NCBI GenBank assembly: GCA_963721715.1
Contig: CAVRKI010000004.1
Span: 1,426,991-1,490,990 of the forward strand
Direction of reading: 5' to 3'
Source: an uncultured Acidobacteriota bacterium
GTDB lineage: Bacteria; Acidobacteriota; Vicinamibacteria; Vicinamibacterales; UBA2999
Length of the DNA stretch: 64,000 nt
Within the stretch, counting starts at the first letter, position 1. Each line of letters opens with the position of its first letter. The notes under the pieces are model-generated. The model had not been told where the DNA came from. It made no database searches and saw only the letters and a list, made by a program, of their open reading frames with translations. Shown one piece after another: positions 1 to 64,000 of this stretch. Made by a program: the position numbers and the translations under genes.

Positions 1-2096
1 ACAAGGTGCGCGCGGGTCATCCGGTGGTGATGCTGAGCCACGCTTACTGGACGCGGCGCTTTGCGGGCCGCTCCGAGATTCTCAATCAACCGCTCACCAT
101 CAACACCACGACGATGACCGTGATTGGTGTCGCGCCGCCCGCCTTTGCCGGCGTGGTCGCGCTGCAGACACCGGACGTGTTCGTGCCGCTGATGATGAAG
201 GCCCAGATCACGCCGACCTGGGACGATCTCGACAACCGCCAGTCGCGCTGGGTGAGCCTTGTCGGCCGGCTGAAACCGGGTCTGACGATCGAAGCCGCCC
301 AGGCCCGCCTCGACGTGCTCTACAAACAGATCAACGCCGGCGAACTGGAGTCGGTGCCGGCCTTCGCCGCGGCGAGCGCGACGTTCAAGGAGCGGTATCG
401 CGCCAAGAGCATCAAGGTGGAGGCCGCGGGTCGGGGCCTGTCGGGGCTGCGCGGCGGCTTCAGCACTCCCATCGCGGTGCTGATGGGCATGGTCGGGCTC
501 GTGCTGCTGATCGCCTGCGCCAATGTCGCCAACCTGCTGATCGCGCGCGCCGCCGCCCGGCAGAAGGAGATGGGCGTCCGGCTCGCGCTTGGCGCCAGCC
601 GCGGGCGCATCATCCGCCAGACGCTGTTCGAAAGCCTGCTGCTGTCGCTGGCGGGAGGCCTCGTGGGCCTGGTGCTGTCGATCTGGCTCGGCGAGCTGCT
701 GGTGGGACTGTTGCCATCCGGAGGCTCGGCGCAGGCGCTGTCGACCACACCGGATCTCCGCGTCGGACTCTTTACCCTTGCGGTGTCCGTCCTCACTGCC
801 GTCGTCTTCGGACTGGCGCCGGCGCTGCAGTCCTCGCGGCCCGACATGAACCAGACGTTGCGCGAGGAGGCGGGCTCGCTGGCCGGCAGCGCGTCGCACG
901 CGCGGCTGCGAAAGAGCCTGGTGGTGGCGCAGGTGGCGGTGTCGATGCTACTGGTCGCGGGCGCGGTGTTGTTCGCGCGCAGTCTCTACAACTTGAAGCA
1001 CCTCAGCCCAGGCTTCGACGCCACGGCCCTGGTCTCATTCGCGGTGAGTCCGGAACTGGCCGGCTACGACCAGACCCGCATCAAGCGCTTCTACCAGACC
1101 CTGCAGCAGGAGCTGCAGGGCCTTCCAGGCGTGCGCGGCGCGACCCTGGCCGCGGAGCCCGTGCTCACCGACAGCGTCTCGAGCCGCACGGTGCAGGTGC
1201 AGGGCTACGAGACCAAACCCGACGAGAACATGAATCCCTGGACCAACGAAGTGGCCCCGGACCACTTCCGCACGATGGGCATGCCGCTGGTCCTCGGCCG
1301 CGAGTTCACCGAGCGTGACGCCGAAGGCGCGCCGCTCGTGGGCATCGTCAACGAGACGTTCGCGCGCTACTACTTCGGCACCGAGAATCCGATCGGCCGC
1401 CGCTTCGGTTGGCGCGTGCTGAACAACCCGGGGGCGATCGAGATCGTCGGCGTGGTAAAGGATTCGCTCCACGGCGGCATGCGCGAGGGGACGACGCCGG
1501 ACAACGAGATCCGCCGCTTCGTCTACACCCCGCTCCAGCAGGGCACCGAGCTCACCGGCATGACCGTCTACGTGCGCGCCACGCCCCAGGGCGCCGACGG
1601 GCTGATCGACCGGGTCCGCGAGACCGTCCGCCGCCTCGATGCCTCGCTGCCGGTCTACAACGTCACGACGATGGCGAACACGATCGACGAGGCGATGTTC
1701 ACCGAACGCATGCTCGCGGTGCTCTCGGCCGCATTCGGGCTGCTGGCGACGCTGTTGGCCGCGGTCGGCCTCTACGGGCTGATGTCCTACACGGTGGCGC
1801 GGCGGACGAGGGAGATCGGCATCCGCATGGCCCTCGGCGCCGAACGCGGCACCGTCGTCTGGCTGGTGCTGCGCGAAGTGGCGATCCTCACCGGCCTCGG
1901 CATCGTCATCGGCGTGCCGGCGGCGCTTGGACTGTCACGGCTGGTGTCGTCGCAGTTGTTCGGCCTCTCGGCCACGGATCCGATCACGCTGATGGTGGCG
2001 GCGGTCACGCTGGCCCTGGTGGGCGGCGCCGCCGGATACCTGCCCGCGAGGCGCGCCGCGGACGTGGAACCGGTGACGGCGTTGAGGACGTCGTAA
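1..2096 (+). CDS. ABC transporter permease, duplicated FtsX/MacB type (ADOP-like); 5' end outside window
   Basis: ORF 6..2096 is open to the window edge. It has two FtsX-type TM modules (LIACANVANLLIARAAARQKEMGVRLALGASRGRI and MSYTVARRTREIGIRMALGAERGTV), each preceded by a large extracytoplasmic domain. Confidence 0.85.
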   Translation, partial: KVRAGHPVVMLSHAYWTRRFAGRSEILNQPLTINTTTMTVIGVAPPAFAGVVALQTPDVFVPLMMKAQITPTWDDLDNRQSRWVSLVGRLKPGLTIEAAQARLDVLYKQINAGELESVPAFAAASATFKERYRAKSIKVEAAGRGLSGLRGGFSTPIAVLMGMVGLVLLIACANVANLLIARAAARQKEMGVRLALGASRGRIIRQTLFESLLLSLAGGLVGLVLSIWLGELLVGLLPSGGSAQALSTTPDLRVGLFTLAVSVLTAVVFGLAPALQSSRPDMNQTLREEAGSLAGSASHARLRKSLVVAQVAVSMLLVAGAVLFARSLYNLKHLSPGFDATALVSFAVSPELAGYDQTRIKRFYQTLQQELQGLPGVRGATLAAEPVLTDSVSSRTVQVQGYETKPDENMNPWTNEVAPDHFRTMGMPLVLGREFTERDAEGAPLVGIVNETFARYYFGTENPIGRRFGWRVLNNPGAIEIVGVVKDSLHGGMREGTTPDNEIRRFVYTPLQQGTELTGMTVYVRATPQGADGLIDRVRETVRRLDASLPVYNVTTMANTIDEAMFTERMLAVLSAAFGLLATLLAAVGLYGLMSYTVARRTREIGIRMALGAERGTVVWLVLREVAILTGLGIVIGVPAALGLSRLVSSQLFGLSATDPITLMVAAVTLALVGGAAGYLPARRAADVEPVTALRTS

Positions 2097-2153
2097 GTTC
2101 ACACGTACACATTCAAGGATGGAAGGAGCCAGCTGCCCGAGCGGGGCCTCAAG

Positions 2154-2174
2154 TTTGAACTTTGAACTTTGAAC
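2154..2174. repeat. Tandem heptamer (TTTGAAC)x3, intergenic
   Basis: Three perfect copies read directly, between the stop at 2096 and the ATG at 2196. Confidence 0.95.
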
Positions 2175-2195
2175 GCCGCGCAGTACTTTCTCCCC

Positions 2196-4801
2196 ATGCG
2201 AACGGTTTGCCTGCTGATGGTCTTCATGGTGAGCGGGGGCGCGGTGTCCGCCTGGGCTCAGACGTCGTCGCCACCGGCCGGCGTGTCGCTCGATGTCGCC
2301 ACCAGCCGCGCGGCGGTGGTCTTCGACCTGCGGTATCACCTCACACTGAACGTGCCGAAGGCGCTGGCCGAGCCCATCACCGGCACCAATCGCATCACGT
2401 TCGATCTCCGCAGCAACACCCAGCCGCTGGTCATCGATTTCGAGACCAGCCGCGATCACGTGAAGTCGGTGCAGGCCAATGGCGCCGCCGCGGCGTTCGA
2501 ATACCTGAACGGCCACATCATCGTGCCCAGCACCGCGCTCAAGACTGGGCGCAACGAGATCGTCGTTACGTTCAACGCCGGGGACGCCTCGCTCAATCGC
2601 AGCGCCGACTTCATGTATGCGCTGTTCGTGCCGGCGCGGGCGCGGCAGGCGATCCCGGTGTTCGATCAGCCGGACCTGAAGGCGCGCTGGACGCTGGATC
2701 TGACCTATCCGGAGGGCTGGCAGGCCGTGAGCAATGGCGCCGCAGGCGTGCAGGGAGTCGGCGGCGTCATCAAGCCGGCCGCGCCCCCTGCCTCATGGAG
2801 GACGCTCACCTTTGCCGAAACCGAGCCGCTCTCCACCTACCTCTTCTCCTTCGTCGTCGGCGACTTCAAGGTCGAGACCGCCACCCGCAACGGCCGCACG
2901 TTCCGCATGTTCCACCGCGAGACCGATGCCGCGAAGGTGACGCGCAACCGAGAGGCGATCTTCGACCTCCATGCCGCGGCCATCGCCTTCATGGAGCGCT
3001 ACACGGGCATCCCCTACGCGTTCGGCAAGTTCGACTTCGTCCTCATCCCGGCGTTCCAGTTCGGCGGCATGGAGCACGCCGGCAAGATCCTCTACAACGC
3101 CTCAGGGCTGCTGCTGGACGAGTCCGCGACGCAGAACCAGCTGCTCGGCCGCGCCTCGGTGATCTCGCACGAGACCGCCCACATGTGGTTCGGCGACCTG
3201 GTGACGATGCGGTGGTTCAACGATGTGTGGATGAAGGAGGTCTTCGCCAACTTCATGGCGGCGAAGATCGTGAATCCGTCCTTCCCCACCGTGAACCACG
3301 ACCTGCGCTTCCTGCTGTCGCACTACCCGGCCGCCTATGAGGTGGATCGCACGCCCGGGGCGAACCCCATCCGGCAGCAACTCGACAACCTGAACGAGGC
3401 CGGCAGCCTGTACGGCGCGATCATCTATCAGAAGGCGCCGGTCATCATGCGGCACCTCGAGGCGCTGCTCGGCGAGGAGTCGTTCCGCGACGGCCTGCGC
3501 GAGTACCTGAACGCGCACAAGTTCGGCAACGCCACCTGGAACGATCTGATCGAGGTGCTGGACCGGCGCACGCCCGCGGACCTGAGAGCCTGGAGCAAGG
3601 TGTGGGTGGAACAACCGGGACGTCCGATCATTACGACGAAGCTGGAGGTCGACGGACGGCAAGATCACCAGGCTCGCCTTCGAGCAGAGCGACCCGATGC
3701 AGCGCGGTCTGATCTGGCCGCAGCAGCTGCGCGTCATCCTCGGCGATGCGGGCGGCGCGCGGACGCTGCGGGTCGCGCTCGACGGCGACATCGGCGGAAG
3801 CGAGGGAGGCCGTCGGCCAGCCGGCGCCGGCGTTCGTGCTGGCAAACGGCGAGGGCTGGGCCTACGGCGACATCGTGCCGGACGCGACCTCGCTGGCCTA
3901 CCTCACGCGATCACTGCCCGACATCGCCGACCCGCTCACGCGGGGCAGCGCGTGGGTCACGCTCTGGGATGGCGTGCTCGACGGCCGCGTCGCCCCCTCC
4001 GCGTTCATGGACCTTGCCACGGCGGCGTTGCCAAAGGAAACCGACGAGCAGATGACGTCGCGAGTGCTGGGCTATGCCGGCAACGCGTGGTGGCGCTTCA
4101 TCCCGGCGGCTGAGCGAAGCCAGCGCGCAGCGGCGTTCGAGAGAGTGCTGCGCGAGGGGCTGGACCGCGCCGGGACCGCAAGTCAGAAGGCCGCCTGGTT
4201 TGGCGCGCTGCGCAACGTCTCGCTCACCGCGCCGACGGTGGAGTGGTTGCGCAAGGTGTGGGCCAAGACCGAGACGGTGCCGGGCCTGCCGTTGGCCGAA
4301 GCCGACTACACGACGCTGGCCCTCGAGCTGGCGGTCCGCGAGGTAGACGGCTGGAAGGCCATTCTCGCCGAGCAACTCACCCGCATCGAGAATCCCGATC
4401 GCAAGGGGCGCTTCCAGTTCGTGATGCCCGCGCTGTCCGCCGATCCGGCCGAGCGCGACAAATGGTTCCGCTCGCTCGCGGACGTCAACAACCGGCGCCG
4501 CGAACCCTGGGTGCTGGAAGGCCTCAACTACCTGCACCACCCGCTTCGGACCAGGGCATCCACCGGCTATGTGACGCCGAGCCTCGAGATGCTGTGGGAA
4601 ATCCAGAAGACGGGCGACATCTTCTTCCCGAAGCGCTGGCTGGACTCGATCCTGGGCGGGCACAGCTCGCCGGAGGTGGCGGCGATGGTGCGCCAGTTCC
4701 TGGCGTCGCTGCCCGCGAACTACCCCGAGCGACTGAAGAACATCACGCTGCAGTCGGCGGATGAGTTGTTCCGTGCCGAGGCCGTGATGAAGGGAAAGTA
4801 G
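2196..4801 (+). CDS. M1-family zinc metallopeptidase (aminopeptidase N-like), exported; reading frame broken twice
   Basis: Signal peptide MRTVCLLMVFMVSGGAVSAWA. GGMEH plus HETAHMWFGD...WMKE (HEXXH-18-E) lie in ORF 2169..4055. The C-terminal helical domain continues in ORFs 3697.. and 3746..4801. Frame shifts lie near 3655 and 3790. Confidence 0.85.
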
Positions 4802-4816
4802 TAATCTTCGGGTTCC

Positions 4817-6052
4817 ATGAACCGCCTCTTCCTCTCCTGCGTCGCCGCTCTCCTCATCGGCTCGCTCACTGCGGCGATCGTCGTCGCCCAGGCGCCGGCC
4901 ACCACCGCGCCCGCCGCCATCACCATCAAGGCCCGCCGCGTGATCAACGGGATCGGCGGCACGCTCGACAATGCGGTCGTCACGGTCCGCGATGGGAAGA
5001 TCGTGAGCGTGGGCCCGGCGTCCGGTCCAGTCACGATTGATCTGGGCGAGGCCACCCTGCTGCCGGGGTTCATCGACACCCACGTGCACATCGACTGGCA
5101 CTTCGATGCCAAGGGCCGGTATCACACCGGCCCCGAGCCGTCCGAGCAGAACGCGCTCTACGCCGCGGAGAACGCCTACGTCACGCTGATGGCCGGCTTC
5201 ACCACGGTGCAGAGCGTCGGCTCGCCGCGCGACAAGGCGCTGCGCGATGCCATCGCCCGCGGCGTGCTGCCCGGCCCCCGCGTGCTCACCTCGCTCGGCC
5301 AGATCAGCAACGCCAAGCTCACGCCGGATCAGATCCGCGAACAGGTGCGCGAACGCAAGGCGGACGGCGCCGACCTGGTGAAGATCTTCGCCTCCGCCAG
5401 CATCCGCGACGGCGGTGTGCCGACGCTGTCGCAGGAGCAGGTCGACGCGGCGTGCGGCGAGGCGAAGGCACAGGGGCTGCGGTCGATGGTCCACGCCCAC
5501 AGCCCGGAATCGATGATGCGCGCGGCCCGCGCCGGCTGCACGGTGGTCGAGCACGGCGGCCTGGCCACACCCGAGGCGCTGAAGATGCTCGCCGACCGCG
5601 GCGTCTACTTCGATCCGAACATCGGCCTGGTGACGCAGAACTATCTCGAGAACCGCGCCCGGTTCGATGGCATCGGCAACTACAACGCCGAGGGCTTCGC
5701 CTCGATGGAGAAGGCGCTTGGCAGCAAGGACCAGATGTTCACCGCGGCGCTGAAGACGCCCGGGCTGAAGATCGTCATGGGCACCGATGCGGTCGCCGGC
5801 GCCCACGGCCAGAACATGCGCGAGGTGCTGGAGCGCGTGAAGTCGGGCCAGCCCGCTGCTGACGCGATCAAGTCCCTGACCTCGGTCTCCGCCGAGTCGA
5901 TGGGGCTGGGCACGGAGATCGGCACTATCGCACCGGGGTTCGCGGCGGATCTCGTCGCCGTGACCGGCAACCCACTCACCGACGTCTCCGCGCTTCGCCG
6001 GGTGGCGTTCGTCATGAAGGGCGGGAAGGTGTATCGGGGGCTGACGCCGTAG
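4817..6052 (+). CDS. Amidohydrolase-family metallohydrolase, exported
   Basis: Intact 411-aa ORF. Signal peptide MNRLFLSCVAALLIGSLTAAIVVAQA. GFIDTHVHIDWH (HxH metal site), VHAHS and GTDAVAG motifs. Confidence 0.85.
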   Translation: MNRLFLSCVAALLIGSLTAAIVVAQAPATTAPAAITIKARRVINGIGGTLDNAVVTVRDGKIVSVGPASGPVTIDLGEATLLPGFIDTHVHIDWHFDAKGRYHTGPEPSEQNALYAAENAYVTLMAGFTTVQSVGSPRDKALRDAIARGVLPGPRVLTSLGQISNAKLTPDQIREQVRERKADGADLVKIFASASIRDGGVPTLSQEQVDAACGEAKAQGLRSMVHAHSPESMMRAARAGCTVVEHGGLATPEALKMLADRGVYFDPNIGLVTQNYLENRARFDGIGNYNAEGFASMEKALGSKDQMFTAALKTPGLKIVMGTDAVAGAHGQNMREVLERVKSGQPAADAIKSLTSVSAESMGLGTEIGTIAPGFAADLVAVTGNPLTDVSALRRVAFVMKGGKVYRGLTP

Positions 6053-6125
6053 AAGGCGCGCCTTCGAGCGCGTAGGGTTCGTGGCCCTCGCTGCGCTCGG
6101 GTAGGCGCGCCTGCGGCGCGTCGGA
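6053..6125. repeat. REP-like GC-rich palindromic units (about 3 units)
   Basis: gaaggcgcgccttcgagcgcgtaggg / gtggccctcgctgcgctcgggtagg / cgcgcctgcggcgcg. The same unit type occurs at 12728-12865, 13631-13702 and 52108-52380. Confidence 0.8.
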
Positions 6126-6133
6126 AACACCCC

Positions 6134-6165
6134 GGGTACCGGACACCGGGTACCGGCTCCCGGTC
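6134..6165. repeat. Tandem heptamers, CCGGTAC-like family (gggtacc ggacacc gggtacc ggctccc ggtcc)
   Basis: Read directly. Lies between convergent stops at 6052 (+) and 6167 (-). Confidence 0.9.
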
Positions 6166-6166
6166 C

Positions 6167-7349
6167 TTAGACTACGTTCAGTTCGCCGCTCTTCACGGCG
6201 CCGGCAAACCGATCGAGCGCGAACGGCGTGAGGTCGAACTTCGGATCGTGCCCCGTCAATACGTCGGCGAGAATTCGGCCTGCCGCCGGCGCGTGCTGGA
6301 AGCCGTGACCGCTGAAACCCGCGATGGTGTAGAAGCCGGCGACGTCCGCTGACGGGCCGATGATGGCGTTGTGGTCCGGCGTCATCTCGTAGAGCCCGGC
6401 CCACGCGTGTGAGACCGCGGCGTCTCCCATCGCGGGCAGCCGACGAATCGCCACTTCGGTGACCCGCGGCAGGAAGTCCCAGCGCACGGTGGTGTCGAAA
6501 CCTGGCGTCTCGTCCGGATCGCCCATCCCGAACAGCAACCCTGGTCCCTCGCGATGGAAGTAGAAAGTCGTCTCGAAGTCGATCACGAGGACCTTTGAGC
6601 GAGGCATGCGGCCGGCCCATTCAGGCGCGTCCCATGACCCACCGCGCTCGGGAGTGGCGATGAAGATGTGGCGCCGCTCCGGCTCGACTGGGCACGTCCA
6701 CGCCGAGATAACGACCGATGCTCTTGGCCCACGGACCGGCCGCGTTCACCAGCACCGGCGTACTGATGTTGCCCCTGGAGGTCTGCACCTCGGCCACGCG
6801 TCCATGCGCGAGTCGGACACCGGTGACTTCGGTCTCGCGCACGATTTCCACCCCCCGTGCCTGCGCGCCCTTCGCGAAGCCCATGGTGACGCCGTTGGGA
6901 TCGGCCACGCCGTCGGCCGCGCAGTAGGCGGCGCCGCGAATGCCCGCGACGTCGATGCCCGGTGAGATGCGAGCCGCATCTTCGGGAGACAGCCACTGGA
7001 CGTCCACACCCATGCTGCGCTGGAGAGCCATGTTCTTCTCGAAGGCGGCGACGTTGACGGCCTTCGAGACGAGGAAGAGGTAGCCATCCTGGTGGAAGTC
7101 GATCGGCGCGCCAACCTGCGCTTCGAAGTCGGCCATCATCGCAATCGATTCGATCGACAGGCTGATGTTCGCCGGGTTCGAGAACTGGTGGCGTACGCCG
7201 CCGGCGTTCTTGCCGGTCGACCCGGTGGCGAGCTGTGCCTCGCGCTCGACGAGGACGACATTGGTGACGCCGTGTTGAGCAAGATGCCAGGCGACGCTGC
7301 ATCCCATGCAGCCGCCACCGACGATGACGACGTCAGCCGTTGTGCGCAT
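6167..7349 (-). CDS. FAD-dependent oxidoreductase (DAO family, sarcosine-oxidase-beta-like); frame broken once
   Basis: N-terminal VVIVGGGCMGCSVAWHLA Rossmann motif and TGKNAGGVRHQF lie in ORF 6621..7349. C-terminal AGLYEMTPDHNAIIGP...GFSGHGFQHAP lies in ORF 6167..6607. Removing one base from the ggg run at 6690-6692 joins them as VPVEPERRHIFIATPE. Confidence 0.8.
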
Positions 7350-7367
7350 CGGATGATTGTAAGCCGG

Positions 7368-8684
7368 CTACGGCTGCCGGTAGATCCGTCCGCCCTTCAT
7401 CACCATCTTCACCTTCCGCAGCGCGGCGATGTCGGCGGTGGGGTCGCCTTCGACGGCGATCAGATCGGCCAGCAGCCCCTCGCGGACGCGGCCGACACGG
7501 TTGTCAAGGTGGAAGTACGCGGCGTTGCCGGAGGTGGCCGCCACGGTGACCGCCATCGGCGTCATGCCCCAGTTCACCATCAGCTCGGCTTCGCGCACGT
7601 TGTCGCCGTGCGGATAGACGCCGACGTCGCCGCCAAAACACATCTTCACGCCAGCCGTGACCGCCGCCTTGAAGGTGACGCGCTTCTTCACCAGGCGCTC
7701 GGGCTCCGGCTGCTCGCCCTTCTTCCATCCCGCGTACTGCGCCGTCGCATCGGGCGCACCGATGACCGGGCAGAACGCGACGCCCTTCTCCACCATCAGC
7801 TTCCAGATCTCGGGCGTGCCCTCGTCGCCGTGCTCGATCGTCTCCACGCCGCCGACGATGGCCCGACGCATGCCCTCCGGCGTTGACGCGTGAGCCACGA
7901 CGGGCCGCCCGCTGCTCTTCGCCGCCTCGACGATGGCGACGATCTCGGCCTGGGTAAAGGTGGGGCGGGTCTCGCCGTTCGGCCCCCAGCGGTAGTCGGC
8001 GTAGATCTTGATGAAGTCGACGCCGTGGCCCATCTGATCGCGCGCCACGCGGGTAACGCCTTCGACGCCGTCCGCTTCGTCCGCCCCCTGCGGCACGCGA
8101 AATTCCGAGGCAAAGCCCTTCGGTCCGTAGCTGCCCGTCGCCACCATCGCCGGGCCGGCCACCAGCATGCGCGGCCCGGGAATCAGGCCCTCGTCGATCG
8201 CGCGCTTCAGTCCCACATCCGCGTAGGCGGCGCCTTCGGTGCCGAGGTCGCGGACCGTGGTGATACCGGCCATCAGCGTCCGTTCCGCATGCGTCACCGC
8301 CCGCGCCACGCGATAGGCGATCGGCTCCTTCAGCACCTGGTCGTTCCAGGTGGTCTCGTTGTAGGGATGGAGCAGCAGGTGCGAGTGCCCCTCGATGAGG
8401 CCGGGCATCACGGTGAGGCCGGCCAGCCGAGTCTCGCGCGCGCCAGCGGGCCGGCTGATCGACGCGGCCGGTCCCGCGGCGACAATCCGATCACCGGCCA
8501 CCACCACGGCCCAGCCGCGCTGCATGCGTTCACCGTCGAACACCGCATCGGGCACGAGCACCACCGGCGCGGCGGCCGACGACGGCGGCGGCGCGGTCTG
8601 CGCCTCTGCGGCGGTCGACGGCGCGGTACTGCCAGCGGCAACGAGCGCGAGCGGCAGGAACAGTGCGGCGGCGTATCGAGTCAT
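7368..8684 (-). CDS. Amidohydrolase-family metallohydrolase, exported
   Basis: ORF 7368..8996. I placed the start at ATG 8684 (MTRYAAALFLPLALVAAGS signal peptide). GLIEGHSHLLLH HxH motif, VVAHAST and FGGDVG are present. Confidence 0.85.
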   Translation of the reverse strand: MTRYAAALFLPLALVAAGSTAPSTAAEAQTAPPPSSAAAPVVLVPDAVFDGERMQRGWAVVVAGDRIVAAGPAASISRPAGARETRLAGLTVMPGLIEGHSHLLLHPYNETTWNDQVLKEPIAYRVARAVTHAERTLMAGITTVRDLGTEGAAYADVGLKRAIDEGLIPGPRMLVAGPAMVATGSYGPKGFASEFRVPQGADEADGVEGVTRVARDQMGHGVDFIKIYADYRWGPNGETRPTFTQAEIVAIVEAAKSSGRPVVAHASTPEGMRRAIVGGVETIEHGDEGTPEIWKLMVEKGVAFCPVIGAPDATAQYAGWKKGEQPEPERLVKKRVTFKAAVTAGVKMCFGGDVGVYPHGDNVREAELMVNWGMTPMAVTVAATSGNAAYFHLDNRVGRVREGLLADLIAVEGDPTADIAALRKVKMVMKGGRIYRQP

Positions 8685-8694
8685 GGTGGCGAAG

Positions 8695-8700
8695 TATACT
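8695..8700 (+). promoter_or_regulatory. Possible -10 box TATACT upstream of 8722..9339
   Basis: TATACT lies 22 nt upstream of the ATG. No convincing -35 box. Confidence 0.3.
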
Positions 8701-8721
8701 GCCGCCACCCGCTCCACCCTC

Positions 8722-9339
8722 ATGGCCACCCCCACCTCCGCATCACCATCTGCGCCTCGTCGTTCCAGCCTGGGGCCGCGCATCGGCGCGGCCGTGGCCA
8801 TTGCCATCGGTGTAGCCGTGGCGCTGCGCGTGATGGGCGGCACCACCCCGAAGCCAGAGGTCACGAACCAGAGCGTGGTGAACGCGCCGGATCCCGCGCC
8901 CGTCGATTCCGCGCGATGGCTGGCGGCATTCCCGCTCGAACCACTCGAGGCCCCGGCCATCGTTGGCAACAGCCCGGCCGCCCGGGCGCTGAACACGGCG
9001 CTGGAGCGGTATCGGAAAGGCGACTACGTCGCCGCCGCGACCGCACTGGATGGTTTTCTGCTCGATTACCCTGGCGACCCCGCGGCCACGCTCTACCTTG
9101 GCATCTCGCGCTTGTTCATGGACGAGCCGCAGAACGGGCTGGAGATCCTGCGCGGCATGCCTGGCAGCGCGTCCGAACAGGTGATGGCCGAAGCGGAGTG
9201 GTATTCAGTGGTGGGCGCCGCGCGGCTGCGCGACCCATCCGCGGCCGAGGGCGAGGCCCGCACACTCTGTGAGCGGAAGGGGCCAGCGAGCGCCAGGGCG
9301 TGTGCGGCCCTGGAGCGGCTGCGGAAGAGCAGGCTCTAG
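8722..9339 (+). CDS. Hypothetical membrane-anchored protein with a TPR-like C-terminal part
   Basis: Start at ATG 8722 inside ORF 8395..9339. One TM segment (IGAAVAIAIGVAVAL), then a helical YRKGDYVAAATALDGFLLDYPGDPAATLYLGISRLF segment. Confidence 0.5.
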   Translation: MATPTSASPSAPRRSSLGPRIGAAVAIAIGVAVALRVMGGTTPKPEVTNQSVVNAPDPAPVDSARWLAAFPLEPLEAPAIVGNSPAARALNTALERYRKGDYVAAATALDGFLLDYPGDPAATLYLGISRLFMDEPQNGLEILRGMPGSASEQVMAEAEWYSVVGAARLRDPSAAEGEARTLCERKGPASARACAALERLRKSRL

Positions 9340-9376
9340 GCTCCAGGCTCTGGCTAGAGCCTGAAGCCTGAGGCCT
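9331..9376. repeat. Palindromic heptamer island: (AGGCTCY)x3 - ggct - (RRAGCCT)x3
   Basis: Sequence is aggctct aggctcc aggctct ggct agagcct gaagcct gaggcct. The TAG stop at 9337-9339 lies inside it. Confidence 0.95.
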
Positions 9377-9389
9377 GCTGCGTCCGGAC

Positions 9390-9395
9390 TATACT
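9390..9395 (+). promoter_or_regulatory. Possible -10 box TATACT upstream of 9439..12730
   Basis: TATACT lies in a locally AT-richer stretch 44 nt upstream of the ATG. Confidence 0.3.
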
Positions 9396-9438
9396 TTTTG
9401 GCTGTGTCCGCGAAAGTTCTGGCGGATGCGCTTCGATT

Positions 9439-12400
9439 ATGAGGTCCATGTCTATGCCGTCCCGGTCACTGTTCCGACGCCTGATCGTCCTCGCTGCGTT
9501 CGTCGCCGCGCTGGCGGTTCAAGGCCAGTCATCTTCCGCCCTGCTCAGCGCCCAGGGTGACGCGAACGCGGTGGTGCCGCCGGCCGCGTTCAAGGAACTC
9601 AAGTGGCGAAGCGTGGGTGCCACGCGCGGCGGTCGCGTCACTGCCTACTCGGGCGTGCGACAGCAGCCGCACACGTTCTATTTCGGCGGCGTCGGCGGCG
9701 GGGTGTGGAAGACGGAAGACGCCGGCGGTTCCTGGGCGCCTGTCAGCGACGGCCAGATCGCCACCGGCTCCATCGGCTCCATCGACGTGGCGCCCTCGAA
9801 CCCCAATCACGTGTGGGTGGGCACGGGCAGCGCCGCCATCCGCTCCAACGTCATCATCGGGCGCGGCGTCTACAAGTCGCTCGATGCCGGCAAGACCTGG
9901 CAGGACATGGGCCTGAAGGACTCCGGTCAGATCGGCGGCATCAAGATCCACCCCTACAACACCAACACGGTGTGGCTGGCGGCGCTCGGCTCGCCCTTCG
10001 GCCCCAACGACGAACGCGGCATCTTCAAGACCACCGACGGCGGCAGGAGCTGGAAGAAGACGCTGTTCGTGAACAACGAGACCGGCGGCCGTGACATCGA
10101 GGTGGACTGGGAGAATCCGGACATCCTCTACGCGGCGATGTACAAGGGTTTCCGCAAGGGCTGGGACATCATCAGCGGCGGGCCGGCCTCCGAGGGCGGC
10201 ATCTACAAGTCGACCGACGGCGGCGAGACGTGGAAGAAGATCACGGCCGGACTCCCGGACGACCTGATCGGCAAGATCGACATCGACATCGCGCGCAGCA
10301 ACCCGAAGGTGCTCTACGCGATGGTCGAGGCGCTCGGCGCCAAGGGCGGGCTCTATCGCTCCAACGACGCGGGTGAATCGTGGACGCTGGTGAACAGCAG
10401 CCAGCGGCTGCGCGCGCGGCCGTTCTACTTCCACTACGTCACCGTCAACCCGAAGAACGAGAACGAAGTCTGGGTCAACGAGCTCGGCCTGCACCGCAGC
10501 GTCGACGGCGGCAAGACCTTCACCGCGGTGGAGACGCCGCACGGCGACAACCACGGCATGTGGTTCAACCCGGACAACCCGAGCATCATCCTGCAGGTGA
10601 ACGACGGCGGCGCCAACGTCAGCCTGAACAGCGGCAAGAGCTGGTCGTCGATCCTGAACCAGCCGACCGCCGAGTACTACATGGTGGCCGTGGACGAGCA
10701 GTACCCCTATCGCCTCTACATGCCGCAGCAGGACAACAGCACGCTGATCATTCCCGAGCGTGCCGCCGGTGTCGTGGGGCTTCGAGCACCCGGCACAGGC
10801 CTGGCAGCAGGCCTCGGGCTGCGAGACCGGCCAGATCTGGCCGAAGCCGGACGGCAAGGTGGTGTGGGGCGCGTGCAAGGGCGAAGTGGGCCGCTACAAC
10901 ACCGAGACGGGGCAGGAGAAGCACTACTGGGTGTATCCGCAGAACCGCTACGGCCACGATCCGGACGACATCAAGTTCCGCTTCCCTCGCCAGACGGTGG
11001 TCTACGTGTCGCCGCACGATTCGCGCGTCATCTACCAGGCGTCGCACGTGCTGCACCGCTCGACCGACGAGGGCATCCTCTGGGACATCATCAGCCCGGA
11101 TCTCACGGCCAAGGAACCGCAGTATCAAATCGTCTCGGGCAACCCGATCACGCGCGACGTGACGGGCGAGGAAGTCTACTCGACGATCTACTCGATGATC
11201 GAGTCGCGCCTCGAGCGCGGCGTGATCTGGGTCGGCGCCAACGACGGGCCGGTCAGCGTCACGCGCGACAACGGCAAGACCTGGAAGAACGTCACGCCGC
11301 CGGGTCTCGTGGGCGCGCGCATCCAGACGGTCGAAGACTCGCCGCACGCGAAAGGCCGCGCCTACATCGCCGCCTACCGCTTCATGCGCGAGCACGATCT
11401 GAAGCCGTACATCTACCGCACCGACGACTACGGCGCCACGTGGACGCTGCTGACCGACGGCAAGAATGGCATCCCCGGCGACTACCCCACGCGCGTCGTG
11501 CGCGAGGATCCGAAGCAGCCCGGGCTGCTCTATGCCGGCACCGAGTTCGGGTTCTTCGTCTCCTTCAACGCCGGCAAGAACTGGCAGCCGCTGCAGCAGA
11601 ACCTGCCGGTGACGCCGATCACCGACATCAAGGTCCACCGCAACGACCTCGTCATCTCGACCATGGGCCGGTCGGCGTGGATCATGGACAACGTGACGCC
11701 GCTGCAGCAACTGGCGGCAATCGCCAGCGGCACGCGTCCGGCGGCCACCGCGCCGGGCGCGCAGGTCGCCGCGAGCGCCGCGCCCTCGGGACTCGCGCTC
11801 TCGACGGTGCAGCCGCGCTTCTCGATGGCCTCGCTCTTCGAGCAGGCAGCCGCTCCCGCCGCGCCTCCGGCAGCAGCCGGGGCGATGCCGGCGACGCTGA
11901 TCTTCGCGCCGCGCGAAGCCATTCGCCTGCGCAACAGCGCCCAGCCAGCGTCGCCCGATGCGCCGGAGTATCCCGGCACCAGCGCGCAGATCGACGTCTA
12001 CTTCCAGACCGCGCCGGCGGCCGATACCAAGGTGGAGATCACCGATGCGCGCGGCCAGGTGCTGCGCGCCTTCATGGTGCTGCCCGCGGGCGGCGCCTCG
12101 GGCGGCGGCCAGGAGATGCGCGGGCCGTTCCGTCGCGGCGGCGGCAGCTCGCCGGGCATCAAGCCCGAGGCCGGGATGCAGCGGCTGACGTGGGACCTGC
12201 GCTTCCCGGGGCCCTGGGCACCCAACGCGCCCGAGGGCGGCCCCGGCGGGCCGCTGGTGCCCCCGGGCAAGTACACGGTGAAGCTGACCGCGGGCGGGCA
12301 GACCACCACCCGCACGCTGGAAGTGAAGTCGGACCCGCGCGTCGCGGCCGACGGCGTCACCGACGGCGATCTGTCGGAACAGGTGAAGCTGCAGCTGGGC

Positions 12401-12730
12401 GTGCGCGACGCCGTCAGCGACGCCCGCAAGCTGCAGGTGAGCATCGAGGAGGCCATGAAGAAGGCGGGCGTCAAGCCTGTGGCCCCCGCCGGCCCCGGCG
12501 CGACGCCGGCGTCGACGAAGTACGACCACCCGCTGCAGCAGTTGTGGGCGCAGGTGGCGACCACGCCTGGCATCTACACGCAGGGCATGCTGGTCGATCA
12601 GCTGAACAACGTGCAGCGCATGATCGGCCAGGCGGACCAGAAGGTGGGCAAGGACGCTTACGACCGCTTCTCCGATCTGCAGCAGGAACTGGCGAAGCTG
12701 CAGGCGGAGTTCGCGAAGATGCCGAAGTAG
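9439..12730 (+). CDS. Sortilin/VPS10-type BNR (Asp-box) repeat beta-propeller protein, exported; frame broken once
   Basis: About 10 Asp-box motifs, including TEDAGGSW, SLDAGKTW, TTDGGRSW, STDGGETW, SNDAGESW, SVDGGKTF, TRDNGKTW and TDDYGATW. The N-terminal half is in ORF 9439.., the C-terminal half in ORF 10760..12730. The break is at the ccc run 10753-10755. Confidence 0.8.
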
Positions 12731-12865
12731 GCCGCGCCTTCGGCACGGTAGGGAAGAGCAGGGCCTCGCCGCGCTCGGTCGGAACAGACAGGGCCTCGCT
12801 GTGCTCGGTAGGGCCGCGCTTCGCGCCGTGGGACAGACAGGCCGCGCTCACGCGCGGCAGGGGAC
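12728..12865. repeat. REP-like GC-rich palindromic units (about 5 units)
   Basis: gccgcgccttcggcacggtaggg / cagggcctcgccgcgctcggtcgg / cagggcctcgctgtgctcggtaggg / ccgcgcttcgcgccgtggg / caggccgcgctcacgcgcggcagggg. Confidence 0.85.
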
Positions 12866-12875
12866 GTCACGCTGG

Positions 12876-12897
12876 CGCCGGGACTTCAATCCCGGCG
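12876..12897. terminator. Hairpin cgccggga-cttcaa-tcccggcg between convergent genes (no U-tract)
   Basis: Perfect 8-bp stem with a 6-nt loop, 40 nt downstream of the MerB-like stop. Confidence 0.3.
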
Positions 12898-12937
12898 TCG
12901 TCACGTACGAGCTCTCTCCTACGCGCCGCAGGCTCGC

Positions 12938-13597
12938 CTAAGAAAGCGCCCAGAACTCCCCCACGAATCCGTGTCGCGCGAAGATCCCTGCAGCCTCGGC
13001 GGTCGAGGCGCGCTGCCAATCGGGGTCGCATCGGGTCGCGTACCACTCGGCTCCAAGCTCGTACACCCGCTGCGGCGTCCCGACGGCGCCGCGTTGCCGA
13101 TCGGACGCGCGCAGCCAGGCGTCGAGTTCACCCTCCGACCGGAAGGCGCGGATGTTGGCTCAGGTGAAAGCGATGTCATCCCAGAACCGCGCGGCCGGCA
13201 CCAGGAAGTGCACCAGGCCCTCGCCCGAGACGATGCGATCGCGAACCTCGAAGCGAATCGACTCACCGGTCGCCGGTGAGTGGGTGTCGAGCGCGCCGTC
13301 GCCGACCAGCGCCAGGATCGATAGGCCGTCCCACACACAGTTCGCGAACCACGACCGATGTCCCGAACGCACGACGACGTCGGTCTCAATCCCTGAGAAC
13401 GGGTGGGCCATCCACAGGTCGTCGGCGCCCGGGCGCAGCACGAGCGCGTGCGCCTGGGCCAGCGCCCGCAGCGCTGCGGTCACCCCTGCTTCCGTGAAAC
13501 CCAGCTGCGATGCCAGCGCCGAGACGGACGGCGCCTGCCCCTGCTCGAGCAGCGAGCGATAGACAGCGGCCCTCACCTGACGCTCGATCTCTGTCAT
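12938..13597 (-). CDS. MerB-like alkylmercury lyase family protein with in-frame TGA (13160-13162) at the catalytic-Cys position; candidate selenoprotein or nonsense mutant
   Basis: ORF 13160..13597 carries WFANCVWD (the MerB C96-x-x-D99 pattern). The same frame stays coherent past the TGA: ANIRAFRSEGELDAWL...RVYELGAEWY, up to TAG 12938. By recollection this aligns with MerB CCHVHFFASVPTAEDW...EAFGLGQEF. Confidence 0.7.
13129..13148 (-). other. SECIS-like hairpin downstream of the in-frame UGA
   Basis: mRNA reads UGA GCCAACAUCCGCG CCUUCC GGUC GGAGGG UG. This is a 6-bp stem (one G-U pair) extendable by 2 bp, with a GGUC tetraloop occupying nt 23-26 counted from the U of UGA. Confidence 0.4.
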
Positions 13598-13630
13598 TGC
13601 GCGTTACGTCCCGCACTCCCGCCCCCCAGT

Positions 13631-13702
13631 GTCCCACGCGCCGAAGGCGCGCCTACCGAACGCAGTGAGGCCCTGTCCCCCTACCGAGCGAAGCGAGGCC
13701 CC
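13631..13702. repeat. REP-like units, opposite orientation to 12728-12865
   Basis: gtcccacgcgccgaaggcgcgcctacc ... ccctaccgagcgaagcgaggcccc. The reverse complement matches gggcctcgctgtgctcggtaggg. The TAG stop of 13681..14214 lies inside. Confidence 0.85.
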
Positions 13703-14214
13703 TCCACTGGCTGCGACGGCGTGTCAAGCAGCAGTTGGTAGAACTCGAGATCCAGCCAGCGCCCGAATTTGTAGCCGGCGTGCCGGATCGTGCCGCAGAG
13801 CTGGAAACCCATGTCGAGATGCAGACGGCGGCTGGCCTCGTTGCCCGCCTCGATGCCGGCGACGATGTTGTGGTACGCCTGCTCGCGGGCGCGCGCCACG
13901 GCCGCGGTGATCAGGGCCCGCCCGAGGCCACGGCCGCGATGATCCTTGTGCACGTAGACCGAGTGCTCGACCGAGTACTGGTACGCGGGCCAGGCGCGGA
14001 ACGGGCCATAACTGGCGAAGCCCAGCAGCGTTCCGGCCTCGTCCACCGCGCCGATCACCGGGAACCGGCCCGCCTCCTTTGCGGCGAACCAGGCCTCCAT
14101 CGACTCCGGCGCGCGAGGCTCGTAGTCCCACAGCGCGGTCGAGTTCACGATGGCCTCATTGAGGATGGCGAGGATCTCGACGGCGTGCTCGCGCGTGCAG
14201 TCGATCAGTCGCAT
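13681..14214 (-). CDS. GNAT N-acetyltransferase (phosphinothricin-acetyltransferase-like)
   Basis: Start at ATG 14214 (MRLIDCTREHA) within ORF 13681..14358. Acetyl-CoA site VHKDHRGRGLGRALI. Overall PAT-like pattern. Confidence 0.85.
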   Translation of the reverse strand: MRLIDCTREHAVEILAILNEAIVNSTALWDYEPRAPESMEAWFAAKEAGRFPVIGAVDEAGTLLGFASYGPFRAWPAYQYSVEHSVYVHKDHRGRGLGRALITAAVARAREQAYHNIVAGIEAGNEASRRLHLDMGFQLCGTIRHAGYKFGRWLDLEFYQLLLDTPSQPVEGPRFAR

Positions 14215-14216
14215 CC

Positions 14217-14676
14217 TCAGCCTCGCGGCAGGACCGCCGTCAACTGCAGTCGCTCGTCCGACCCGGGCGCCAGCCCGCAGCTGCGGTACAGCGCGTTCGC
14301 CGCGACGTTGTCCGGCGCCACCTCCACGTGAATGGCGCGGCAGCCCCGGCGCCGGCACTCATCCAGCAGCACGGCCAGCCCCGCGCGCGCGACGCCTCGA
14401 CGTCGATGGTCCTGCTTCACGAACAGATCGTCGATGTAGCCCAGCAACCCGCCGAACTCCATCGCGAATCGCACTGACAACACCACATGACCGGCGGGCG
14501 CGCCGTCCACCTCCAGCAGCCACACCGCCCCACGCGACGAGTCCCTCAGCAGCTCGCGCAAACGCCTGCGCGGCCCAGGCACGGTCCAGCGGAAACGACG
14601 ACTCCACATAGAACTCGGCCATCAGGTCGATCAGCACGGGCGCGTCCGCGGTCGTGGCGTGGCGCACCGCGATCAC
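14217..14676 (-). CDS. GNAT N-acetyltransferase; frame broken once; in frame with upstream DUF488 with no stop between
   Basis: VIAVRHATTADAPVLIDLMAEFY lies in the 14359..15138 frame. It continues as AVWLLEVDGAPAGHVVLS...LFVKQDHRRRGVARAGL in ORF 14217..14609. The shift lies near 14575. Confidence 0.65.
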
Positions 14677-15063
14677 GAGCTCGACCTTCGCGCCCTGCTC
14701 GATCAGTAGCTGCTTCAGGATCGAGCGATGGCAATGCTGTTCGTCTTCGCAATAGCAGCCGACGGAGAAGTTCGTGGTATGCGAGAGCGTGGCGAGCAGC
14801 GCCAGGGCGTGTGCCGCGTCGGGCGCGGCCATCTCCGCCTTGTACTTCTTCGTGAACGTCGCCCATTGCGCCGGCGTCGTCGCGCCCTGCCCCAGCTTCA
14901 TCGTCTCGACGGAGGGGGCCAGGTTCGGGAACCAGACGTCGTACCAGTTGTCGGAGGAGAACTTCTCCTTCGGCACACCGCGCGGCGGACGGCGAACGGT
15001 GCCGATGCGGGTGCCTTCGCCGGGCACGCGGGGAGAGCCGAGACGGACGACCCGCACGCTCAT
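14677..15063 (-). CDS. DUF488-family protein
   Basis: Start at ATG 15063 (MSVRVVRLGSPR). It carries the ...WFPNLAPS... and ...VGCYCEDEQHCHRSIL signature. There is no in-frame stop before the GNAT domain. Confidence 0.7.
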
Positions 15064-15484
15064 GATGTCGCTTCGCTCCGGCGCTTCAGCCCGGCGGCTT
15101 CCATCGCGATGTAGCGGTTGGTGATCCCGCTCGTCCACCGTCCCAGCAGCTTGCCGAGCACGCCGTCGTAGGTGAGGGACAGCGTGACGCGGCTGCCGGC
15201 TGGCGTCGGTTCGATGCGGTGACGCCAGTCACGTGAATGCCCGGCCCGGTCGATTCCCAGGTGAAGCTGCGCCCGGATTCGACCGCGGTCACCGTCCACA
15301 CCGCCGGCGGAAACTTCGGCTGGCGCACCAGCGCTCGTTGGCCCACCGCCAGCGGGCCTTGGCCCCAGCGTTTGATGCCGCGAATGCTGGCGGTCCATTC
15401 GTGCCAGCGCTCGACGTCGCTCATGATCGGCCAGACGCGCGACGGCGGCGCGTCGATCTCGATGTGGTGACTGAAATGCATCAT
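15060..15484 (-). CDS. SRPBCC (START/polyketide-cyclase-like) family protein; frame broken once
   Basis: MMHFSHHIEIDAPPSRVWPIMSDVERWHEW lies in ORF 15086..15829. The C-terminus RIEPTPAGSRVTLSLTYDGVLGKLLG lies in ORF 15060..15509. The shift lies near 15235. Confidence 0.7.
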
Positions 15485-15843
15485 CTCTTGCGCGCCGTCC
15501 ATGCGGCACTCCCGATCGCGGCGGCGATCAGCAGCCACGACACCAGTGGAACCATCAGAAAAGCGGGCGTGGGCCTGGTCCAGCGCATCGTCGCGATGGT
15601 GTACGCGGCCAGCGACGCCAGCGTGATCGGCAGCACCAGCGCCCGCACAGTCGCACCGGCGCACGTGGCCCAGGGACGCGATGACCTGCCGGCGGCCAGA
15701 AGCGCGGCGAACGGCGAGACCACCCACATGAGGAACATGACGAGCAGCGCGCGCGGTGAGTTCCGTCCCACCCACAGCGTCAGTCCCAACGAGCCGCAGG
15801 CGCCGAGAACGGCGACCGCCGCGGGCCATCTGCTGCGAGTCAT
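15481..15843 (-). CDS. Hypothetical 4-TM membrane protein
   Basis: Start at ATG 15843 (MTRSRWPAAVAVLGA) in ORF 15481..16500. Hydrophobic throughout. The stop overlaps the next start (ATGA). Confidence 0.5.
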   Translation of the reverse strand: MTRSRWPAAVAVLGACGSLGLTLWVGRNSPRALLVMFLMWVVSPFAALLAAGRSSRPWATCAGATVRALVLPITLASLAAYTIATMRWTRPTPAFLMVPLVSWLLIAAAIGSAAWTARKR

Positions 15844-15887
15844 GTCGTCGCCGATTCTAACGCGGCGCGCGGCCGCCAGCCGTCGCT

Positions 15888-16526
15888 TCAGCAACTGTTC
15901 GCGAGTTCGCACGCCGTCGGCTTGCGAATGGTCCACACGCCTCGGCTGCAGACCCCGGCGCCGATCGGACTGTTCACGGCCAGCGACCCCTCGCCCGTGC
16001 CGGTGAACGCCGACGAGGCCGCGGTGAACGAGCCGGATAAGTTCGCTGTCGGTCCGGCGGCGCCGCTGAACGTCATGGACGCCACGCCGAAGCTGCCAGC
16101 GGCACTGCGATCGACCGCCGTGCCTTGCGCCGTGCCCGCCATCAGCACGGGTCCGAAAGAGCTCTGAGCGGTGATCAGCCGGAGTTCGAGGTTCCCATCG
16201 TCTGGGGTTGTCGACCGTGCCACCCACGAGCCGCCGTCGCGACCGAGCGTCACGAACGAGAGGATCGAGACGCCGACGAAGGTGCCCGTGCCCGTGCAGC
16301 CCTCGAACGACACCGTCTGGCCGTTGACGACGGGGGTGACGGACGCCGAAGTGACGAGCACGTAAGCGCCTGGCTCCACGGTCAGGGTGGCCGAGTCGCC
16401 GGCACCGCTGGGACTGGAGGGCGTATCCACGCCATCCCCACAGCCCGCGGTACAGACGACGGCCGTGAGCGCGAACACCCGCGCGGCCGACGTGCGCCAT
16501 CTCGCGATCAGCCTGATGTCAGGCAT
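15888..16526 (-). CDS. Hypothetical lipoprotein
   Basis: Intact 212-aa ORF with lipobox-like VVCTAGC. Ser/Thr/Gly-rich beta-type sequence. Confidence 0.55.
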   Translation of the reverse strand: MPDIRLIARWRTSAARVFALTAVVCTAGCGDGVDTPSSPSGAGDSATLTVEPGAYVLVTSASVTPVVNGQTVSFEGCTGTGTFVGVSILSFVTLGRDGGSWVARSTTPDDGNLELRLITAQSSFGPVLMAGTAQGTAVDRSAAGSFGVASMTFSGAAGPTANLSGSFTAASSAFTGTGEGSLAVNSPIGAGVCSRGVWTIRKPTACELANSC

Positions 16527-17421
16527 CGGTGCGCCCCGTTGGTCGCAGGGACAGCTTCAGCCCCTCATGCGAGGCGACGAATCCAAGACGCTGGTAGAAG
16601 CGGATGGCGTCGGCCCGCGACTTGTCCGAGGTGAGCTGCACCACATGGCACCCGCGCTGGCGGGCGCGCGCGATCGCCCATTCCAGCAACTGACGCCCCA
16701 CGCCTCCGGATCGCACCTCGGCGGCGACGCGCACCCCTTCGATCAGCGCGCGCCATCCGCCGCGGTAGGTAATGCCGGGGATGAAGGTCATCTGCAGCAC
16801 CCCGACCACCGCATGGGTGTCGGTCTCCACGACGACGAGTTCGTTGTTGAGATCGCGGTCGATGGCGTCGAAGGCGGCGTAATAGGGCTCCGGCAGCGGC
16901 GTGGTGAACTGCTCGCGCCTGGCTCCCAGCGGATCGTCGGCGAGCAGCCGGACGATGGCTGGCAGGTCCTCTCGGACCGCGCGGCGAAAGGTGACGTGCG
17001 GTGTGGCCGCGGCGCGACCTTCCACCTCGGTTGCCTGCGGGCGACTGTGGCCGGCGTGGTCGTGCGCGTACACCCAGCACTCCCTGCCTGACGCCAGTGG
17101 CGCCCTCAGCCGCACATACGAGAACACGCGTTCGTAGCCGTCGATGCGGGCGAGCTCATCGTCCGTCACGTCGAACACCGTCCCGGCCACACGGCTCGAC
17201 GTGCTGCCAGCGGACGTCACGTTGTTGTGGTGCGTCTTGCCGAGCCTGGCTGCGATGCGCGGGTCCTCGATCCTCACCAGCGAGGGCTCGAAGCCGACGA
17301 GCTCGTCCTGGTGGCCATCGAGCCGCCTCCCGAGCGTCGCGAGCTGCACGTCTTCCTGCTGCAAGGTGCCGTACGAGAACAGCAGTGGCATGGAGCCAGA
17401 TTCTGCCACACCAGCCTTCAC
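16519..17421 (-). CDS. Fusion protein: gamma-glutamylcyclotransferase-like (AIG2/GGCT) N-domain plus GNAT acetyltransferase C-domain
   Basis: The N-terminal LLFSYGTLQQ...GYERV...WVY matches the GGCT-like pattern. The C-terminal VVGVLQMTFIPG...VAAEVRSGGVGRQLLEWAI...FYQRLGF matches GNAT. Confidence 0.75.
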   Translation of the reverse strand: MKAGVAESGSMPLLFSYGTLQQEDVQLATLGRRLDGHQDELVGFEPSLVRIEDPRIAARLGKTHHNNVTSAGSTSSRVAGTVFDVTDDELARIDGYERVFSYVRLRAPLASGRECWVYAHDHAGHSRPQATEVEGRAAATPHVTFRRAVREDLPAIVRLLADDPLGARREQFTTPLPEPYYAAFDAIDRDLNNELVVVETDTHAVVGVLQMTFIPGITYRGGWRALIEGVRVAAEVRSGGVGRQLLEWAIARARQRGCHVVQLTSDKSRADAIRFYQRLGFVASHEGLKLSLRPTGRTDA

Positions 17422-17455
17422 CTCGAGACTCTGTCGAGCCCCGACCGGGAGCCGG

Positions 17456-17764
17456 TCAGAGTTCGAGGACGAACACCGGTGCGGCCGCTACGATCGCCGC
17501 ACCCACCTGCATCGTCAGCACCAGCAGCGCCGGCCCGGTCGCGCGCGGCAGCCACCGTATCGCGAAGAATCCGATGATCGGCACCTGGCCTGCCATGAGG
17601 AGCTGCCAGAGATGCGCGGCGGTTCCTTCATCGGGTTCGCGAACGATGCCGTAGATCGCGAGGAAGCCAACCACAATCGCGAACGCGACCGCGGACATCG
17701 TCAGCGGCAGGAACGCGCTCGGCTTTCCAAGCAAGGTCGAGAACTTCATGCCCCACCTCCTCAT
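17456..17764 (-). CDS. Hypothetical small 3-TM membrane protein
   Basis: Intact 102-aa ORF, hydrophobic, in operon position. Confidence 0.5.
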   Translation of the reverse strand: MRRWGMKFSTLLGKPSAFLPLTMSAVAFAIVVGFLAIYGIVREPDEGTAAHLWQLLMAGQVPIIGFFAIRWLPRATGPALLVLTMQVGAAIVAAAPVFVLEL

Positions 17765-17800
17765 CCTCTCTCCACGCGAGAGGCGACGACGATCGGACTG

Positions 17801-18760
17801 TCACGGAACCGGGATGCACTCGAGGTCGTTGCTGACGACCACCGGCCCCTTGTAGGCGGACGACACTTCGCGAATGCTGCCTGGCAGGTCCGACAGACTG
17901 AACGTGTCAGGCGCTGCCTCGAAGCGCGAGGCCTTCGTCAAGTGTCCGAGCACCAGCTTCCTCGCATTGGCTGTGGCCGCCACTTCGCCCACGGTTCTCG
18001 GCGCGGCGTGCAGACCCTGCTGGGTAGCCACCGCCAGCGGCGACAACACCAGGTGCATCACCAGCACGTCGGCGCCGCGGGCGAAGTGGGCAAAGCCGGC
18101 GGTCCTGCCGTTCTGATCCGAGCTGAAGACGATCGACCGATCGCCGACGTCAACGCGGTAGGCGATCGCTGGCGCGTTGCCGTGCGCAACCGGAAGGGCG
18201 GTGACGCGAAGACCGCCAGCGCTGAGCACACTGACCGGGGCCGTGCCGGACGCGTCGACCTCCGTCACCCCCAGTGACACGCCGGCCCCGGGCCCACCGA
18301 CCGTCCCGGAGAGCACCTGGAAGGCGCCGCTCGCACCGTCGAACAACCGGCGCAGGAATACCGAAAGCCCGGGGAAGGCGGGGTTGCCCGACGGCCCGGC
18401 GATCGGCAGCGGCTGCTTGCGGGCGCGTTCGCTGAGCCACAGCAGCGCGGGAAGATCCGCGACGTGATCCGGGTGGAGGTGGCTGATGGCGAGCAGTGAC
18501 AGCGACTCCAGGTCGGCACCGGACTCTCCGAACCTCAGGAAGGCACCGCCGCCGGCATCGATCATCACCGCCGCGCGCCCGCCCACCCACACCAGATAGC
18601 TCGTCGAGGCGCGATCGGTGCCCGCGAACGGGCCACCCGAGCCCAGCACCTGGACACCGAGCGCCGCCGTGCGACACGTGTCCTGCGCCCGGGCCTGCCC
18701 GGCAATCACCAGCAGGCATGCACACACACCGAGTGCCCTGAGACCCGTTGTCGATGCCAT
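17801..18760 (-). CDS. MBL-fold metallo-hydrolase, exported
   Basis: Start at ATG 18760 (MASTTGLRALGVCACLLVIAGQARA). AISHLHPDHVADL (HxHxDH) motif. Confidence 0.8.
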   Translation of the reverse strand: MASTTGLRALGVCACLLVIAGQARAQDTCRTAALGVQVLGSGGPFAGTDRASTSYLVWVGGRAAVMIDAGGGAFLRFGESGADLESLSLLAISHLHPDHVADLPALLWLSERARKQPLPIAGPSGNPAFPGLSVFLRRLFDGASGAFQVLSGTVGGPGAGVSLGVTEVDASGTAPVSVLSAGGLRVTALPVAHGNAPAIAYRVDVGDRSIVFSSDQNGRTAGFAHFARGADVLVMHLVLSPLAVATQQGLHAAPRTVGEVAATANARKLVLGHLTKASRFEAAPDTFSLSDLPGSIREVSSAYKGPVVVSNDLECIPVP

Positions 18761-19059
18761 CACTCCAGTACCTCGTAATGCCGGACGATGCGATCGTAGT
18801 CCACCATCATCGCCGCCACCGCTTCGGGCACGACGGCAGCTTCGACATTCGCACCCGCGAACGCCCGGATGGCATCGAGCGACGCCCAGCGCGTGACGAT
18901 CAGGAACTCCACGCCCTCCGGAACCTCGCGGCGAAGAATAGATGCGTCGACGAAGCCAGGCAGGCGCCGCAACGACGGAAGCGTGGCGGCGCGCAGGTGC
19001 TGCACGTAGGCGGCCGCATGCTCGCGGCTGGCGACGCCCCGCCATTGGCGCGACGTCAC
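18760..19059 (-). CDS. ABM-like (antibiotic-biosynthesis-monooxygenase fold) small protein
   Basis: The GTG start at 19059 overlaps the upstream TGA (GTGA). The pattern is FLIVTRWASLDAIRAFAG. The stop overlaps the MBL ATG. Confidence 0.55.
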   Translation of the reverse strand: MTSRQWRGVASREHAAAYVQHLRAATLPSLRRLPGFVDASILRREVPEGVEFLIVTRWASLDAIRAFAGANVEAAVVPEAVAAMMVDYDRIVRHYEVLE

Positions 19060-19382
19060 GCCTGCACCTCGATCGGCGTGAAGTTCGAGAACAACTCCGA
19101 CGCTTCGGGCACCTGCGCCACCGGGACGTAGTCGCACACCGCGCCGTAGGCCTCCCACATCTTCAGTACCGTCGGGTGGCTGTGCGCGGCCTGGATGGCA
19201 TCGGCCGACACCCACTCGAACACTTCGAGGATGGTGCCGTCGGCAGCCTCCATCGTGATGGGCGCGCGATCGGTGGCGAGACCAAGGCCACGAAGGGTTG
19301 AGACATGGTCCCGGATCAGCACCCGGAGCGCCTCCTGCTGACCGGACTTCGGGCGATAACAGGCGATGACGATACGGCTCAT
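19056..19382 (-). CDS. ABM-domain small protein
   Basis: Start at ATG 19382 (MSRIVIACYRPKSGQQEAL). ILEVFEWVSADAIQAAHSHP. ATGA overlap with the upstream gene. Confidence 0.6.
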   Translation of the reverse strand: MSRIVIACYRPKSGQQEALRVLIRDHVSTLRGLGLATDRAPITMEAADGTILEVFEWVSADAIQAAHSHPTVLKMWEAYGAVCDYVPVAQVPEASELFSNFTPIEVQA

Positions 19383-19705
19383 GGGACCTCCGTGACACGG
19401 CGATGCATCTGCGGCAGAAGGCCGGGCTGCGCATACGAGATCGGCGTGACGTCGAAGCAGGTCGTCTCCCACTCGAACCCTTCACCCCAGGTGATAGCGG
19501 CATCCGTGCTGGCGCCGGCCTCGAGCAGCAGGCGGAGGCACGCCGCGAACCGGTCCGATCGTGTGTACATCTCCGTCATCCAGGTGACGGGCAACTTGCC
19601 CCGAACGGGCGAGTGCGGGTCGAGACCACCCTCGAGCAGCCCGCGTAACTGCTCGACCGAATGCAACTCGATAGCGGTCAGCAATTCCTGCTCTGTGCTG
19701 GTCAT
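19379..19705 (-). CDS. Hypothetical ankyrin-repeat-like protein
   Basis: Start at ATG 19705. ELLTAIELHSVEQLRGLLEGGLDPH...CLRLLLEAGAS resembles ankyrin repeats. Confidence 0.45.
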   Translation of the reverse strand: MTSTEQELLTAIELHSVEQLRGLLEGGLDPHSPVRGKLPVTWMTEMYTRSDRFAACLRLLLEAGASTDAAITWGEGFEWETTCFDVTPISYAQPGLLPQMHRRVTEVP

Positions 19706-19765
19706 GTCCTTGGTGCCCCGCAGTCTAACGATGCGCAGAAATGGCGTCCATTTCACTGGTCGAGC

Positions 19766-19795
19766 TTGACATGTGACCATATGGTCACCTAAATT
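19766..19795 (+). promoter_or_regulatory. Sigma70-like promoter TTGACA-N18-TAAATT for the ArsR-family gene
   Basis: TTGACA at 19766-19771 and TAAATT at 19790-19795. The ATG at 19809 is about 7 nt from the predicted transcription start. Confidence 0.6.
19773..19788. promoter_or_regulatory. Perfect 16-bp palindrome GTGACCATATGGTCAC (putative ArsR-type operator) in the promoter spacer
   Basis: Read directly. It lies between the -35 and -10 boxes in the divergent intergenic region 19706-19808. Confidence 0.65.
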
Positions 19796-19808
19796 CAGCG
19801 CCATCGAC

Positions 19809-20567
19809 ATGGACGATGTGTTCAGGGCGCTGGCCGACCCGACCCGCCGCAGCCTGCTCGATGAGTTGTTCGAGCGAGACGGGCAGACGCTGACCTCGTT
19901 GGAGCAGCGTCTTCCGATGACCCGCTTCGGTGTGATGAAGCACTTGCGCATCCTCGAAGAGGCGGGCCTGGTCGTCACGAAACGCCGCGGGCGCGAGAAG
20001 CTCCACTTCCTGAATGCCGTCCCGATCAGGCTCGTCCACGACCGGTGGGTGAGCAAGTACGCGGAACCCTGGGCCGCCGCCCTCAGCGACCTCAAGCACG
20101 AATTGGAGAAGACGATGGAGAAGGTATTCGAGATCTACATCAAGACCACGCCGGAGCGGCTGTGGGAGGCGATCGTCACGCCCGAGCAGCGCGAGAAGTA
20201 CAACTTCGGCGCCGGGGTCCGGGGCGAGCTGAAGCCCGGCGCGAAGTACACGATGAGCGCGCGCAATGGGACGGTGATGCTGGGCGAAGGCACGTTCCTC
20301 GAAGTGGAGCCGCCGCGGCGTCTGGTGCAGACGATGGTGGCGCTGTGGAGCGACGAAGTGAAGAGCGAGGGCACGTCGCGCATCACCTGGGATATCCAGC
20401 CGGTCGGCGATTCGTGCCGGCTGACGGTCACCCACGACCAGCTGCGCGAAGGCGTGAACGATCAGCTCTACGGCGGCTGGCCGATGATCCTGTCCGGACT
20501 GAAGACGTGGCTCGAAACCGGCGAACTGCTGACGACGCCGGGATCGATCACTTACGTCACGGCGTAG
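19809..20567 (+). CDS. ArsR/SmtB-family HTH regulator fused to an SRPBCC (AHSA1-like) domain
   Basis: MDDVFRALADPTRRSLLDELF...FGVMKHLRILEEAGLV is the ArsR wHTH. It is followed by FEIYIKTTPERLWEAIV...GGWPMILSGLKTWLETG, which is AHSA1-like. Confidence 0.85.
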   Translation: MDDVFRALADPTRRSLLDELFERDGQTLTSLEQRLPMTRFGVMKHLRILEEAGLVVTKRRGREKLHFLNAVPIRLVHDRWVSKYAEPWAAALSDLKHELEKTMEKVFEIYIKTTPERLWEAIVTPEQREKYNFGAGVRGELKPGAKYTMSARNGTVMLGEGTFLEVEPPRRLVQTMVALWSDEVKSEGTSRITWDIQPVGDSCRLTVTHDQLREGVNDQLYGGWPMILSGLKTWLETGELLTTPGSITYVTA

Positions 20568-20624
20568 GGATCAGACAGCAGGGATCAGGGATCGGTGCGA
20601 AGTCTTGGGGCTTGGGGCTTGGGG
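20567..20624. repeat. Compound heptamer island: GGGATCA units, then (CTTGGGG)x3
   Basis: The sequence is gggatca gacagca gggatca gggatcg ... cttgggg cttgggg cttgggg. It contains the stop codons of both convergent genes (TAG 20565-67, TGA 20571-73). Confidence 0.95.
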
Positions 20625-21317
20625 TCTCCGCTTCACGGAGATGCGGCGGAGCACGGATGCGCTGTTCAGTTCGCGCAGCGCATCCTTCCCCACCCAGCGA
20701 GCCGCCGCGTCCTCGGAGGCCGCAAGGCGTTGAGACACGGCGAGCGAGGCCTTGTGGAGCGCGGCGTTGCGCTTGCCGGTGGCGCGAAGCGCCATGTTCA
20801 CGGCCTTCTTCACGTAGAGGCGTTCATCGGTGGCGGCGCGTTCGATCAGCGCCAGCCCCTCCAGGAACGGCTGGTCGCCGGCCGACTTGTCGTGAACGGT
20901 AAGACCCCATAGCAGCGCGAAGGCGGCGCGCTTCTGGTACTCGTCCTTGCGGCCTGCCCACTGCGTTACCTTACGCCACGCGTACGGAGTGCGGTCGAAC
21001 AGCGCGAAGCACACGGTGTCGCATACGGCCCAGTTGTCGAAGCCGCGGCACCAGCGATCCATCTGCGCGGCGGTCACCACCGACGGGTCGTCGACGTAGG
21101 CGGCCAGCATGCGCGCCTCCAGCCACTCGCTGTCCCACAACGCCTGCGCCAGCGCGTGGTCATGCCCCAGTTGCTTCGCCAGCCTCTGAATACTCCCCAT
21201 CGTCACGCCCAGGGCGCGGTCGGTGGGGATGGCAAAGCGCGCCAGCCCGTCGCGGTGCGACCTGGTGCCGTGGCTCTTCAGCCACTGGATGGCCGGCTGA
21301 GGGTCGGGAGGGGGCAT
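20571..21317 (-). CDS. DNA alkylation repair protein (AlkD-like HEAT-repeat family)
   Basis: Intact 248-aa ORF. WDSEWLEARMLAAYV...FDNWAVCD...EYQKRAAFALL...YVKKAVNMALR matches this family's pattern. Confidence 0.75.
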   Translation of the reverse strand: MPPPDPQPAIQWLKSHGTRSHRDGLARFAIPTDRALGVTMGSIQRLAKQLGHDHALAQALWDSEWLEARMLAAYVDDPSVVTAAQMDRWCRGFDNWAVCDTVCFALFDRTPYAWRKVTQWAGRKDEYQKRAAFALLWGLTVHDKSAGDQPFLEGLALIERAATDERLYVKKAVNMALRATGKRNAALHKASLAVSQRLAASEDAAARWVGKDALRELNSASVLRRISVKRRPQAPSPKTSHRSLIPAV

Positions 21318-21336
21318 GAGGGGTTCTGTGGGGCCA

Positions 21337-21359
21337 GGGATCAGGGATCAAGGCTTGGG
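21337..21359. repeat. (GGGATCA)x2 plus aggcttggg
   Basis: Read directly. The TGA stop at 21348-21350 of the aldolase gene is part of the second unit. Confidence 0.9.
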
Positions 21360-22475
21360 CGGCGTGGCCAGCGGGCCGACCACGACCTTCCCCTGCGTGT
21401 TCGCCAGCGGTCCCAACTCCGCCGCCACTCCGCGCGCGATTGCGGCGGTCTCGCTGCCCGCCTGGAAGCAGGTGAAGTCGGGGCGATCGCGCCATGCGAG
21501 CGGGCCGCACAGGCGGACCTTGGCGTTGATTGCGGCGTCGTGGACGATGTTGATCGCGCGCTCGTAGTCAGGCTGTCCCTGGCGGTAGCCGGTGAAGTTC
21601 GCGAGATCGCCGCTGGCGGCGAAGATGGCGGTGACGCCGGGCACCTTTGCGATCTCCGCGGCGTTCTTCAATCCTTCCAGCGTCTCGATCATCAGGATGA
21701 CGACGAGGTTGTCGTTCACCGTGTTGCGATAGCCGCCGGGGACGGTGCCCCACATGGTGGAGTCGAAGGCCTGCCCGCCGCCGTTGCTGCGGCGGCCGAG
21801 CGGCGGGAAGTAGGCCCAGTTCACGACGTCTCGTGCCTCCTGCACGGTGTCCACGGTGGGCACCACCAGTACCAGCGCACCGGCATCGAGCGCATGCTGA
21901 ATCTCGCGTTCATCGGTGTAGGCCACGCGCACGCCAGGCACGGCTTTCGCGGTTGGGCACGTCCGCCACATCCGCGCCACCGCCTGCCAGTCGCGCTGGT
22001 CGTGCTGCATCTCGGTCCAGATGAAGTCGTAGCCGGCGTTGGCCATGGCGCAGTAGGTGCTGGGGTCGGTCGCGGCAAACAGCGTCCCGCCGGTCACCTT
22101 GCCGCCTTGCTGCATCTTCAGCTTCACCGGATTCCACACCGGCGCATTCGCGGGCGGATTGAACGCGGTGCCGTACTTCCACGTCGCCGGGTCGAAGGGC
22201 CCGGCGTTGGTCGCGAACGGCGGCGCCGTGTCCTTCGCCTTGCTGTCGGCGCCGGCTGGCGCCGCAAGCGGGAAGCTGGCCGTGCCGGGCGCGGCGTTGC
22301 CGGCGTAGGGATCGGCGGTCGGGGCCGGTGTCTGCTGGCGTGGCGCAGCCGGTGGGGCCGCCCCGGGAGGCGACGCGGGTGTTTGTGCCGCGGGCGCTTG
22401 TGCCTGTGCGCCGGCCATCAGCTGCAGCAACCCCAGCGCGCCTGCCAGTGTGACTCCGAGAACAAGCTGTCTCAT
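21348..22475 (-). CDS. HpcH/HpaI-family aldolase domain with N-terminal signal peptide and Pro/Ala-rich linker
   Basis: MRQLVLGVTLAGALGLLQLMAGAQA, then about 60 aa of P/A-rich sequence. The domain follows: ANAGYDFIWTEMQH...VVPTVDTVQEA...MIETLEGLKNAAEI. A GGGAGG SD precedes the ATG. Confidence 0.8.
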   Translation of the reverse strand: MRQLVLGVTLAGALGLLQLMAGAQAQAPAAQTPASPPGAAPPAAPRQQTPAPTADPYAGNAAPGTASFPLAAPAGADSKAKDTAPPFATNAGPFDPATWKYGTAFNPPANAPVWNPVKLKMQQGGKVTGGTLFAATDPSTYCAMANAGYDFIWTEMQHDQRDWQAVARMWRTCPTAKAVPGVRVAYTDEREIQHALDAGALVLVVPTVDTVQEARDVVNWAYFPPLGRRSNGGGQAFDSTMWGTVPGGYRNTVNDNLVVILMIETLEGLKNAAEIAKVPGVTAIFAASGDLANFTGYRQGQPDYERAINIVHDAAINAKVRLCGPLAWRDRPDFTCFQAGSETAAIARGVAAELGPLANTQGKVVVGPLATPPKP

Positions 22476-22528
22476 GACGGTCCTCCCGTGCGCGCCGAGT
22501 GTAGCGCGTCAGCGCCCATGACGCTCGG

Positions 22529-22563
22529 CTTGGGGCTCGGGGCCTGGGGCTTGAGTCTTGGGG
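22529..22563. repeat. Tandem heptamers (CYYGRGK)x5: cttgggg ctcgggg cctgggg cttgagt cttgggg
   Basis: Read directly. It lies inside the operon, between the rhodanese stop and the aldolase start. Confidence 0.95.
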
Positions 22564-22571
22564 CGGGCACG

Positions 22572-23486
22572 CTACTTCTTCGCCGGGTTCTCGACCGGGT
22601 AGTCCTTCCGCGACCACTCCTCGAACGACCCGTCGTAGAGCAGCACCTTGAACCCGAGCGTGCGCGCGGCCAGGATCACCTGCGTCGCCTGCTGGCCGAT
22701 ATGGCAGTAGGCCACCACCGTGTCGCCCGGCTCGACGCCCGCATCCGCGAACAGTTTCTGCAACTCCGCCGCGGGCTTCAGGCGGTTCCCCTGATCGACG
22801 GTGTCGCCGAACGGCACGCTCCCCGCGCCCTGGATGTGCCCCGTCTTGTGCGGTGCGGTCGGCCCGCCGCCGGTCTGCGCGCCGCTGTAGAAGCCCGTGT
22901 TCCGCCCATCGACGATCGCGATGTTCCTGGTCGCGAGGTTCGCCTTCACGAACTCCGCGTCCACGACGATGGGCCGCAGGGTCAGCGGCGCCAGTGTTCC
23001 CGGGCGCTCCGCGGGGACCTCGGTGGATAGCGGCTGTCCGGCCTTCACCCAGGCCTCGAGGCCGCCATCGAGCAGGGACGCCTGCTCGCCCAGCCCGGCA
23101 TAGTCGAGCGTGAACATGACGCGCGCCGTAGGCGAAACCAGCGGGTTCTCGCGCCCGAAGTAAACGACGACGCGCGAGTCCGTCGAGATGCCGGCCGCGG
23201 CCAGCCTCTGCCGAAGGGCGTCGGCGGGCAGCATCTGCAGCGTGAGCCCGCCGGCCGAGCGGTCGGTGACTGCGAGGTCCTGATAGTTGAGGTATCGCGC
23301 GCCGGGGATGTGTCCGGCGTCGTACTCGGGCCGCGGTCCGACGTGCAGCAGCACGAGGTCGCGGTCCTGGAGGTGTTCCGCCAGCCAGGCCGGCTGCACC
23401 AGCACGCGGTCGCGCGCCGCGAGCGTCTGGGCGTGGAGGCTCCCGGCCGACAGGAGCAGGGCGAGAACGATTGTCTTGTAGGTCAT
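22572..23486 (-). CDS. Tandem-rhodanese sulfurtransferase (thiosulfate/3-mercaptopyruvate type), exported
   Basis: Start at ATG 23486 (MTYKTIVLALLLSAGSLHA). Two rhodanese domains. Active-site loop YCHIGQQAT. Confidence 0.85.
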   Translation of the reverse strand: MTYKTIVLALLLSAGSLHAQTLAARDRVLVQPAWLAEHLQDRDLVLLHVGPRPEYDAGHIPGARYLNYQDLAVTDRSAGGLTLQMLPADALRQRLAAAGISTDSRVVVYFGRENPLVSPTARVMFTLDYAGLGEQASLLDGGLEAWVKAGQPLSTEVPAERPGTLAPLTLRPIVVDAEFVKANLATRNIAIVDGRNTGFYSGAQTGGGPTAPHKTGHIQGAGSVPFGDTVDQGNRLKPAAELQKLFADAGVEPGDTVVAYCHIGQQATQVILAARTLGFKVLLYDGSFEEWSRKDYPVENPAKK

Positions 23487-23563
23487 CGACAGGAGCCTCG
23501 CAGCAGTCTTGTCGAATGTCAACAAGAGGGTGACGACCGTGCGGCGCCTGGTTGGCGGCCCGA

Positions 23564-24433
23564 TCAGCGCGCTGGCGGCACCAGCGCGACACGGAAGCCG
23601 ATGAACGCACGGCGCGCACCCGGCTCCGCGGCACCACGCGTCGTCGTCCTCACCATCCGTGCATCGTCACCGAAGTGCCCGCCGCGAATCACCCAGAGGG
23701 CGTCGGCCTCCAGGGTGGCGCGGTCGTCGTCCGGATCGTAGGGGTACGGCTGATTCGGACTCGCCGTCCACTCCCACACGTTACCGCTCATGTCGGCCAG
23801 TCCGTAAGGGCACTCGGGACACGGGAACTGCCCCACCGGCGTCGTCCCCGATCCGGCGAAGTTCGCGCGATCGCGACGCGGCTCCGCGCCCCACGGAAAT
23901 CGCCGCCCATCGGTGCCGCGCGCCGCCTTCTCCCATTGCGCCTCGCTCGGCAGCCGCACGCGCCAGCCATCGACCAGGCGCTGCCTCGTGGCGGGCGGCG
24001 TGGCGGGCGATTGTTTCAGCGTGGTTTCCAGCCAGCGGCAGTAAGCGAGCGCTTCGGGCCAGGCGACGTTGGTCACGGGATGGTCTGGTGAACCGACAAG
24101 CGTCAGCGGCGGGACCGCGCCGACGCCCGCGCGCGCAAAGGCCGTGAACTGCGCCACCGTGGTCTCGTGCCGCGCGATGAAGAAGGTCGGCAGGTCCACC
24201 GAGCCTTCGCCCTCCGATGGCGACCAGCGTTCGTTGTCGAACGCCTGCGGATCGCGCGCACGACCGGCGCCCATGATGAATGGCCCGCCCGGCACTTCGG
24301 TGAAATCCGGCAGCAGGTTGGCCGGCCCGCGCGGCGCGCCCTGACCGTGAACCGTCCAGATACCGCTCGCCATCGCGGCGAGCACCGCCGCGAGACACCA
24401 CTGTTTCAACGCGACGCCGAGGCTTTCTCGCAC
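23564..24433 (-). CDS. SUMF1/EgtB/PvdO-family (FGE-sulfatase fold) protein, exported
   Basis: Signal peptide. HPVTNVAWPEALAYCRWL, RLPSEAQWEKAARG, GNVWEWT and RGGHF motifs. Confidence 0.85.
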   Translation of the reverse strand: MRESLGVALKQWCLAAVLAAMASGIWTVHGQGAPRGPANLLPDFTEVPGGPFIMGAGRARDPQAFDNERWSPSEGEGSVDLPTFFIARHETTVAQFTAFARAGVGAVPPLTLVGSPDHPVTNVAWPEALAYCRWLETTLKQSPATPPATRQRLVDGWRVRLPSEAQWEKAARGTDGRRFPWGAEPRRDRANFAGSGTTPVGQFPCPECPYGLADMSGNVWEWTASPNQPYPYDPDDDRATLEADALWVIRGGHFGDDARMVRTTTRGAAEPGARRAFIGFRVALVPPAR

Positions 24434-25985
24434 GCGAAGCCCCAGCCGTGCCGGCAGGCGCGAGCGTACACGTCTGGCTCGGACATCTCCAACAGGTTCG
24501 GCCCCCCTTCGCGCAAAAGGAGGCGCAGGTCCAGCAGCCGCGGCTGGGTGGCCAGCGGTTCATCTGCATCCAGCAGGTTCAGGCAGCCCGGCTGATAGCG
24601 CCCTTCACAGGCGCGGGCGAAGTATGCGAACGCGCGGTCCTGATTCGCGGCAACGAGCCCGCCTTCGAGGTAGTGCCGTCCGAGTTCGTTGCACGCCCAG
24701 CCGGCATTGTCGGCGCAATAGGACGCCTCGATGTTCAACAGGCGGTCACACGCCTGCGGGCGGTCTTCCTCGCACGCCTGCTGCCAGAACGGGAGGGCGT
24801 CACCACGATGCATGCCGTCGGTGCCGCCGCGCAGGGTCATCGCCCCGAAGAAGAGGGCCCACACGGCCATGTGCGCGTAGTTGAATCGGCCCGGAGGACC
24901 GTTCATCCCCACGACCTCGAGCCAGGGGCGGCGGCCGAGCTGCCGCACCGCGCGATCGATGGCCGGCACCATCAGGTTGAGCATCGGCACGCACAGCAGC
25001 TTGTCGTAGAACGTGGCCTGCCCCATCGCGGCGAGCAGGCCGTACAGGATGCCCACCCCCACACCGTAGAGCACGCCGAAGATCACGCGGCCCAGCGGCG
25101 TTCGCGGTGAGGTCGACGGATCGGTGACCAGCAGGTGGAGGCCGAGGAACACCGCCGCCGGAATCTCCGAGTCCACGAAGTACGGCACGCCGGTGATGCC
25201 CGGTATAGATCGCGCTGCCCGCAAACAGCGTGGCGGCCGCGGTCGCGGTCACCGGTGTGGTGGCAAAGAAGTACATCACCACCAGCCCGACGATGAACAT
25301 CAGCAGGTAGGCCTGCGGCCCCATGCCGAACGTGGTCGCGATCTCCTGTCCCCAGGTGATGTTCGTGGTCCCGGTCGCCAGCAGCACCACCGAGAACACC
25401 GCCAACGCGAACGACGAAGGATTGAAGATGTGCACGCGACGGCCGTCGCGGTCCCAGCGCACGAAGGCCTTGCCGAGAAATGCCAGCGCCACCAGGACAA
25501 ACTGCAGCGCGGAACCATTCGTCCTTGAACCAGAGGAAGAAGTTGATGCTGAGGATGATGGGCACCGGGCCGAAGCCCAGCTGATAGTCGTCTCGGCGTG
25601 ACCAGGCCAGCAGCAGGTCGAACGCATAGGCGAAGACGAGCTGCCCGATCAGGAGGGGCGCGAAATCGTAGACGGGCAGCCAGAACCAGCCCCAGTAGCC
25701 ATAGATACTCAGCTGGCAGCAGGTCTGGATGTAATGCTGCGGGCGCGGCGGGGCGAACGTCAGCTCACGCGCCCCTTCACCAAGCGCCCGCACGGCGAGC
25801 AGGCCCTGCCAGGCGAGCAATCCAATCGCCGCTCCCCAGAACGACCACGCGACGGGCCCGCTCTCGCGCACCCGCGGCAGTAGGCCAAGGGCCAGCAAGC
25901 CCCCGGTGAGCGCCAGGGGCACCACGAACACACCCAGCCCACCGACGGGGCTGGCGTGCTGACGGGACCGGGGGGTGTGAGCCAT
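24406..25985 (-). CDS. Polytopic membrane protein (tentatively RnfD/NqrB-like core) with Cys-rich Sel1-like C-terminal domain; frame broken twice
   Basis: Three ORF pieces join: 25083..25988, 24800..25627 and 24406..25224. The breaks lie near 25515 and at the ccc run 25199-25201. [11 protein letters not shown] motif. The tail [19 protein letters not shown]...[11 protein letters not shown] resembles Sel1 repeats. Confidence 0.6.
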
Positions 25986-26092
25986 CAACGGCGCTCTTTT
26001 TATACCACCGGGTTGACAATTCGGGCGTCCCGCAGCATCCTTGGCCCGAAATTCCTGCGGTTAGCCACGTACCTTCGTTGCCCGAGGTGTCC

Positions 26093-28172
26093 ATGAAGAC
26101 TGGCCCCACGAGAAAGTGGGCGGCTCCCGCCCTGTTCGGGATGTTCGCCGTTGTCGTCGGTCTTGCCATCGCTGGCATGCCGGGAAGCGCCCAGCAGAAG
26201 GGCGAGTGGCCCGGCATCACCGGCGGCGACACATCCACCCGCTATTCCGCGCTCGACCAGATCAACGCCTCGAACTTCAACTCCCTCAAGATGGCCTGGG
26301 AGTGGAAGGGCGAAGTGCCCGAATATTGAGATCGGCGACATCAACGGCCGCGGCCTTCCGATCTACATGGATGGCATGCTGGTCACGGTGTCCGGACCGC
26401 GCCGCACGGTCGTGGGGATGGACCCGGCGACCGGCAAGACCATCTGGGCATTCCAGGAGCCGCTGACGCCACGCCACGAATACTCGATGCGCTCGAATCA
26501 CGGCAAGGGCGTGGCCTACACGAAAATCAACGGCAAGGGCGCGGTGCTCGTGACCACGCCGGGCTTCTTCCTGCACGCGCTGGACATCAAGACCGGTCAG
26601 CCGATCGAGGGCTGGGGCGGCTCGGTGCCGGTGGCCGGCTTCCCGAAGGGCGGGTCCATCGACTTGCTGAAGGACCTCATCGCGGACTGGGAGCCGTGGA
26701 CGTCATCGAAGCAGACCTACGACGCGGCCAAGGGCCTGCCGCTCGAGCTCGGCTACATCACCACCTCCTCGCCTCCGATCGTCGTCAACGACGTGCTCAT
26801 CGTCGGCAACTCCGCCGAGCAGGGCTACAACCAGACGCGCATCGAGAACGTGCCCGGCGACATCCTCGCCTACGACATGAAGTCCGGGAAGTTCATGTGG
26901 AAGTTCCACGTGATTCCGCGGCCCGGCGAGTTCGGCCACGAGACCTGGGAGAACGACGCGTGGAAGTGGACCGGCGACATCTCGTCGTGGGCGCCGATGT
27001 CGGCCGACCCCGCGCGCGGCCTCGTCTACATCCCGACCAATGGCGCGACGATGGACTACTTCGGCGGGTTCCGGCCGGGAGACAACCTGTTCAGCACCAC
27101 GCTGCTGGCGCTCGATGTGAAGACCGGCAAACGGGTGTGGCACCACCAGCAGGTGAAGCACGACATCTGGAACTACGACGTGCCGAACGCGCCGGTGCTG
27201 CTGGACGTCAACGTCAACGGCCAGCGCATCCCGGGCGTCTTCAGCGTCACCAAGCAGTCGTGGGTCTATTCCTACAACCGTCAGACCGGCCAGCCGATCT
27301 GGCCGTTCGAGGAACGTCCGACGCCGCAATCGCAGGTGCCGACCGAGAAGCTGCCGAAGACGCAGGCGTTCGTCACCAAACCCGCGCCGTTCGATCTGCA
27401 GGGTCGCACCGAGGCGCATCTGATCGACTACACGCCGGAGATGAAGAAGATCGCCCTGCAGCGCGCGCAGGAGCGCGATCTGCTGGCGCCGCTCTTCGCC
27501 GCGCCGCGCCATCGCGGCAACGCCGAGGGCAAGGGTCATGTCAACGTCTGCCCGGGTGGCGGCGGCGGCGCCAACATCACCGGACCGCCGGCGGCGGATC
27601 CGGCGACGGGCGTGATCTTCATCACGTCCACGAGCGGCTGCTCGCCGACGCTGCTGGCGCCGGCCATCGAACGCGACAACGACAAGATGACGGGCAAGAC
27701 GGTGGCGCAGTGGGCCACGGCGCGCGGCAGCAGCCCGCCGGCGCCGAAGCCGGTGCCGAACGACCCGCTGGCGGGCATTCCGGATCTCTTCAAGGGCCCG
27801 GTGGGCCGCATCACCGCCATCGACCTCAACACCGGCGAGCACCTGTGGATGGTGCCGCACGGTGACATGGACATGAAGCAGCAGGAGGCGTTCCGCAACA
27901 ACCCGATGCTGAAGGGCATGAACGTCGACACCAACTGGGGCCGTCGCGGTCACGCCGCGATGGCGGCCACCTCGACGCTGCTCCTGGCAACGGGACAGAC
28001 CGCGGACAACCAGCCGCACCTGTTCGCCATCGACAAGAAGACCGGCAAGCGCGTCGGCGCGGTGACCACTCCACGCCTCGGCACCTATGGCCTGATGACC
28101 TACCTGCACCAGGGCAAGCAGTACGTCGTCGTGCCGATGAACGGCGGCTACGCCGCCTACGCGCTCCCATAA
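26093..28172 (+). CDS. PQQ-dependent dehydrogenase (quinoprotein beta-propeller), exported; frame broken once
   Basis: Signal/anchor [28 protein letters not shown] lies in ORF 26078..26329. The rest lies in ORF 26151..28172 ([14 protein letters not shown] and propeller repeats). The break is at the ccc run 26318-26320. Confidence 0.85.
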
Positions 28173-28193
28173 GACACGAAGGCGTTCCACTCG

Positions 28194-28238
28194 AAAAGGC
28201 CGGTCAGGTGCCCAATGGGCAGCTGACCGGCCTTTTTC
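28194..28238 (+). terminator. Rho-independent terminator (bidirectional type)
   Basis: aaaaGGCCGGTCAGgtgcccaatgggcaGCTGACCGGCCttttt lies 22 nt after the PQQ-dehydrogenase stop. It is the only canonical stem plus T-tract I found in the window. Confidence 0.85.
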
Positions 28239-28300
28239 GTTCTCGCCCCTCGTCCACACCGGCTGGGCGGGCATCACCAGGCCGTCCGCGCCCGTTGGTC

Positions 28301-28306
28301 TACAAT
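28301..28306 (+). promoter_or_regulatory. -10 box TACAAT, 7 nt upstream of ATG 28313 (leaderless transcript predicted)
   Basis: Sequence tcTACAATccgcgcATG. No SD is possible in this spacing. Confidence 0.5.
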
Positions 28307-28312
28307 CCGCGC

Positions 28313-28990
28313 ATGTGCGACTTCGGCCAGCCCCATCACCATGACGCCACCGATTCCACCGCAACGCGGCCGTTCGGCTTTCTCGTCGACGTGCCGGAAA
28401 TCCGCGAGCTGATCGCCGAGACGCGGCGCTTGATGGCCGAGGTGCCAGACACCGCCACTCGCGTGGATGCGCTGAAGCCGGCCTTCGCGAAGCTGCTGGC
28501 GGCGACCGGGTGGCTGCCGGAGGAGTACGCCTCGCCCGACCTGTCGAGCGGCATGGGCGGCGGCATCGGGCAGTATGCGCTCTACCGCGCCGAGGACGGC
28601 TCGCTCAGCCTGTTCTCACTGGTCATTCCGGCCGGAGCGGAGACGCCGGTCCACGATCATCTGGCCTGGGGCCTGATCGGCGTCTATCGCGGGCGGCAGG
28701 ACGAAACCGTCTACCGGCGCCTCGACGATGGCGCCGATGACACGGTGGCGCAGCTCGAGGTCTCGAGGCGTCAGACGATGGAGACGGGCGAGTTCTATTC
28801 GCTGATCCCGCCCCGGGACGACATTCACTACGTGAAGACCGTGTCCGGTGTGCCGTCGATTTCGATTCACCTGTTGGCGAACGACACGGCGTGCGTGTGG
28901 CGTCACCGTTTCGACCCGGCGGCCGGCACGGTGCGGGCGTTCCGCTCCGGCTATAGCAACGCGCCGTGCCCGGAGGACGTCAACGCGTAA
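28313..28990 (+). CDS. Cysteine-dioxygenase-type-I-like cupin (thiol dioxygenase family)
   Basis: Start at ATG 28313 (MCDFGQPHHH). Cupin core LVIPAGAETPVHDHLAWGLIGVYRGRQDE...IHYVK...SIHLL. Confidence 0.7.
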   Translation: MCDFGQPHHHDATDSTATRPFGFLVDVPEIRELIAETRRLMAEVPDTATRVDALKPAFAKLLAATGWLPEEYASPDLSSGMGGGIGQYALYRAEDGSLSLFSLVIPAGAETPVHDHLAWGLIGVYRGRQDETVYRRLDDGADDTVAQLEVSRRQTMETGEFYSLIPPRDDIHYVKTVSGVPSISIHLLANDTACVWRHRFDPAAGTVRAFRSGYSNAPCPEDVNA

Positions 28991-29029
28991 GCATTCTGGC
29001 TGCGGTCTCCCGAGGCGGGGACGGGCGCG

Positions 29030-29626
29030 TCAGGCGTCTTCTGCTCCGCCTGGAGCTGGGCGCGGCTTGGGGGCGCGCGCGTCCTCGACGATGGCTTTCG
29101 CGAGCGAGAGTGCCGCGCGGTGCACGGCGTTGGCCGGTGCGCCGGTCGATCGCACCAGGATTGCGAATGGCGTCACCTCCACATCCATGCCCTGCAACAT
29201 CCGGAGCACGGCTTCGGTCTCGGCCTCCTGTTCCTCGGGGCGATACTCGAGGAGGGCCGTCGCCCGCGGCCCCTCGACCGGCAGCTGGACCACGGCGCAA
29301 GGACGCCAGCGATTCCTGCGCTGCGCCACATCGAAATGCGAGACCTCGAATCCGTCCCTCTGCCCCTTCCTCACGTTGCGCAGCGTGGCCCAGCGCAGAC
29401 TCTCGAATCGGCCATAGGGGTCTCCAGGCTCGGCCTCGAGCCGCGCTCGATACCTCCAGCCACCATTCGCCTCGGCGAGGCGCGCCTCGCCTGCCGCGCG
29501 ACGCCGCCGCCGCGCCACCCTCAGGCCGACAACCGTCAGCACCAGCGACAGCGCGAGCAACGCCCCCACCATGACCTCGATGACACCGAAGTCGAACCGC
29601 AAGAAGCCGGCCAGCATCCGCCGCAT
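29030..29626 (-). CDS. Hypothetical membrane-anchored protein
   Basis: Start at ATG 29626 (MRRMLAGFLRFDFGVIEVMVGALLALSLVLTVVGL). No motif recognised. Confidence 0.45.
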   Translation of the reverse strand: MRRMLAGFLRFDFGVIEVMVGALLALSLVLTVVGLRVARRRRRAAGEARLAEANGGWRYRARLEAEPGDPYGRFESLRWATLRNVRKGQRDGFEVSHFDVAQRRNRWRPCAVVQLPVEGPRATALLEYRPEEQEAETEAVLRMLQGMDVEVTPFAILVRSTGAPANAVHRAALSLAKAIVEDARAPKPRPAPGGAEDA

Positions 29627-29755
29627 CTTAGCTCCCCTCGCGCCGACCATGAACGTGAGCGAGGTTCGCGATGCGTGGTTCGCATCGCTCGGCATACGGC
29701 CGTCGATGGGTCGGACCGAGTCGCTGAGTTGGGGCCCCAGGCGCGTCGGCGGGAG

Positions 29756-29761
29756 TACAAT
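29756..29761 (+). promoter_or_regulatory. -10 box TACAAT upstream of the cystathionine beta-synthase gene
   Basis: Sequence gagTACAATcc, the same extended context as at 28301. It lies 27 nt upstream of the ATG. Confidence 0.4.
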
Positions 29762-29788
29762 CCCCGAACGGCATCATTCGTGAGTTCA

Positions 29789-31163
29789 ATGACCAAACAC
29801 ATCTGCGACACCATTCTCGACACCATCGGCGACACGCCGCTCGTCCGCATCAACCGCCTCACCAAGGGCGTCGTCAAGGCCGACGTGCTGGCGAAGGTCG
29901 AGACCTTCAACCCGGGCAACTCGATCAAGGACCGCATGGCCCTGAAGATGATCGAGGACGCCGAGCGCGACGGACGCCTGAAGCCCGGCGGCACCATCAT
30001 CGAGGGCACGTCCGGCAACACCGGCATGGGCCTGGCGATCGCCGCCGTCGTGAAGGGCTACAAGTGCATCTTCACCACCACCGACAAGCAGTCCAAGGAG
30101 AAGGTGGACGCCCTCCGCGCCTTCGGCGCCGACGTCATCGTCTGCCCGACCGACGTGGACCCCGAGGACCCGCGCTCGTACTACTCGGTGTCGTCACGGC
30201 TCGAGCGCGAGACGCCGAACAGCTGGAAGGCCAACCAGTACGACAACCCGTCGAACGCGCAGGCGCACTACGAGCAGACCGGCCCGGAGATCTGGGAGCA
30301 GACCGGCGGCGCGATCGATCACCTGGTGGTCGGCGTCGGCACCGGCGGCACCATCTGCGGGGCGGGCAAGTTCCTGAAGGAGAAGAAGCCCTCGGTGAAG
30401 GTGTGGGGCATCGACACCTACGGCTCGGTCTTCAAGAAGTACAAGGAGACCGGCGTCTTCGACAAGAACGAGATCTATCCCTACATCACCGAAGGCATCG
30501 GCGAGGACTTCCTGCCCCAAGAACGTGGACTTCTCGGTGATCGATCACTTCGAGAAGGTGACCGACCGCGACGCCGCGATCATGACCAGCCGCATCGCGC
30601 GCGAGGAAGGCATCTTCGCCGGCAACTCCGCCGGTTCGGCCATGGCCGGCCTGCTGCAACTGGCCGACCAGTTCAAGGAAGGCGAGACCGTGGTGGTGAT
30701 CTTCCACGACCACGGCACGCGCTACCTCGGGAAGATGTACAACCCGGAGTGGATGCGCGACAAGGGCTTCCTCGACAAGAAGGGCCTGTCGGCCAAGGAC
30801 CTGGTGGCCGATCGCATGAAGGCGAAGCTGACCACCATCGATCGCAACGAGACGGTGTCTCACGCGGCCAACCTGATGACCGAGCACGCCTACTCGCAGC
30901 TGCCGGTGATGGCCGGCGGCCGCCTGGTGGGATCGGTGAGCGAGAGCCACCTGTTCGAGCAGATCGTGAAGAACCCCGAACTCCTGAAGGGACCGGTCGA
31001 GGCCATCATGGAGCACGCCATCCCGTTCGCCGACATCTCCACGGGTGTGGATGCGCTGGCGGGCATGCTCACCGATGCCAGCCCCGCCGTGCTGGTGCGC
31101 GACTTCAAGAGCGACGAGACCTACATCATCACGAGGTGGGACGTGATTCGCGCGCTCAGCTAG
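29789..31163 (+). CDS. Cystathionine beta-synthase (PLP fold type II plus C-terminal CBS-domain pair); frame broken once
   Basis: GDTPLVRINRL, FNPGNSIKDR, GTSGNTGMGLA and GVGTGGTICG motifs. The C-terminal CBS pair lies in ORF 30525..31163. The break is at the cccc run 30515-30518; removing one base restores DFLPKNVDFSVID. Confidence 0.9.
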
Positions 31164-31174
31164 AGCGCGCGCGA

Positions 31175-31195
31175 AGTTCCAAGTTCAAAGTTCAA
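31175..31195. repeat. Tandem heptamers (AGTTCMA)x3
   Basis: agttcca agttcaa agttcaa lies immediately upstream of ATG 31200. Confidence 0.95.
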
Positions 31196-31199
31196 AACC

Positions 31200-31664
31200 A
31201 TGCTGGCGTACCACAAGCGGATGTTCGCGTTCGACCACTGGGCCAACAGCGTCTCGCTCGATGCCGTTGAGCCCATCGCCGACAAGGCGCCGGCATCGAT
31301 GGCGTGGCTCAATCACATCCTCGGGGCCAAGTGCATCTGGCTGGCACGGGTCACGGGCACTCCGCCGCCGTTCGGCGTGAACCCCACGTTCGGGCCGGCC
31401 GAGTTGCGCGCGCAGTTCGCGCGGGCCGACGAAGGCTGGACGCGGTTCCTCGCCACGCAGGGCGAAGCGGATGTGGCACGCGTGATTCACTACAAGAACC
31501 TGAAGGGCGAGCCGTTCAGCAGTCCACTCGGCGACATCCTCTCGCACCTGCCGGTGCACGGGCAGCATCACCGCGGCCAGGTCAATGCGGATCTGCGCGC
31601 CGCGGGCGTGGCGCCACCGGCTATCGACTTCATCCACGCGGCCCGGACCGGCGCGATCGGCTAG
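31200..31664 (+). CDS. DinB-family protein
   Basis: Intact 154-aa ORF. FDHWAN...LNHILGA...LPVHGQHHRGQV matches the DinB/YfiT His-triad pattern. Confidence 0.8.
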   Translation: MLAYHKRMFAFDHWANSVSLDAVEPIADKAPASMAWLNHILGAKCIWLARVTGTPPPFGVNPTFGPAELRAQFARADEGWTRFLATQGEADVARVIHYKNLKGEPFSSPLGDILSHLPVHGQHHRGQVNADLRAAGVAPPAIDFIHAARTGAIG

Positions 31665-31795
31665 TCGCGCCGGACACCGTCGACCAGCCGGACACCCGAC
31701 TTCCGGCCGCGATGTGCGTCTGGCCAACTCGCCCCGAACCAAATGGCTCGAACCGGCCGCGCCTTCCAACGCCTGCTCGGGCAGGTAGGCGCCTG

Positions 31796-33046
31796 CTAGA
31801 CCAGTTCCCGCCCCCGCGTCTCCGGGCCGAGCCACAGCAGGATCAGCACCGCCACACCGGCGGTGACAATGCACTGCAGCATCGCCATGCGGAGATCGGT
31901 GCCGCCATCCTGCATCGCCCCGATCAGGTACGGCGCATAGGACCCGATGCCGACGCCGACGTGATACGAGAACCCCGTGCCCACCCCCCGCGCGTCGGTG
32001 GGAAACCGCTCCGACAGGTAGCCGGGCACGATGCCCCACGCCCCGGAGGCGCAGAAGCCGATCAGCCAGGCGCCCAGCAGCAGGCCGCCGCTGGAGGTCG
32101 AGAACAGATACACCGGCGCCGCCAGCAACCCCAGCACCACGCCCAGCGTTGCCGCGCCTCGCCTTCCGCCCCATCGTTCCGACAGCGCGCCCAACGCCAC
32201 CGAGCCCAGCAACCCGCCGGCGTTCAGCAGCAACAGGAACGCCAGCGGCTGCAGCTTCAACTGGGTGAGCAGCGTCGGATACCAGAACGTGGTGCTCTGG
32301 TACATCGACACGAAACCGCCCATCAGCAGCGAGGTGTGCAGCGTCACCCAGATCAGGTCGCGGTCGAACAGGCGCCCGAGCGACAACCGCTGCGCCACTC
32401 CTTGTGCCCGCAACTCGCGTTGGCGCTCGAGCCACACCGGGCTCTCGGGCACGCGCCGCATCAACGCGAAGATCATCAGACCCGGCCCTACGCCCGCCCA
32501 CAACATCAGCCGCCACGCCCACTCGGGCCGATCGCTGATCAAGGGATACCCGAGCTGATAGACCAGCGACGACAACAGGAAGCCGGCTGAATAGCCGCCC
32601 TGCAGGATGCCGGAGGCGACGCCGCGGAGCTTGGCCGGCCAGTGTTCCAGGGCCAGCGGCATCCCCGCCGCCCACATCCCTCCCATCCCGATGCCGAACA
32701 GCCCGCGGAACGCGAACAGCATGACGTAGCTCGTGGACAGGCCGCTCAGGAACGCGAATACCGTGTACCACGCGATCGAGAACAGGATCGGTCCCTTACG
32801 GCCGTAGCGATCGGCCAGCGTGCCCGCGCCGATGCCGCCGACGACGCGGAACAGCAACGTCACCGTGCCGAGCAGTCCCGCCAGCGCGCGGTTCACCGAG
32901 AAGCTCTGCTGGATGTCGATGAGGACGAAGGTGAGGATCGTGAAGTCGAACGAATCGAGCGTCCACGCCGTGAAGGTCGTCAGAAACGTCTTCCACTGCT
33001 GGGCACTCACCTGTCGATACCATGGCACTTCCGCCTGATCCGCCAT
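31796..33046 (-). CDS. MFS transporter (anion:cation symporter-like)
   Basis: Intact 416-aa ORF with 12 TM segments. GTLADRYGRKGP MFS signature. Confidence 0.9.
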   Translation of the reverse strand: MADQAEVPWYRQVSAQQWKTFLTTFTAWTLDSFDFTILTFVLIDIQQSFSVNRALAGLLGTVTLLFRVVGGIGAGTLADRYGRKGPILFSIAWYTVFAFLSGLSTSYVMLFAFRGLFGIGMGGMWAAGMPLALEHWPAKLRGVASGILQGGYSAGFLLSSLVYQLGYPLISDRPEWAWRLMLWAGVGPGLMIFALMRRVPESPVWLERQRELRAQGVAQRLSLGRLFDRDLIWVTLHTSLLMGGFVSMYQSTTFWYPTLLTQLKLQPLAFLLLLNAGGLLGSVALGALSERWGGRRGAATLGVVLGLLAAPVYLFSTSSGGLLLGAWLIGFCASGAWGIVPGYLSERFPTDARGVGTGFSYHVGVGIGSYAPYLIGAMQDGGTDLRMAMLQCIVTAGVAVLILLWLGPETRGRELV

Positions 33047-33126
33047 CCGCGCCGTCTCCTGTCCGCGGGGGTCCGCCCCCTGCGTTCACGCCTGCCTCAT
33101 TGCACGAGCGCCCCAGTGTACTCGGG

Positions 33127-33132
33127 TAGAAT
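33127..33132 (+). promoter_or_regulatory. -10 box TAGAAT, 7 nt upstream of ATG 33139 (leaderless transcript predicted)
   Basis: Sequence ggTAGAATcccgccATG. Confidence 0.5.
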
Positions 33133-33138
33133 CCCGCC

Positions 33139-33585
33139 ATGACGCCCTGGCGCCTGCTGCTCGCGTTTATTGCGCTCACCTATGCGATTTTTGGATTCAT
33201 CTTCCTCTTCAATCCGAGCGAAATGGCGGCCATGGTGGGCATCACCTTCCTGTCGAACGGCGCGCGCAACGACTTCCGCGCGATGTACGGCGGTCTCGAG
33301 ATCGGCGTCGGTGCGTTCCTCCTGATCTGCGCCATGCGCCGCGAGTTCGTCCGCGTCGGCCTGTTCGCCAGTGCCTGTGTCCTGGTGGCGATGGCCACGT
33401 CACGCACCGTCGGCCTGATGCTCGACGGCGTCAGCCTCGTCCAGACGCTGATTGCGACGTCCGAATGGGTGGGCGGCATCGCCGCCACCTGGGGCGCGGT
33501 GATGGCCACGCCCGAACGTGACTCGGTTCCCGCGCCCTTCGAAGATCCCACGCCAGATTCACCCACGTTGCCGCCCGCGGCCTAG
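33139..33585 (+). CDS. DUF4345-like small membrane protein
   Basis: Intact 148-aa ORF with 4 TM segments. NDFRAMYGGLEIGVG motif. Confidence 0.6.
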   Translation: MTPWRLLLAFIALTYAIFGFIFLFNPSEMAAMVGITFLSNGARNDFRAMYGGLEIGVGAFLLICAMRREFVRVGLFASACVLVAMATSRTVGLMLDGVSLVQTLIATSEWVGGIAATWGAVMATPERDSVPAPFEDPTPDSPTLPPAA

Positions 33586-33592
33586 GTTCCAC

Positions 33593-34600
33593 ATGCGCAC
33601 GTCCGTTTCCGCTCTGCTCCTCGTCCTCGCCGCCACCTCAGCCGGCGCGCAGGCGCCACGCACCCACCGCCTCGAGGCCACACCGGCGACGGTGGCCTAC
33701 GGCTATTACTGGTCCGAGGCCAAACCGGTGCTGCGGATCGCTTCCGGCGACATCCTCGACGTCGACACGCTGCTGACGTCCACGCCCGACCGCCTGGAGA
33801 AGGCCGGTGTGAAGCCCGACGATGTGCAGGCGTCGCTGCGCGGCATTGTCGGCGCGGTGACGGATCGAGGCCCGGGAGGGCACATCCTGACCGGGCCCGT
33901 GTTCGTGGAAGGCGCCTTGCCCGGTGACGCGCTCGAGGTGAAGGTGCTGTCGATCGATCTGCCGATTGCCTACGGCTACAACGGCTGCAGCGGCTTCATC
34001 CGCGAGAACTGCGAGCAGGGCCGGGCGATGAGCATCATCCCGTTGGATCGTCAGCGCATGATCGGAGTTTTCAAGCCTGGCATCGAGATTCCGCTGAAGC
34101 CGTTCTTCGGCAGCATGGGCGTGGCCCCGCCGCCGGCCGCCGGCCGCGTCAGCAGCAACCCACCTGGCATCCACGCCGGCAACCTGGACAACAAGGAACT
34201 GGTGGCCGGCACCACGCTCTGGATCCCGGTCCACGTGCCCGGCGCGCTGTTCGAGATCGGCGACGGTCACGCCGCGCAGGGTGACGGCGAAGTGGACCAG
34301 ACCGCCATCGAAACCTCGCTGCGCGGCCGGGTGCAGTTGACCGTGCGCAAGGGCATGACCCTGAAGTGGCCGCGCGGGGAGACGCCGACGCACTTCATCA
34401 GCATGGGCACCGACATCGACCTGACGGCGGCGACGAAGATCGCGATCCAGGAAATGATCGACTTCCTGGTCGAGGTCAAGCACCTGGACCAGCACACGGC
34501 CTACCAGTTGACCAGCCTCGCCGGCGACGTCGCCATCACCCAGCTGGTGGACGGCACGATGGGCGTGCACGTCAAGATGCCGAAGGCGATCTTCAAGTGA
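33593..34600 (+). CDS. Acetamidase/formamidase-family amidase, exported
   Basis: Start at ATG 33593 (MRTSVSALLLVLAATSAGAQA). GPVFVEGALPGD, HAGNLDNKEL and FEIGDGHAAQGDGEV motifs. Confidence 0.85.
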   Translation: MRTSVSALLLVLAATSAGAQAPRTHRLEATPATVAYGYYWSEAKPVLRIASGDILDVDTLLTSTPDRLEKAGVKPDDVQASLRGIVGAVTDRGPGGHILTGPVFVEGALPGDALEVKVLSIDLPIAYGYNGCSGFIRENCEQGRAMSIIPLDRQRMIGVFKPGIEIPLKPFFGSMGVAPPPAAGRVSSNPPGIHAGNLDNKELVAGTTLWIPVHVPGALFEIGDGHAAQGDGEVDQTAIETSLRGRVQLTVRKGMTLKWPRGETPTHFISMGTDIDLTAATKIAIQEMIDFLVEVKHLDQHTAYQLTSLAGDVAITQLVDGTMGVHVKMPKAIFK

Positions 34601-34641
34601 GGTTCGGCGCCTTGCCGCGATACGGATCTGCAGTCGCTGGC

Positions 34642-35098
34642 ATGCCAGCCATCGCGATCGCCTGCGGCCTGCTGGCCGGCTGCGCGCCGCCGGCGCCGCC
34701 GGCGCCCGTCGCCGCGCAGTCGGCCCCACAGGACGCGCAGCACCAGGGCATCACCGAGCCGCACGGCGACCACTCCGCGCATCACGGCGGGATGGTGCTG
34801 ATGAACGGCGAGGTGCACTACGAGGTCGTCCTCGATCCAGCGGGCCGCTACGAGCTGTGGCTGAGCGATGCGGTACGAACGGAACTGCCAGCGTCGATCG
34901 CCTCGAACGTCACCGTCACCGTGTCGCGCCCGAATGCCGAACCCGAGATCGCTCCGACTCGCCGTCGACGAAGCCGGCGAGAGCTGGGTAGGCACGGGCA
35001 AGCCCGTCACCGGCGATTCGGTGATGGTCAAGGTCAACTACGACCTGCGCGGCGAGCCGCACGAAGTGGAGATTCCGTTCGTGCCCGCGAAGCGGTAG
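34642..35098 (+). CDS. Hypothetical His-rich lipoprotein; frame broken once
   Basis: Lipobox LLAGC. HGDHSAHHGGMVLMNGEVHYEV. The C-terminus continues in ORF 34868..35098. The shift lies near 34950. Confidence 0.5.
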
Positions 35099-35104
35099 CC
35101 CGTC

Positions 35105-36686
35105 ATGACCCGGGGAGGTTCCATGCGCCGTGTCTGCTGTGCCGTGCCACTCGTCCTCGCTCTGCTCGTCGCCACCGTCGGCGCGCAGGCGCCCGCCGCG
35201 CCGGCCGGGCTCGACGCCTTCGCCGAGCGGGTTCGCTCCACGTTCGACGTCCCCGGCATCAGCCTCGCCATCGTCAAGGACGACGCGGTGGTGGTGGCCC
35301 GCGGCTACGGGGTCCGGAAGCTGGGCGCACCGGAGCCGGTGGACCCCGGCACCCTGTTCGGCATCGCGTCCAATACCAAGGTCTTCACCGCCACCGCGCT
35401 GGGCCTGCTCGTCGAAGAGGGCAAGGTGGACTGGGATGCACCGGTGGTGCGCTACCTGCCCTGGTTCCAGTTGTCGGACCCCTACGTCACGCGCGAGCTG
35501 ACCGTCCGCGATCTGCTCGTGCACCGCAGCGGGCTCGGCCTCGGCGCCGGCGATCTGCTCTGGTGGCCGCCGTCCACCTACTCGCGCCGCGAGGTCGCGG
35601 AGCGCCTGCGCTTCCTGCCCCTCGCCACCAGCTTCCGCAGCGCCTACGCCTACGACAACGTCCTGTATCTGGTCGCCGGACAGGTGATCGAAGCGGTGAG
35701 CGGGCTGTCGTGGGAGGACTTCATCCGCACTCGCATCCTGGCGCGCGTCGGCATGACCACCAGCAGCCCCCGATTCGATACGGCGGCCAACGGCGGCAAC
35801 GTCGCGACGCCGCATGCCAGGGTGGACGAGCGCGTCCGCGTGGTGCAGCCCTTCGCGAGCGACAACACGAATCCTGCCGGCGGCATTCTGTCGAACGCCG
35901 CGGACATGGCGTCGTGGATGCGCGTGCTGCTGCGGCGGGGGCAGCTGGCCGACGGGACGCGGCTGTTCTCCGAGCGCACGTGGCGCGAACCTGTCGACAC
36001 TGGTCACGCCGATGCCGAACCCCGATCCGCCGGCGGAGCTCGCGCGGCTGGCGTCGTTCGTCTCCGGCTACGCGCTGGGGCTGAACGTGCGCGAGTATCG
36101 CGGTCACCTGGTGCTGACGCACACGGGCGGACTGCCGGGCTTCGTCTCGCGCGTGCTGCTGGTGCCGGACATCGGCCTCGGGGTGTCGGTCCTGACGAAC
36201 CAGGAGTCGGGCGAGGCCTTCAACGCCCTCGCCTACTTCGTGGTCGATCACTATCTGGGCGCGCCGGCCACCGACTGGGTGGCTCAGCACAACGCCGTGC
36301 GCGCGCGGAATCTCGCCCGAGTCGCCGAGGCCGAACTGAAGAGTTCGCAGGCCCGCGCTGGCGCATCCACGCCATCACTGCCACTGGCCCGCTACGCCGG
36401 TACCTACTCCGACCAGTGGTATGGCGACATCCAGATCGACGAGTCCGGCGGCAAGCTGTCGATCCGTTTCACGAAGACGCCAGCGCTGACGGGCACGCTG
36501 GAGCACTGGCAGCACGACACCTTCGTGGCGCGATGGGCCGATCGCGAGTTGCGCGCGGACGCCTTCGTCACGTTCGCGCTGAAGCCGGACGGCTCGATCG
36601 AACGGGCGCGGATGGAGGCCGTCTCACCCGCCACGGACTTCAGCTTTGATTTTCACGATCTGCTATTGGTGCCAAAGAAACGGTGA
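35105..36686 (+). CDS. Serine hydrolase (class C beta-lactamase/PBP family) with C-terminal beta domain; frame broken once
   Basis: Signal peptide. SxxK motif as FGIASNTKVFTA, plus YDNVLY. The C-terminal part lies in ORF 35814..36686. The shift lies near 35985. Confidence 0.85.
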
Positions 36687-36700
36687 CACTCGCATCTGGT

Positions 36701-36789
36701 GATCTCGAGAGGTCGTGATCTCGAGATCTGATGTGGAGATCTGAAGATCTGGAGATCGATCGACTGATCTATCGATTGATCTGGCGATC
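36701..36789. repeat. GATC-dense short-period repeat (10 GATC in 89 bp, unit about TGRAGATC)
   Basis: GATC occurs at 36701, 36717, 36725, 36738, 36746, 36754, 36758, 36766, 36778 and 36786. The patch is locally AT-richer and lies between convergent stops. Confidence 0.95.
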
Positions 36790-36815
36790 TTGCGTCGCGG
36801 CGTCGTTGGACGCCG

Positions 36816-38177
36816 CTAGGCCAGGCGGACGGTGGCGGTGGCGCCCCGAGCGAGGATGTCGCAGCCGTAGACTTTCGAGAGGCGCGTGAAGTCCGCCAGG
36901 ATGCGCTCCGCATCCGCGGCGGTCGGGACGACCGGCGTACCACGGTCGTGGACGGGGCGGTCCATCCCCAGCGTCACGGGATGAATGGCGATGCCGGTCA
37001 GCCGGTCACCGTCATAGGTCAGCCGCGGCATGATGGTTTCCCACAACTGCCGCCCGCCTCTCAACGGAATCTTGTCCACCACCGCGCTCGGCGGCGTGTT
37101 GAGCGGCTCCAGCCCGTAGGCTTCGTACGAGTCGGCGCCGAGCGCCTCGAAGGTGTGGTACTGGAAGAAGAAATCCCCGAGCCCGTAGAAGATCGGCTTG
37201 CCCTTGTAGATCTCCATGCCGGCCATGTAGTGGCTGCCGTGAATCGCGAACACGTCCGCGCCGGCGTCGATCGCGGCATGCGCCAGCCTCGGCAGGAACG
37301 GGTCGGGCGTGGTGAGGTCCTTGTAGATCTCGTGGGCGTGAATCGAGGCCACCACCGTCCGCGCCGAGGTGCGGGCCGTGGCAATCGCCTCGGCGATTCG
37401 CTTCACGTCCGCCGGATGCGGGTCGCTCAGCAGGTCCGCCGTCGGGCCTTCGACAAACGCGCTCCCCATGAACGTCACGCCCGGCGGCACCGGGAACGCG
37501 GCGCCGCTGAATTGCACCGGCGCCAGTGCAGAGCTCGCGCCAGCTACCGCGTCGAGCATCGCCTTCGGCAGCTGATACTTCCGGACCAGCCGCACGGTGT
37601 TGGTGCCCGGAACGCCGGGATAGTCGCCGCGCGCCCACACCGCCGGCGCGTGCGGGGCCACGGTGGAGGCGCAGCCGACGAGCGCTACTCGTCCGCCCGG
37701 GGTGTCTACATAGCGCGGTTCCGCGGCCTGCTGCAGGTTGATGCCCGTGCCCGCGGACACGATGCCCACGCGCTCGAGGTGGGCAATGGTGGCGGCCACC
37801 CCGCCGGTGCCGTAGTCCAGCGTGTGATTGTTCGCCGTGCCCATCAGGTCGAAACCGAGCCAGCGCAGTTCCTCGGCCATGTGCGGACGGACCACCGAGC
37901 TGAGGCTGCGGCCGGCCGCGGAGGGCACGCCTTCGCTGCGCGCGGCAATCACCAGTTCGCAATTACCGATGGTGCAGTCGGCCTCGGTCAGGAGCTTGCG
38001 AACCGCGGCAAAGCCAGGCTCGGTGAGGCCGGACACCCGCCGGGTCAGGATGACGTCGCCGGTCAGCACCATCGACAGCGTGGTGCGCGTCTGTGCCACC
38101 GCGCGCCGGGCCCGTGAGGGCATCGCCGCACCAGCCAGGGCGCCGCTCGACACGCGCAGGAACGATCGTCGATCCAC
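36816..38177 (-). CDS. CapA-family (PGA_cap metallophosphatase-fold) protein with Tat-type signal
   Basis: GTG start at 38177 preceded by GAGAGG. It begins VDRRSFLRVSSGALAGAAMP (twin-Arg). GNCELV and GTANNHTLDYG motifs. Confidence 0.8.
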   Translation of the reverse strand: MDRRSFLRVSSGALAGAAMPSRARRAVAQTRTTLSMVLTGDVILTRRVSGLTEPGFAAVRKLLTEADCTIGNCELVIAARSEGVPSAAGRSLSSVVRPHMAEELRWLGFDLMGTANNHTLDYGTGGVAATIAHLERVGIVSAGTGINLQQAAEPRYVDTPGGRVALVGCASTVAPHAPAVWARGDYPGVPGTNTVRLVRKYQLPKAMLDAVAGASSALAPVQFSGAAFPVPPGVTFMGSAFVEGPTADLLSDPHPADVKRIAEAIATARTSARTVVASIHAHEIYKDLTTPDPFLPRLAHAAIDAGADVFAIHGSHYMAGMEIYKGKPIFYGLGDFFFQYHTFEALGADSYEAYGLEPLNTPPSAVVDKIPLRGGRQLWETIMPRLTYDGDRLTGIAIHPVTLGMDRPVHDRGTPVVPTAADAERILADFTRLSKVYGCDILARGATATVRLA

Positions 38178-38185
38178 GAGGCCTC

Positions 38186-38540
38186 TCAGTCCTTGTCGTC
38201 CAGATGGAACCGGTGCAGCACGTGCGTCGCGATCGGCGCCAGCACCAGTCCCACGGTCGCGATGAACACCACGCCGCAGTAGATGGCATACGCGCCGGCG
38301 AACAACTTGACGCTGTCGTTGGTGAGCGGGGCCACCGGGCCCATGCCGCCCAGCAGCATCGAGGCGTTCACGAACGCGTCGATCCACGGCATCGGCGCCA
38401 GCCAGTGATAACCGACCATGCCCAGCCACGAGCGATATCGTGATCGCGATGCCCGAGATGCCCGCGTTCCGCGCCAGGTGCGTTCGGAATCGCCGGCGCA
38501 GTTCCTCGACGGTGGGCTTCTCGGCCCCCCGCCTACTCAT
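38186..38540 (-). CDS. Hypothetical small membrane protein; frame broken once
   Basis: [38 protein letters not shown] continues as ORF 38186..38419 (WIDAFVNASMLLGGMGP...). The shift lies near 38425. Confidence 0.4.
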
Positions 38541-39871
38541 AGCGTAGCGAGTTGATCGGATCGAGCTGCGAGGCGCGGCGAGCAGGATAGTAGCCGAAAG
38601 CCACGCCGACGAAGGCGGCGATGCCAAAGGCCATGGCGATGGTCGAGAAGGTGACGTCCGTCGGCCACTCGAGCACCGCCGTCAGTCCCCGCGCGGTCGC
38701 GACGCCTGCCACCACACCCAGCGTGCCGCCGATCAGGCTCATCACGACCGCCTCCACCAGGAACTGCAGCAGCACGTCGCGGCGCCGCGCGCCAACCGCC
38801 AGTCGCAGGCCAATCTCCTTGGTCCGCTCGGTCACCGACACCAGCATGATGTTCATGATGCCGATGCCGCCGACGATGAGGGCGATCGCGGCGATGCTGC
38901 CGAGGAGCGCCGTCATCGTGCTGCCGGCGCGCGACAGCGTGCTCGACATCTCCTGCAGCGTGACCTCGTCCAGCTTGGGCATGTTGGCCAGCGCGAACGC
39001 CGCGACCGAGGTGTAGAGGCCCTTGGTCACATTGGCCGCCGCCTGGGTCTTCACCGTGAAGTCGTCCGCCGCGCCGAGCGTGCCCGGCCCCTGCAGCCCG
39101 CCGAGCCCGACCGCGGTCGCCACCTGACGGCCCTTCGCATGGCGCTGCCGCAACAGGTCGGTGATGTCCATGGCCACGCGGGTGGCGTCACCCGCCTGCT
39201 CCACCGCCAGCGTGATGGTGTGCAGGTGCCTGATGCTCAGCAGCGTCTGCCCGGCGGCCAGCGAGATGAAGACGGTCTCGTCCTGATCCGAATCGTTGGT
39301 CCGCGCGACGCCGGCCACCGTGAAGGTGCGATCGCCAATCGTCACGGTCTCGCCCTCGGCGTCGAAGCCCTCGCCAAACAGCTCGGCCGCCGCTGTCTTC
39401 CCCAGCACCGCCACATCGTCCCTGGCCGGGAACCCACCTTCGAGGAAGGTCCAGCCGTGGACATCGGCCAGGGACGGGTCGGTGCCGCGGACCTGGCCGA
39501 AGAACTGCCGATGCGGCGCCTTGACCCAGGCGCGGGTGCGAACGCCTGGCGCCGCGGTCTGCACACCGGTCGAGGGCGCGGACCGCCTCGGCGTCCTCCC
39601 GCGTGAGCGTGCTGGCGGCGCCGTTGCCGTTGGCGATGTTCATCGTCTCGCCGCCGCGGGTGTAGTTGCCGGCGCTCACCAGGATGATGTTGGTGCCGGC
39701 CGACTTCAGCGAGCGCTCCACCGAGGCGCGCGCGCCGCTGCCGAGCGCCACCATGGCAATCACCGCGGCCACGCCGATGATCACGCCGAGCATGGTGAGG
39801 GCGGTACGGAGCCGGTTGCGGCCGAGCGCCTTCAGCGCAATCTGGGTGCAGACGATGAGGCGGAGCAGCAT
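38533..39871 (-). CDS. ABC transporter permease, FtsX/MacB_PCD type (paralogue 2); frame broken once
   Basis: [37 protein letters not shown] lies in ORF 39188..40249. The rest lies in ORF 38533..39564, ending DPINSLRYE. The shift lies near 39575. Confidence 0.85.
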
Positions 39872-41091
39872 ATGGATGACGCGAACGCTTGGACCAGGCG
39901 CGCTACTCGCGCCGCAAGCGCGACGATGGGATCGAGCAGCGACGCCCGCTTGGCCGGGTACCAGCCGAAGAAGATGCCCACCGCGCCGGCGACGCCGAAC
40001 GCGAGCAGCACCGACATGCGGCGAGACCACGGTGGCCCAGTTCAGGGTGCGCGCGATCAGCGCGGCGGCGATGATGCCGAGGATGATGCCGGCGACGCCG
40101 CCGGCCAGGCTGATGGTCACGGCCTCGATCAGGAACTGCTTCATCACGTCGCGGCTGCGGGCGCCGACGGCCAGGCGCAGGCCGATCTCGCGCGTGCGCT
40201 CGGTGACCGACAGCAGCGTGATGTTCATGATGCCGATGCCGCCGACCACGCAGCGACACCGCGGCGACCGCCGCCAGCAGCCACGTCATGGTGCGGCTGG
40301 CGCGTTCGAGCGTGGTGGCGAGCTGCTCGAGCGTCACCTTCTCGAGCTCGGCGACGTTCCCGGCCACGGCACGCGCCACGCTCGGCGGCAGGCCGCCGGT
40401 GGTCAGGGCCTTGGTGGCCTGCGTCAGGACCGTGAAGTCGTCCGGCTGGTTGTCGCCGATGCCGTGACGCTGCCGCAGCAGCGCGGTGATGTCGCGCGCC
40501 AGCGTCGTCACCTGTCCGGACGACGCCGCGGTGATGGTGATGTCGTTCAGCTTCGAGAGGTTCAGCAGCCGGTGCGTGGTGGTGTACGGCATGTAGACCG
40601 CGTCGAACTGGTCGTCGCCGGGCGCCGGCTGCACCACCCAGGTGGAGCTCGTCACCACGCCGACCACCTCGAACGGCTGGTTCCACATCATCACTTCCTG
40701 CCCGACGGCCTTCTTGCCGGGGCCGAACAGCTTGTCGGCGACGATCTGCCCGATGACGATCACCTGCGCCGCGCTGTCCTGCTCGCGGCGCGTGAAGAAG
40801 CGGCCGTCAGAGAGCATCCAGCCGCGCTTGATCGACGGCATCTCGACGTCGGTGCCGTGCATGCGGGTGAACCAGCGCTTGTCGCCGAGGTGGACGCGCG
40901 CGTTCTCGTGCACGCCGCCGGCCACGTACTGGACGCCGGGCAGCGTCTTGATCGCTTCCGCGTCCGCGAACGAGAGCGTGGCCGCGGAGCCGAGCCCGGC
41001 CTCGAGGTCGCCCAGGCGCTGCCGCGCCAGCGGGTGATCGTGCTTCTCCATCGGATCGTCTTCGGGGTGGAAGGAGGCGGGGAGGACGTCG

Positions 41092-41162
41092 CCGGTGTCC
41101 GGTACGCGGGGTCCGGTACCCGAAAACCCGGAAGCCGGAGACCGGAACCCGGAGCCCGGGAC
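41092..41162. repeat. Tandem CCGGNNN heptamers (about 10 units) inside the permease CDS
   Basis: The units are ccggtgt ccggtac gcggggt ccggtac ccgaaaa c ccggaag ccggaga ccggaac ccggagc ccgggac. They translate on the minus strand as PGLDVPGSGFRSPASGFSGTGPRVPDTGD. Confidence 0.9.
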
Positions 41163-41430
41163 GTCGAGCCCGGGCAGCGCCGGCAACGTCAACGTGTCGC
41201 GCGCGTCGCCGTGGGCGATGGCTTCGCCGGTGTCCTCCACCTTCGGGCGCCAGTTGCCGGCACGAACCGTCAGCTGATTCAGCCCGGCCGCCCGCACCTG
41301 CTGCTCGATCGACTGCTGCGCGCCCGCGCCGACCGCCATCATCGCCAGTACCGTGGCCACGCCCACCATCATGCCGAGCATGGTGAGGCCGGTCTGGAGA
41401 CGATTGCGGCTGAGCGCCTTCAGCGCGAGA

Positions 41431-42153
<723 letters not shown>

Positions 42154-42154
<1 letters not shown>

Positions 42155-43839
42155 CAGTTGGTGGTCGACTTCGCCGGCGCCGGGGGAATCTTCCCGGCGA
42201 AGGCGTAGGCCATGGCCGCGACCACCTTCTCGGCGCCCGCCATGCCGTAGACCTTGCCCGCGCCCTCGATCACGTAGTACTCGTTGGCCGCGTGCGCGCG
42301 GCCGCCGTTGCCGCCGCCGCCGCCGACGATCGGCACGCCCGCGAACGACGACACCTTCTCGCCCACTTCGCCGTTGCCGAACAGGTAGGCCGGCCAGTAG
42401 CCGCCCGCCGCGCCGCCGCCGCCGCCGATGCCCCACTCCGTCCGCAGCGAGCCGTGCGGGATGTTCATCACTTCGTAGGCGCGCTTCAGCGCGCGGCCGG
42501 CCTCGTGGTCGTTGTTCATCTTCGCCCACGGCACGTCGCCGATCATCTTCACCTCGACGTCCTTGTAGCCGTTCTTGTCGAGCTGCGCGCGCAGCTTCTT
42601 GACGATGTCCGGCCCCTTCATGTTGGGGACGTAGCGGAAGTTGTGCTTCGAGGTGACCTTGTTGGGCAGGATGGCGCCGGCGCCGCCCGCATACATGTTG
42701 CCGCCCCAGATGCCGTCGAGGTTGAACGAGGTGCCGAAGCGCTGCATCTTCAGCATCGTGTACGGGTCGTCCGAGATGTAGCGCGCGACGCCGACGTTCT
42801 CGGCGGCCACCTTCAGGTCGGTGCGCTGCGCCGCGGTCTTCAGCTCGGCGTCCTGCCACTGGTCGATCGGCAGCATGCCTTCGAAGAAGCCGTCGATGAG
42901 CGGGGTGTTGCCATCATCGGAGACCAGCGAGGCCAGCATCTTGATGTGGCGCCAGGCCGGGCTGTCGACGCTGCGCTTGTTGCTGCCGTGGATGTCCGAC
43001 ACCGTGGGACCGCGGCCCCACGCGGTGCCGCTGGTGGTGAGCTCGACGTAGACGCAGCCTTCCGAGCCGCCGCCGAAGCCGCCGCCGCCGCTCGGCGACT
43101 GGCTGCCGAAGAGCAGCATGGCGTCGGCGCCGGCGAGCAGTTCGGGATGATCCTTGACGAACTTGCGCAGACCGATGTCCATGCGCTCCTCGTCGCCCTC
43201 GGCGACGAAGATGAGGTTGACCGGGAGCTTGCCGTGCACGGCCTTGATGGCGCGGAAGGCGTTCAGCTGCGACATCTGCGGGCCCTTGGAGTTGGTGGCG
43301 CCGCGGCCGATCAGCACCTTCTTGTACGGCGCCTGCTCCACCAGCCGGCCCTCGAAGGGCGGCGCGACCCACGCGTCGGGCTGCGTCACCGGCATGGTGT
43401 CGTACATCCAGTAGATCATCAGGGTCTTCTCGGCGCCCTCGTCGCACTTCGCGTAGACCACGGGGTTGGCGGGCGAGCCGTATTCGGTGATGCCGGGATC
43501 GAAGATCTGCGTCTGCTGGCAGCCGAGCTCGTCGAAGAAGCCCTTCACCATCTCGGCCGACTCGGGAATGCCCTCGCCCGAGTTCGAGATGCTGGGCTGC
43601 CGGATCCACTTCTGCAGGTTCTCGACGTGCTCGTCGATGTTCTCGTCGATGTGCGCGAACACCTTCTGCAGCTCGGGCGGCACCTGCCCCATGTCGGGCT
43701 GAATCTCGGTATCGCCCTGGGGCCGAACGCCCAGCTTCGCCGCCGTGGCGGGCTTGGCCGCCTCGGGCGCCGGCGGCGCCGGCTGCGAACACCCGGCCGA
43801 CAAGGCCACCACCATCCCGAACGTACACAGTCGACGCAT
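42154..43839 (-). CDS. M20-family metallopeptidase (dipeptidase-like) lipoprotein
   Basis: Start at ATG 43839 with GGAG 8 nt upstream. Lipobox [26 protein letters not shown] and FVAEGDEE motifs. Intact 1.7 kb. Confidence 0.85.
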
Positions 43840-43863
43840 CGTCATCTCCTTCAACAAAGAAAC

Positions 43864-44005
43864 GGTGTCCGGCATCCGGTGTCCGGTCTCCGACGCAAAC
43901 GGAGACGGCACCGAACGCGCGGATACCGAAGAGCGGGCACCGGGCCGGAGCCCGGATACCGGACACCGGATGCCGGGTACCGGAAACGAATACCGGCTAC
44001 CGGGT
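43864..44005. repeat. CCGGNNN heptamer island with long-range inverted arms and an internal hairpin
   Basis: gtccggcatccggtgtccggt (43868-43888) is the reverse complement of accggacaccggatgccgggtac (43957-43979), mismatching only at its outer end. A gtctccg-acgcaaa-cggagac hairpin lies at 43886-43906. Divergent intergenic region. Confidence 0.9.
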
Positions 44006-44043
44006 TCTACAGGTTCTCAGTCGCCTGGGTCAACAGTGCTCTA

Positions 44044-45328
44044 ATGCTCCGAGTGAAGCGACGAGCTGAAAAATGGGTCACATGCGCCGCGATGATGCTG
44101 TTGACGAGTTGCGCCGAGCCGACACCGCCGGTTGATTCTGCCGCCAGCATCGTTGCCGTTGCATCGCGTTACATCTCGCTGACACAGGATCTCGCGCGTC
44201 ATGACCCGTCGCTCGATCGATCACTGGTTGACCGAGCCGCCACTCGCCCGCGGGTGCCCGCCGGCCGGTGTTCGACATCGGCCGCGACATCGACGCCCTG
44301 GCCGCCGAGAGCGAACGTGCCGTGCTTGCCACCACGGGCGCTCCGCGCGCCCGCGCGACCCACCTGCAGGCGCAACTGAAGGGCGCTGTCGCTGGCCGCA
44401 CGTCGGCTGCTGGGCGAGTCCATGCCCTTCGACGCCGAGGCCACGCTCGGGCTGGGCGTGAACGCCGCACGTGCCGATCTGGAGCAGGTGGTGCGCGCCC
44501 GCGACGCGCTCGAGCAGGAACTGCCGGGCACGGGCGCGCTCGCCGAGCGCGTGTCGGCCTTCCGCCGCCGGTTCGTGGTGCCGGAGGCCCGACGCGAAGC
44601 GGTGATGCGGCTCGCGCTCGAACAGTGCCGCGCCGCCACCGCCGCCGCGATGCCACTGCCCGGCGACGAGTCCATCGACCTGGCCTTCGTCGCCGGCCTG
44701 CCCTGGGACGCGCATGCGCGCTATCTGGGCGGGCATCGGACGCGCATCGAGGTGAACGCCAGCCGCCCCCTGGATCTCGCTCGCGCCCTGCGCCTCGCCT
44801 GCCACGAAGGCTACGCCGGGCACCACGTCCAGTACATCTGGACGGCCGACGAACTCGTCTCGACCCGCGGGTGGCAGGAGTACGCGCTGGTGCCGGGCTT
44901 CGGCCCGGACCTGGTGCTGGCCGAAGGCGCCGCGGAAGCCGGGGCCGATCTCGCCATGCCCTACGAGCGGCGCGTCGCAGGTCTACCGCGATCATCTGGC
45001 CCCGGCGGCGGGCCTGCCGGCGGCTGACGTCGACCGCCTGGCGCGGGTCGAAGTCCATCTCACGGCCATCGAGCAGTTGATTGGCGACATCGCGCGCGAC
45101 TACCTGGACAACCAGATCCGAACGAGCGACGCGGTCGAGCGGCTCTCCCGCGAGGCGCTGGTCGCCGATCCCGAAGCGTTCGTGATGTTCATCGAACGGC
45201 GCCGGACCCGGGTGCTGGCCTACGCCTCGGGCCGCCGTGCCGTGCTGCACGAGCTGGGCAGCCGTCGGCTGGCCGGAATGCGCGACCTGCTGCTGGGCAC
45301 GCTTGAGCCACGCGCCCAGGGCCAGTAG
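44044..45328 (+). CDS. DUF885-like putative metallopeptidase lipoprotein; frame broken at least 3 times
   Basis: MLRVKRRAEKWVTCAAMMLLTSC lipobox. The CHEGYAGHHVQY motif lies in ORF 44422..45027. The C-terminus lies in ORF 45077..45328. The shifts lie near 44240, 44395 and 44965. Confidence 0.5.
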
Positions 45329-45331
45329 AGT
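45326..45331 (+). promoter_or_regulatory. -10-like TAGAGT, 8 nt upstream of ATG 45339
   Basis: Sequence ccagTAGAGTgaagcccATG. The TAG is also the stop of the upstream gene. Confidence 0.35.
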
Positions 45332-45338
45332 GAAGCCC

Positions 45339-45725
45339 ATGACCTGGTCCCGCATGTCGTCGTATGCCGCCCTCGTTGTGGTGGCCATTGTCGTAACGGG
45401 CGTGATCTCGGCGACCCAGCAGGCCGCCGCGCCCCCCAAGCGCGCCTACCTCGTCGTCCAGGCCGACATCAGCAATCCGGAGCGGTACGCCGACTACGCC
45501 AGGCTGGCGCCGGACATCGTGACGAAATACGGCGGGCGCTACCTGGCCCGCGCCGGGCGCACGCTGACACTGGAAGGCCCGCCGGCGCGAAGCCGGGTGG
45601 TGGTGATCGAATTCCCAAGCGTCGACGCCGCGCAGCAGTTCTACAATTCGCCGGAGTACACCGCCGCGCGCAAGCTGCGCGAAGGCTCGGCCACCGCGCA
45701 ATTCGTCGTCGTCGAGGCCCTGTAG
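45339..45725 (+). CDS. DUF1330-family protein with N-terminal TM/signal
   Basis: The DUF1330 pattern is AYLVVQADISNPERYADYARLAPDIVTKYGGRYLARAG...VVIEFPSVDAAQQFYNSPEY. Confidence 0.8.
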   Translation: MTWSRMSSYAALVVVAIVVTGVISATQQAAAPPKRAYLVVQADISNPERYADYARLAPDIVTKYGGRYLARAGRTLTLEGPPARSRVVVIEFPSVDAAQQFYNSPEYTAARKLREGSATAQFVVVEAL

Positions 45726-45772
45726 CGTGCCGCCCACGGTACGCCCCTTCGCCCTGGCTCTCGGCCGTCTCG

Positions 45773-46330
45773 GTGCTCGTCTTCACGGCCGCGTCGCTCG
45801 AGCCCTACTTCGCCGGTGACGTCAACCTGGCGCGGGTCATCCAGGCGATGTCGCCCGGCACGGAGTGGGCCTCGGCGATCACCAACCTCGCCACCGCTCC
45901 GGCCAAATACATCGTGATGGGTGCGGCCGTGGTCCTCGCCTGGTGGCTCGGCGGTTGGAAGGGCGCCGCCATCGCGATTGGCGCCATCGCGATCGAGCAG
46001 GCCGGCGGCGAGGCCAGCAAGCTGATTGCGAAACGCCCACGGCCTTCGCCTGATCTGATCGCCGTCGTCGGCAAACCCTCCGGCTTCAGCTTCCCGTCCA
46101 CGTTCACCACCTTCATCGCTGTCACCTTCGGCACCGTGTGGCTGCTGGCGCAGCGATCGCGGCAGAACGCGGCGCCGGTCATCGCATCCGTCGCCGCGAT
46201 GGTCATCGTCCTCGGCTGGGGGGCACGCATCGTGCTCGGCGCGCACTGGCCGAGCGATGTCGTGCTGACCACGCTCGTCTGCATGACGTGGCTGTGGGCG
46301 ACGGTTCGCGCGGTGGCTCCACGCGGGTGA
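45773..46330 (+). CDS. PAP2-family phosphatase (membrane)
   Basis: KRPRP, FPSTF and GARIVLGAHWPSDV (PAP2 motifs 1-3). The true start may lie further upstream. Confidence 0.8.
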   Translation: MLVFTAASLEPYFAGDVNLARVIQAMSPGTEWASAITNLATAPAKYIVMGAAVVLAWWLGGWKGAAIAIGAIAIEQAGGEASKLIAKRPRPSPDLIAVVGKPSGFSFPSTFTTFIAVTFGTVWLLAQRSRQNAAPVIASVAAMVIVLGWGARIVLGAHWPSDVVLTTLVCMTWLWATVRAVAPRG

Positions 46331-47489
46331 CGCCTCTGCCGACCCGCGCCACGCCCGCGCCTTGGCCCCCGCGACTGGCCACGACCTTGGGGCGCGCCGT
46401 TCTCGTGTGCGTGCTGCTGGCCCTGGCACGCGTCGCCGTTGCCCATCCGGCGCCGTTTTCCTATCTGGATCTCTCACTCGATGCGCAGGGCGCACACGGC
46501 TCCATCATCCTGCACGACTTCGACGTCGCGCACGACCTGGGAATCGAGCCGCCGGACCGTCTGCTCGATCCCGCCTTCGCCGCCAGCCACCGTGCCCGCC
46601 TCGAAGCGCTGATGGCCGAGCGCCTGCGCCTGACGATGGATGGCGAGGCGAGGGCGTTACGATGGACGGCACTGGACGTGGACGTGGACCGCTTCGCGCT
46701 GCGACTGTCGTTCGACGCTGGTGCGCGGCCGGCCAGGGTGGACGTGCGGGCGGTGATGTTTCCGTACGACCCGGTGCACCAGACGTTCGTGAACCTCTAC
46801 GAGGATGGCGCGCTCAAGCAGCAGAGCATCCTCACGGCGGAGGCGCCGTCGCTGACGTTCTACGCCGGCAGCACGCAGGGACGCGTCGCGCTGGTCCGCA
46901 CCTTCATCGCGTCGGGCATCGAGCACATCCTGATCGGCCCCGACCACGTGCTGTTCCTCGTCGGCCTGCTGCTGCTCGGCGGGCGGGTCCGGCACCTGGC
47001 GCTGATCGTCACCGCCTTCACCATCGGGCACAGCATCACGCTGTCGCTCGCGGCGCTGGACGTCGTCAACCCGCCGGCACGGTTCATCGAGCCGCTGATT
47101 GCGCTGACGATCGTGGTGGTGGGCGCCGACAACCTGTTCGTGCTGCACGACCGGCAGCGCTGGGGCCAGAGCGCCTCGGCATCGCCGCCACGCGACGCGC
47201 GGCCGCTCTTCGCCGGCTTCTTCGGCCTGGTGCACGGCTTCGGCTTCGCCTCGGTGCTGACGCGAGTTCGGCCTGCCGAAGGACGCGCTGGTGTGGTCGC
47301 TGGTGTCGTTCAACGTCGGCGTCGAGATCGGGCAGCTGCTGATCGTGGTGGCCGCGGCCGGGCGCCCTGGCGCTGGCCGGGCGCCACCGCCCAGCGGTGG
47401 CCACCGCGATGGCGCGATGGGGCTCGGTCGCGGTGATCGTCGCGGGCACCTACTGGTTCGTCGAGCGACTGTTCCTCAACCCGAGGTGA
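46327..47489 (+). CDS. HupE/UreJ-family membrane protein with N-terminal periplasmic domain; frame broken twice
   Basis: The GTG start at 46327 overlaps the PAP2 stop (GTGA). GIEHILIGPDHVLFLVGLLLLG and GLVHGFGFAS motifs. The shifts lie near 47270 and 47360. Confidence 0.7.
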
Positions 47490-47540
47490 AGAGCGTCGAG
47501 CTCGGCCGCCGTAGACTTGGCGAAGGCGGAATTCAGCGAG

Positions 47541-47601
47541 AGCCTGGAGGCTGATGTCTGAAGCCTGGCGCCGCCCCAAGCCCCAAGACTCAAGACTCAA
47601 G
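47541..47601. repeat. Compound heptamer island: (NNSCTGR)x4, then (CCCCAAG)x2 (ACTCAAG)x2
   Basis: The sequence is agcctgg aggctga tgtctga agcctgg ... ccccaag ccccaag actcaag actcaag. It abuts the TAG stop at 47604. Confidence 0.9.
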
Positions 47602-47603
47602 AC

Positions 47604-48812
47604 CTACTTCTTCACACTCTCCAACACCCGCTCGAGCGCGAGCTGCGGTGAGAGCGTCGGTTTGTCGTAGATGTTCCAGCCCGTGAAGACCGCGATCAGG
47701 TCGAGCTCCGGCACCACGATGGCGAGCTGCCCGCCATAGCCGATCGCGGCATACGCATAGCGGCCTTCGGTGGTGTGCGGCAGCAGCCACCACTGGTAAC
47801 CGTACTTGCGGTTCTTCGGCGGGTTGATTCCGGTCGCCACCAGCGGCCGGGTGGAGGCCGCGGCCCAGCCTTCCGGCAGAATCCGCTTGCCTTCCCACAT
47901 GCCATCGCGCGAATAGAGATACGCGAACTTCGCGAGGTCACGGGGGGTCAGATAGAGCCCGCCTTCGGTGTCGGCCAGGCCCTTCGGCGTCTGCTTCCAG
48001 TAGAACCGGTCGATGCCGATCGGCGCGAACAGGTGCTCGCGGGCGTAGTCGTGCGCCTCGCGGCCAGTGGTCTTCTTGATCAGGTACGACAGCAGTTCGG
48101 TCGCACCACTGTTGTAGACGAAGGTCTTGCCCGGGTCGGCCGCGAACGGCTGATCGAGCACGAACTGAATCCAGTCGTCGCTCTTCTCCATCCCGGCGGC
48201 GCTGTTTGCGGGATCGGTGTAGGTGATGCTGGACTCGTCCCACTTGATGCCGGTGGTCATGGTCAGCACGTGCTCCAGCGTCATGGCGTCCCACTTCTCC
48301 CGATCGCTCTTGAAGCGGAAGTCCGAGAAGTACGGGGCCATCTTCGCCTGCACGCCGGGAATCTCGCCACGGCCGATGGCGATGCCGACGAGGGCCGAGG
48401 TCACGCTCTTGCTCACCGACTGCATGGTGTGGAGGTCGCCGTCGCGATAGGGATGCCAGTCAGGGTCGTAGTAGTTGTAGGGCCCCCGTGTCTGCTCCGG
48501 TTGCCCGGCGAACAGCGCCTTGTAGTCGTGCGTGTAGCTGCGCTCGAAGACCAGCCGGCCATGGCGGATCACCAGCATGCTGTCGATGTAGCCGTGCCCG
48601 CCGGCCGCGAATTCTGCGTCCAGCCTCGCGAGCACGCCAGCGTCGAGCCCCTCGGCCTCGGGAGTGGCCATGGTCCAGTCTTTCGTGGGCCACGGCGCGG
48701 CCCCCGATGAGGCGGCCGCGGGCGGCGAGGCGGGCGGCGGGCCACAGGCCGCGGCCAGCAGCATGACGCACACGGTGAAGCCGACCGGGAGGGCTTGGCG
48801 CATGGGCCGCAT
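47604..48812 (-). CDS. Serine hydrolase (beta-lactamase family) lipoprotein
   Basis: Start at ATG 48812. Lipobox LLAAAC. SxxK motif as MQSVSKSVTS. YNSGATELL. Confidence 0.85.
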   Translation of the reverse strand: MRPMRQALPVGFTVCVMLLAAACGPPPASPPAAASSGAAPWPTKDWTMATPEAEGLDAGVLARLDAEFAAGGHGYIDSMLVIRHGRLVFERSYTHDYKALFAGQPEQTRGPYNYYDPDWHPYRDGDLHTMQSVSKSVTSALVGIAIGRGEIPGVQAKMAPYFSDFRFKSDREKWDAMTLEHVLTMTTGIKWDESSITYTDPANSAAGMEKSDDWIQFVLDQPFAADPGKTFVYNSGATELLSYLIKKTTGREAHDYAREHLFAPIGIDRFYWKQTPKGLADTEGGLYLTPRDLAKFAYLYSRDGMWEGKRILPEGWAAASTRPLVATGINPPKNRKYGYQWWLLPHTTEGRYAYAAIGYGGQLAIVVPELDLIAVFTGWNIYDKPTLSPQLALERVLESVKK

Positions 48813-48836
48813 CGTAGCACTGCCTCGCCGCCATGC

Positions 48837-48842
48837 TAGGAT
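48837..48842 (+). promoter_or_regulatory. -10-like TAGGAT, 8 nt upstream of ATG 48850
   Basis: Sequence gcTAGGATtcgccgcATG, in a 37-nt divergent intergenic region. Confidence 0.4.
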
Positions 48843-48849
48843 TCGCCGC

Positions 48850-49734
48850 ATGACACGCACCATCGCCCTCGGCACCATCATCATCGCCGGCACGCTCGCC
48901 ATGGCCGCAGCGCCGTTTGCCGCGCAGCAGCCGGCGGCCGGCCCCAACGTGGCGCAGATCGAAAAGGTGAAGGACAACCTCTACATGATCACCGGGGGAG
49001 GCGGGAACACGGCCGCCTACGTGAGCGCCAGTGGCGTGGTCCTGGTGGACACCAAGCTCGCCAACTGGGGACAGGCGATTCTCGACAAGGTCAAGACCGT
49101 CACCGACAAGCCGGTGACGCACATCATCAACACCCACACCCACGGCGACCACGTCGGCAGCAACGAGTTCTTCCCGGCCAGCGTCGAGATCGTGGCCCAG
49201 CAGAACACGGCCGCGAACATGCTGAAGATGGAGGTCTTCAAGGATCCGGCGAAGAAGCACGGTCTGGCCGACAAGACGTTCACCGACAAGATGACCGTGC
49301 TCGGCGGCAACGACGCCATCGACCTCTACTACTTCGGGGCCGCGCACACCAACGGCGACGCCTTCGTGGTGTTCCGCAACCTGCGCGTGATGCACGCTGG
49401 CGATGCCTTCTCCGGTCCGACCACGCCGATCATGGACGCCAACAACGGTGGCTCCGGACTCGCCTATCCCGAGACGCTCGCCAGGGCCGCGGCCGGCATC
49501 AAGGGTGTCGAGACGGTGATTCCCGGACACAGCACCGTGACCAACTGGCAGGCGTTCCTCGATTACGGCGAGTTCATGAAGAGCCTGGTCGGCTCCGTCA
49601 CCGCGTCGGCCAGGGAAGGCAAGACCGCCGAAGCGGCGCTGGCCGCGTTCGTCCCGGCCGAGAAGTTCAAGTCCTACAATCTCGGGCGCGCGAAAGCGAA
49701 CGTCGAGACGATCTACAAGGAACTGGGGAAATAG
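48850..49734 (+). CDS. MBL-fold metallo-hydrolase, exported
   Basis: MTRTIALGTIIIAGTLAMAAAPFAAQ signal peptide. INTHTHGDHVGSN (HxHxDH) motif. Confidence 0.85.
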   Translation: MTRTIALGTIIIAGTLAMAAAPFAAQQPAAGPNVAQIEKVKDNLYMITGGGGNTAAYVSASGVVLVDTKLANWGQAILDKVKTVTDKPVTHIINTHTHGDHVGSNEFFPASVEIVAQQNTAANMLKMEVFKDPAKKHGLADKTFTDKMTVLGGNDAIDLYYFGAAHTNGDAFVVFRNLRVMHAGDAFSGPTTPIMDANNGGSGLAYPETLARAAAGIKGVETVIPGHSTVTNWQAFLDYGEFMKSLVGSVTASAREGKTAEAALAAFVPAEKFKSYNLGRAKANVETIYKELGK

Positions 49735-49742
49735 AGTCCACA

Positions 49743-49770
49743 GTTCAGAGTTCAGAGTTCAAGGTTCGGG
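49743..49770. repeat. Tandem heptamers gttcaga gttcaga gttcaag gttcggg
   Basis: Read directly. It contains the TGA stop (49745-47) and the last codons of the minus-strand NrsF-like gene. Confidence 0.95.
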
Positions 49771-50437
49771 CGTGCAGGCGTTGCGACAGCAGCGCGCCGC
49801 AGAGGCCCGCGGCGAGCACGCCGCCAAGGTGCGCACTCAGCACGTGCGCGGGCTCGGAGAAGTGACAGAACAGCCGCCATCCGGCGTCGGCCATCAGGCC
49901 GGCACCGAGCCCGCCGAGCAGTCCCGTCAGCGCCGGCCGCGTCGGATAGGCGCGCGCGGCCAGCACCGCCGCCATCACCGCGCCCGGTAGCGCCGTGGCC
50001 AGCGAGCCAGCAAGACACATCGCGCCGACCAGCGCCCAGCCATTGCGGATGCGCAATCGGGCTGACGCCGTAGGTGCTGAACGTCACGACTCCGACCAGC
50101 GCGACTGGCGCCGCCAGCCACAACGCCGAGTGGCACGCGCGTCCAGGCTCGCCCCGGAATGGCCTCGCGTAGCGCGGCCGCCACCAGGACGATGCCGGCG
50201 ATCGACTGCACCACCGACCATCCCCATGCCTGCGCCCATCCCAGGCGCTCGATGTCGACGCGCGAGCTCGAACCACGACGGCGCCGCGACGAGCGCGAGC
50301 AGCGCGAACGGCGCCAGCATCAGCGCCCGCGCGAACGGGCGCGGCAGCGGCCGAACGGCGGCGTAGTCGGCCGCCAGCCGCGCGCGCAGCGCCGCGGGCA
50401 GGTGGGCGTCAGTTCCTTCAGTCATCGGCATGTCCAT
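49745..50437 (-). CDS. NrsF-family (DUF1109) anti-sigma factor, membrane; frame broken at least 3 times
   Basis: The pieces MTEGTDAHLPAALRARLAADYAAVRPLP (ORF 50084..50464), SIAGIVLVAAALREAIPGR (49975..50214) and RNGWALVGAMCLAGSL...LFCHFSEPAHVL (49745..50056) join into a 6-TM protein next to an ECF sigma gene. Confidence 0.55.
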
Positions 50438-50539
50438 CGCTGCCCCGCCCCTCCGGTCGATCACCGAGCGCGGCCGTCACGCGAACGTCCACCACGGCTG
50501 CGGTCATCGTCTCGGCCCTCACGACCGGCATGGTCTTCA

Positions 50540-51121
50540 CTATCGCCACGACCGGCCCCCGCGCCCCGAGACGGGGCAAGCAGTTCGCGCAGCCGCCGCA
50601 TCTCCGCGGCTGGACCGCAGCTTCGCCGCGCCCCCCGCGATCCCGAGCTGCGCGCCAATCTCGTGAAAGCTGAGGCCCCACACGTGGTGCGCCACCACTG
50701 CGTGCCGCTGCCCCGCGGGAACCTGGCCGAGGGCCCGATCGAGGTCGGCGGCCGCCGCGTACGACTCGGCTTCGGCCCGAACCGCGGGTTGCAGATCGGC
50801 AACGTCCATGTCGCTCACCGGCCGACGGCGGGCGCGCCGCAACTCCATCAGCCAGCAGTGACGGGCGATGGCCATCACCCACGGCACCACCGGGTAGGCC
50901 GCGTCGTAGCTCCGCCGCGCCCGATGCATCTGCAGGAACGTCTCCTGCAGCACATCCTCCGCGCGCGCCGCGTCGCGGATCCGGCCAGCCAGAAATCGGC
51001 GCACCGCCGGCGCCACGAGCCCGTAGAGCTCGTCGAACGCCTCGAAGCGGCCCGCCTGATAGCTCGCCATCAGGGCGCGCAGGGCCTGATCGTCAGGGGA
51101 CGCGTTCATCGCATCAGCCAT
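50540..51121 (-). CDS. ECF-type RNA polymerase sigma-70 family factor (C-terminal end uncertain)
   Basis: Region 2 is EDVLQETFLQMHRARRSYD...VVPWVMAIARH. Region 4 is HAVVAHHVWGLSFHEIGAQLGIAGGAAKLR. The tail is probably frame-shifted near 50620. Confidence 0.8.
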   Translation of the reverse strand: MADAMNASPDDQALRALMASYQAGRFEAFDELYGLVAPAVRRFLAGRIRDAARAEDVLQETFLQMHRARRSYDAAYPVVPWVMAIARHCWLMELRRARRRPVSDMDVADLQPAVRAEAESYAAAADLDRALGQVPAGQRHAVVAHHVWGLSFHEIGAQLGIAGGAAKLRSSRGDAAAARTACPVSGRGGRSWR

Positions 51122-51196
51122 GGATATGCCGGGAGCGGGTGAATGGTATCAGCGCGCAAGGTGATACTTCGAGGCCAGTCCCGGCAAATCCCAGTC

Positions 51197-52110
51197 ATGT
51201 TCACCCTGCTCCATCAGACGTTCAGCCTGGTCGTCGCGGTTGTCATGGCACTTGCCGCGGCAGTGATCCCCTCGTGGTCCGTCCAGGTGGGCGCCACCAG
51301 CGCGACGTCGGCGCCGCCAGCCCTGCTGAAGATGGCCGAGGCCGAGCGGGCGTTCTCGAAGCGGGCGAGCGACGCCACGCCACGAGACGCGTTCATCGAG
51401 TTCTTCGCGGACGAGTCGGTGAGCTTCCAGCCCGAGCCGGGGAGCGCTCGCGAGCGGCTGCGCAAGCAGCCGGCGCCGCCGCCCGGCACTCCAGCTTTTC
51501 AGTGGGAGCCGCGGACCGGAGACATCGCGGCCAGCGGCGACCTGGGCTATCTCACCGGGCCCGTGCGTTATCCGCAACCCGACGGCAGCATCCGGCACGG
51601 CTGCTACTTCTCGGTGTGGAAGAAGCAGGCCGATGGGACCTTCAAGGTGATCCTCGACATCGGTGTCCGGCCGCCCGGAGAAGTGCCCTTCGCGCCCGGC
51701 TTCGTGCGTTCCCCGGCTCAGGCGTCGGGCAAGCCGGCCTCGACCCGCACGGAGGCCGAGCGCACCCTGCTCGATGCCGACAGCAGGCCTTCAGCGCGGC
51801 ACTGGCATCGAAGGGTGCGGCCGAGGCCTTCCGCTCGGTGCTGCACAGCAGCGCTCGTCTTCATCGCAACGGAACGCTGCCACTCACCTCGCGCGACGCG
51901 GCCGTGGCGTGGCTGACCTCGAACGTCAAGAGCGATGACCAGCGAGCCGATGAAGAGCGAGACCGGCGCATCCGGCGATCTGGGCTACACGTGGGGCAAG
52001 GCCGTGGTCACCGGCCTGACGGCAAGGCCACACCGGGCTATTACGTGCGGGTGTGGACACTGGGTGCAGGCAGCCGCTGGCAGCTGGTCGCGGACATCAC
52101 GCCGGCGTAG
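51197..52110 (+). CDS. Hypothetical exported protein with two DUF4440/SnoaL-like halves; frame broken about 3 times
   Basis: MFTLLHQTFSLVVAVVMALAAAV. GDLGYLTGPV...GCYFSVWKKQADGTFKV recurs as GDLGYTWGKAV...GYYVRVWTLGAGSRWQLV. The shifts lie near 51785, 51935 and 52020. Confidence 0.5.
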
Positions 52111-52380
52111 GGGGGCCTCGAGGGCGCGGCGTCGCCGCGTGGGACAAATCAGGCGCTTCGCGTGGGCGCGCCTCCGGCGCGTAGGGGACGAACGGGGGCG
52201 CCTGGCAAGACGCGGCGCCCCGCTCGGCTGGCGCGAGGACTCCGAGAAAATCCAGGGTAACCCAGCACGGAGCCAAGCCTTGAGGATCGTCCTACGCGGC
52301 GAAGCCGCGCCCACGCCGAGCACCCCGATTCCTGCGCGAGGCGCCTGCCGCCCTACGCGCCCGCAGGGCGCGCCTATCCC
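52108..52380. repeat. REP-like units, largest island; left half forward and right half inverted
   Basis: Forward units: ggcctcgagggcgcggcgtcgccgcgtggg / ggcgcttcgcgtgggcgcgcctccggcgcgtagggg. Inverted units: cctacgcggcgaagccgcgcc / ccctacgcgcccgcagggcgcgcctatcccc. Confidence 0.8.
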
Positions 52381-53291
52381 CGTCCGCTGGCGAACGGCAG
52401 CAGGATCGCGTTGATGAACCCGTGCGTCGGCGTGGGCACGCCCGATTCGCGGCCCATGCGGGCGATGGCGCCGCTCAGCCACGGCAGCTCGAGGCGACGG
52501 CCGCGCTCGAGGTCCTCGAGCATGGACGACTTCGACCCCGGCGGGAAGTTGCGCACCATCTCCTGCGTGCCCGGCCACCAGTCCCTCGGGGAACGTGATG
52601 CCACGCGCACGGCCCACGGCCATGCGCTTCGTCGAGCGCCGCATCCATCATCGCCAGCAGCTCGGGATGCTCACGGATCGTCCCCATCGACGAGCGCGTC
52701 GCCGAGGTCATGCCGCTCCACGTGCCCAGACGCACGAACTTCACCCACAGCTCGGTGTCGATGCTCGGCGTCAGGTCGGCGACGAAACCGGCGCGGCGGC
52801 CGGCCTCCTGGAACGCCTGCAGCCGCGGCGACAGCCGTCCATCCGCTTCCCCGAACACCAGGCGGTCGGCGACGGTGTGACGGATGTGCCCGGGCTCGTC
52901 CACCACCGCGACGATGTAGGCGACGCCACCGGCGACGTGATCGGCGCCGACGTGCGTGCCGACCATGTCCACCGCCTCGACGCCGTTCTGCAGCGTGATG
53001 ATCACGGTGTCTGGCCCGATGAGCGGCGCCAGCGAGGGGATCGCCGCATCGACGTCATAGAGCTTGACGGTGAAGCAGCACCACATCCACCGGACCGATC
53101 GAGGCGGGGTCGTTGGTGGCCTTCACCGCGATCGCGAGGTTGCCCTTCGGGCTGGTGATCCGCAGCCCCTGCTCCTGGAGCGCCGCCAGGTGCGCGCCGC
53201 GCGCGATGAACGTGACGTCCTCGCCCGCCGCGGCGAGCCGTCCGCCGAAATAGCCGCCAACCGCGCCGGTGCCGAATACTGCGATACGCAT
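52374..53291 (-). CDS. 2-dehydropantoate 2-reductase (ketopantoate reductase, PanE/ApbA family); frame broken twice
   Basis: MRIAVFGTGAVGGYFGGRLA Rossmann motif (ORF 53055..53291). The middle lies in ORF 52475..53086 and the C-terminus SSMLEDLERGRRLELPWLSG in ORF 52374..52610. Confidence 0.8.
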
Positions 53292-53296
53292 AGGGG

Positions 53297-53420
53297 TTGA
53301 TCAGGGGATCAGGGATCGGGGATCAGGAATCAGGAGTTGGGAGTTAGGAAGTTCGGAGAACAGGGATCTGGGGTCGGGTACTCAGGAAACAGCCTCAAGC
53401 CCCAAGCCCCAAGGCTTGAG
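53297..53420. repeat. Largest compound heptamer island: GGGATCA-type x5, GGAGTTR x3, then cctcaag ccccaag ccccaag gcttgag
   Basis: Read directly. ctcaagcc...ggcttgag forms an 8-bp inverted repeat. The cupin ORF runs through the island to the TGA at 53330. Confidence 0.95.
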
Positions 53421-53740
53421 ACGCTCACGCCCTCCATCCGGATCGCATCCAGCGCGACCACCGGCTCGTCGCCGAGGACGGTGGCGCTGTGCACGGCGCC
53501 GCGCGGGATTTCGACCCAGTCGCCTGGGCCCAGCACCACGAGGTGGCCGCCCACCACGAGACGGAAGCGGCCCGAGATCACGGCGTCGATCTTGTGCACG
53601 CCGTGGGTGTGATCCGGAAACAGCGTGCCGGGCTCGTAGGTGTAGCGCGCGACGCGATAGCCCATGCCTTCGAGCCGCGCGCGCAACGCGCTCTCAGACA
53701 CCGGCCCTTCAAGAGCCGCATTCCATCTTCGGACTGCCAT
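53330..53740 (-). CDS. Cupin-domain protein (C-terminal tail encoded by the repeat island)
   Basis: Start at ATG 53740 (MAVRRWNAALEG). The cupin core is FPDHTHGVHKIDAVISGRF...GPGDWVEIPRGAVHSA. Confidence 0.7.
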   Translation of the reverse strand: MAVRRWNAALEGPVSESALRARLEGMGYRVARYTYEPGTLFPDHTHGVHKIDAVISGRFRLVVGGHLVVLGPGDWVEIPRGAVHSATVLGDEPVVALDAIRMEGVSVSSLGAWGLRLFPEYPTPDPCSPNFLTPNS

Positions 53741-53782
53741 AAGGTTCGTGTCGGTGTCCGGTGGCCGCTCTTTCGGCTCTGC

Positions 53783-53808
53783 TTTGAACTTTGAACTCTT
53801 GAACTTTG
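53783..53808. repeat. Tandem tttgaac tttgaac tcttgaac tttg
   Basis: Read directly. It lies in the ferritin-cupin junction and translates on the minus strand as KFKSSKFK. Confidence 0.95.
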
Positions 53809-53863
53809 CCGTCCCTACGCCCCCGCGCCCGCGGGTTCGGCGGGCATGCCCGGCATGTTGCCG

Positions 53864-54341
53864 GCCGGCCAGTTCCTGGTCGATCATCAGCAGCCCGACG
53901 CCGGTGTTGCCGGCCAGGCGGATCCGGCCGAGGACGGCGCGCGCGGCGGCTTCCTCTTCCATCTGCTCGGTGACGAACCACTGCAGCATGATCGTGGCGG
54001 GACGATCCTTGGCCTTTTCGGCCATCGCGTAGAGGTCGTTGATCGAGGCGGTGACCGTCCTGCTCGTTCTTCAGCACGTGCGCGCACAGCGCTTCGGCGT
54101 TCGGCCACTCCATCGGCGGCGCGTCGACGGCGGGCAGCTGCACCTTCTGGTCGCGCTCGACCAGGTGGTCGATGATGCGCTGCGCGTGCATCAGCTCGTC
54201 GGACGACTGCTGGCGCATCCACTTCGAGAAGCCCGGCAGGTCGTGCTCGGCGAGCCAGATCGACATGGCCAGGTATTCGTGGGAGGCACGGAACTCGAGC
54301 GTCAGGTGCGCGTTCAGTCCCTGGAGCAGATCTGGGGTCAT
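53864..54341 (-). CDS. Ferritin (non-haem, Ftn-like); frame broken once; no in-frame stop before the cupin gene
   Basis: MTPDLLQGLNAHLTLEFRASHEYLAMSIW...ELMHAQRIIDHL lies in ORF 53709..54341. The C-terminus DRPATIMLQWFVTEQMEEE...LLMIDQELAGR lies in ORF 53330..54025. The shift lies near 54055. The 3' coordinate is approximate. Confidence 0.8.
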
Positions 54342-54355
54342 CGATGAATCCTTGT

Positions 54356-54546
54356 CATCAGGCCGAGCGGCGGCGCGCCAGCTCGAAGGTGAGCCCGCCC
54401 AGCAGCACGAACAGCGCGGTGCCGCTCATGGCGAGGGGCAACTGGCCGTGGCCACCGAAATACACGCCCGACGATCATCGACACCGCCGGCGCCAATGGC
54501 GCACGCGACGACCAGACCGAGGGAGGGCTTTTCAGCGGATGGCCAT
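54356..54546 (-). CDS. Possible small 2-TM membrane protein (needs 2-3 frame corrections)
   Basis: A TACAAT box (54561-54556, minus strand) lies 10 nt before ATG 54546. The hydrophobic pieces LGLVVACAIGAGGV / SMIVG / VYFGGHGQLPLAMSGTALFVLLGGLTFELARRRSA end in TGATGA. Confidence 0.2.
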
Positions 54547-54561
54547 GTGCCGCTGATTGTA

Positions 54562-55624
54562 CTAGCGGCGAATACGATCGGCCAACTGGCCCACGGCCAG
54601 CGCGTAGGCGTGGGCGCAGTTGTAGCCGAGGAGCGTTTCGTAGTTGCCATAGACGAGAAACGCGCGCTTGCCGGCCGGCAGCAGCGACGCCGGCGCGGTC
54701 GACTTTGGGCAGGGCGCGCCCCTCGATCGTCCGCACGCCCAGCTTCTGCCACTCGGCCAGCGGTCGCGGCTCGCTCATCTCGCGCTCGGCGCGGCACCCG
54801 GTGGACCGCAGGGCCACCTTCTCGAGCAACGCGTCGGCGCCCCCGGAAGGCAGCTTCACCTCGCGCCCCCACGTCTGGTCGGCCTGCCAGCCATAGGCCT
54901 TCAGATAGTTGGCAATCGAGGCGAGCACGTCCGGCGTGGAGCGCCAGATGTCGCGGTCGCCGTCGCCGTCGAAGTCCTCGGCGTGCTTCAAGTAGCTGGA
55001 CGGCATGAACTGCGTCTGCCCCATGGCTCCGGCCCACGAGCCCTTCATCACGGCCAGCTCGATATCGCCGCGATCGACGATCTGCAGGGCGTTCATCAGC
55101 TCTTCCTTGAAGAACGCGCCGCGTCGTCCTTCCCACGCCAGCGTCGCGAGGGCCTGCACCACCGGGCGCACGCCGCTGAAGCGGCCGAAGTTCGACTCCA
55201 GCCCCCAGATCGCCACCAGCACCCGCGGCTGCACGCCGTAGCGCGCACCGACCTTCGTCAGGGTCTTGCGTTCGGCGGCGGCGTGCTCGTTGGCGGTCTT
55301 GACGAACTTCGGGGTGAGGCGCCGACGGACATACTCGTCCACTGTCAGCACCGTCTCGGCCTGGGAGCGATCGCGCTGCACGACCACCTCGAGCGGTTCC
55401 AGGCCATCGAAGGCCTGCGTGACAGTCGTGGCCCCGATGCCCCGGTCGAGGGCCTCCTGGCGCACACCCTGCAGCCAGACACCAAACTCCGGCCGCGGCG
55501 GCTCCTGGCCGCCGTGCAACGTGGTGCCACACGTCACCATCATCAGGGCGGCCCATACGCCGCGCTTCACGCTCGAGCTGTCCAGCGGGCGCACACGTTC
55601 ATTGTAACGGGGTCTCCCCGCCAC
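54562..55624 (-). CDS. Lytic murein transglycosylase (MltB family); frame broken once
   Basis: IWGLESNFG, GAMGQTQFMPSSY and DFDGDGDRDIW motifs. The C-terminus LVYGNYETLLGYNCAHAYALAVGQLADRI is recovered by a shift near 54690. Confidence 0.85.
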
Positions 55625-55687
55625 GATGCGCTCGACCGGCGCCCGCGGCGATCCACCGGCGCAGTGGGTCGCACGCGGCGCCGGGTG

Positions 55688-57301
55688 TTACCGGGCAATG
55701 CGTACGACTACGGTGGCCGACCCGATGTTGCCGGCGGCGTCGTAGGCGCGCACGACCAGCGACTGGGTTGAGCCCTTCCTCAGCCCTCTTGTGTTCCAGT
55801 CATAGATCAGCTCGGCACCGTTGACGGTTCCGAGCACGGTCCCACTCGTGGTCCGGATGTCCATGCGCACGACGCCAACAGCGTCGGTGGATGTGGCCCG
55901 CACCCTCACCACTCCCGACACCCGCGAATTGGGCGCCGGCGTCACTATGGTCACGACCGGGGCCACGGCGTCACCGCCGGGCGCGACCACCGAAACCTCG
56001 TTCGACGACAGGCTGCGGCCACCGGGGCCGAGGGCGAACACGCGGTAGGTGTAACGCGCCTCCGGCTGCACCGTCGTGTCGTCGTATTTCAGCTGGATGG
56101 TGCCGCTGCCGGGCGTCAGGGCCACGAAGCCCGCATCGCTCGCGCCCCGCCGCTCCAGCACGTAGCTGCTCGCGCCGGCCGATGCCGTCCATGTGAGTGA
56201 GATGGCGTTCCACGGCGCGTCGGGCGTGGACGGGTGGGCCACACCGGCCAGCACCGGAGGCGCCGGCGCCTGCAGTGTGCCAACCGGCGTCAGAAGAACG
56301 CCACCGGCTTCGCCGGTGACGGCGTTGCGCGCCACCGTGGCGATGACGCGGTCGTCGTTGATCTCGACGCCGCTGCCGGTGATGCTCCAGCCTGCGCTGG
56401 TGGCGCTGCTCTCGAGGAGGCTCCAGAGCGCGTAGGTGCCCAGGCCGTCAAAATACACGCCGGCGCCCAGTTCACCGTAGCCGACGTCGCCGCGCCCGTT
56501 GATGCTGGACACCGTCGTGTAGCGGCTCGACCCGGCGAGGAAGCGCCACCCCGCTGGTCCGTCGTAGCGGAACGCCGACACGATGTTGAGGGACGTCGAG
56601 CGCAGCGCGGCCGTCCCCGCCACCTGTCCGGCGTGGTTGATGGCGACGCCACCCACCAGGTTGTAGTTGGATGGGCCGTTCCCGATGATGTCGAGTACGC
56701 CGGTGCTCAGGTCGAGTCGCTCGATGCCGCCGATCAACTGCCCGGCATCATTGATGTCGGACGGCCACACCGCCCACCCGTAGGTGGCCAGCAGATCCAC
56801 CATCACGCCGCTGTCGTGATAGAGCCAGCCGCTGGTCGCCGCCGGCACGTAGCCGAGGGCGCGGCGCGCGCCGACGATCTGCCCCTGATTGTTGATGGCC
56901 GTGGCGTAGGACGATGCATCACCAGGCAGGCGCGGCAGGATCTCGACAGCGTAGCCGGTGCCGGTGGGCTGCCAGCGGACCGCCACCGCATTCCACGCCG
57001 TGTAGGAAACGCCGACGATGACGCCGGAGTCGTTGACGTCGGTCGGGAACACGCTCTCCGCGCCGGCGGGTGTCGGCAGAGCCGTCCATGTGCCGCCGGA
57101 AATGCTCACCAGCGGCAGATAGGTGGATCCGACCACCCGCGCCCCGACGACGACGCCGGTATTGCTGATGGCCACAGGCGAACCCGGGCCCAGGAATTGC
57201 AGGGCATAGGTCGGCGCGGCCGATTGCGCGTGCGTGAATGAAGGGGCAAGTGCCGTCAGCGGAAGGACGGCGAGCACCGAAATGAACAATCGACGGACCA
57301 T
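55688..57301 (-). CDS. Exported HAF-repeat protein with FN3-like and Ig-like C-terminal domains
   Basis: Start at ATG 57301 with a GGAGG SD. Repeats of the type DVNDSGVIVG, AINNQGQIVG, DINDAGQLIG and AINHAGQVAG. Intact 1.6 kb. Confidence 0.75.
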   Translation of the reverse strand: MVRRLFISVLAVLPLTALAPSFTHAQSAAPTYALQFLGPGSPVAISNTGVVVGARVVGSTYLPLVSISGGTWTALPTPAGAESVFPTDVNDSGVIVGVSYTAWNAVAVRWQPTGTGYAVEILPRLPGDASSYATAINNQGQIVGARRALGYVPAATSGWLYHDSGVMVDLLATYGWAVWPSDINDAGQLIGGIERLDLSTGVLDIIGNGPSNYNLVGGVAINHAGQVAGTAALRSTSLNIVSAFRYDGPAGWRFLAGSSRYTTVSSINGRGDVGYGELGAGVYFDGLGTYALWSLLESSATSAGWSITGSGVEINDDRVIATVARNAVTGEAGGVLLTPVGTLQAPAPPVLAGVAHPSTPDAPWNAISLTWTASAGASSYVLERRGASDAGFVALTPGSGTIQLKYDDTTVQPEARYTYRVFALGPGGRSLSSNEVSVVAPGGDAVAPVVTIVTPAPNSRVSGVVRVRATSTDAVGVVRMDIRTTSGTVLGTVNGAELIYDWNTRGLRKGSTQSLVVRAYDAAGNIGSATVVVRIAR

Positions 57302-57395
57302 GACGAAACCTCCACTGTGCGGGTTGCGCCGGCACACCAGCGCGTGTCGAACCACGGGGGGTGTATCCAGCATCCGCCGGGTGGAGATGCCGGTC

Positions 57396-57411
57396 AGTGA
57401 TCCACGTCACA
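57396..57411. promoter_or_regulatory. CRP/FNR-type palindrome aGTGA-N6-TCACa upstream of the Crp-family gene
   Basis: AGTGATCCACGTCACA lies 20 nt upstream of GTG 57431, in the divergent region shared with the HAF-repeat gene. Confidence 0.5.
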
Positions 57412-57430
57412 GAACAGGTGGAGGACCATC

Positions 57431-58120
57431 GTGAAGGGCTCGGACGTGCTCGGCGAACTTACGAAATACGAATGGCTGTTACGCCTGTCGGAAGAGGGCC
57501 AGGAGCGGCTTGCGCACGCAGTGAGTCCGTTGCGCGCCTCGCCGGGCCTGCTGCTCCAGGAGGGCGATGCGTGCGGAACGGTGACGCTGCTCTACACCGG
57601 CCATGTGCAGGTGACCAAGCGGCGGGCCTCGGGCCGGGCCATCACGCTCTACACCGTGGAACCGGGTCAGCTGTGCGTGCTCGAGGTGCTGGCGGTGTTG
57701 ACTCGCGCGCCGTTTCGCGCGGAGGCGGCCGCCGAAGCGCCCGTGACGGGGATCGCAATCCCCGGCGATGTGTTCCGGGCCCTGGTCGACGCCGAGCCGC
57801 GGCTGCGCGATGCGGTGTTCCGCATGTTCGAGGCGCGCCTGGCAGCCGCGCTCGAAATGATTGGCGATGTGGCGCTCGAGCGCCTCGAATCACGACTCGC
57901 GGCGACCCTGCTCCGCCACGCGCACGGGATGCCCGACGTGCACGTCACCCACGAGCAGTTGGCCCACGAACTCGCCTGCGCGCGCGAGGCCGTCAGCCGC
58001 ATCCTCGAGCACTGGGAACGCGCCGGCATCGTGCGCCTCGGTCGCGGTCACATCCACCTGGGGTCGCCCACTCGACTGGGCGGCCTCCATGGGCAGAACT
58101 CTGAACTCCTGAACTCCTGA
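57431..58120 (+). CDS. Crp/Fnr-family transcriptional regulator
   Basis: GTG start with GGAGG 7 nt upstream. A cNMP-binding-like N-domain precedes the HTH THEQLAHELACAREAVSRILEHWERAGIV. The last 8 codons lie in the heptamer island. Confidence 0.85.
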   Translation: MKGSDVLGELTKYEWLLRLSEEGQERLAHAVSPLRASPGLLLQEGDACGTVTLLYTGHVQVTKRRASGRAITLYTVEPGQLCVLEVLAVLTRAPFRAEAAAEAPVTGIAIPGDVFRALVDAEPRLRDAVFRMFEARLAAALEMIGDVALERLESRLAATLLRHAHGMPDVHVTHEQLAHELACAREAVSRILEHWERAGIVRLGRGHIHLGSPTRLGGLHGQNSELLNS

Positions 58121-58132
58121 ACTCTGAACTCT
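58096..58132. repeat. Tandem (GAACTCY / GAACTCCT) x5
   Basis: gaactct gaactcct gaactcct gaactct gaactct lies between convergent stops at 58120 (+) and 58133 (-). Confidence 0.95.
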
Positions 58133-58922
58133 CTACAGCGCCGTTCCTGCCGCGCCGTCCACGAACATCCCCTGCCCCGAGATGTAGCTGGCCTTCTCCG
58201 AAGCCAGGAACACCACCAGGTTGGCGAACTCCTCCGGATCGCCGAGGCGACCCAGCGGAATCGACGCCACCGAGGCCTTACGGACGTCCTCGATGGGCTT
58301 GCCGCTGCGCGTCGCGTTCGCCTGATCCAGCTCGGCGATGCGCTCAGTGGAAATCCGTCCCGGCGCGATCACGTTCACCAGGATGCCGTGCGGCGCCAGT
58401 TCCTGCGACATCGTCTTCGCCAGTCCCCACACGCCGGCACGGAAGGCGTTCGACAGGACGAGGTTCGGAATCGGCTGCTTGATCGATGACGAGGCAATCG
58501 TCAGCACGCGGCCGTAGCCGGCCTTCTTCATCTCCGGCACCGCCGCGTGGACGATGCGGACGAAGCTCATGAGATTCTGCTCGAACGCCTGCGCCCACTG
58601 CGGCTCGGTGATCGCCGTGAACGGGCCGGCCGGCGGTCCGCCAGCGTTGTGCACGAGAATCTCCAGCCCGCCGTACGCGGACACGGCGGCGCCGACCAGG
58701 CGCTCGGCTTCCGCGGCGTTGCTGACGTCGGCGGTCAGCGCTTCGACGCGCGCGCCCGGTGTCCTTGCGAATCTGTTCGGCCGCCGCCTGGATGCGCGCC
58801 TCGTCGCGGCTGCAGATCACCAGGTCGCAGCCTTCCTGCGCGAGCCCGCGCGCACAGGCGTATCCCAGTCCACGGCTGGCCGCGAGCACGAGGGCGCGGC
58901 GCCCCTTCAATCCGAGGTTCAT
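58133..58922 (-). CDS. SDR-family oxidoreductase (3-oxoacyl-ACP-reductase-like); frame broken once
   Basis: The cofactor site is MNLGLKGRRALVLAASRGLGYA. NAG and the SDR core lie in ORF 58133..58684. The break is at the ccc run 58755-58757. The start overlaps the upstream stop (ATGA). Confidence 0.85.
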
Positions 58923-59815
58923 GAGCGAAGTTCCAGTCTCCGGAGAATGTCGTCGAGGTCGGCCAGCGTCTCCGCATCGACTGGCGCAAACGGGGCCCGG
59001 GCCCGCGGCGTCGCGATGGCGCCCCGGCGGTGATAGATGTGCTTGCGGATGGCGAGGTTGATCCGCGGCTGGTTCTCGAAGCGGATGAGCGGCAGGTACT
59101 TGTAGAACACGCCGGTCGCGCCGTCGATGTCGCCCGCGGTGTAGCGGGTGTAGATGTCGACCAGGATCTCGGGGTAGCCGAACCCGGTCATGGTGCCGTG
59201 CGCGCCGTGGCGCAGCTCCTCGAGGAACATCATGCCGCCCAGGCCGCCGAGCACGCGGATGTCGGGGTTGGCCGAGCGCACCTGGCTCACCTTCATCGGC
59301 GAGGGCTCGTCCTCGAGCTTCAGGTAGCGGCACTGCGGCGAGGCCGCGCCGATGCGCGCGATCACCTCGACGCTCATCAGGATGCCCCCCACCGACGGCG
59401 GGAAGTCCTGCACCACCACCGGGATGTCGATGGCGTCGGCCACCGCGAGGTAGTGGCGCTCGAGCGCGGCATCGTTGGCCCGCGCCAGCTTCGGCGGCGC
59501 CACCATCACGGCTCGCGCGCCCAGCTCCTGGGCGCGCCGGCTGTAGGCGATGCACCCGTCGGTGCCGGCGTGCGTGGTCCCGACGCAGATCGGAAAGCCG
59601 CTGCCCGCCGCCTCCACCGTGGTGGCGATCACGCGGTCGCGCTCGCCTTCGGTCAGCTTGTCGGCCTCACCGAGCACGCCGAGGATGGTCATGCCGTGCA
59701 CGCCCTTGTCGCGCGTGAACACGGTGAGCCGCTTCAGGCTCTCGATGTCGAGCGAACCATCGTCGGCGAACGGCGTGGGGGTGATGTTGTAGACGCCAGT
59801 CAGGAAATCAGTCAT
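58919..59815 (-). CDS. Dihydrodipicolinate-synthase/N-acetylneuraminate-lyase (DapA) family protein
   Basis: Start at ATG 59815 (MTDFLTGVYNITPTPF). GMTILGVLGEADKLTEGER and YLKLEDE motifs. Intact. Confidence 0.85.
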   Translation of the reverse strand: MTDFLTGVYNITPTPFADDGSLDIESLKRLTVFTRDKGVHGMTILGVLGEADKLTEGERDRVIATTVEAAGSGFPICVGTTHAGTDGCIAYSRRAQELGARAVMVAPPKLARANDAALERHYLAVADAIDIPVVVQDFPPSVGGILMSVEVIARIGAASPQCRYLKLEDEPSPMKVSQVRSANPDIRVLGGLGGMMFLEELRHGAHGTMTGFGYPEILVDIYTRYTAGDIDGATGVFYKYLPLIRFENQPRINLAIRKHIYHRRGAIATPRARAPFAPVDAETLADLDDILRRLELRS

Positions 59816-59858
59816 GTCAGCAGCTGACAACGATATCGCAGTTGGCGCGTTCGGGCGC

Positions 59859-61298
59859 CTAGAACGGACCGGCGCCCCACAGCGCGCCGGCGATGGGACG
59901 CCCGGCATCGACCTCCATGTCCGGCCGCTGGAAGCGGCCGTAGCCCGGGGCGCCGACGATCTCGCCGTCCTGGTAGACAGGCACGCCGCGCACCATCGTG
60001 GTGATCACGGCGCCCTTCATCTTGAAGCCGTCCCAGAGGCGCATGTTGGCGCGCGACTTGGTCAGCGCCGTCGCCGCCTTGAAGCGCCACGCCCGCTTCA
60101 GGTCGACGATGGTGAAGTCGGCGTCCGCGCCCACGGTCATGCGGCCCTTGTTGGGCAGACGGAACACGTGCGCGGGATTCTCCGAGCACACCGCCACGAC
60201 CTGCGGCAGCGTGATGCGCCGCTGGCTGACGGCCGTCAGCATCAGCGGCACGAACACGTCCAGGCCGGCGATGCCGGGCGGCGCCTGGAAGATGTCGTCG
60301 CCGAAGCGCTCCTTGTCCTCGGCCAGGAAGGGCGAGTGATCGGTGCCGACGTACTCGACCAGCCCCCCCTGGATCGCCCACCACAACTCGTCGCGCATCG
60401 TTGCGGAGCGCAGCGGCGGATTGCATTTCGCATACGGGCCCAGCTTGTCGAGCGCCTCCATCGTGAAGAACAGATACGGCGTGCAGGTCTCGACGGTGAC
60501 ATTCAGCCCGCGCAGTCGGGCGTCGGCCGCCAGGCGTGCCGACATCGGGCTGGAGCAATGGACGATGCCGATCGGCAGCGGTTTCTCGGCCGCCCGCGCC
60601 AGCACGACGGCGACGGACACTTCCTCGCACGCCGCGGGCCGGCTCTCGGCGTGGGCCCGGCCTTTGGTCTGCCCCAGCTCTTCCAGGCGCGCCCGCAGCG
60701 GGCCGTACATCCCGGGCTCCTCGCAGTGGAAGCAGTGCCGCAGCCGGGTCAGCCGCACCGCGTCCATCACCGACCGCAGGTCGTCGTGACGGCACCAGAG
60801 GCCGTGGAACTCGTCCTCACGCCCGGCGGGCGGCGGCTGGAGGAAGGTCTTGAACGCAATCGCGCCGGCCTCGGCCTGCTCGACGATCGAGTCGAGGTTG
60901 TCCTTGCCGGCGCCCCCGTACAGCGCATAGTCGATGTGCGCCTGCGGAGCCATCGCCTCGACGCGCGTGCGCAGGTTGGTCGCGGAATTGGTGGGGACCT
61001 TCGAGATCGGCATCTCGAACAGCGTGGTGATGCCGCCCGCCGCGGCGGCGGCCGTGCCCGAGGCGAAGTCCTCGCGCGCCTCGCCACCCGGGTGCCGCGT
61101 GTGGACGTGCGGATCGATCACGCCGGGCAGGACGTGCAGACCCCTGGCGACGTAGGTCTGCTCGGCGACCACCGTGTCGGCCGCCGAGCGGATGGCGGCG
61201 ATCTTCCCGTCGCGGACGCAGACGATGGACGGATGTGCGCGCCCAGCGGCGACGATCGTGCCGCCGATGATGGCCAGGTCGAACCTCTCTTCAGTCAC
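59859..61298 (-). CDS. Cyclic amidohydrolase (allantoinase/dihydroorotase/hydantoinase superfamily)
   Basis: GTG start at 61298. GVIDPHVHTRHPG, AFKTFL, CFHCEE, KCNPPLRS and GTDHSPF motifs. Intact 1.4 kb. Confidence 0.85.
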   Translation of the reverse strand: MTEERFDLAIIGGTIVAAGRAHPSIVCVRDGKIAAIRSAADTVVAEQTYVARGLHVLPGVIDPHVHTRHPGGEAREDFASGTAAAAAGGITTLFEMPISKVPTNSATNLRTRVEAMAPQAHIDYALYGGAGKDNLDSIVEQAEAGAIAFKTFLQPPPAGREDEFHGLWCRHDDLRSVMDAVRLTRLRHCFHCEEPGMYGPLRARLEELGQTKGRAHAESRPAACEEVSVAVVLARAAEKPLPIGIVHCSSPMSARLAADARLRGLNVTVETCTPYLFFTMEALDKLGPYAKCNPPLRSATMRDELWWAIQGGLVEYVGTDHSPFLAEDKERFGDDIFQAPPGIAGLDVFVPLMLTAVSQRRITLPQVVAVCSENPAHVFRLPNKGRMTVGADADFTIVDLKRAWRFKAATALTKSRANMRLWDGFKMKGAVITTMVRGVPVYQDGEIVGAPGYGRFQRPDMEVDAGRPIAGALWGAGPF

Positions 61299-61360
61299 TG
61301 CCCGCCATAGTAGCCGAGGCTGGCGCGGATGGCGCGCCGGTCGCGGTGAAGGGCCCGCCG

Positions 61361-62359
61361 CTAGTGTGCGGGGCGTGAGTCCGGGAACTTGTCCACACGG
61401 TTCAACACCGGCTTCAGAGTGCGCAGGTAGCTGTAGATGGCGCCCAGGTCTTCGCGCGTCATGCCGGCGTACTGCTTCCACGGCATCGCGGTGTTCTGAC
61501 GCTGTTCGGCGTCGGTCAGAACGTGGTCGTCCGGCGCCTCGAAGCCCTTGAACTTGGTGATGAACTGCTCCTCCGTCCACTGCCCGATGCCGGAATCGGC
61601 ATCCGGGGTGATGTTGGCGCTGCGCACGCGGTAGCCCAGTTCGGGGTGGGCGAATTGGAAGCCACCCGCGAAGTCCATGCCCGGGAGCTTCTGGCCGCGG
61701 TCGTCAATCTGCGTATGGCACTCGGCGCAGCTCGCGGCGGTCACCATGTACTTGCCGTAGGCGACGCGATCCTCCGGCGAGGGCCGGACACCCGGGCTCG
61801 CCGCCTTCGGGATGATGTTGACGATGAGGTTCATCGGGAAGTCCAGCGACCGCGCCGGCACCTGGTGCTCGATCCGCGACAGCGTCCGCACGTAGGCGAG
61901 CACGGCCTGGACATCGTCCGAGGCCAGCTGGCCGTAGTTCGGGTAGGGCATCAGCGGGAACATCGCGCGGCCGTCCCTGGCGACGCCGGTGGTGACCGCG
62001 CGCAGCAGATCGCCGTCGCTGTAGTCGCCGATCCCCGCAGGCGTGATGTTCGACGCATACAGGGTGCCGGGCACGCCGGAGTTCGGCGCGTCGAACTTCT
62101 CACCGCCCTGTCCGAAGGTGCCGGGCTTGAGCGGGCCGGCGAACTTCGTCCAGTCTCGTTCCGAGTGGCAGTCTACGCACACCGTGACGTGCTCGGCCAG
62201 GTACTTGCCGCGCGCCAGCGCCTCTGGAGAAGTCGGCAGCGTGACCGCCTGGGCCGGCGGGACGTCGGGGAAGCGGTTGAGGAAGTAGACCAGGCCCGCA
62301 CCCGCGATTCCGAGCCCGAGCAGGAGCAGGACACCAACAACTTTGAGGAGGAGACGCAT
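61361..62359 (-). CDS. Membrane-anchored dihaem c-type cytochrome
   Basis: N-terminal TM segment. Two CxxCH motifs (CVDCH, CAECH). Intact. Confidence 0.85.
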   Translation of the reverse strand: MRLLLKVVGVLLLLGLGIAGAGLVYFLNRFPDVPPAQAVTLPTSPEALARGKYLAEHVTVCVDCHSERDWTKFAGPLKPGTFGQGGEKFDAPNSGVPGTLYASNITPAGIGDYSDGDLLRAVTTGVARDGRAMFPLMPYPNYGQLASDDVQAVLAYVRTLSRIEHQVPARSLDFPMNLIVNIIPKAASPGVRPSPEDRVAYGKYMVTAASCAECHTQIDDRGQKLPGMDFAGGFQFAHPELGYRVRSANITPDADSGIGQWTEEQFITKFKGFEAPDDHVLTDAEQRQNTAMPWKQYAGMTREDLGAIYSYLRTLKPVLNRVDKFPDSRPAH

Positions 62360-62428
62360 AGGGGTGAGCAGATTGTAGACCGGAGTCGCGTCAGGCGGGC
62401 GCCGGAGCGCGCGTCGTCTGTCGCGCGC

Positions 62429-64000
62429 CTAGCGAGCGGGCCGCTGATCGATGCGGCGCTGGAGCCCCCCGAGCTGATCTCCGATCGCGGTCAGCTCAGA
62501 CCGCACCTCGTCCAGCCGCTGGCGCTCGGCGCGCACGAAGCGCGTGTAGGGCAGCACCGCGTCCTGGATGCGCGAGACGCTGCGATCCACCTCGCGATCG
62601 AACTGCGCGGTGAGTGACTCGACCAGCTGGCGCCGCATCGCCTCGATCCGCGTCGCGCATTGCCGACTTGGCCTGCGCTCGGCGCACGGGGATCACGAAG
62701 AGTCCGATCACCGCGAGCGCGCCCGCGGCCAGGATACCGGTGACATCCGCGAAGGTGGTGGTCGCCAGCGCCGTCACCGCGGCGCCCAGTCCCAGCGCCC
62801 CGACTTCGGCCAACGCGGTGCCCGCCACCGCCATCCGCACCGATTCGGCCATCGCCTCGCGACTCACGGGCGTGGTCGTAGTCGCCAAGGGTCCGCTCGG
62901 CGGCGCGACCCACCGTGTCCAGCAGTCGCGCCCGGTCGTACTCGAAGCGGCTGTCGACGGCGCCGGTCAGCCGCTCGGCGTGCGCCATCCGCCGCGACTC
63001 GATGCGCGTCATCACGCCCTGCCACTGCCGCAGGTCGCTCGCCACCATCCAGTCGACGATGTCCATGCACCTGACGCTCGATCGAGGGCCGGCATGTCCT
63101 GAATGCACGTCGCGTTCGAACTCCGCCTTCAGCCGGCTCTTGTTCAGCAGGTCGAACACCCGCCCGAGACGCAGCGTGTCGTCGAAGAAGGCAACGCCCC
63201 GCCGTTCGAACTCGTGGAGGACGTTGTCCACCGACGACAGCCGGTGGCGGAACTCGCGGCCCATGTCCTCGCGATACAGCGCCGAGCTGCCGCTCGATGT
63301 CGTCGATCGCCAGCAGGTCGTCCTGCAGCAGGGCGAGCTCGGCGTCGGGCGGCGGCCAGGTGCCGCTCGGCAAGGCGGCGCCCCACGCCGATCGGGTTGA
63401 GCAGCTTCAGCCGCAGGCGCTCGCGTTCGTCGAGCGTCGTCGCGATGAACTGCTCGAGCGCGCCGAACGACTCGGCACCCGGCGCCGGCTGGCCCGACAG
63501 CTTGGCGCGAAGCGCGAGGCGGGCCGACACCGGGAAGACCGAGGGCTCGACGCCCGAGCAGCGCCGACGCGCTCTGCCGCACGAACGCTGAGCACGCTGT
63601 CCAGGTCGGCGGCGGTCTCGAGGATGTCGACCTTGTTGATGACGATGACGATCTTCTTGCCCCACTCGCGGATCACCTCGAGGAAGCCGCGCTCGGTTTC
63701 GGTGAACGGGCGATCGGCCGAGGTGACGAACAGGACGAAGTCGGCGCGGGGCACGAAGTCGGTGGTGATCGCCTCGTGCTCGCGGAAGATGGCGTTGGTG
63801 CCGGGCGTGTCGACGATGTGGATCTCGCGGAGCATCTCGACCGGCGCCGCGATCGTGTCCACCGAGGCCGTGGACGACACCTGCGCCACCGCGGGCCCGT
63901 GCACCAGCACGTGCACGCGCCGGGTCGTCGGCGTCGCGCCCTCTTCGAGCACGCGCTGACCGATCAGCGCGTTGATGAACGTGCTCTTGCCGGAGTTGAA
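62429..64000 (-). CDS. Bacterial dynamin-like GTPase, N-terminus outside window; frame broken at least 6 times
   Basis: The P-loop FNSGKSTFINAL lies at the window edge, followed by IVDTPGTNA and VINKVD G-motifs. The stalk and paddle (VAGTALAEVGALGLGAAVTALATT) and the C-terminal helices are spread over ORFs 63407.., 63144.., 62864.., 62491.., 62496.. and 62429... Confidence 0.75.

Follow-up and report, generated by a model that had tools for sequence, protein, structure and literature searches.

Tandem heptanucleotide repeats in gene spacers of a soil acidobacterium of the order Vicinamibacterales

Introduction

Among the closest described counterparts of the repeats reported here are the G-rich heptamers that lie between genes in Xanthomonas (GGGAATC) and Nostoc PCC 7120 (GGGGAYT) (Rehm et al. 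2015, PMC4692102). The heptanucleotide STRRs of heterocystous cyanobacteria, namely Calothrix and Anabaena, are cited in the same paper. Mrazek et al. (2007), as summarized in PMC4679880 and PMC4692102, described long simple-sequence repeats (SSRs) with units of 5–11 nt, dominated by heptanucleotides, and both summaries credit them with the idea that heptamers originate by polymerase slippage; a later survey followed (PMC4060949). Direct repeats of TAACTGA occur in marine Beggiatoaceae, cyanobacteria and some Bacteroidetes (MacGregor 2015, PMC4679880).

We analysed a stretch of 64,000 nucleotides (the window) from a soil acidobacterium of the order Vicinamibacterales (Acidobacteriota). Its arrays are a lineage-level example of the heptamer repeats already known from cyanobacteria and Xanthomonas. 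The novelty claimed in a preliminary description of this DNA holds for the lineage only: the accounts of long SSRs cited here do not describe Vicinamibacterales as heptamer-rich, but an excess of intergenic heptamers in high-GC genomes is already on record, as reported in PMC4692102 and in PMC4679880 (citing Mrazek 2007).

The resemblance to Xanthomonas comprises a high-GC host and tandem heptamers of 2 to >20 units. With both Xanthomonas and Nostoc, the arrays have in common that they lie chiefly between ORFs that are aligned or convergent and seldom between divergent ones, at ≤50 bp from a stop codon or across it, that inverted array pairs are frequent, and that related species keep the position whereas length and sequence differ (PMC4692102). 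GGGATCA and CTTGGGG are, moreover, G-tract heptamers. However, the unit sequences are not the same (GGGATCA is shifted with respect to GGGNATC), and many families of the window (TTTGAAC, GAACTCT, AGGCTCY, CCGGNNN) are not G-rich and cannot form G-quadruplexes (G4); unlike in Xanthomonas, a four-unit preference is not evident in the window, and the phylum is Acidobacteriota.

Since the arrays are tandem heptamers with several unit families per genome, dispersed over many, mostly intergenic loci, the label "STRR-like" that had been given to them is fair, although STRRs were defined operationally for cyanobacteria, a phylum of different GC content. The STRR unit sequences are reportedly those of Mazel et al. 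1990; the window's own units are presumably not STRR1–3 sequences, and a relative, L079, carries a (CCCCAGT)n array whose unit we take to be that of STRR1.

The long SSRs, so far as the two summaries portray them, match the arrays in heptanucleotide excess, intergenic bias, patchy phylogeny and proposed polymerase slippage, but are a category of genome statistics rather than a defined element. The TAACTGA repeats are likewise intergenic heptamer direct repeats, often immediately 5′ of start codons, with stop codons within the unit, one unit in several phyla, and close relatives with shorter, repeat-free spacers; in Beggiatoa, however, one unit dominates (169 sets), whereas the window has many (PMC4679880), and TAACTGA itself is absent from the window. 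REP/BIME palindromes and intrinsic terminators share the preference for 3′ ends and convergent spacers, and two inverted-array islands form stable hairpins; unlike these elements, most islands are unstructured direct repeats with neither a palindromic consensus nor a U-tract, and arrays also lie in divergent spacers and a CDS. No Rfam family was found for the arrays.

Results and Discussion

Period-7 arrays in the window

All 15 islands listed in the preliminary description are present at the coordinates given there (Table 1). Most are indeed period-7 arrays, the exception being the GATC-rich island at 36701–36789, and they are mostly intergenic, apart from the one inside the MacB/FtsX permease gene. 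Units of 7 nt stand as described; those of 8 nt are heptamers that carry an additional base. Placing the islands at almost every operon boundary was an overstatement, as they occupy ~14 of ~62 gene junctions (~6 of ~10 convergent ones).

Table 1. Repeat islands of the window, with their units and surroundings (TRF, Tandem Repeats Finder)
Position	Strand	Repeat units	Basis	Context and remarks
2154–2174		(TTTGAAC)x3, perfect	TRF score 42, 100% matches	Tandem spacer, MacB/FtsX permease gene (ends 2096) / M1 peptidase gene (Pfam); unstructured, fold z –0.33
6129–6165		CCGGNNN-type heptamers (CCGGGTA/CCGGACA/CCGGCTC)	TRF period 7 and 14; sequence	Convergent spacer, amidohydrolase gene (ends 6052) / DAO-family ORF (stop 6167) (Pfam); fold z –0.85
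9330–9378		Inverted pair, (AGGCTCY)x3 then (RGAGCCT)x3	TRF	22-bp interrupted hairpin, MFE –40.2 kcal/mol, z –5.25; TAG stop (9337) of upstream + strand ORF unit-derived
20566–20624		Composite, GGGATCA-type units then (CTTGGGG)x3	TRF, sequence	Convergent spacer; alkylation-repair ORF runs through array (tail ...PQAPSPK...)
21335–21359		(GGGATCA)x2 + AGGCTTGGG	TRF	Tandem (–,–) spacer; TGA stop at 21348 from array
22527–22564		CTTGGGG-type, ~5 degenerate units	TRF, 5.4 copies	Tandem (–,–) spacer; fold z –2.06
31174–31196		(AAGTTCA)x3.3, TTTGAAC family reversed	TRF, sequence	Fills 36-nt spacer immediately 5′ of DinB-family gene ATG (31200); unstructured
31668–31712		Putative decayed CCGGACA-type heptamer array	Direct reading of sequence	Convergent spacer; not in preliminary description
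36701–36789		GATC-rich, period 8/12, 10 GATC sites in ~90 nt	TRF, GATC count	Convergent spacer bordering PGA_cap gene, which L001 and L002 lack (synteny, Pfam)
41092–41162	–	CCGGNNN heptamer array	Protein alignment, sequence, TRF	In MacB/FtsX permease CDS, in frame, ~23 extra residues; orthologues without insertion (protein alignment)
43863–44005		Largest island, inverted CCGGNNN arrays	TRF	Long hairpin, MFE –87.9 kcal/mol, z –6.79
47541–47603		AGCCTGR x4, GCCCCAA x2, CAAGACT x3	TRF, sequence	Convergent spacer; adjoins stop at 47604; borders beta-lactamase-family gene, which L001 and L002 lack
49733–49770		(AGAGTTC)x4, GAACTCT family reversed	TRF, 4.1 copies	Immediately 3′ of Lactamase_B gene stop (49732)
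53297–53420		GGGATCA-type, then degenerate, then (CCCCAAG)x3	TRF, sequence	124-nt spacer wholly heptamers/octamers; cupin ORF extends 34 codons into it, TGA stop (53330) unit-derived
53782–53808		(TTTGAAC)x3.7	TRF	Minus-strand tandem spacer, ferritin gene / cupin gene
58096–58132		(GAACTCT/GAACTCCT)x4.8	TRF	Fills convergent spacer; gives Crp-family gene its TGA stop (58118); adjoins SDR stop (58133)

In a lag scan (3 copies, ≤2 mismatches; null of 40 third-order Markov simulations), 11 period-7 arrays were observed in the window vs 0.72 ± 0.89 (maximum 4) in the simulations, bearing out the reported periodicity. Apart from multiples of 3, only period 7 was enriched; periods 5, 8, 10, 11 and 13 showed no enrichment in the window, and period 6 was enriched, as expected for coding sequence. 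TRF agreed, with 18 of its 21 period-7 rows falling within the listed islands; its rows at periods 14 and 21 overlie the same arrays and indicate multi-unit duplications. The excess extends to relatives that were not selected for arrays, where period 7 reached 13.6 arrays per 100 kb and periods 10–13 were close to 0. Heptamer-rich genomes are distributed patchily across the phylogeny. An assembly artefact is ruled out, as like arrays occur in independent Illumina, Logan and long-read assemblies; one array was identical across three samples (L002, L003 and L004).

The same unit families recur far apart: TTTGAAC at 2154, 31181 and 53782; CTTGGGG at 20604, 22529, 47573 and 53396; GGGATCA at 20579, 21335 and 53299; GAACTCT at 49742 and 58117. 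The GGGATCA plus CTTGGGG composite is found at three loci. Unit sharing among 16 window arrays gave 8 coincident pairs vs 0.32 expected, a value that none of 5000 random draws reached, so the recurrence noted in the preliminary description lies far above chance and random local seeding is an inadequate account of it. Diversity is also considerable (54 distinct units in 130 arrays), and a single unit can occupy many loci per genome, as seen in Vicinamibacterales, Bradymonadales and a Chloroflexota genome.

Placement, strand and structure

The window's arrays sit in convergent, tandem and divergent spacers, some of them immediately 5′ of start codons. The Acidobacteriota sample had arrays in 20/56 convergent, 42/259 tandem and 16/62 divergent spacers; divergent, promoter-side spacers thus hold arrays too, including the largest island of the window. 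The CTTGGGG family occurred in 17 convergent vs 19 tandem spacers, despite the latter being ~4.6 times more numerous. In 15 of the 17 convergent cases, by automatic gene calls, its G-rich strand was the sense strand of the nearest gene, a trend also shown by the Xanthomonas heptamers (PMC4692102); this orientation bias may point to a function of the CTTGGGG family that acts at the RNA level or is related to G4. No such bias was seen for CTTGGGG in tandem spacers (8 vs 11).

The idea that the islands act as terminator surrogates does not hold. Strong hairpins were predicted in only 2 of the 15 islands (9326–9380 and 43860–44008), 10 were no more stable than shuffled sequence, with energies of ~0 kcal/mol in some, and neither a U-tract (0/15) nor a secondary structure common to the islands was found. 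The arrays in divergent spacers, before start codons and in one CDS, and the lack of strand bias of CTTGGGG in tandem spacers, speak against it as well. The arrays thus neither stand in for terminators nor make up a functional element of one uniform kind.

Variation among relatives

Two near-identical strains, L025 and L026, differ by 21 mismatches in 5568 aligned bases (99.6% identical), and their sole indel is exactly one 7-nt AAGGCAG unit. The site of 20566–20624 carries the same GGGATCR plus CTTGGGG composite in L163 (~86% nucleotide identity), with ~9 CTTGGGG copies vs 3 in the window; next to 21335–21359, a single GGGGTTCT (21322–21329) has as its counterpart in L163 a tandem run of ~11 (A)GGGTTCT units. 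The suggestion that the arrays are slippage-prone thus gains support from both one-unit polymorphism and copy-number differences at orthologous sites.

Unit sequence turns over as well. Upstream of the M20 peptidase gene, relatives with ≥88% protein identity and conserved flanks either lack an array or carry units from one of four families unrelated to each other; L001 and L013 are 97% identical downstream, yet their arrays cannot be aligned. In L001, the spacers orthologous to 53297–53420 and 53782–53808 hold, respectively, (CAGACGG)x3 and a 100-nt array of CTGCCGA/CCGGATG/CCGGCTG units. All five intergenic islands in conserved gene order have an array at the orthologous spacer of relatives with 80–86% nucleotide identity, which could reflect selection for having an array there. 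Across the region syntenic with L001, 4 of the 7 intergenic islands lie at the edges of gene-content differences. Comparison of filled and empty sites revealed no target-site duplications or conserved termini.

Origin of the arrays

We regard the islands, with a probability of about 0.6, as hypermutable heptanucleotide simple-sequence repeats (STRRs, or long SSRs) that slippage drives and that untranslated spacers can tolerate. Arrays would arise in place, and slipped-strand mispairing in replication or repair would let them expand, contract and change unit sequence. Mismatch repair is established to correct 7-nt loops poorly (discussed in PMC4060949), so arrays would persist where a 7-nt indel is harmless, in 3′ or 5′ untranslated spacers and intercistronic gaps, and would occasionally be kept in coding linkers if the net change is in frame. 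We infer that the arrays change by slippage, and that they sit where they do because they are tolerated there, not because they are selected. Counting against slippage are the same units at unlinked loci (0/5000 draws), with many loci per unit per genome, and the arrays at orthologous spacers (5/5). Generic slippage with escape from mismatch repair, furthermore, predicts periods 5, 8, 10 and 11; as these are unenriched, a 7-nt-specific factor is missing. The strict 7-nt preference and the recurrence of particular units are outside the reach of this reading, here as elsewhere.

That the arrays are instead cis-acting elements of UTRs, working as RNA or DNA and kept by selection, with slippage merely the source of variation, seems to us rather unlikely. 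GGGATCA and CTTGGGG would form G-quadruplexes and inverted arrays hairpins, aiding 3′-end stability or termination after stops, or tuning translation in 5′ leaders. The convergent preference (20/56 vs 42/259), the abundance and 15:2 orientation of CTTGGGG in convergent spacers, the maintenance of arrays at the same spacers in relatives, the two strong hairpins, and the G4 formation in vitro and four-unit preference in Xanthomonas (Rehm et al., PMC4692102) all fit such elements. Yet most islands are unstructured, TTTGAAC, GAACTCT and AGGCTCT units cannot form G4, and the window's G-rich arrays mostly have <4 intact G-tracts; unit sequence is unconserved at orthologous sites, close relatives have empty sites, CTTGGGG favours neither strand in tandem spacers, and some arrays lie in divergent spacers or, in one case, within a CDS.

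The strict period, with 8-nt units as mere variants, and the units shared across loci and several phyla would be accounted for by a dedicated, 7-nt-specific and sequence-selective process that creates and disperses arrays. A replication or repair enzyme could work in a 7-nt register, repeats could be added from a template at breaks, or arrays could exchange units by template switching or gene conversion. The return of the same units within the genome, the composite at three loci, single units at many loci per genome, the patchy phylogeny and the islands at gene-content edges (4/7) are in keeping with it. We nevertheless consider it improbable: no candidate gene lies beside any array by Pfam analysis of flanking genes, the units are very diverse, filled and empty sites reveal no target-site duplications or conserved termini, there is evidence that a sequence which is single-copy in a relative has expanded locally, and >118 matches to one unit are unsurprising if heptamer arrays are common overall. 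Least credible, and very improbable in our judgement, is a platform for a multimeric DNA- or RNA-binding protein, one unit per subunit, serving as a phase-variable contingency tract that controls neighbouring genes. Regular spacing, several copies, a leader or spacer location and the L025/L026 polymorphism suit such a platform, and 7-nt spacing is known from HutP-type binding and from cold-shock proteins. CspB, in particular, binds heptamer repeats (PMC4679880). However, dozens of unrelated units per genome would require many different proteins, units are unconserved at orthologous sites, and length changes of 7 nt within a UTR do not switch a reading frame on and off. Because the genes next to the arrays encode ordinary enzymes and regulators and are neither surface nor restriction-modification genes, classical contingency loci, also proposed earlier, are unlikely.

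Arrays and neighbouring genes

On the slippage reading, effects on genes would be by-products: UTRs would be lengthened or restructured, native stops overrun to give variable C-terminal tails, and some arrays would incidentally form hairpins or G-quadruplex-prone tracts. The flanking genes, by Pfam, included no mobile-element genes near the window's arrays. The largest island has a conserved promoter-like block on one side and, on the other, the RBS and ATG of the minus-strand M20 peptidase gene, so that it probably belongs to the 5′-UTR of that gene. Stop codons lie within repeat units at 9337, 20571, 21348, 49745, 53330 and 58118 and adjoin a unit at 20565, 47604 and 58133, much as the preliminary description had it. 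Compared with their orthologues, ORFs run into arrays, and two arrays extend the C-termini of proteins.

Heptanucleotide Arrays in the Window

The islands of the window are a real and statistically robust example, new for the lineage, of a known kind of element: hypermutable intergenic heptanucleotide repeats. All 15 short-repeat islands that a preliminary description had picked out from the sequence were recovered in place. Tandem Repeats Finder returned 21 period-7 rows for the window, 18 of which fall within these islands, and the same arrays also give rows of period 14 and 21. An assembly artefact could be ruled out, since the arrays agree between independent assemblies.

When the window was scanned by lag (three copies, at most two mismatches) and compared with 40 third-order Markov simulations, 11 period-7 arrays were detected against 0.72 ± 0.89 expected. 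Periods of 5, 8, 10, 11 and 13 showed no excess over the simulations in the window, while period 6 was enriched, as expected of coding sequence. As in long simple sequence repeats (LSSR), 7-nt units predominate beyond what composition would give, both in the window (GC ~68%) and in its relatives, and the arrays are biased toward intergenic sequence: of the 14 true period-7 islands, 13 avoid conserved coding sequence, and the sole one within it is in frame. At least one further, decayed array exists beyond the original 15.

The canonical units recur tens of kilobases apart (TTTGAAC at 3 sites, CTTGGGG at 4, GGGATCA at 3 and GAACTCT at 2). Among 16 arrays, 8 pairs share a unit. Random heptamers taken from the non-coding sequence of the window would give 0.32 such pairs, and 5000 draws never yielded as many as 8; the proposed recurrence of unit families at distant sites is thus borne out. 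Like the short tandemly repeated repetitive sequences (STRR) of cyanobacteria, the islands are dispersed tandem heptanucleotides with several families in one genome.

Two islands had to be reassigned. That at 36701-36789 is a GATC-rich stretch of period 8/12 rather than a heptamer island, and that at 41092-41162 sits within a gene. The statement that islands occur at almost every operon boundary was too broad, as only ~14 of ~62 gene junctions carry one, but it comes closer to the truth for convergent junctions (~6 of ~10).

The GATC-rich stretch is the densest GATC cluster of the window, with 10 sites in ~90 nt and XhoI- and BglII-like palindromes; the window as a whole contains 456 GATC sites, where its base frequencies predict 186. 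Short GC-rich palindromes built on GGCGCGCC, previously called a REP unit, adjoin stop codons at two places. This 8-mer is not enriched in the window (20 occurrences vs 15.6 ± 4.1), and we rejected it as a REP core.

Array Turnover between Relatives

For comparison, we used the syntenic contigs L001 and L002, 79 metagenome loci around orthologues of the M20 peptidase gene, and 118 listed genome loci with (CTTGGGG)x3. One of the latter, L163, is syntenic with window positions 14055-21733 at 81-90% nucleotide identity.

For all five intergenic islands in conserved gene order (20567, 21337, 43864, 53297 and 53783), the orthologous spacer also holds a period-7 array. The units and their number vary. 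On the 3' side of the ArsR-AHSA1 stop codon, GGGATCR units are followed by CTTGGGG units in both the window and L163, with 3 CTTGGGG copies in the former and ~9 in the latter. A single GGGGTTCT next to the window's island at 21337 is matched in L163 by ~11 tandem (A)GGGTTCT units, and the ferritin-cupin spacer contains TTTGAAC in the window vs CTGCCGA/CCGGATG/CCGGCTG in L001.

Between the near-identical strains L025 and L026 (21 substitutions in 5568 aligned bases, 99.6% identity), the single indel is one AAGGCAG unit. Such copy-number polymorphism between strains had been proposed as a check on the islands and, together with the 3 vs ~9 copies in the window and L163, it attests to instability of unit number. 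L001 and the related locus L013 are 97% identical downstream of their arrays, yet the arrays themselves are no longer alignable.

Period-7 array density drops with growing distance from the window. In the M20 loci, which were not chosen for carrying arrays, it is 13.6 per 100 kb in relatives of at least 88% identity, 4.2 at 78-86% and 2.5 at 67-71%, compared with 15.6 in the window itself; the density of periods 10-13 is ~0 in all identity classes.

Of the seven intergenic islands in the L001-syntenic region, four sit precisely where a window gene that is missing from L001 and L002 begins or ends (see the table). Arrays may be tied to gene-content breakpoints, in a small sample of seven islands.

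Coordinates of features associated with the arrays (window positions unless a contig is named)
Feature	Position	Strand	Remark
Palindromes built on the 8-mer	6054-6124; 13630-13660		adjoin stop codons
Inverted array pair	9326-9380		folding z = -5.25
Decayed array	~31668-31712		
PGA_cap	36677-38199		gene-content edge with island
MacB/FtsX permease ORF	39903-41465	minus	
M20 peptidase gene	42154-43839	minus	
Inverted array pair	43860-44008		folding z = -6.79; divergent, promoter-side spacer
Conserved M20 upstream block	44010-44045	minus (sense)	
Same block, contig L001	9660-9700		
Same block, locus L005	~300-345		
Same block, loci L006, L008, L010, L013			
M20 neighbour (420-aa protein)	44056-45725	plus	
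Apparent pieces of the 420-aa protein	44422-45027; 45077-45328; 45330-45725	same strand	
Beta-lactamase family	47474-48848		gene-content edge with island
ECF sigma factor region	49728-51332		gene-content edge with island
Big_7/Crp genes	55456-58132		gene-content edge with island

The Site Upstream of the M20 Peptidase Gene

In relatives of at least 88% protein identity, the spacer upstream of the M20 gene carries CCGGTNT, GTCGGGA, CCGGSAA or GAAGGCA units, or no array at all. The site is flanked by two conserved elements, a promoter-like block (CTGTTGACCC...CCTGTAGAAC) and AAGGAG...ATG, and the stretch between them ranges from ~75 nt without repeats in locus L005 to ~320 nt of heptamers in L001.

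The block, CATTAGAGCACTGTTGACCC-N-GAGAACCTGTAGAAC, is conserved in all close relatives and resembles a promoter (TTGACC...TAGAAC); the heptamer arrays begin directly after it. Because this block and AAGGAG...ATG bracket the array, the arrays at this site probably lie in the 5' leader of the gene, a placement that depends on the promoter-like motif.

Two near-identical loci, L009 and L010, appear to carry two tandem M20 paralogues, with the best match at different offsets in the two loci, so that some upstream regions classed as orthologous may belong to a paralogue. In L001 and L002, the neighbouring gene encodes a 420-aa protein without Pfam domains; its window version is apparently split into three pieces on the same strand, which suggests indel errors or decay.

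Effects on Coding Sequences

Six stop codons (9337, 20571, 21348, 49745, 53330 and 58118) lie inside repeat units, as the preliminary description had noted, because arrays grow over gene ends. The cupin ORF, for instance, runs 34 codons beyond the orthologous stop, across its array, to end at a TGA supplied by a GGAATCA unit, and the alkylation-repair ORF is 17 codons longer than its counterpart in L163, across (CCCCAAG)x3 read as PQAPSPK. Selection for stop triplets in the units was also considered; 6 of 18 units contain a stop, not significantly more than the 20% of background heptamers.

At 41092-41162, the array adds ~23 codons in frame to a variable linker of a MacB/FtsX permease and is missing from both orthologues. 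The permease ORF itself matches its orthologues at ~80% until residue ~405 and is then out of frame, around position 40250; this frameshift reflects an error of the long-read assembly or else a pseudogene.

Structure, Location and Orientation of the Arrays

In the preliminary description, the islands were tentatively viewed as terminator surrogates. Relative to shuffled sequences, only two islands fold strongly, both being inverted array pairs. Three others are marginal (z about -2 to -2.6), and 10 of the 15 fold like shuffled sequence (z > -1.2), several at ~0 kcal/mol. No U-tract follows any of the 15 islands, so that the islands lack the signature of an intrinsic terminator, a GC-rich hairpin plus U-tract at the 3' end of a transcription unit. 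Canonical terminator-like sites were likewise not enriched over positions 1-20000 (5 vs 7.6 in shuffles), and Rfam gave no family at gathering threshold anywhere in the window.

Of the spacers at 63 Acidobacteriota loci, 20 of 56 convergent ones, 42 of 259 tandem ones and 16 of 62 divergent ones contain arrays, 7 more arrays lie in coding sequence, and array-bearing spacers are 70-100 nt longer than array-free ones; these location statistics come from an automatic, approximate gene caller plus hand curation. With the same approximate calls, the CTTGGGG family is found in 17 convergent, 19 tandem and 5 divergent spacers. Strand bias differs between the spacer types: in the tandem spacers the sense strand is C-rich in 8 cases and G-rich in 11, i.e., unbiased, but in 15 of the 17 convergent ones the nearest gene has the G-rich strand as its sense strand.

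The terminator explanation is therefore wrong: we reject it for the lack of structure, for the location of arrays (some occupy divergent spacers, precede start codons or interrupt coding sequence) and for the strand symmetry in tandem spacers. Rho-loading (rut) sites fare no better, given the absence of a C-rich sense bias in tandem spacers and the opposite bias in convergent ones. With these observations, neither hairpin termination nor Rho loading at C-rich sites can be a general role of the arrays. Given the preference for convergent spacers and the 15:2 bias, the G-rich families may still act at 3' ends, or there may be selection on which strand abuts the coding end.

Slippage-prone contingency tracts, another earlier suggestion, were right in one respect, as the one-unit indel between L025 and L026 shows the arrays to be hypermutable, but the genes nearby are not surface or restriction-modification genes. 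These neighbours are ordinary (MacB/FtsX permeases, M1 and M20 peptidases, amidohydrolases, PQQ dehydrogenase, ferritin, cupin, ECF sigma factor, Crp and ArsR regulators) and the arrays sit in UTRs or spacers, which argues against phase-variable loci. REP/BIME, MITE-like or mobile-element ends were rejected since filled and empty sites show neither target-site duplication nor conserved termini; there is no transposase near the arrays, and the genes at synteny breakpoints are ordinary, too.

Comparison with Known Heptamer Repeats

Cyanobacterial STRRs are the original example of heptamer repeats. The host here belongs to the Vicinamibacterales, not to the heterocystous cyanobacteria, and the units of the window are not STRR1-3. 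The window's M20 peptidase is identical to a protein encoded on a 1.64-Mb NCBI/ENA contig, and its relatives carry the names Vicinamibacterales or Acidobacteriota. Among the relatives, however, an STRR1-like unit occurs as (CCCCAGT)n in locus L079 (5662-5693) and as the complement (GGGGACT/GGGGGCT)n in loci L039 (1768-1796) and L040 (4611-4639); we take this CCCCAGT to be the cyanobacterial STRR1 unit.

According to the account of Mrazek et al. (2007) given in PMC4679880 and PMC4692102, many prokaryotic genomes have heptanucleotide repeats as their most abundant long-SSR class, and a wealth of 5-11 nt repeats is found in phylogenetically scattered species. Rehm et al. described intergenic arrays of GGGAATC in high-GC Xanthomonas and of GGGGAYT in Nostoc, the ORFs on either side being mostly aligned or convergent and the arrays at most 50 bp from stop codons or overlapping them; inverted pairs are common, the majority are transcribed, and most occupy the same gene interval in two species while varying in length and sequence (PMC4692102). 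MacGregor reported TAACTGA repeats directly upstream of start codons in Beggiatoaceae, cyanobacteria and Bacteroidetes, with shorter, repeat-free spacers in close relatives (PMC4679880).

The CTTGGGG family resembles the arrays of Rehm et al. (2015) in its proximity to stop codons, its sense strand and its excess of aligned and convergent over divergent sites, as judged from automatic, approximate gene calls; the convergent preference and the 15:2 sense-strand bias agree with that report (PMC4692102). Set against the G4 definition used there (a G-tract of at least 3 per unit and at least 4 intact units), the GGGATCA and CTTGGGG families have G3-G4 tracts, of which the window's arrays mostly contain 2-4 intact ones. 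Intact G-tracts number at least 9 in the relatives L071 and L163, and the other families have no G-tract.

Each anatomical trait of the islands is matched in the Mrazek, Rehm, MacGregor or STRR reports. We found no paper on such repeats in Acidobacteriota or Vicinamibacter; the novelty claimed for the islands accordingly holds for the lineage, but not for the kind.

Distribution across Genomes

More than 118 stretches of (CTTGGGG)x3 were found in 596 Gb, where ~0.3 would be expected by chance. About 44-52 of the matches listed are from Acidobacteriota, and the others listed include Planctomycetota, Bradymonadales, Xanthomonadales-like lineages, Cyanobacteriota, Actinomycetota isolates and the Chloroflexota genome Ca. 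Ribeiella danica, whose match is on Mb-scale contigs. Among the matches listed, several genomes have 4-6 or more CTTGGGG loci.

The flanks of the listed matches hold many other units, with 54 distinct heptamers in 130 arrays within the 8-kb flanks of the matches listed from Acidobacteriota, and Ribeiella has 48 arrays in 48 kb, implying that heptamer-rich genomes, each with many units, occur in several phyla. If heptamer arrays are common overall, a high number of matches to one unit is unremarkable by itself.

Eight more of the listed loci (L088, L089, L093, L096, L099, L104, L121 and L145) come from two MAGs labelled "uncultured Bifidobacteriaceae" (68% GC). As L089 and the window have a DNA identity of 85-88%, at least one of these MAGs is a mis-binned or mis-labelled relative from the Vicinamibacterales.

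Origin and Implications

In the best-supported reading, which we propose with a confidence of roughly 0.6, the arrays would be born in place and turned over by slippage, and would persist where 7-nt indels do no harm; their effects on UTRs and protein tails would be by-products. In place of generic polymerase slippage, some lineages might possess a dedicated activity that generates or copies heptamers, for example an enzyme of replication or repair that works in a 7-nt register, or templated addition of repeats at breaks. Such an activity, which we nonetheless consider improbable, could underlie the strictness of the 7-nt period, the use of the same few units at many unlinked loci of a genome, and the scattering of heptamer-rich genomes over Acidobacteriota, Planctomycetota, Chloroflexota, Bradymonadales, Xanthomonadales and Cyanobacteriota. 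Were it real, the Vicinamibacterales MAGs would be well suited to the search for it, as their relatives are graded and include both filled and empty sites.

Irrespective of the mechanism, these results extend the long-known excess of heptanucleotide repeats to an abundant, mostly uncultured soil lineage, in which comparison makes the life cycle of the repeats visible: empty site, seed, expansion, unit turnover and decay. The arrays shift annotated stop codons, make spurious or variable C-terminal tails and can add peptide linkers to proteins, and they could be usable as high-resolution strain markers. They also break short-read assemblies, as several contigs begin or end within a heptamer array, among them L004, L123 and L149, each at position 1.

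Follow-up and report, generated by a model that had tools for sequence, protein, structure and literature searches.

We identify a gene whose product is very probably a selenoprotein of 219 residues in the MerB superfamily (alkylmercury lyase, PF03243), with selenocysteine (Sec) predicted at position 146 and specified by a hairpin downstream of an in-frame UGA. The gene lies on the minus strand of the window, which is the whole 64-kb stretch of DNA analyzed. A first-pass annotation made from the letters of the sequence had read it as a candidate selenoprotein, and this reading is now supported by a conserved UGA, a Cys column, a covarying hairpin, and the fold of a homologue. A conserved Cys/UGA pair at a catalytic column is the usual criterion for predicting selenoproteins, and the residue inserted here is most likely Sec, at one of two metal-binding catalytic positions of the predicted enzyme.

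Gene Architecture

Read directly from the sequence, the gene starts with ATG at 13597 and carries TGA in frame at codon 146. As the first-pass annotation had stated, the frame continues for 73 codons past this TGA (13160–13162) to a TAG. Codons 86–90 read N-C-V-W-D (TGT at 13337–13339, GAC at 13328–13330), and the earlier likening of C-V-W-D to the Cys96-x-x-Asp99 pattern of MerB agrees both with codons 87–90 and with a profile alignment. The features of the locus are as follows.

12938–13597, minus strand: whole gene as read through the UGA, 219 sense codons followed by TAG; MerB-like lyase, proposed Sec codon 146 (sequence and Pfam MerB)
13427–13591, minus strand: N-terminal winged-helix-like domain, residues 3–57 (sub-threshold Pfam matches, homologue model, MerB2 5c17 alignment)
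13040–13399, minus strand: MerB catalytic core, residues 67–186, with the UGA inside (Pfam PF03243, profile alignment, Foldseek)
13328–13339, minus strand: Cys87-Val-Trp-Asp90 codons, equivalent to MerB Cys96-x-x-Asp99 (sequence and profile alignment to MerB)
13160–13162, minus strand: in-frame UGA, proposed Sec146, equivalent to MerB Cys159 (homologous loci, Cys column, alignment)
13129–13148, minus strand: SECIS-like hairpin, 8-bp stem and GGUC apical loop, the loop at 13137–13140 (comparative data)
12941–13159, minus strand: 73 codons that need UGA decoding, comprising the end of the MerB domain and a C-terminal extension (frame and conservation)
12941–13039, minus strand: clade-specific C-terminal extension, residues 187–219 (homologue comparison)
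12938–12940, minus strand: true terminator TAG (sequence)

Evidence for the N-terminal domain comes from sub-threshold Pfam matches of residues 3–57 to GntR, HTH_20, and LexA_DNA_bind, from the AlphaFold model of a homologue (P0011), which shows three helices there, and from a profile alignment in which the matching region aligns with the N-terminal part of MerB2 (5c17).

Superfamily Membership and Fold

Translated through the UGA with Cys at that position, the protein matches Pfam MerB (PF03243) across the TGA, over residues 67–186, with E = 1.5e-18 and 67.4 bits (gathering cut-off, 27 bits). The N-terminal part alone matches with E = 4e-8 (33.6 bits) and the C-terminal part alone with E = 0.0095. 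Alignment of the family profile with MerB sequences of the PDB pairs Cys87 with C96, Asp90 with D99, and the TGA with C159, and it also pairs F152 with F165, S154 with S167, and W161 with W174. This reproduces the MerB alignment that the first-pass annotation had proposed, with the UGA on Cys159 and a constant offset of 13. The active-site columns Cys96, Asp99, and Cys159 of MerB are filled here by Cys87, Asp90, and, in place of a Cys codon, the UGA. Across homologues Cys87 is invariant and Trp89 nearly so; Asp90 is invariant in close relatives and gives way to Cys or Glu in several of the distant Cys-type homologues.

The homologue P0011, which is full-length, 55% identical, and has Trp at the UGA column, gave an AlphaFold model with pLDDT 97.1 and pTM 0.92, and the segment that matches the post-UGA region has pLDDT 92–98. 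In a Foldseek search of this model against the PDB, the top 11 matches were all MerB or MerB2, with TM-scores of 0.56–0.68 for ten crystal-structure matches and 0.46–0.51 for the NMR model 1s6l. The read-through product of this close homologue is thus modeled as one confident MerB-like domain. MerB (plasmid R831b; PDB 3F0P, 3F2F, and others) and MerB2 (5C17) have the same fold (Foldseek TM 0.59–0.68, E 2e-9 to 1e-7) and share with the clade formed by the gene and its homologues an N-terminal helical domain and a core with columns C96/D99/C159. Identity in the structural alignment is 18–19%, and the clade differs from MerB in its predicted Sec in place of Cys159, in having no Cys160, in a C-terminal extension of ~33 residues, and in lacking a mer operon. 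Against the MerB equivalog models NF009710 and NF033555, the window protein scores 23.8 and 16.5 bits and the best clade member 47.6 bits, below the cut-offs of 193 and 200. By these equivalog cut-offs and by operon context, the predicted product is a member of the PF03243 superfamily outside MerB proper.

Conservation of the UGA Codon

Among 185,579 species genomes, 140 relatives of the gene were found. For comparison we used 80 genomic loci from Acidobacteriota, NC10, Thermoleophilia, Acidimicrobiia, Coriobacteriales, Chloroflexota, Gemmatimonadota, Marinimicrobia, Desulfatibacillum, and Gammaproteobacteria (at least eight phyla overall), of which 79 are intact and one (L056) is a truncated remnant. 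Codon 146 is TGA in 79/79 intact loci, and TGC, TGT, TAA, and TAG do not occur there. The cultured isolate Geomonas sp. RF6, whose genome is finished (CP087999.1), has the same TGA architecture. Thr directly precedes the UGA in all 80 sequences but one, which has Ala. The open frame after the TGA is 72–75 codons long in 71/79 loci and encodes a conserved pattern (...AFRSEGEL..W...GA.V..Q..Y.LG..WYA.R...W......A...F..HGL.G.FW), and its divergence is biased toward third positions, as is that upstream of the UGA. Cys occupies the UGA column in 11 full-length homologues (P0131, P0149, P0158, P0167, P0215, P0223, P0237, P0256, P0266, P0226, and P0261), all of them distant relatives. This is therefore a Cys-or-UGA column, with TGA throughout the intact loci and Cys in distant homologues.

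One alternative is that the TGA is a sequencing or assembly error, or marks a pseudogene, being a substitution or nonsense change in an ordinary Cys-type merB-like gene. Frame errors do exist in this assembly, where a Sortilin/BNR gene at 9439–12730 is frameshifted and split near 10750, and the homologous locus L056 is a truncated remnant. However, the codon is TGA in all 79 intact loci, which come from independent genomes, and again in the finished genome of an isolate, 117 of the best 120 database homologues terminate at the same point, exactly one residue before the UGA, and the frame after the TGA is conserved at the protein level. These comparative data already refute an error, to which we assign almost no probability. 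Given the uniform TGA at the loci, the RF6 isolate, mixed true stops, and distant Cys homologues, the TGA is, judged by comparison of sequences, not an error.

Alternatively, the UGA could be a true stop, either dividing a 145-residue protein from a separate ~70-residue partner or leaving the downstream part untranslated. Gene callers indeed give 145-aa proteins and many stand-alone ~70-aa proteins that correspond to the C-terminal part. However, no start codon is conserved after the UGA, and in the window the first in-frame ATG/GTG/TTG opens a 42-aa ORF without the conserved ANIRAFRSEGELDAWL segment. Furthermore, the codon is always TGA, whereas the genuine terminators of the homologues are mixed (45 TGA, 30 TAG, and 3 TAA). 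Both the MerB domain and the column of the catalytic C159 cross the junction, the read-through homologue is modeled as one domain (pLDDT 97), and Cys homologues are single polypeptides. We consider a true stop very unlikely and favor decoding of the UGA as Sec.

A SECIS-Like Hairpin Downstream of the UGA

The UGA is followed at 13129–13148 by the hairpin CGCCUUCC-GGUC-GGAGGGUG, with a dG of -12.8 kcal/mol. Numbered from the U of UGA, its 8-bp stem pairs nt 15–22 with nt 27–34, and its GGUC loop occupies nt 23–26, where the first-pass annotation had placed it and where it can be read directly in the sequence. This is a stem-loop close 3′ of the UGA with a G in its apical loop, the arrangement by which SECIS-type elements are recognized. 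The window contains the motif TTCCGGTCGGAR a single time, compared with 0.02 occurrences expected, and both the conservation of the TGA and the motif count are far above chance.

Comparison of the loci shows that the stem itself is maintained. Its positions pair in 88.6% of cells, compared with 77.8% in shuffles (0/500 shuffles reached the observed value), and pairing falls to 41–59% when the stem partners are slid. Double-sided, compensatory changes are present in 6/8 stem pairs. Codon choice within the hairpin is also restricted: its Arg codon is CGG in 76/80 sequences, compared with 31% elsewhere in the same genes, and its Ser codon is TCG in 73/74, compared with 41% elsewhere, while the Thr codon just upstream of the hairpin varies freely. 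The loop is GGUC in 74/80 sequences and its first base is always G. Conversely, when an 86-nt stretch is folded as a single sequence, its minimum free energy does not improve on that of shuffles (z = 0.19), so that the support for the hairpin is comparative and not thermodynamic. Rfam searches with the gathering threshold and with permissive ones returned no SECIS family or other credible match.

In E. coli fdhF the UGA is codon 140 and is also followed just downstream by a stem-loop. The likeness to this element that had been claimed for the hairpin is real: the loop is GGUC in both and is offset by one nucleotide, at nt 22–25 in fdhF and nt 23–26 here. The fdhF fold also has a bulged U, whereas the 8-bp helix here is perfectly paired and has no such bulge. 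The contacts of E. coli SelB are the bulged U17 and G23/U24.

Sec Machinery and Genomic Context

Searches for Sec machinery near the gene returned little. ARAGORN detected no tRNA-Sec in the 64-kb window and 60 loci, a tblastn search with E. coli SelA, SelB, and SelD of the window and 80 loci (±6-kb flanks) gave one weak GTPase-domain match, at locus L017, and Pfam found no Sec machinery among 10 large ORFs of the window. As these stretches cover small parts of the genomes, the outcome carries no weight against Sec. Lineages that carry the gene are listed as Sec users in Peng et al. 2016 (Table S2), including Geobacter bemidjiensis/bremensis, Ca. Methylomirabilis, SAR406, Desulfatibacillum, Caldilinea, Ilumatobacter, Koribacter, and Solibacter, a link at the level of lineages.

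Absence of Sec machinery from the window and the locus flanks would also fit read-through of the UGA with a standard amino acid (Trp or Cys, inserted by a near-cognate tRNA with the hairpin as stimulator) or reassignment of UGA. The metagenomic homologues P0011 and P0181 point the same way, since they have a genuine TGG (Trp) at the UGA codon and retain the hairpin; that their Trp is a code-4 translation of TGA was rejected, as the DNA of both reads TGG. However, TGA serves these genomes as an ordinary terminator and ends 45/79 of these very genes, which excludes reassignment. Against a standard amino acid, the column is that of a catalytic metal-binding Cys and holds Cys in distant homologues, and the hairpin has an fdhF-type GGUC loop at the fdhF distance ±1 nt. 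The TGG variants are rare, TGA to TGG is a single transition, and both variants could be inactive alleles that arise now and then or errors of base calling. We therefore judge decoding with a standard amino acid or a reassigned UGA to be unlikely, and Sec remains the preferred residue.

The gene is stand-alone. Its neighbors in the window encode GNAT acetyltransferases, DUF488 and SRPBCC proteins, and the BNR/Sortilin protein, and no mer operon (merA/merR/merT/merP) lies beside it there. Clustering of 749 flanking ORFs gave no neighbor present in more than 10/80 loci, and the flanking genes that do recur are housekeeping genes common to close relatives; the loci share no conserved SAO or mer neighborhood. 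A search of the window and all locus flanks for further genes with in-frame TGA produced nothing convincing, and the candidates at 21348–21350 and 17801–17803 are merely adjacent genes (an HpcH aldolase with a DNA alkylation repair enzyme, and an MBL-fold protein).

Decoding as Sec suggests the following mechanism. A ribosome arriving at UGA146 would encounter the downstream hairpin (8-bp stem, GGUC loop 23–26 nt from the U), which would be read by SelB and would recruit SelB·GTP·Sec-tRNASec. Selenocysteine would be inserted, and translation would run for 73 more codons to the TAG. Sec146, Cys87, and Asp90 could then form a metal-binding and protonolysis site that cleaves a carbon–metal bond, the substrate presumably being an organomercurial or another organometallic compound. 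Because the gene has neither mer nor SAO context and no conserved neighbor, it is homology that points to an organomercurial-lyase function.

Relation to SaoL and to Selenoprotein Catalogues

SaoL (NCBIfam NF040728; Haft & Gwadz, bioRxiv 10.1101/2022.07.06.499078, later J Bacteriol 2023) is a previously described MerB-like selenoprotein whose Sec aligns with C159. Since SaoL was already published with Sec at the same position, the novelty of our prediction is lowered and its correctness is untouched. SaoL and the clade have in common the PF03243 superfamily, Sec at the Cys159 position (predicted in the clade), Cys and Asp at C96/D99, and database entries that were cut at the UGA before recognition. 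They differ in motif, with a Cys-Sec (CU) dipeptide in SaoL and Thr-Sec-[Ala/Gly/Ser] in the clade, and in the number of residues after Sec, ~50 in SaoL and ~73 in the clade. SaoL belongs to a nine-gene SAO operon of strict anaerobes (Clostridia, spirochaetes, and Deltaproteobacteria), whereas the clade gene stands alone and, unlike SaoL, has most of its hosts in Acidobacteriota, Actinomycetota, Chloroflexota, Gemmatimonadota, NC10, and Marinimicrobia. Against NF040728 the window protein gives no match at E ≤ 1, and clade members score 39–51 bits, below the cut-off of 140.

Catalogues of selenoproteins also contain MerB-like entries. Those from the Zhang laboratory use the names "Alkylmercury lyase MerB-like protein" and "Organic mercuric lyase MerB2" (PMC9312934; PMC13188914; Peng et al. 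2016, Table S3), and the 2016 count assigns a MerB-family selenoprotein to 17 organisms. These entries name no sequences or organisms and may include clade members. A 2026 review equates the MerB-like catalogue entry with SaoL (NF040728, CU motif, WP_238493467.1), and the clade is absent from the 2026 selenoprotein catalogue. Reviews cite the GOS 2008 paper for the MerB-like selenoprotein, and its text and the supplements examined contain no mention of MerB.

We lean toward regarding the gene as the founding example of a second clade of MerB-family selenoproteins, distinguished by its Thr-Sec motif, C-terminal extension, stand-alone position, and occurrence in at least eight phyla, and not catalogued before. 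As part of the same cautiously favored reading, the hosts of the clade would be mostly soil, freshwater, and marine bacteria.

Implications for Organometal Chemistry and Annotation

To our knowledge, MerB is the only well-characterized enzyme that demethylates methylmercury. Mercury is bound far more tightly by selenium than by sulfur. If our reading is correct, selenium-assisted cleavage of carbon–metal bonds (demethylation of methylmercury or other organometals) is not restricted to the anaerobe-specific SAO system, and the Cys-to-Sec switch at the Cys159 position extends to Acidobacteriota, Actinomycetota, Chloroflexota, Gemmatimonadota, NC10, Marinimicrobia, and Geomonas. The activity may be widespread in the environment and concealed by current annotation, in which all members are cut off at the UGA. 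Hundreds of copies in public databases would be mis-annotated, as 145-residue proteins and ~70-residue orphan peptides, RefSeq WP_230997545.1 being one such truncated entry, and a curated model would correct them. Surveys of merB for methylmercury degradation probably miss or misjudge the clade. The prediction can be tested directly, since a cultured host is available in Geomonas sp. RF6. Finally, the uniform SECIS-like element, with its GGUC loop and fixed spacing over distant phyla, would offer a clean data set for SelB–SECIS recognition beyond Enterobacteria.

In-frame UGA in a MerB-like gene

An in-frame UGA within a minus-strand MerB-like gene of the window is very probably a selenocysteine (Sec) codon. 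The first-pass annotation had proposed such a selenoprotein with an fdhF-like SECIS hairpin, and re-reading the sequence directly showed all of its coordinates and sequence statements to be correct:

13597, minus strand: start codon ATG
codons 86-90, minus strand: N-C-V-W-D
13160-13162, minus strand: in-frame TGA, codon 146
12938-12940, minus strand: terminator TAG, 73 codons beyond the TGA in an unbroken frame

Translated through the UGA as Cys, the gene product gives a Pfam MerB (PF03243) match of E = 1.5e-18 over residues 67-186, which crosses the stop; the 145 N-terminal and 73 C-terminal residues by themselves give E = 4e-8 and E = 0.0095, respectively. Sequence search identifies MerB2 (5C17) as the closest solved structure to the window protein, and a family profile search of solved structures also recovers E. 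coli plasmid MerB. The profile alignment reproduces the one given in the first-pass annotation, with the UGA on Cys159 and a constant offset of 13 from there onward:

Equivalent residues, window protein and MerB (profile alignment)
Cys87: Cys96
Asp90: Asp99
UGA146: Cys159
Phe152: Phe165
Ser154: Ser167
Trp161: Trp174

An AlphaFold2 model of P0011, a full-length close homologue 55% identical to the window protein, is confident throughout, including the portion after the UGA (mean pLDDT 97.1, pTM 0.92). MerB and MerB2 structures account for all of its 11 best PDB matches; TM is 0.56-0.68 for the ten crystal structures, and the NMR model 1s6l gives 0.46-0.51.

Conservation of the UGA

Among the best 120 of 423 homologues in a 5.8-billion-protein collection, 117 end at the residue preceding the UGA, with the C terminus ...FW-D-D-I-x-[FY]-T. 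A scan of 185,579 species, one genome each, found 140 relatives, and we fetched the best 80 loci for comparison. Their hosts are Acidobacteriota, NC10/Methylomirabilota, Thermoleophilia, Acidimicrobiia, Coriobacteriales, Gemmatimonadota, Marinimicrobia, Chloroflexota (Caldilineaceae, Promineifilum), Desulfatibacillum, and Gammaproteobacteria. Apart from one truncated remnant, left out of the count, codon 146 is TGA in 79/79 intact genes of this set, and TGC, TGT, TAA, and TAG are each absent from the column. The frame beyond it stays open for 72-75 codons in 71/79, divergence is third-position-biased both 3′ and 5′ of the UGA, and the true terminators are mixed (45 TGA, 30 TAG, 3 TAA). Searching exhaustively with HMMER, with the 73 C-terminal residues as query, recovers many stand-alone "proteins" of ~70 residues, the orphaned second half as gene finders call it, as well as full-length distant homologues, 11 of which have Cys at precisely the position of the UGA. 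With a conserved UGA, conserved coding sequence beyond it, and one column shared by Sec and Cys, the gene shows what comparative analysis normally expects of a selenoprotein.

These comparative data exclude a sequencing or assembly error or a pseudogene as the source of the TGA, which is carried by all 79 intact genes and, together with the same hairpin, by the cultured isolate Geomonas sp. RF6, whose genome is finished (CP087999.1). It is also unlikely that the UGA is a true stop followed by a separately translated C-terminal peptide: the codon is exclusively TGA, there is no conserved start codon 3′ of it, the first in-frame start in the window yields just a 42-residue ORF, and the MerB domain and active site straddle the junction.

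The orphaned C-terminal third has >100 cluster representatives of ~60-75 residues (e.g., P0121, P0126), which gene callers treat as separate genes beginning at internal pseudo-starts. The truncated remnant (L056 1766-2260, a Thermoleophilia/Actinomycetota MAG) breaks off after ~residue 136 into unrelated sequence and then a GNAT-like ORF; the locus is either what is left of a gene or an assembly chimera. Among the distant Cys-type homologues (P0149, P0158, P0223, P0256, P0266, P0226, P0261), many show C-x-W/Y-C in place of C-x-W-D, with a third Cys where the Asp99-equivalent proton donor would be, others have Glu at that position, and some are fused N-terminally to GNAT or glyoxalase-like domains. 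These swaps and fusions suggest more functional diversity within the superfamily.

A conserved hairpin 3′ of the UGA

From the TGA onward the RNA reads UGA GCC AAC AUC CGC GCC UUC CGG UCG GAG GGU G, in which CGCCUUCC pairs with GGAGGGUG around a GGUC loop at nt 23-26 from the U of UGA (13137-13140), as originally described. In a gapless alignment of 80 sequences (A3; -3 to +63), we scored an 8-bp helix joining nt 15-22 with nt 27-34. Standard pairs fill 88.6% of helix cells versus 77.8% in column shuffles (0/500 as high), and shifting the 3′ partners by 1-3 columns lowers pairing to 41-59%. Two-sided changes, such as GCC...GGC to CUC...GAG or GGG...UCC, occur in 6/8 pairs (63 cells in total, in related sequences and so not independent events). 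The loop is GGUC in 74/80 and GGGC, GGGG, GUGA, or GGGA in the remaining six. Loop and upper-stem codons are frozen at synonymous sites, unlike the Thr codon directly 5′ of the UGA, for which all four synonyms are in use:

Codon use in the hairpin and elsewhere in the same genes
Arg+7: CGG 76/80; elsewhere 31%
Ser+8: TCG 73/74; elsewhere 41%
Glu+9: GAA 57/79; elsewhere 31%

Judged from these alignments, the conservation pattern spans phyla despite the kinship of the sequences counted. An Rfam search gave no family match to the hairpin region, and a single-sequence fold of 86 nt was no better than shuffled sequence, so the argument for the hairpin rests on comparative evidence. E. coli fdhF, read directly, has its UGA at codon 140 and the same apical GGUC loop named in the first-pass annotation, at nt 22-25, one nt closer to the UGA; its stem is bulged, whereas that of the MerB-like gene is not.

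Read-through with a standard amino acid is possible but unlikely, given a genuine TGG in two metagenomic homologues that keep the hairpin:

P0011, L083 3001-3663 (GCA_964516145.1): Trp at the UGA column, GGUC hairpin intact
P0181, L086 255-950 (JGI 3300064045): Trp at the UGA column, GGUC hairpin intact

These could hint at the residue inserted. However, TGA is a normal stop in these genomes, and the column is the catalytic Cys position and is Cys in distant homologues. Lying one transition from TGA, TGG here most plausibly marks rare inactive alleles (recent Sec-to-Trp inactivation) or base-call errors.

Proposed function and selenium machinery

For Sec insertion, the hairpin would recruit SelB·GTP·Sec-tRNASec and selenocysteine would be inserted at codon 146, giving a predicted 219-residue enzyme with Cys87, Asp90, and Sec146 in its active site. 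By analogy with the established MerB mechanism, the metal would be held by the two chalcogen ligands, while the leaving carbon would take its proton from the Asp. An organomercurial substrate is perhaps as likely as not; with Hg and Se so tightly bonded, release of the product poses a question. No mer operon, SAO operon, or conserved neighbor was found in the window, the 80 fetched loci, or the surroundings of the Geomonas sp. RF6 gene, and no tRNA-Sec, selA, selB, or selD in the 64-kb window or the flanks of fetched loci. At the lineage level, Sec users among close relatives of carriers, rather than the same genomes, include Geobacter bemidjiensis, G. bremensis, Ca. Methylomirabilis oxyfera, SAR406, Desulfatibacillum, Caldilinea, Ilumatobacter, Koribacter, and Solibacter (Peng et al. 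2016, Table S2).

Relation to known selenoproteins

UGA conservation, the Sec/Cys column, the covarying hairpin, and the MerB alignment together support the selenoprotein interpretation. The finding is real: a new, currently unannotated member or clade among MerB-family selenoproteins, and no new category. That a MerB homologue can carry Sec in place of its catalytic Cys is not a new idea, because SaoL (NF040728), with Sec aligned to MerB Cys159 and likewise cut short in databases, is already published (Haft & Gwadz, bioRxiv 10.1101/2022.07.06.499078). The clade is distinct from SaoL all the same: it has Thr-Sec rather than the defining Cys-Sec dipeptide, scores ≤51 bits on the SaoL model against a cut-off of 140 (the window protein gives no match), lies outside the SAO operon, and differs in host range. 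On MerB equivalog models it reaches ≤48 bits, below the cut-offs of 193 and 200. A 2026 prokaryotic selenoprotein catalogue has SaoL as its sole entry under MerB, and RefSeq WP_230997545.1 (Geomonas) is a 145-residue "alkylmercury lyase family protein." Peng et al. 2016 counted an "Organic mercuric lyase MerB2" selenoprotein in 17 organisms, names not listed, some of which may belong to this clade. Hundreds of genes carry a systematic annotation error that this result puts right. It also extends selenium-assisted organometal chemistry into aerobic phyla of soil and sea, and it can be tested directly in the cultured Geomonas strain.

Surroundings of the gene

Upstream lies a run of small genes (13681-17487, minus strand) that includes three GNAT acetyltransferases, one fused to a GGACT domain, an active-subclade DUF488 protein, and an SRPBCC/polyketide-cyclase-like protein; no link between them and the MerB-like gene was seen in other genomes. 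A frameshift near 10750 breaks a large Sortilin/BNR-repeat protein gene (9439-12730, plus strand) into two overlapping ORFs, which fits indel errors in the assembly. The GC-rich repeat GGGCCTCGCnnnGCTCGGTAGG, of 28-30 nt, forms inverted arrays on either side of the MerB-like gene (12743-12830, 13638-13701), with these matches:

12761-12782, plus strand: repeat copy
12791-12812, plus strand: repeat copy
13652-13673, minus strand: repeat copy
13680-13701, minus strand: repeat copy

The window holds these four matches (0.19 expected) and no further copy, and none occurs in 85 fetched loci; a REP-like element is one possibility for the repeat and a cassette boundary another.
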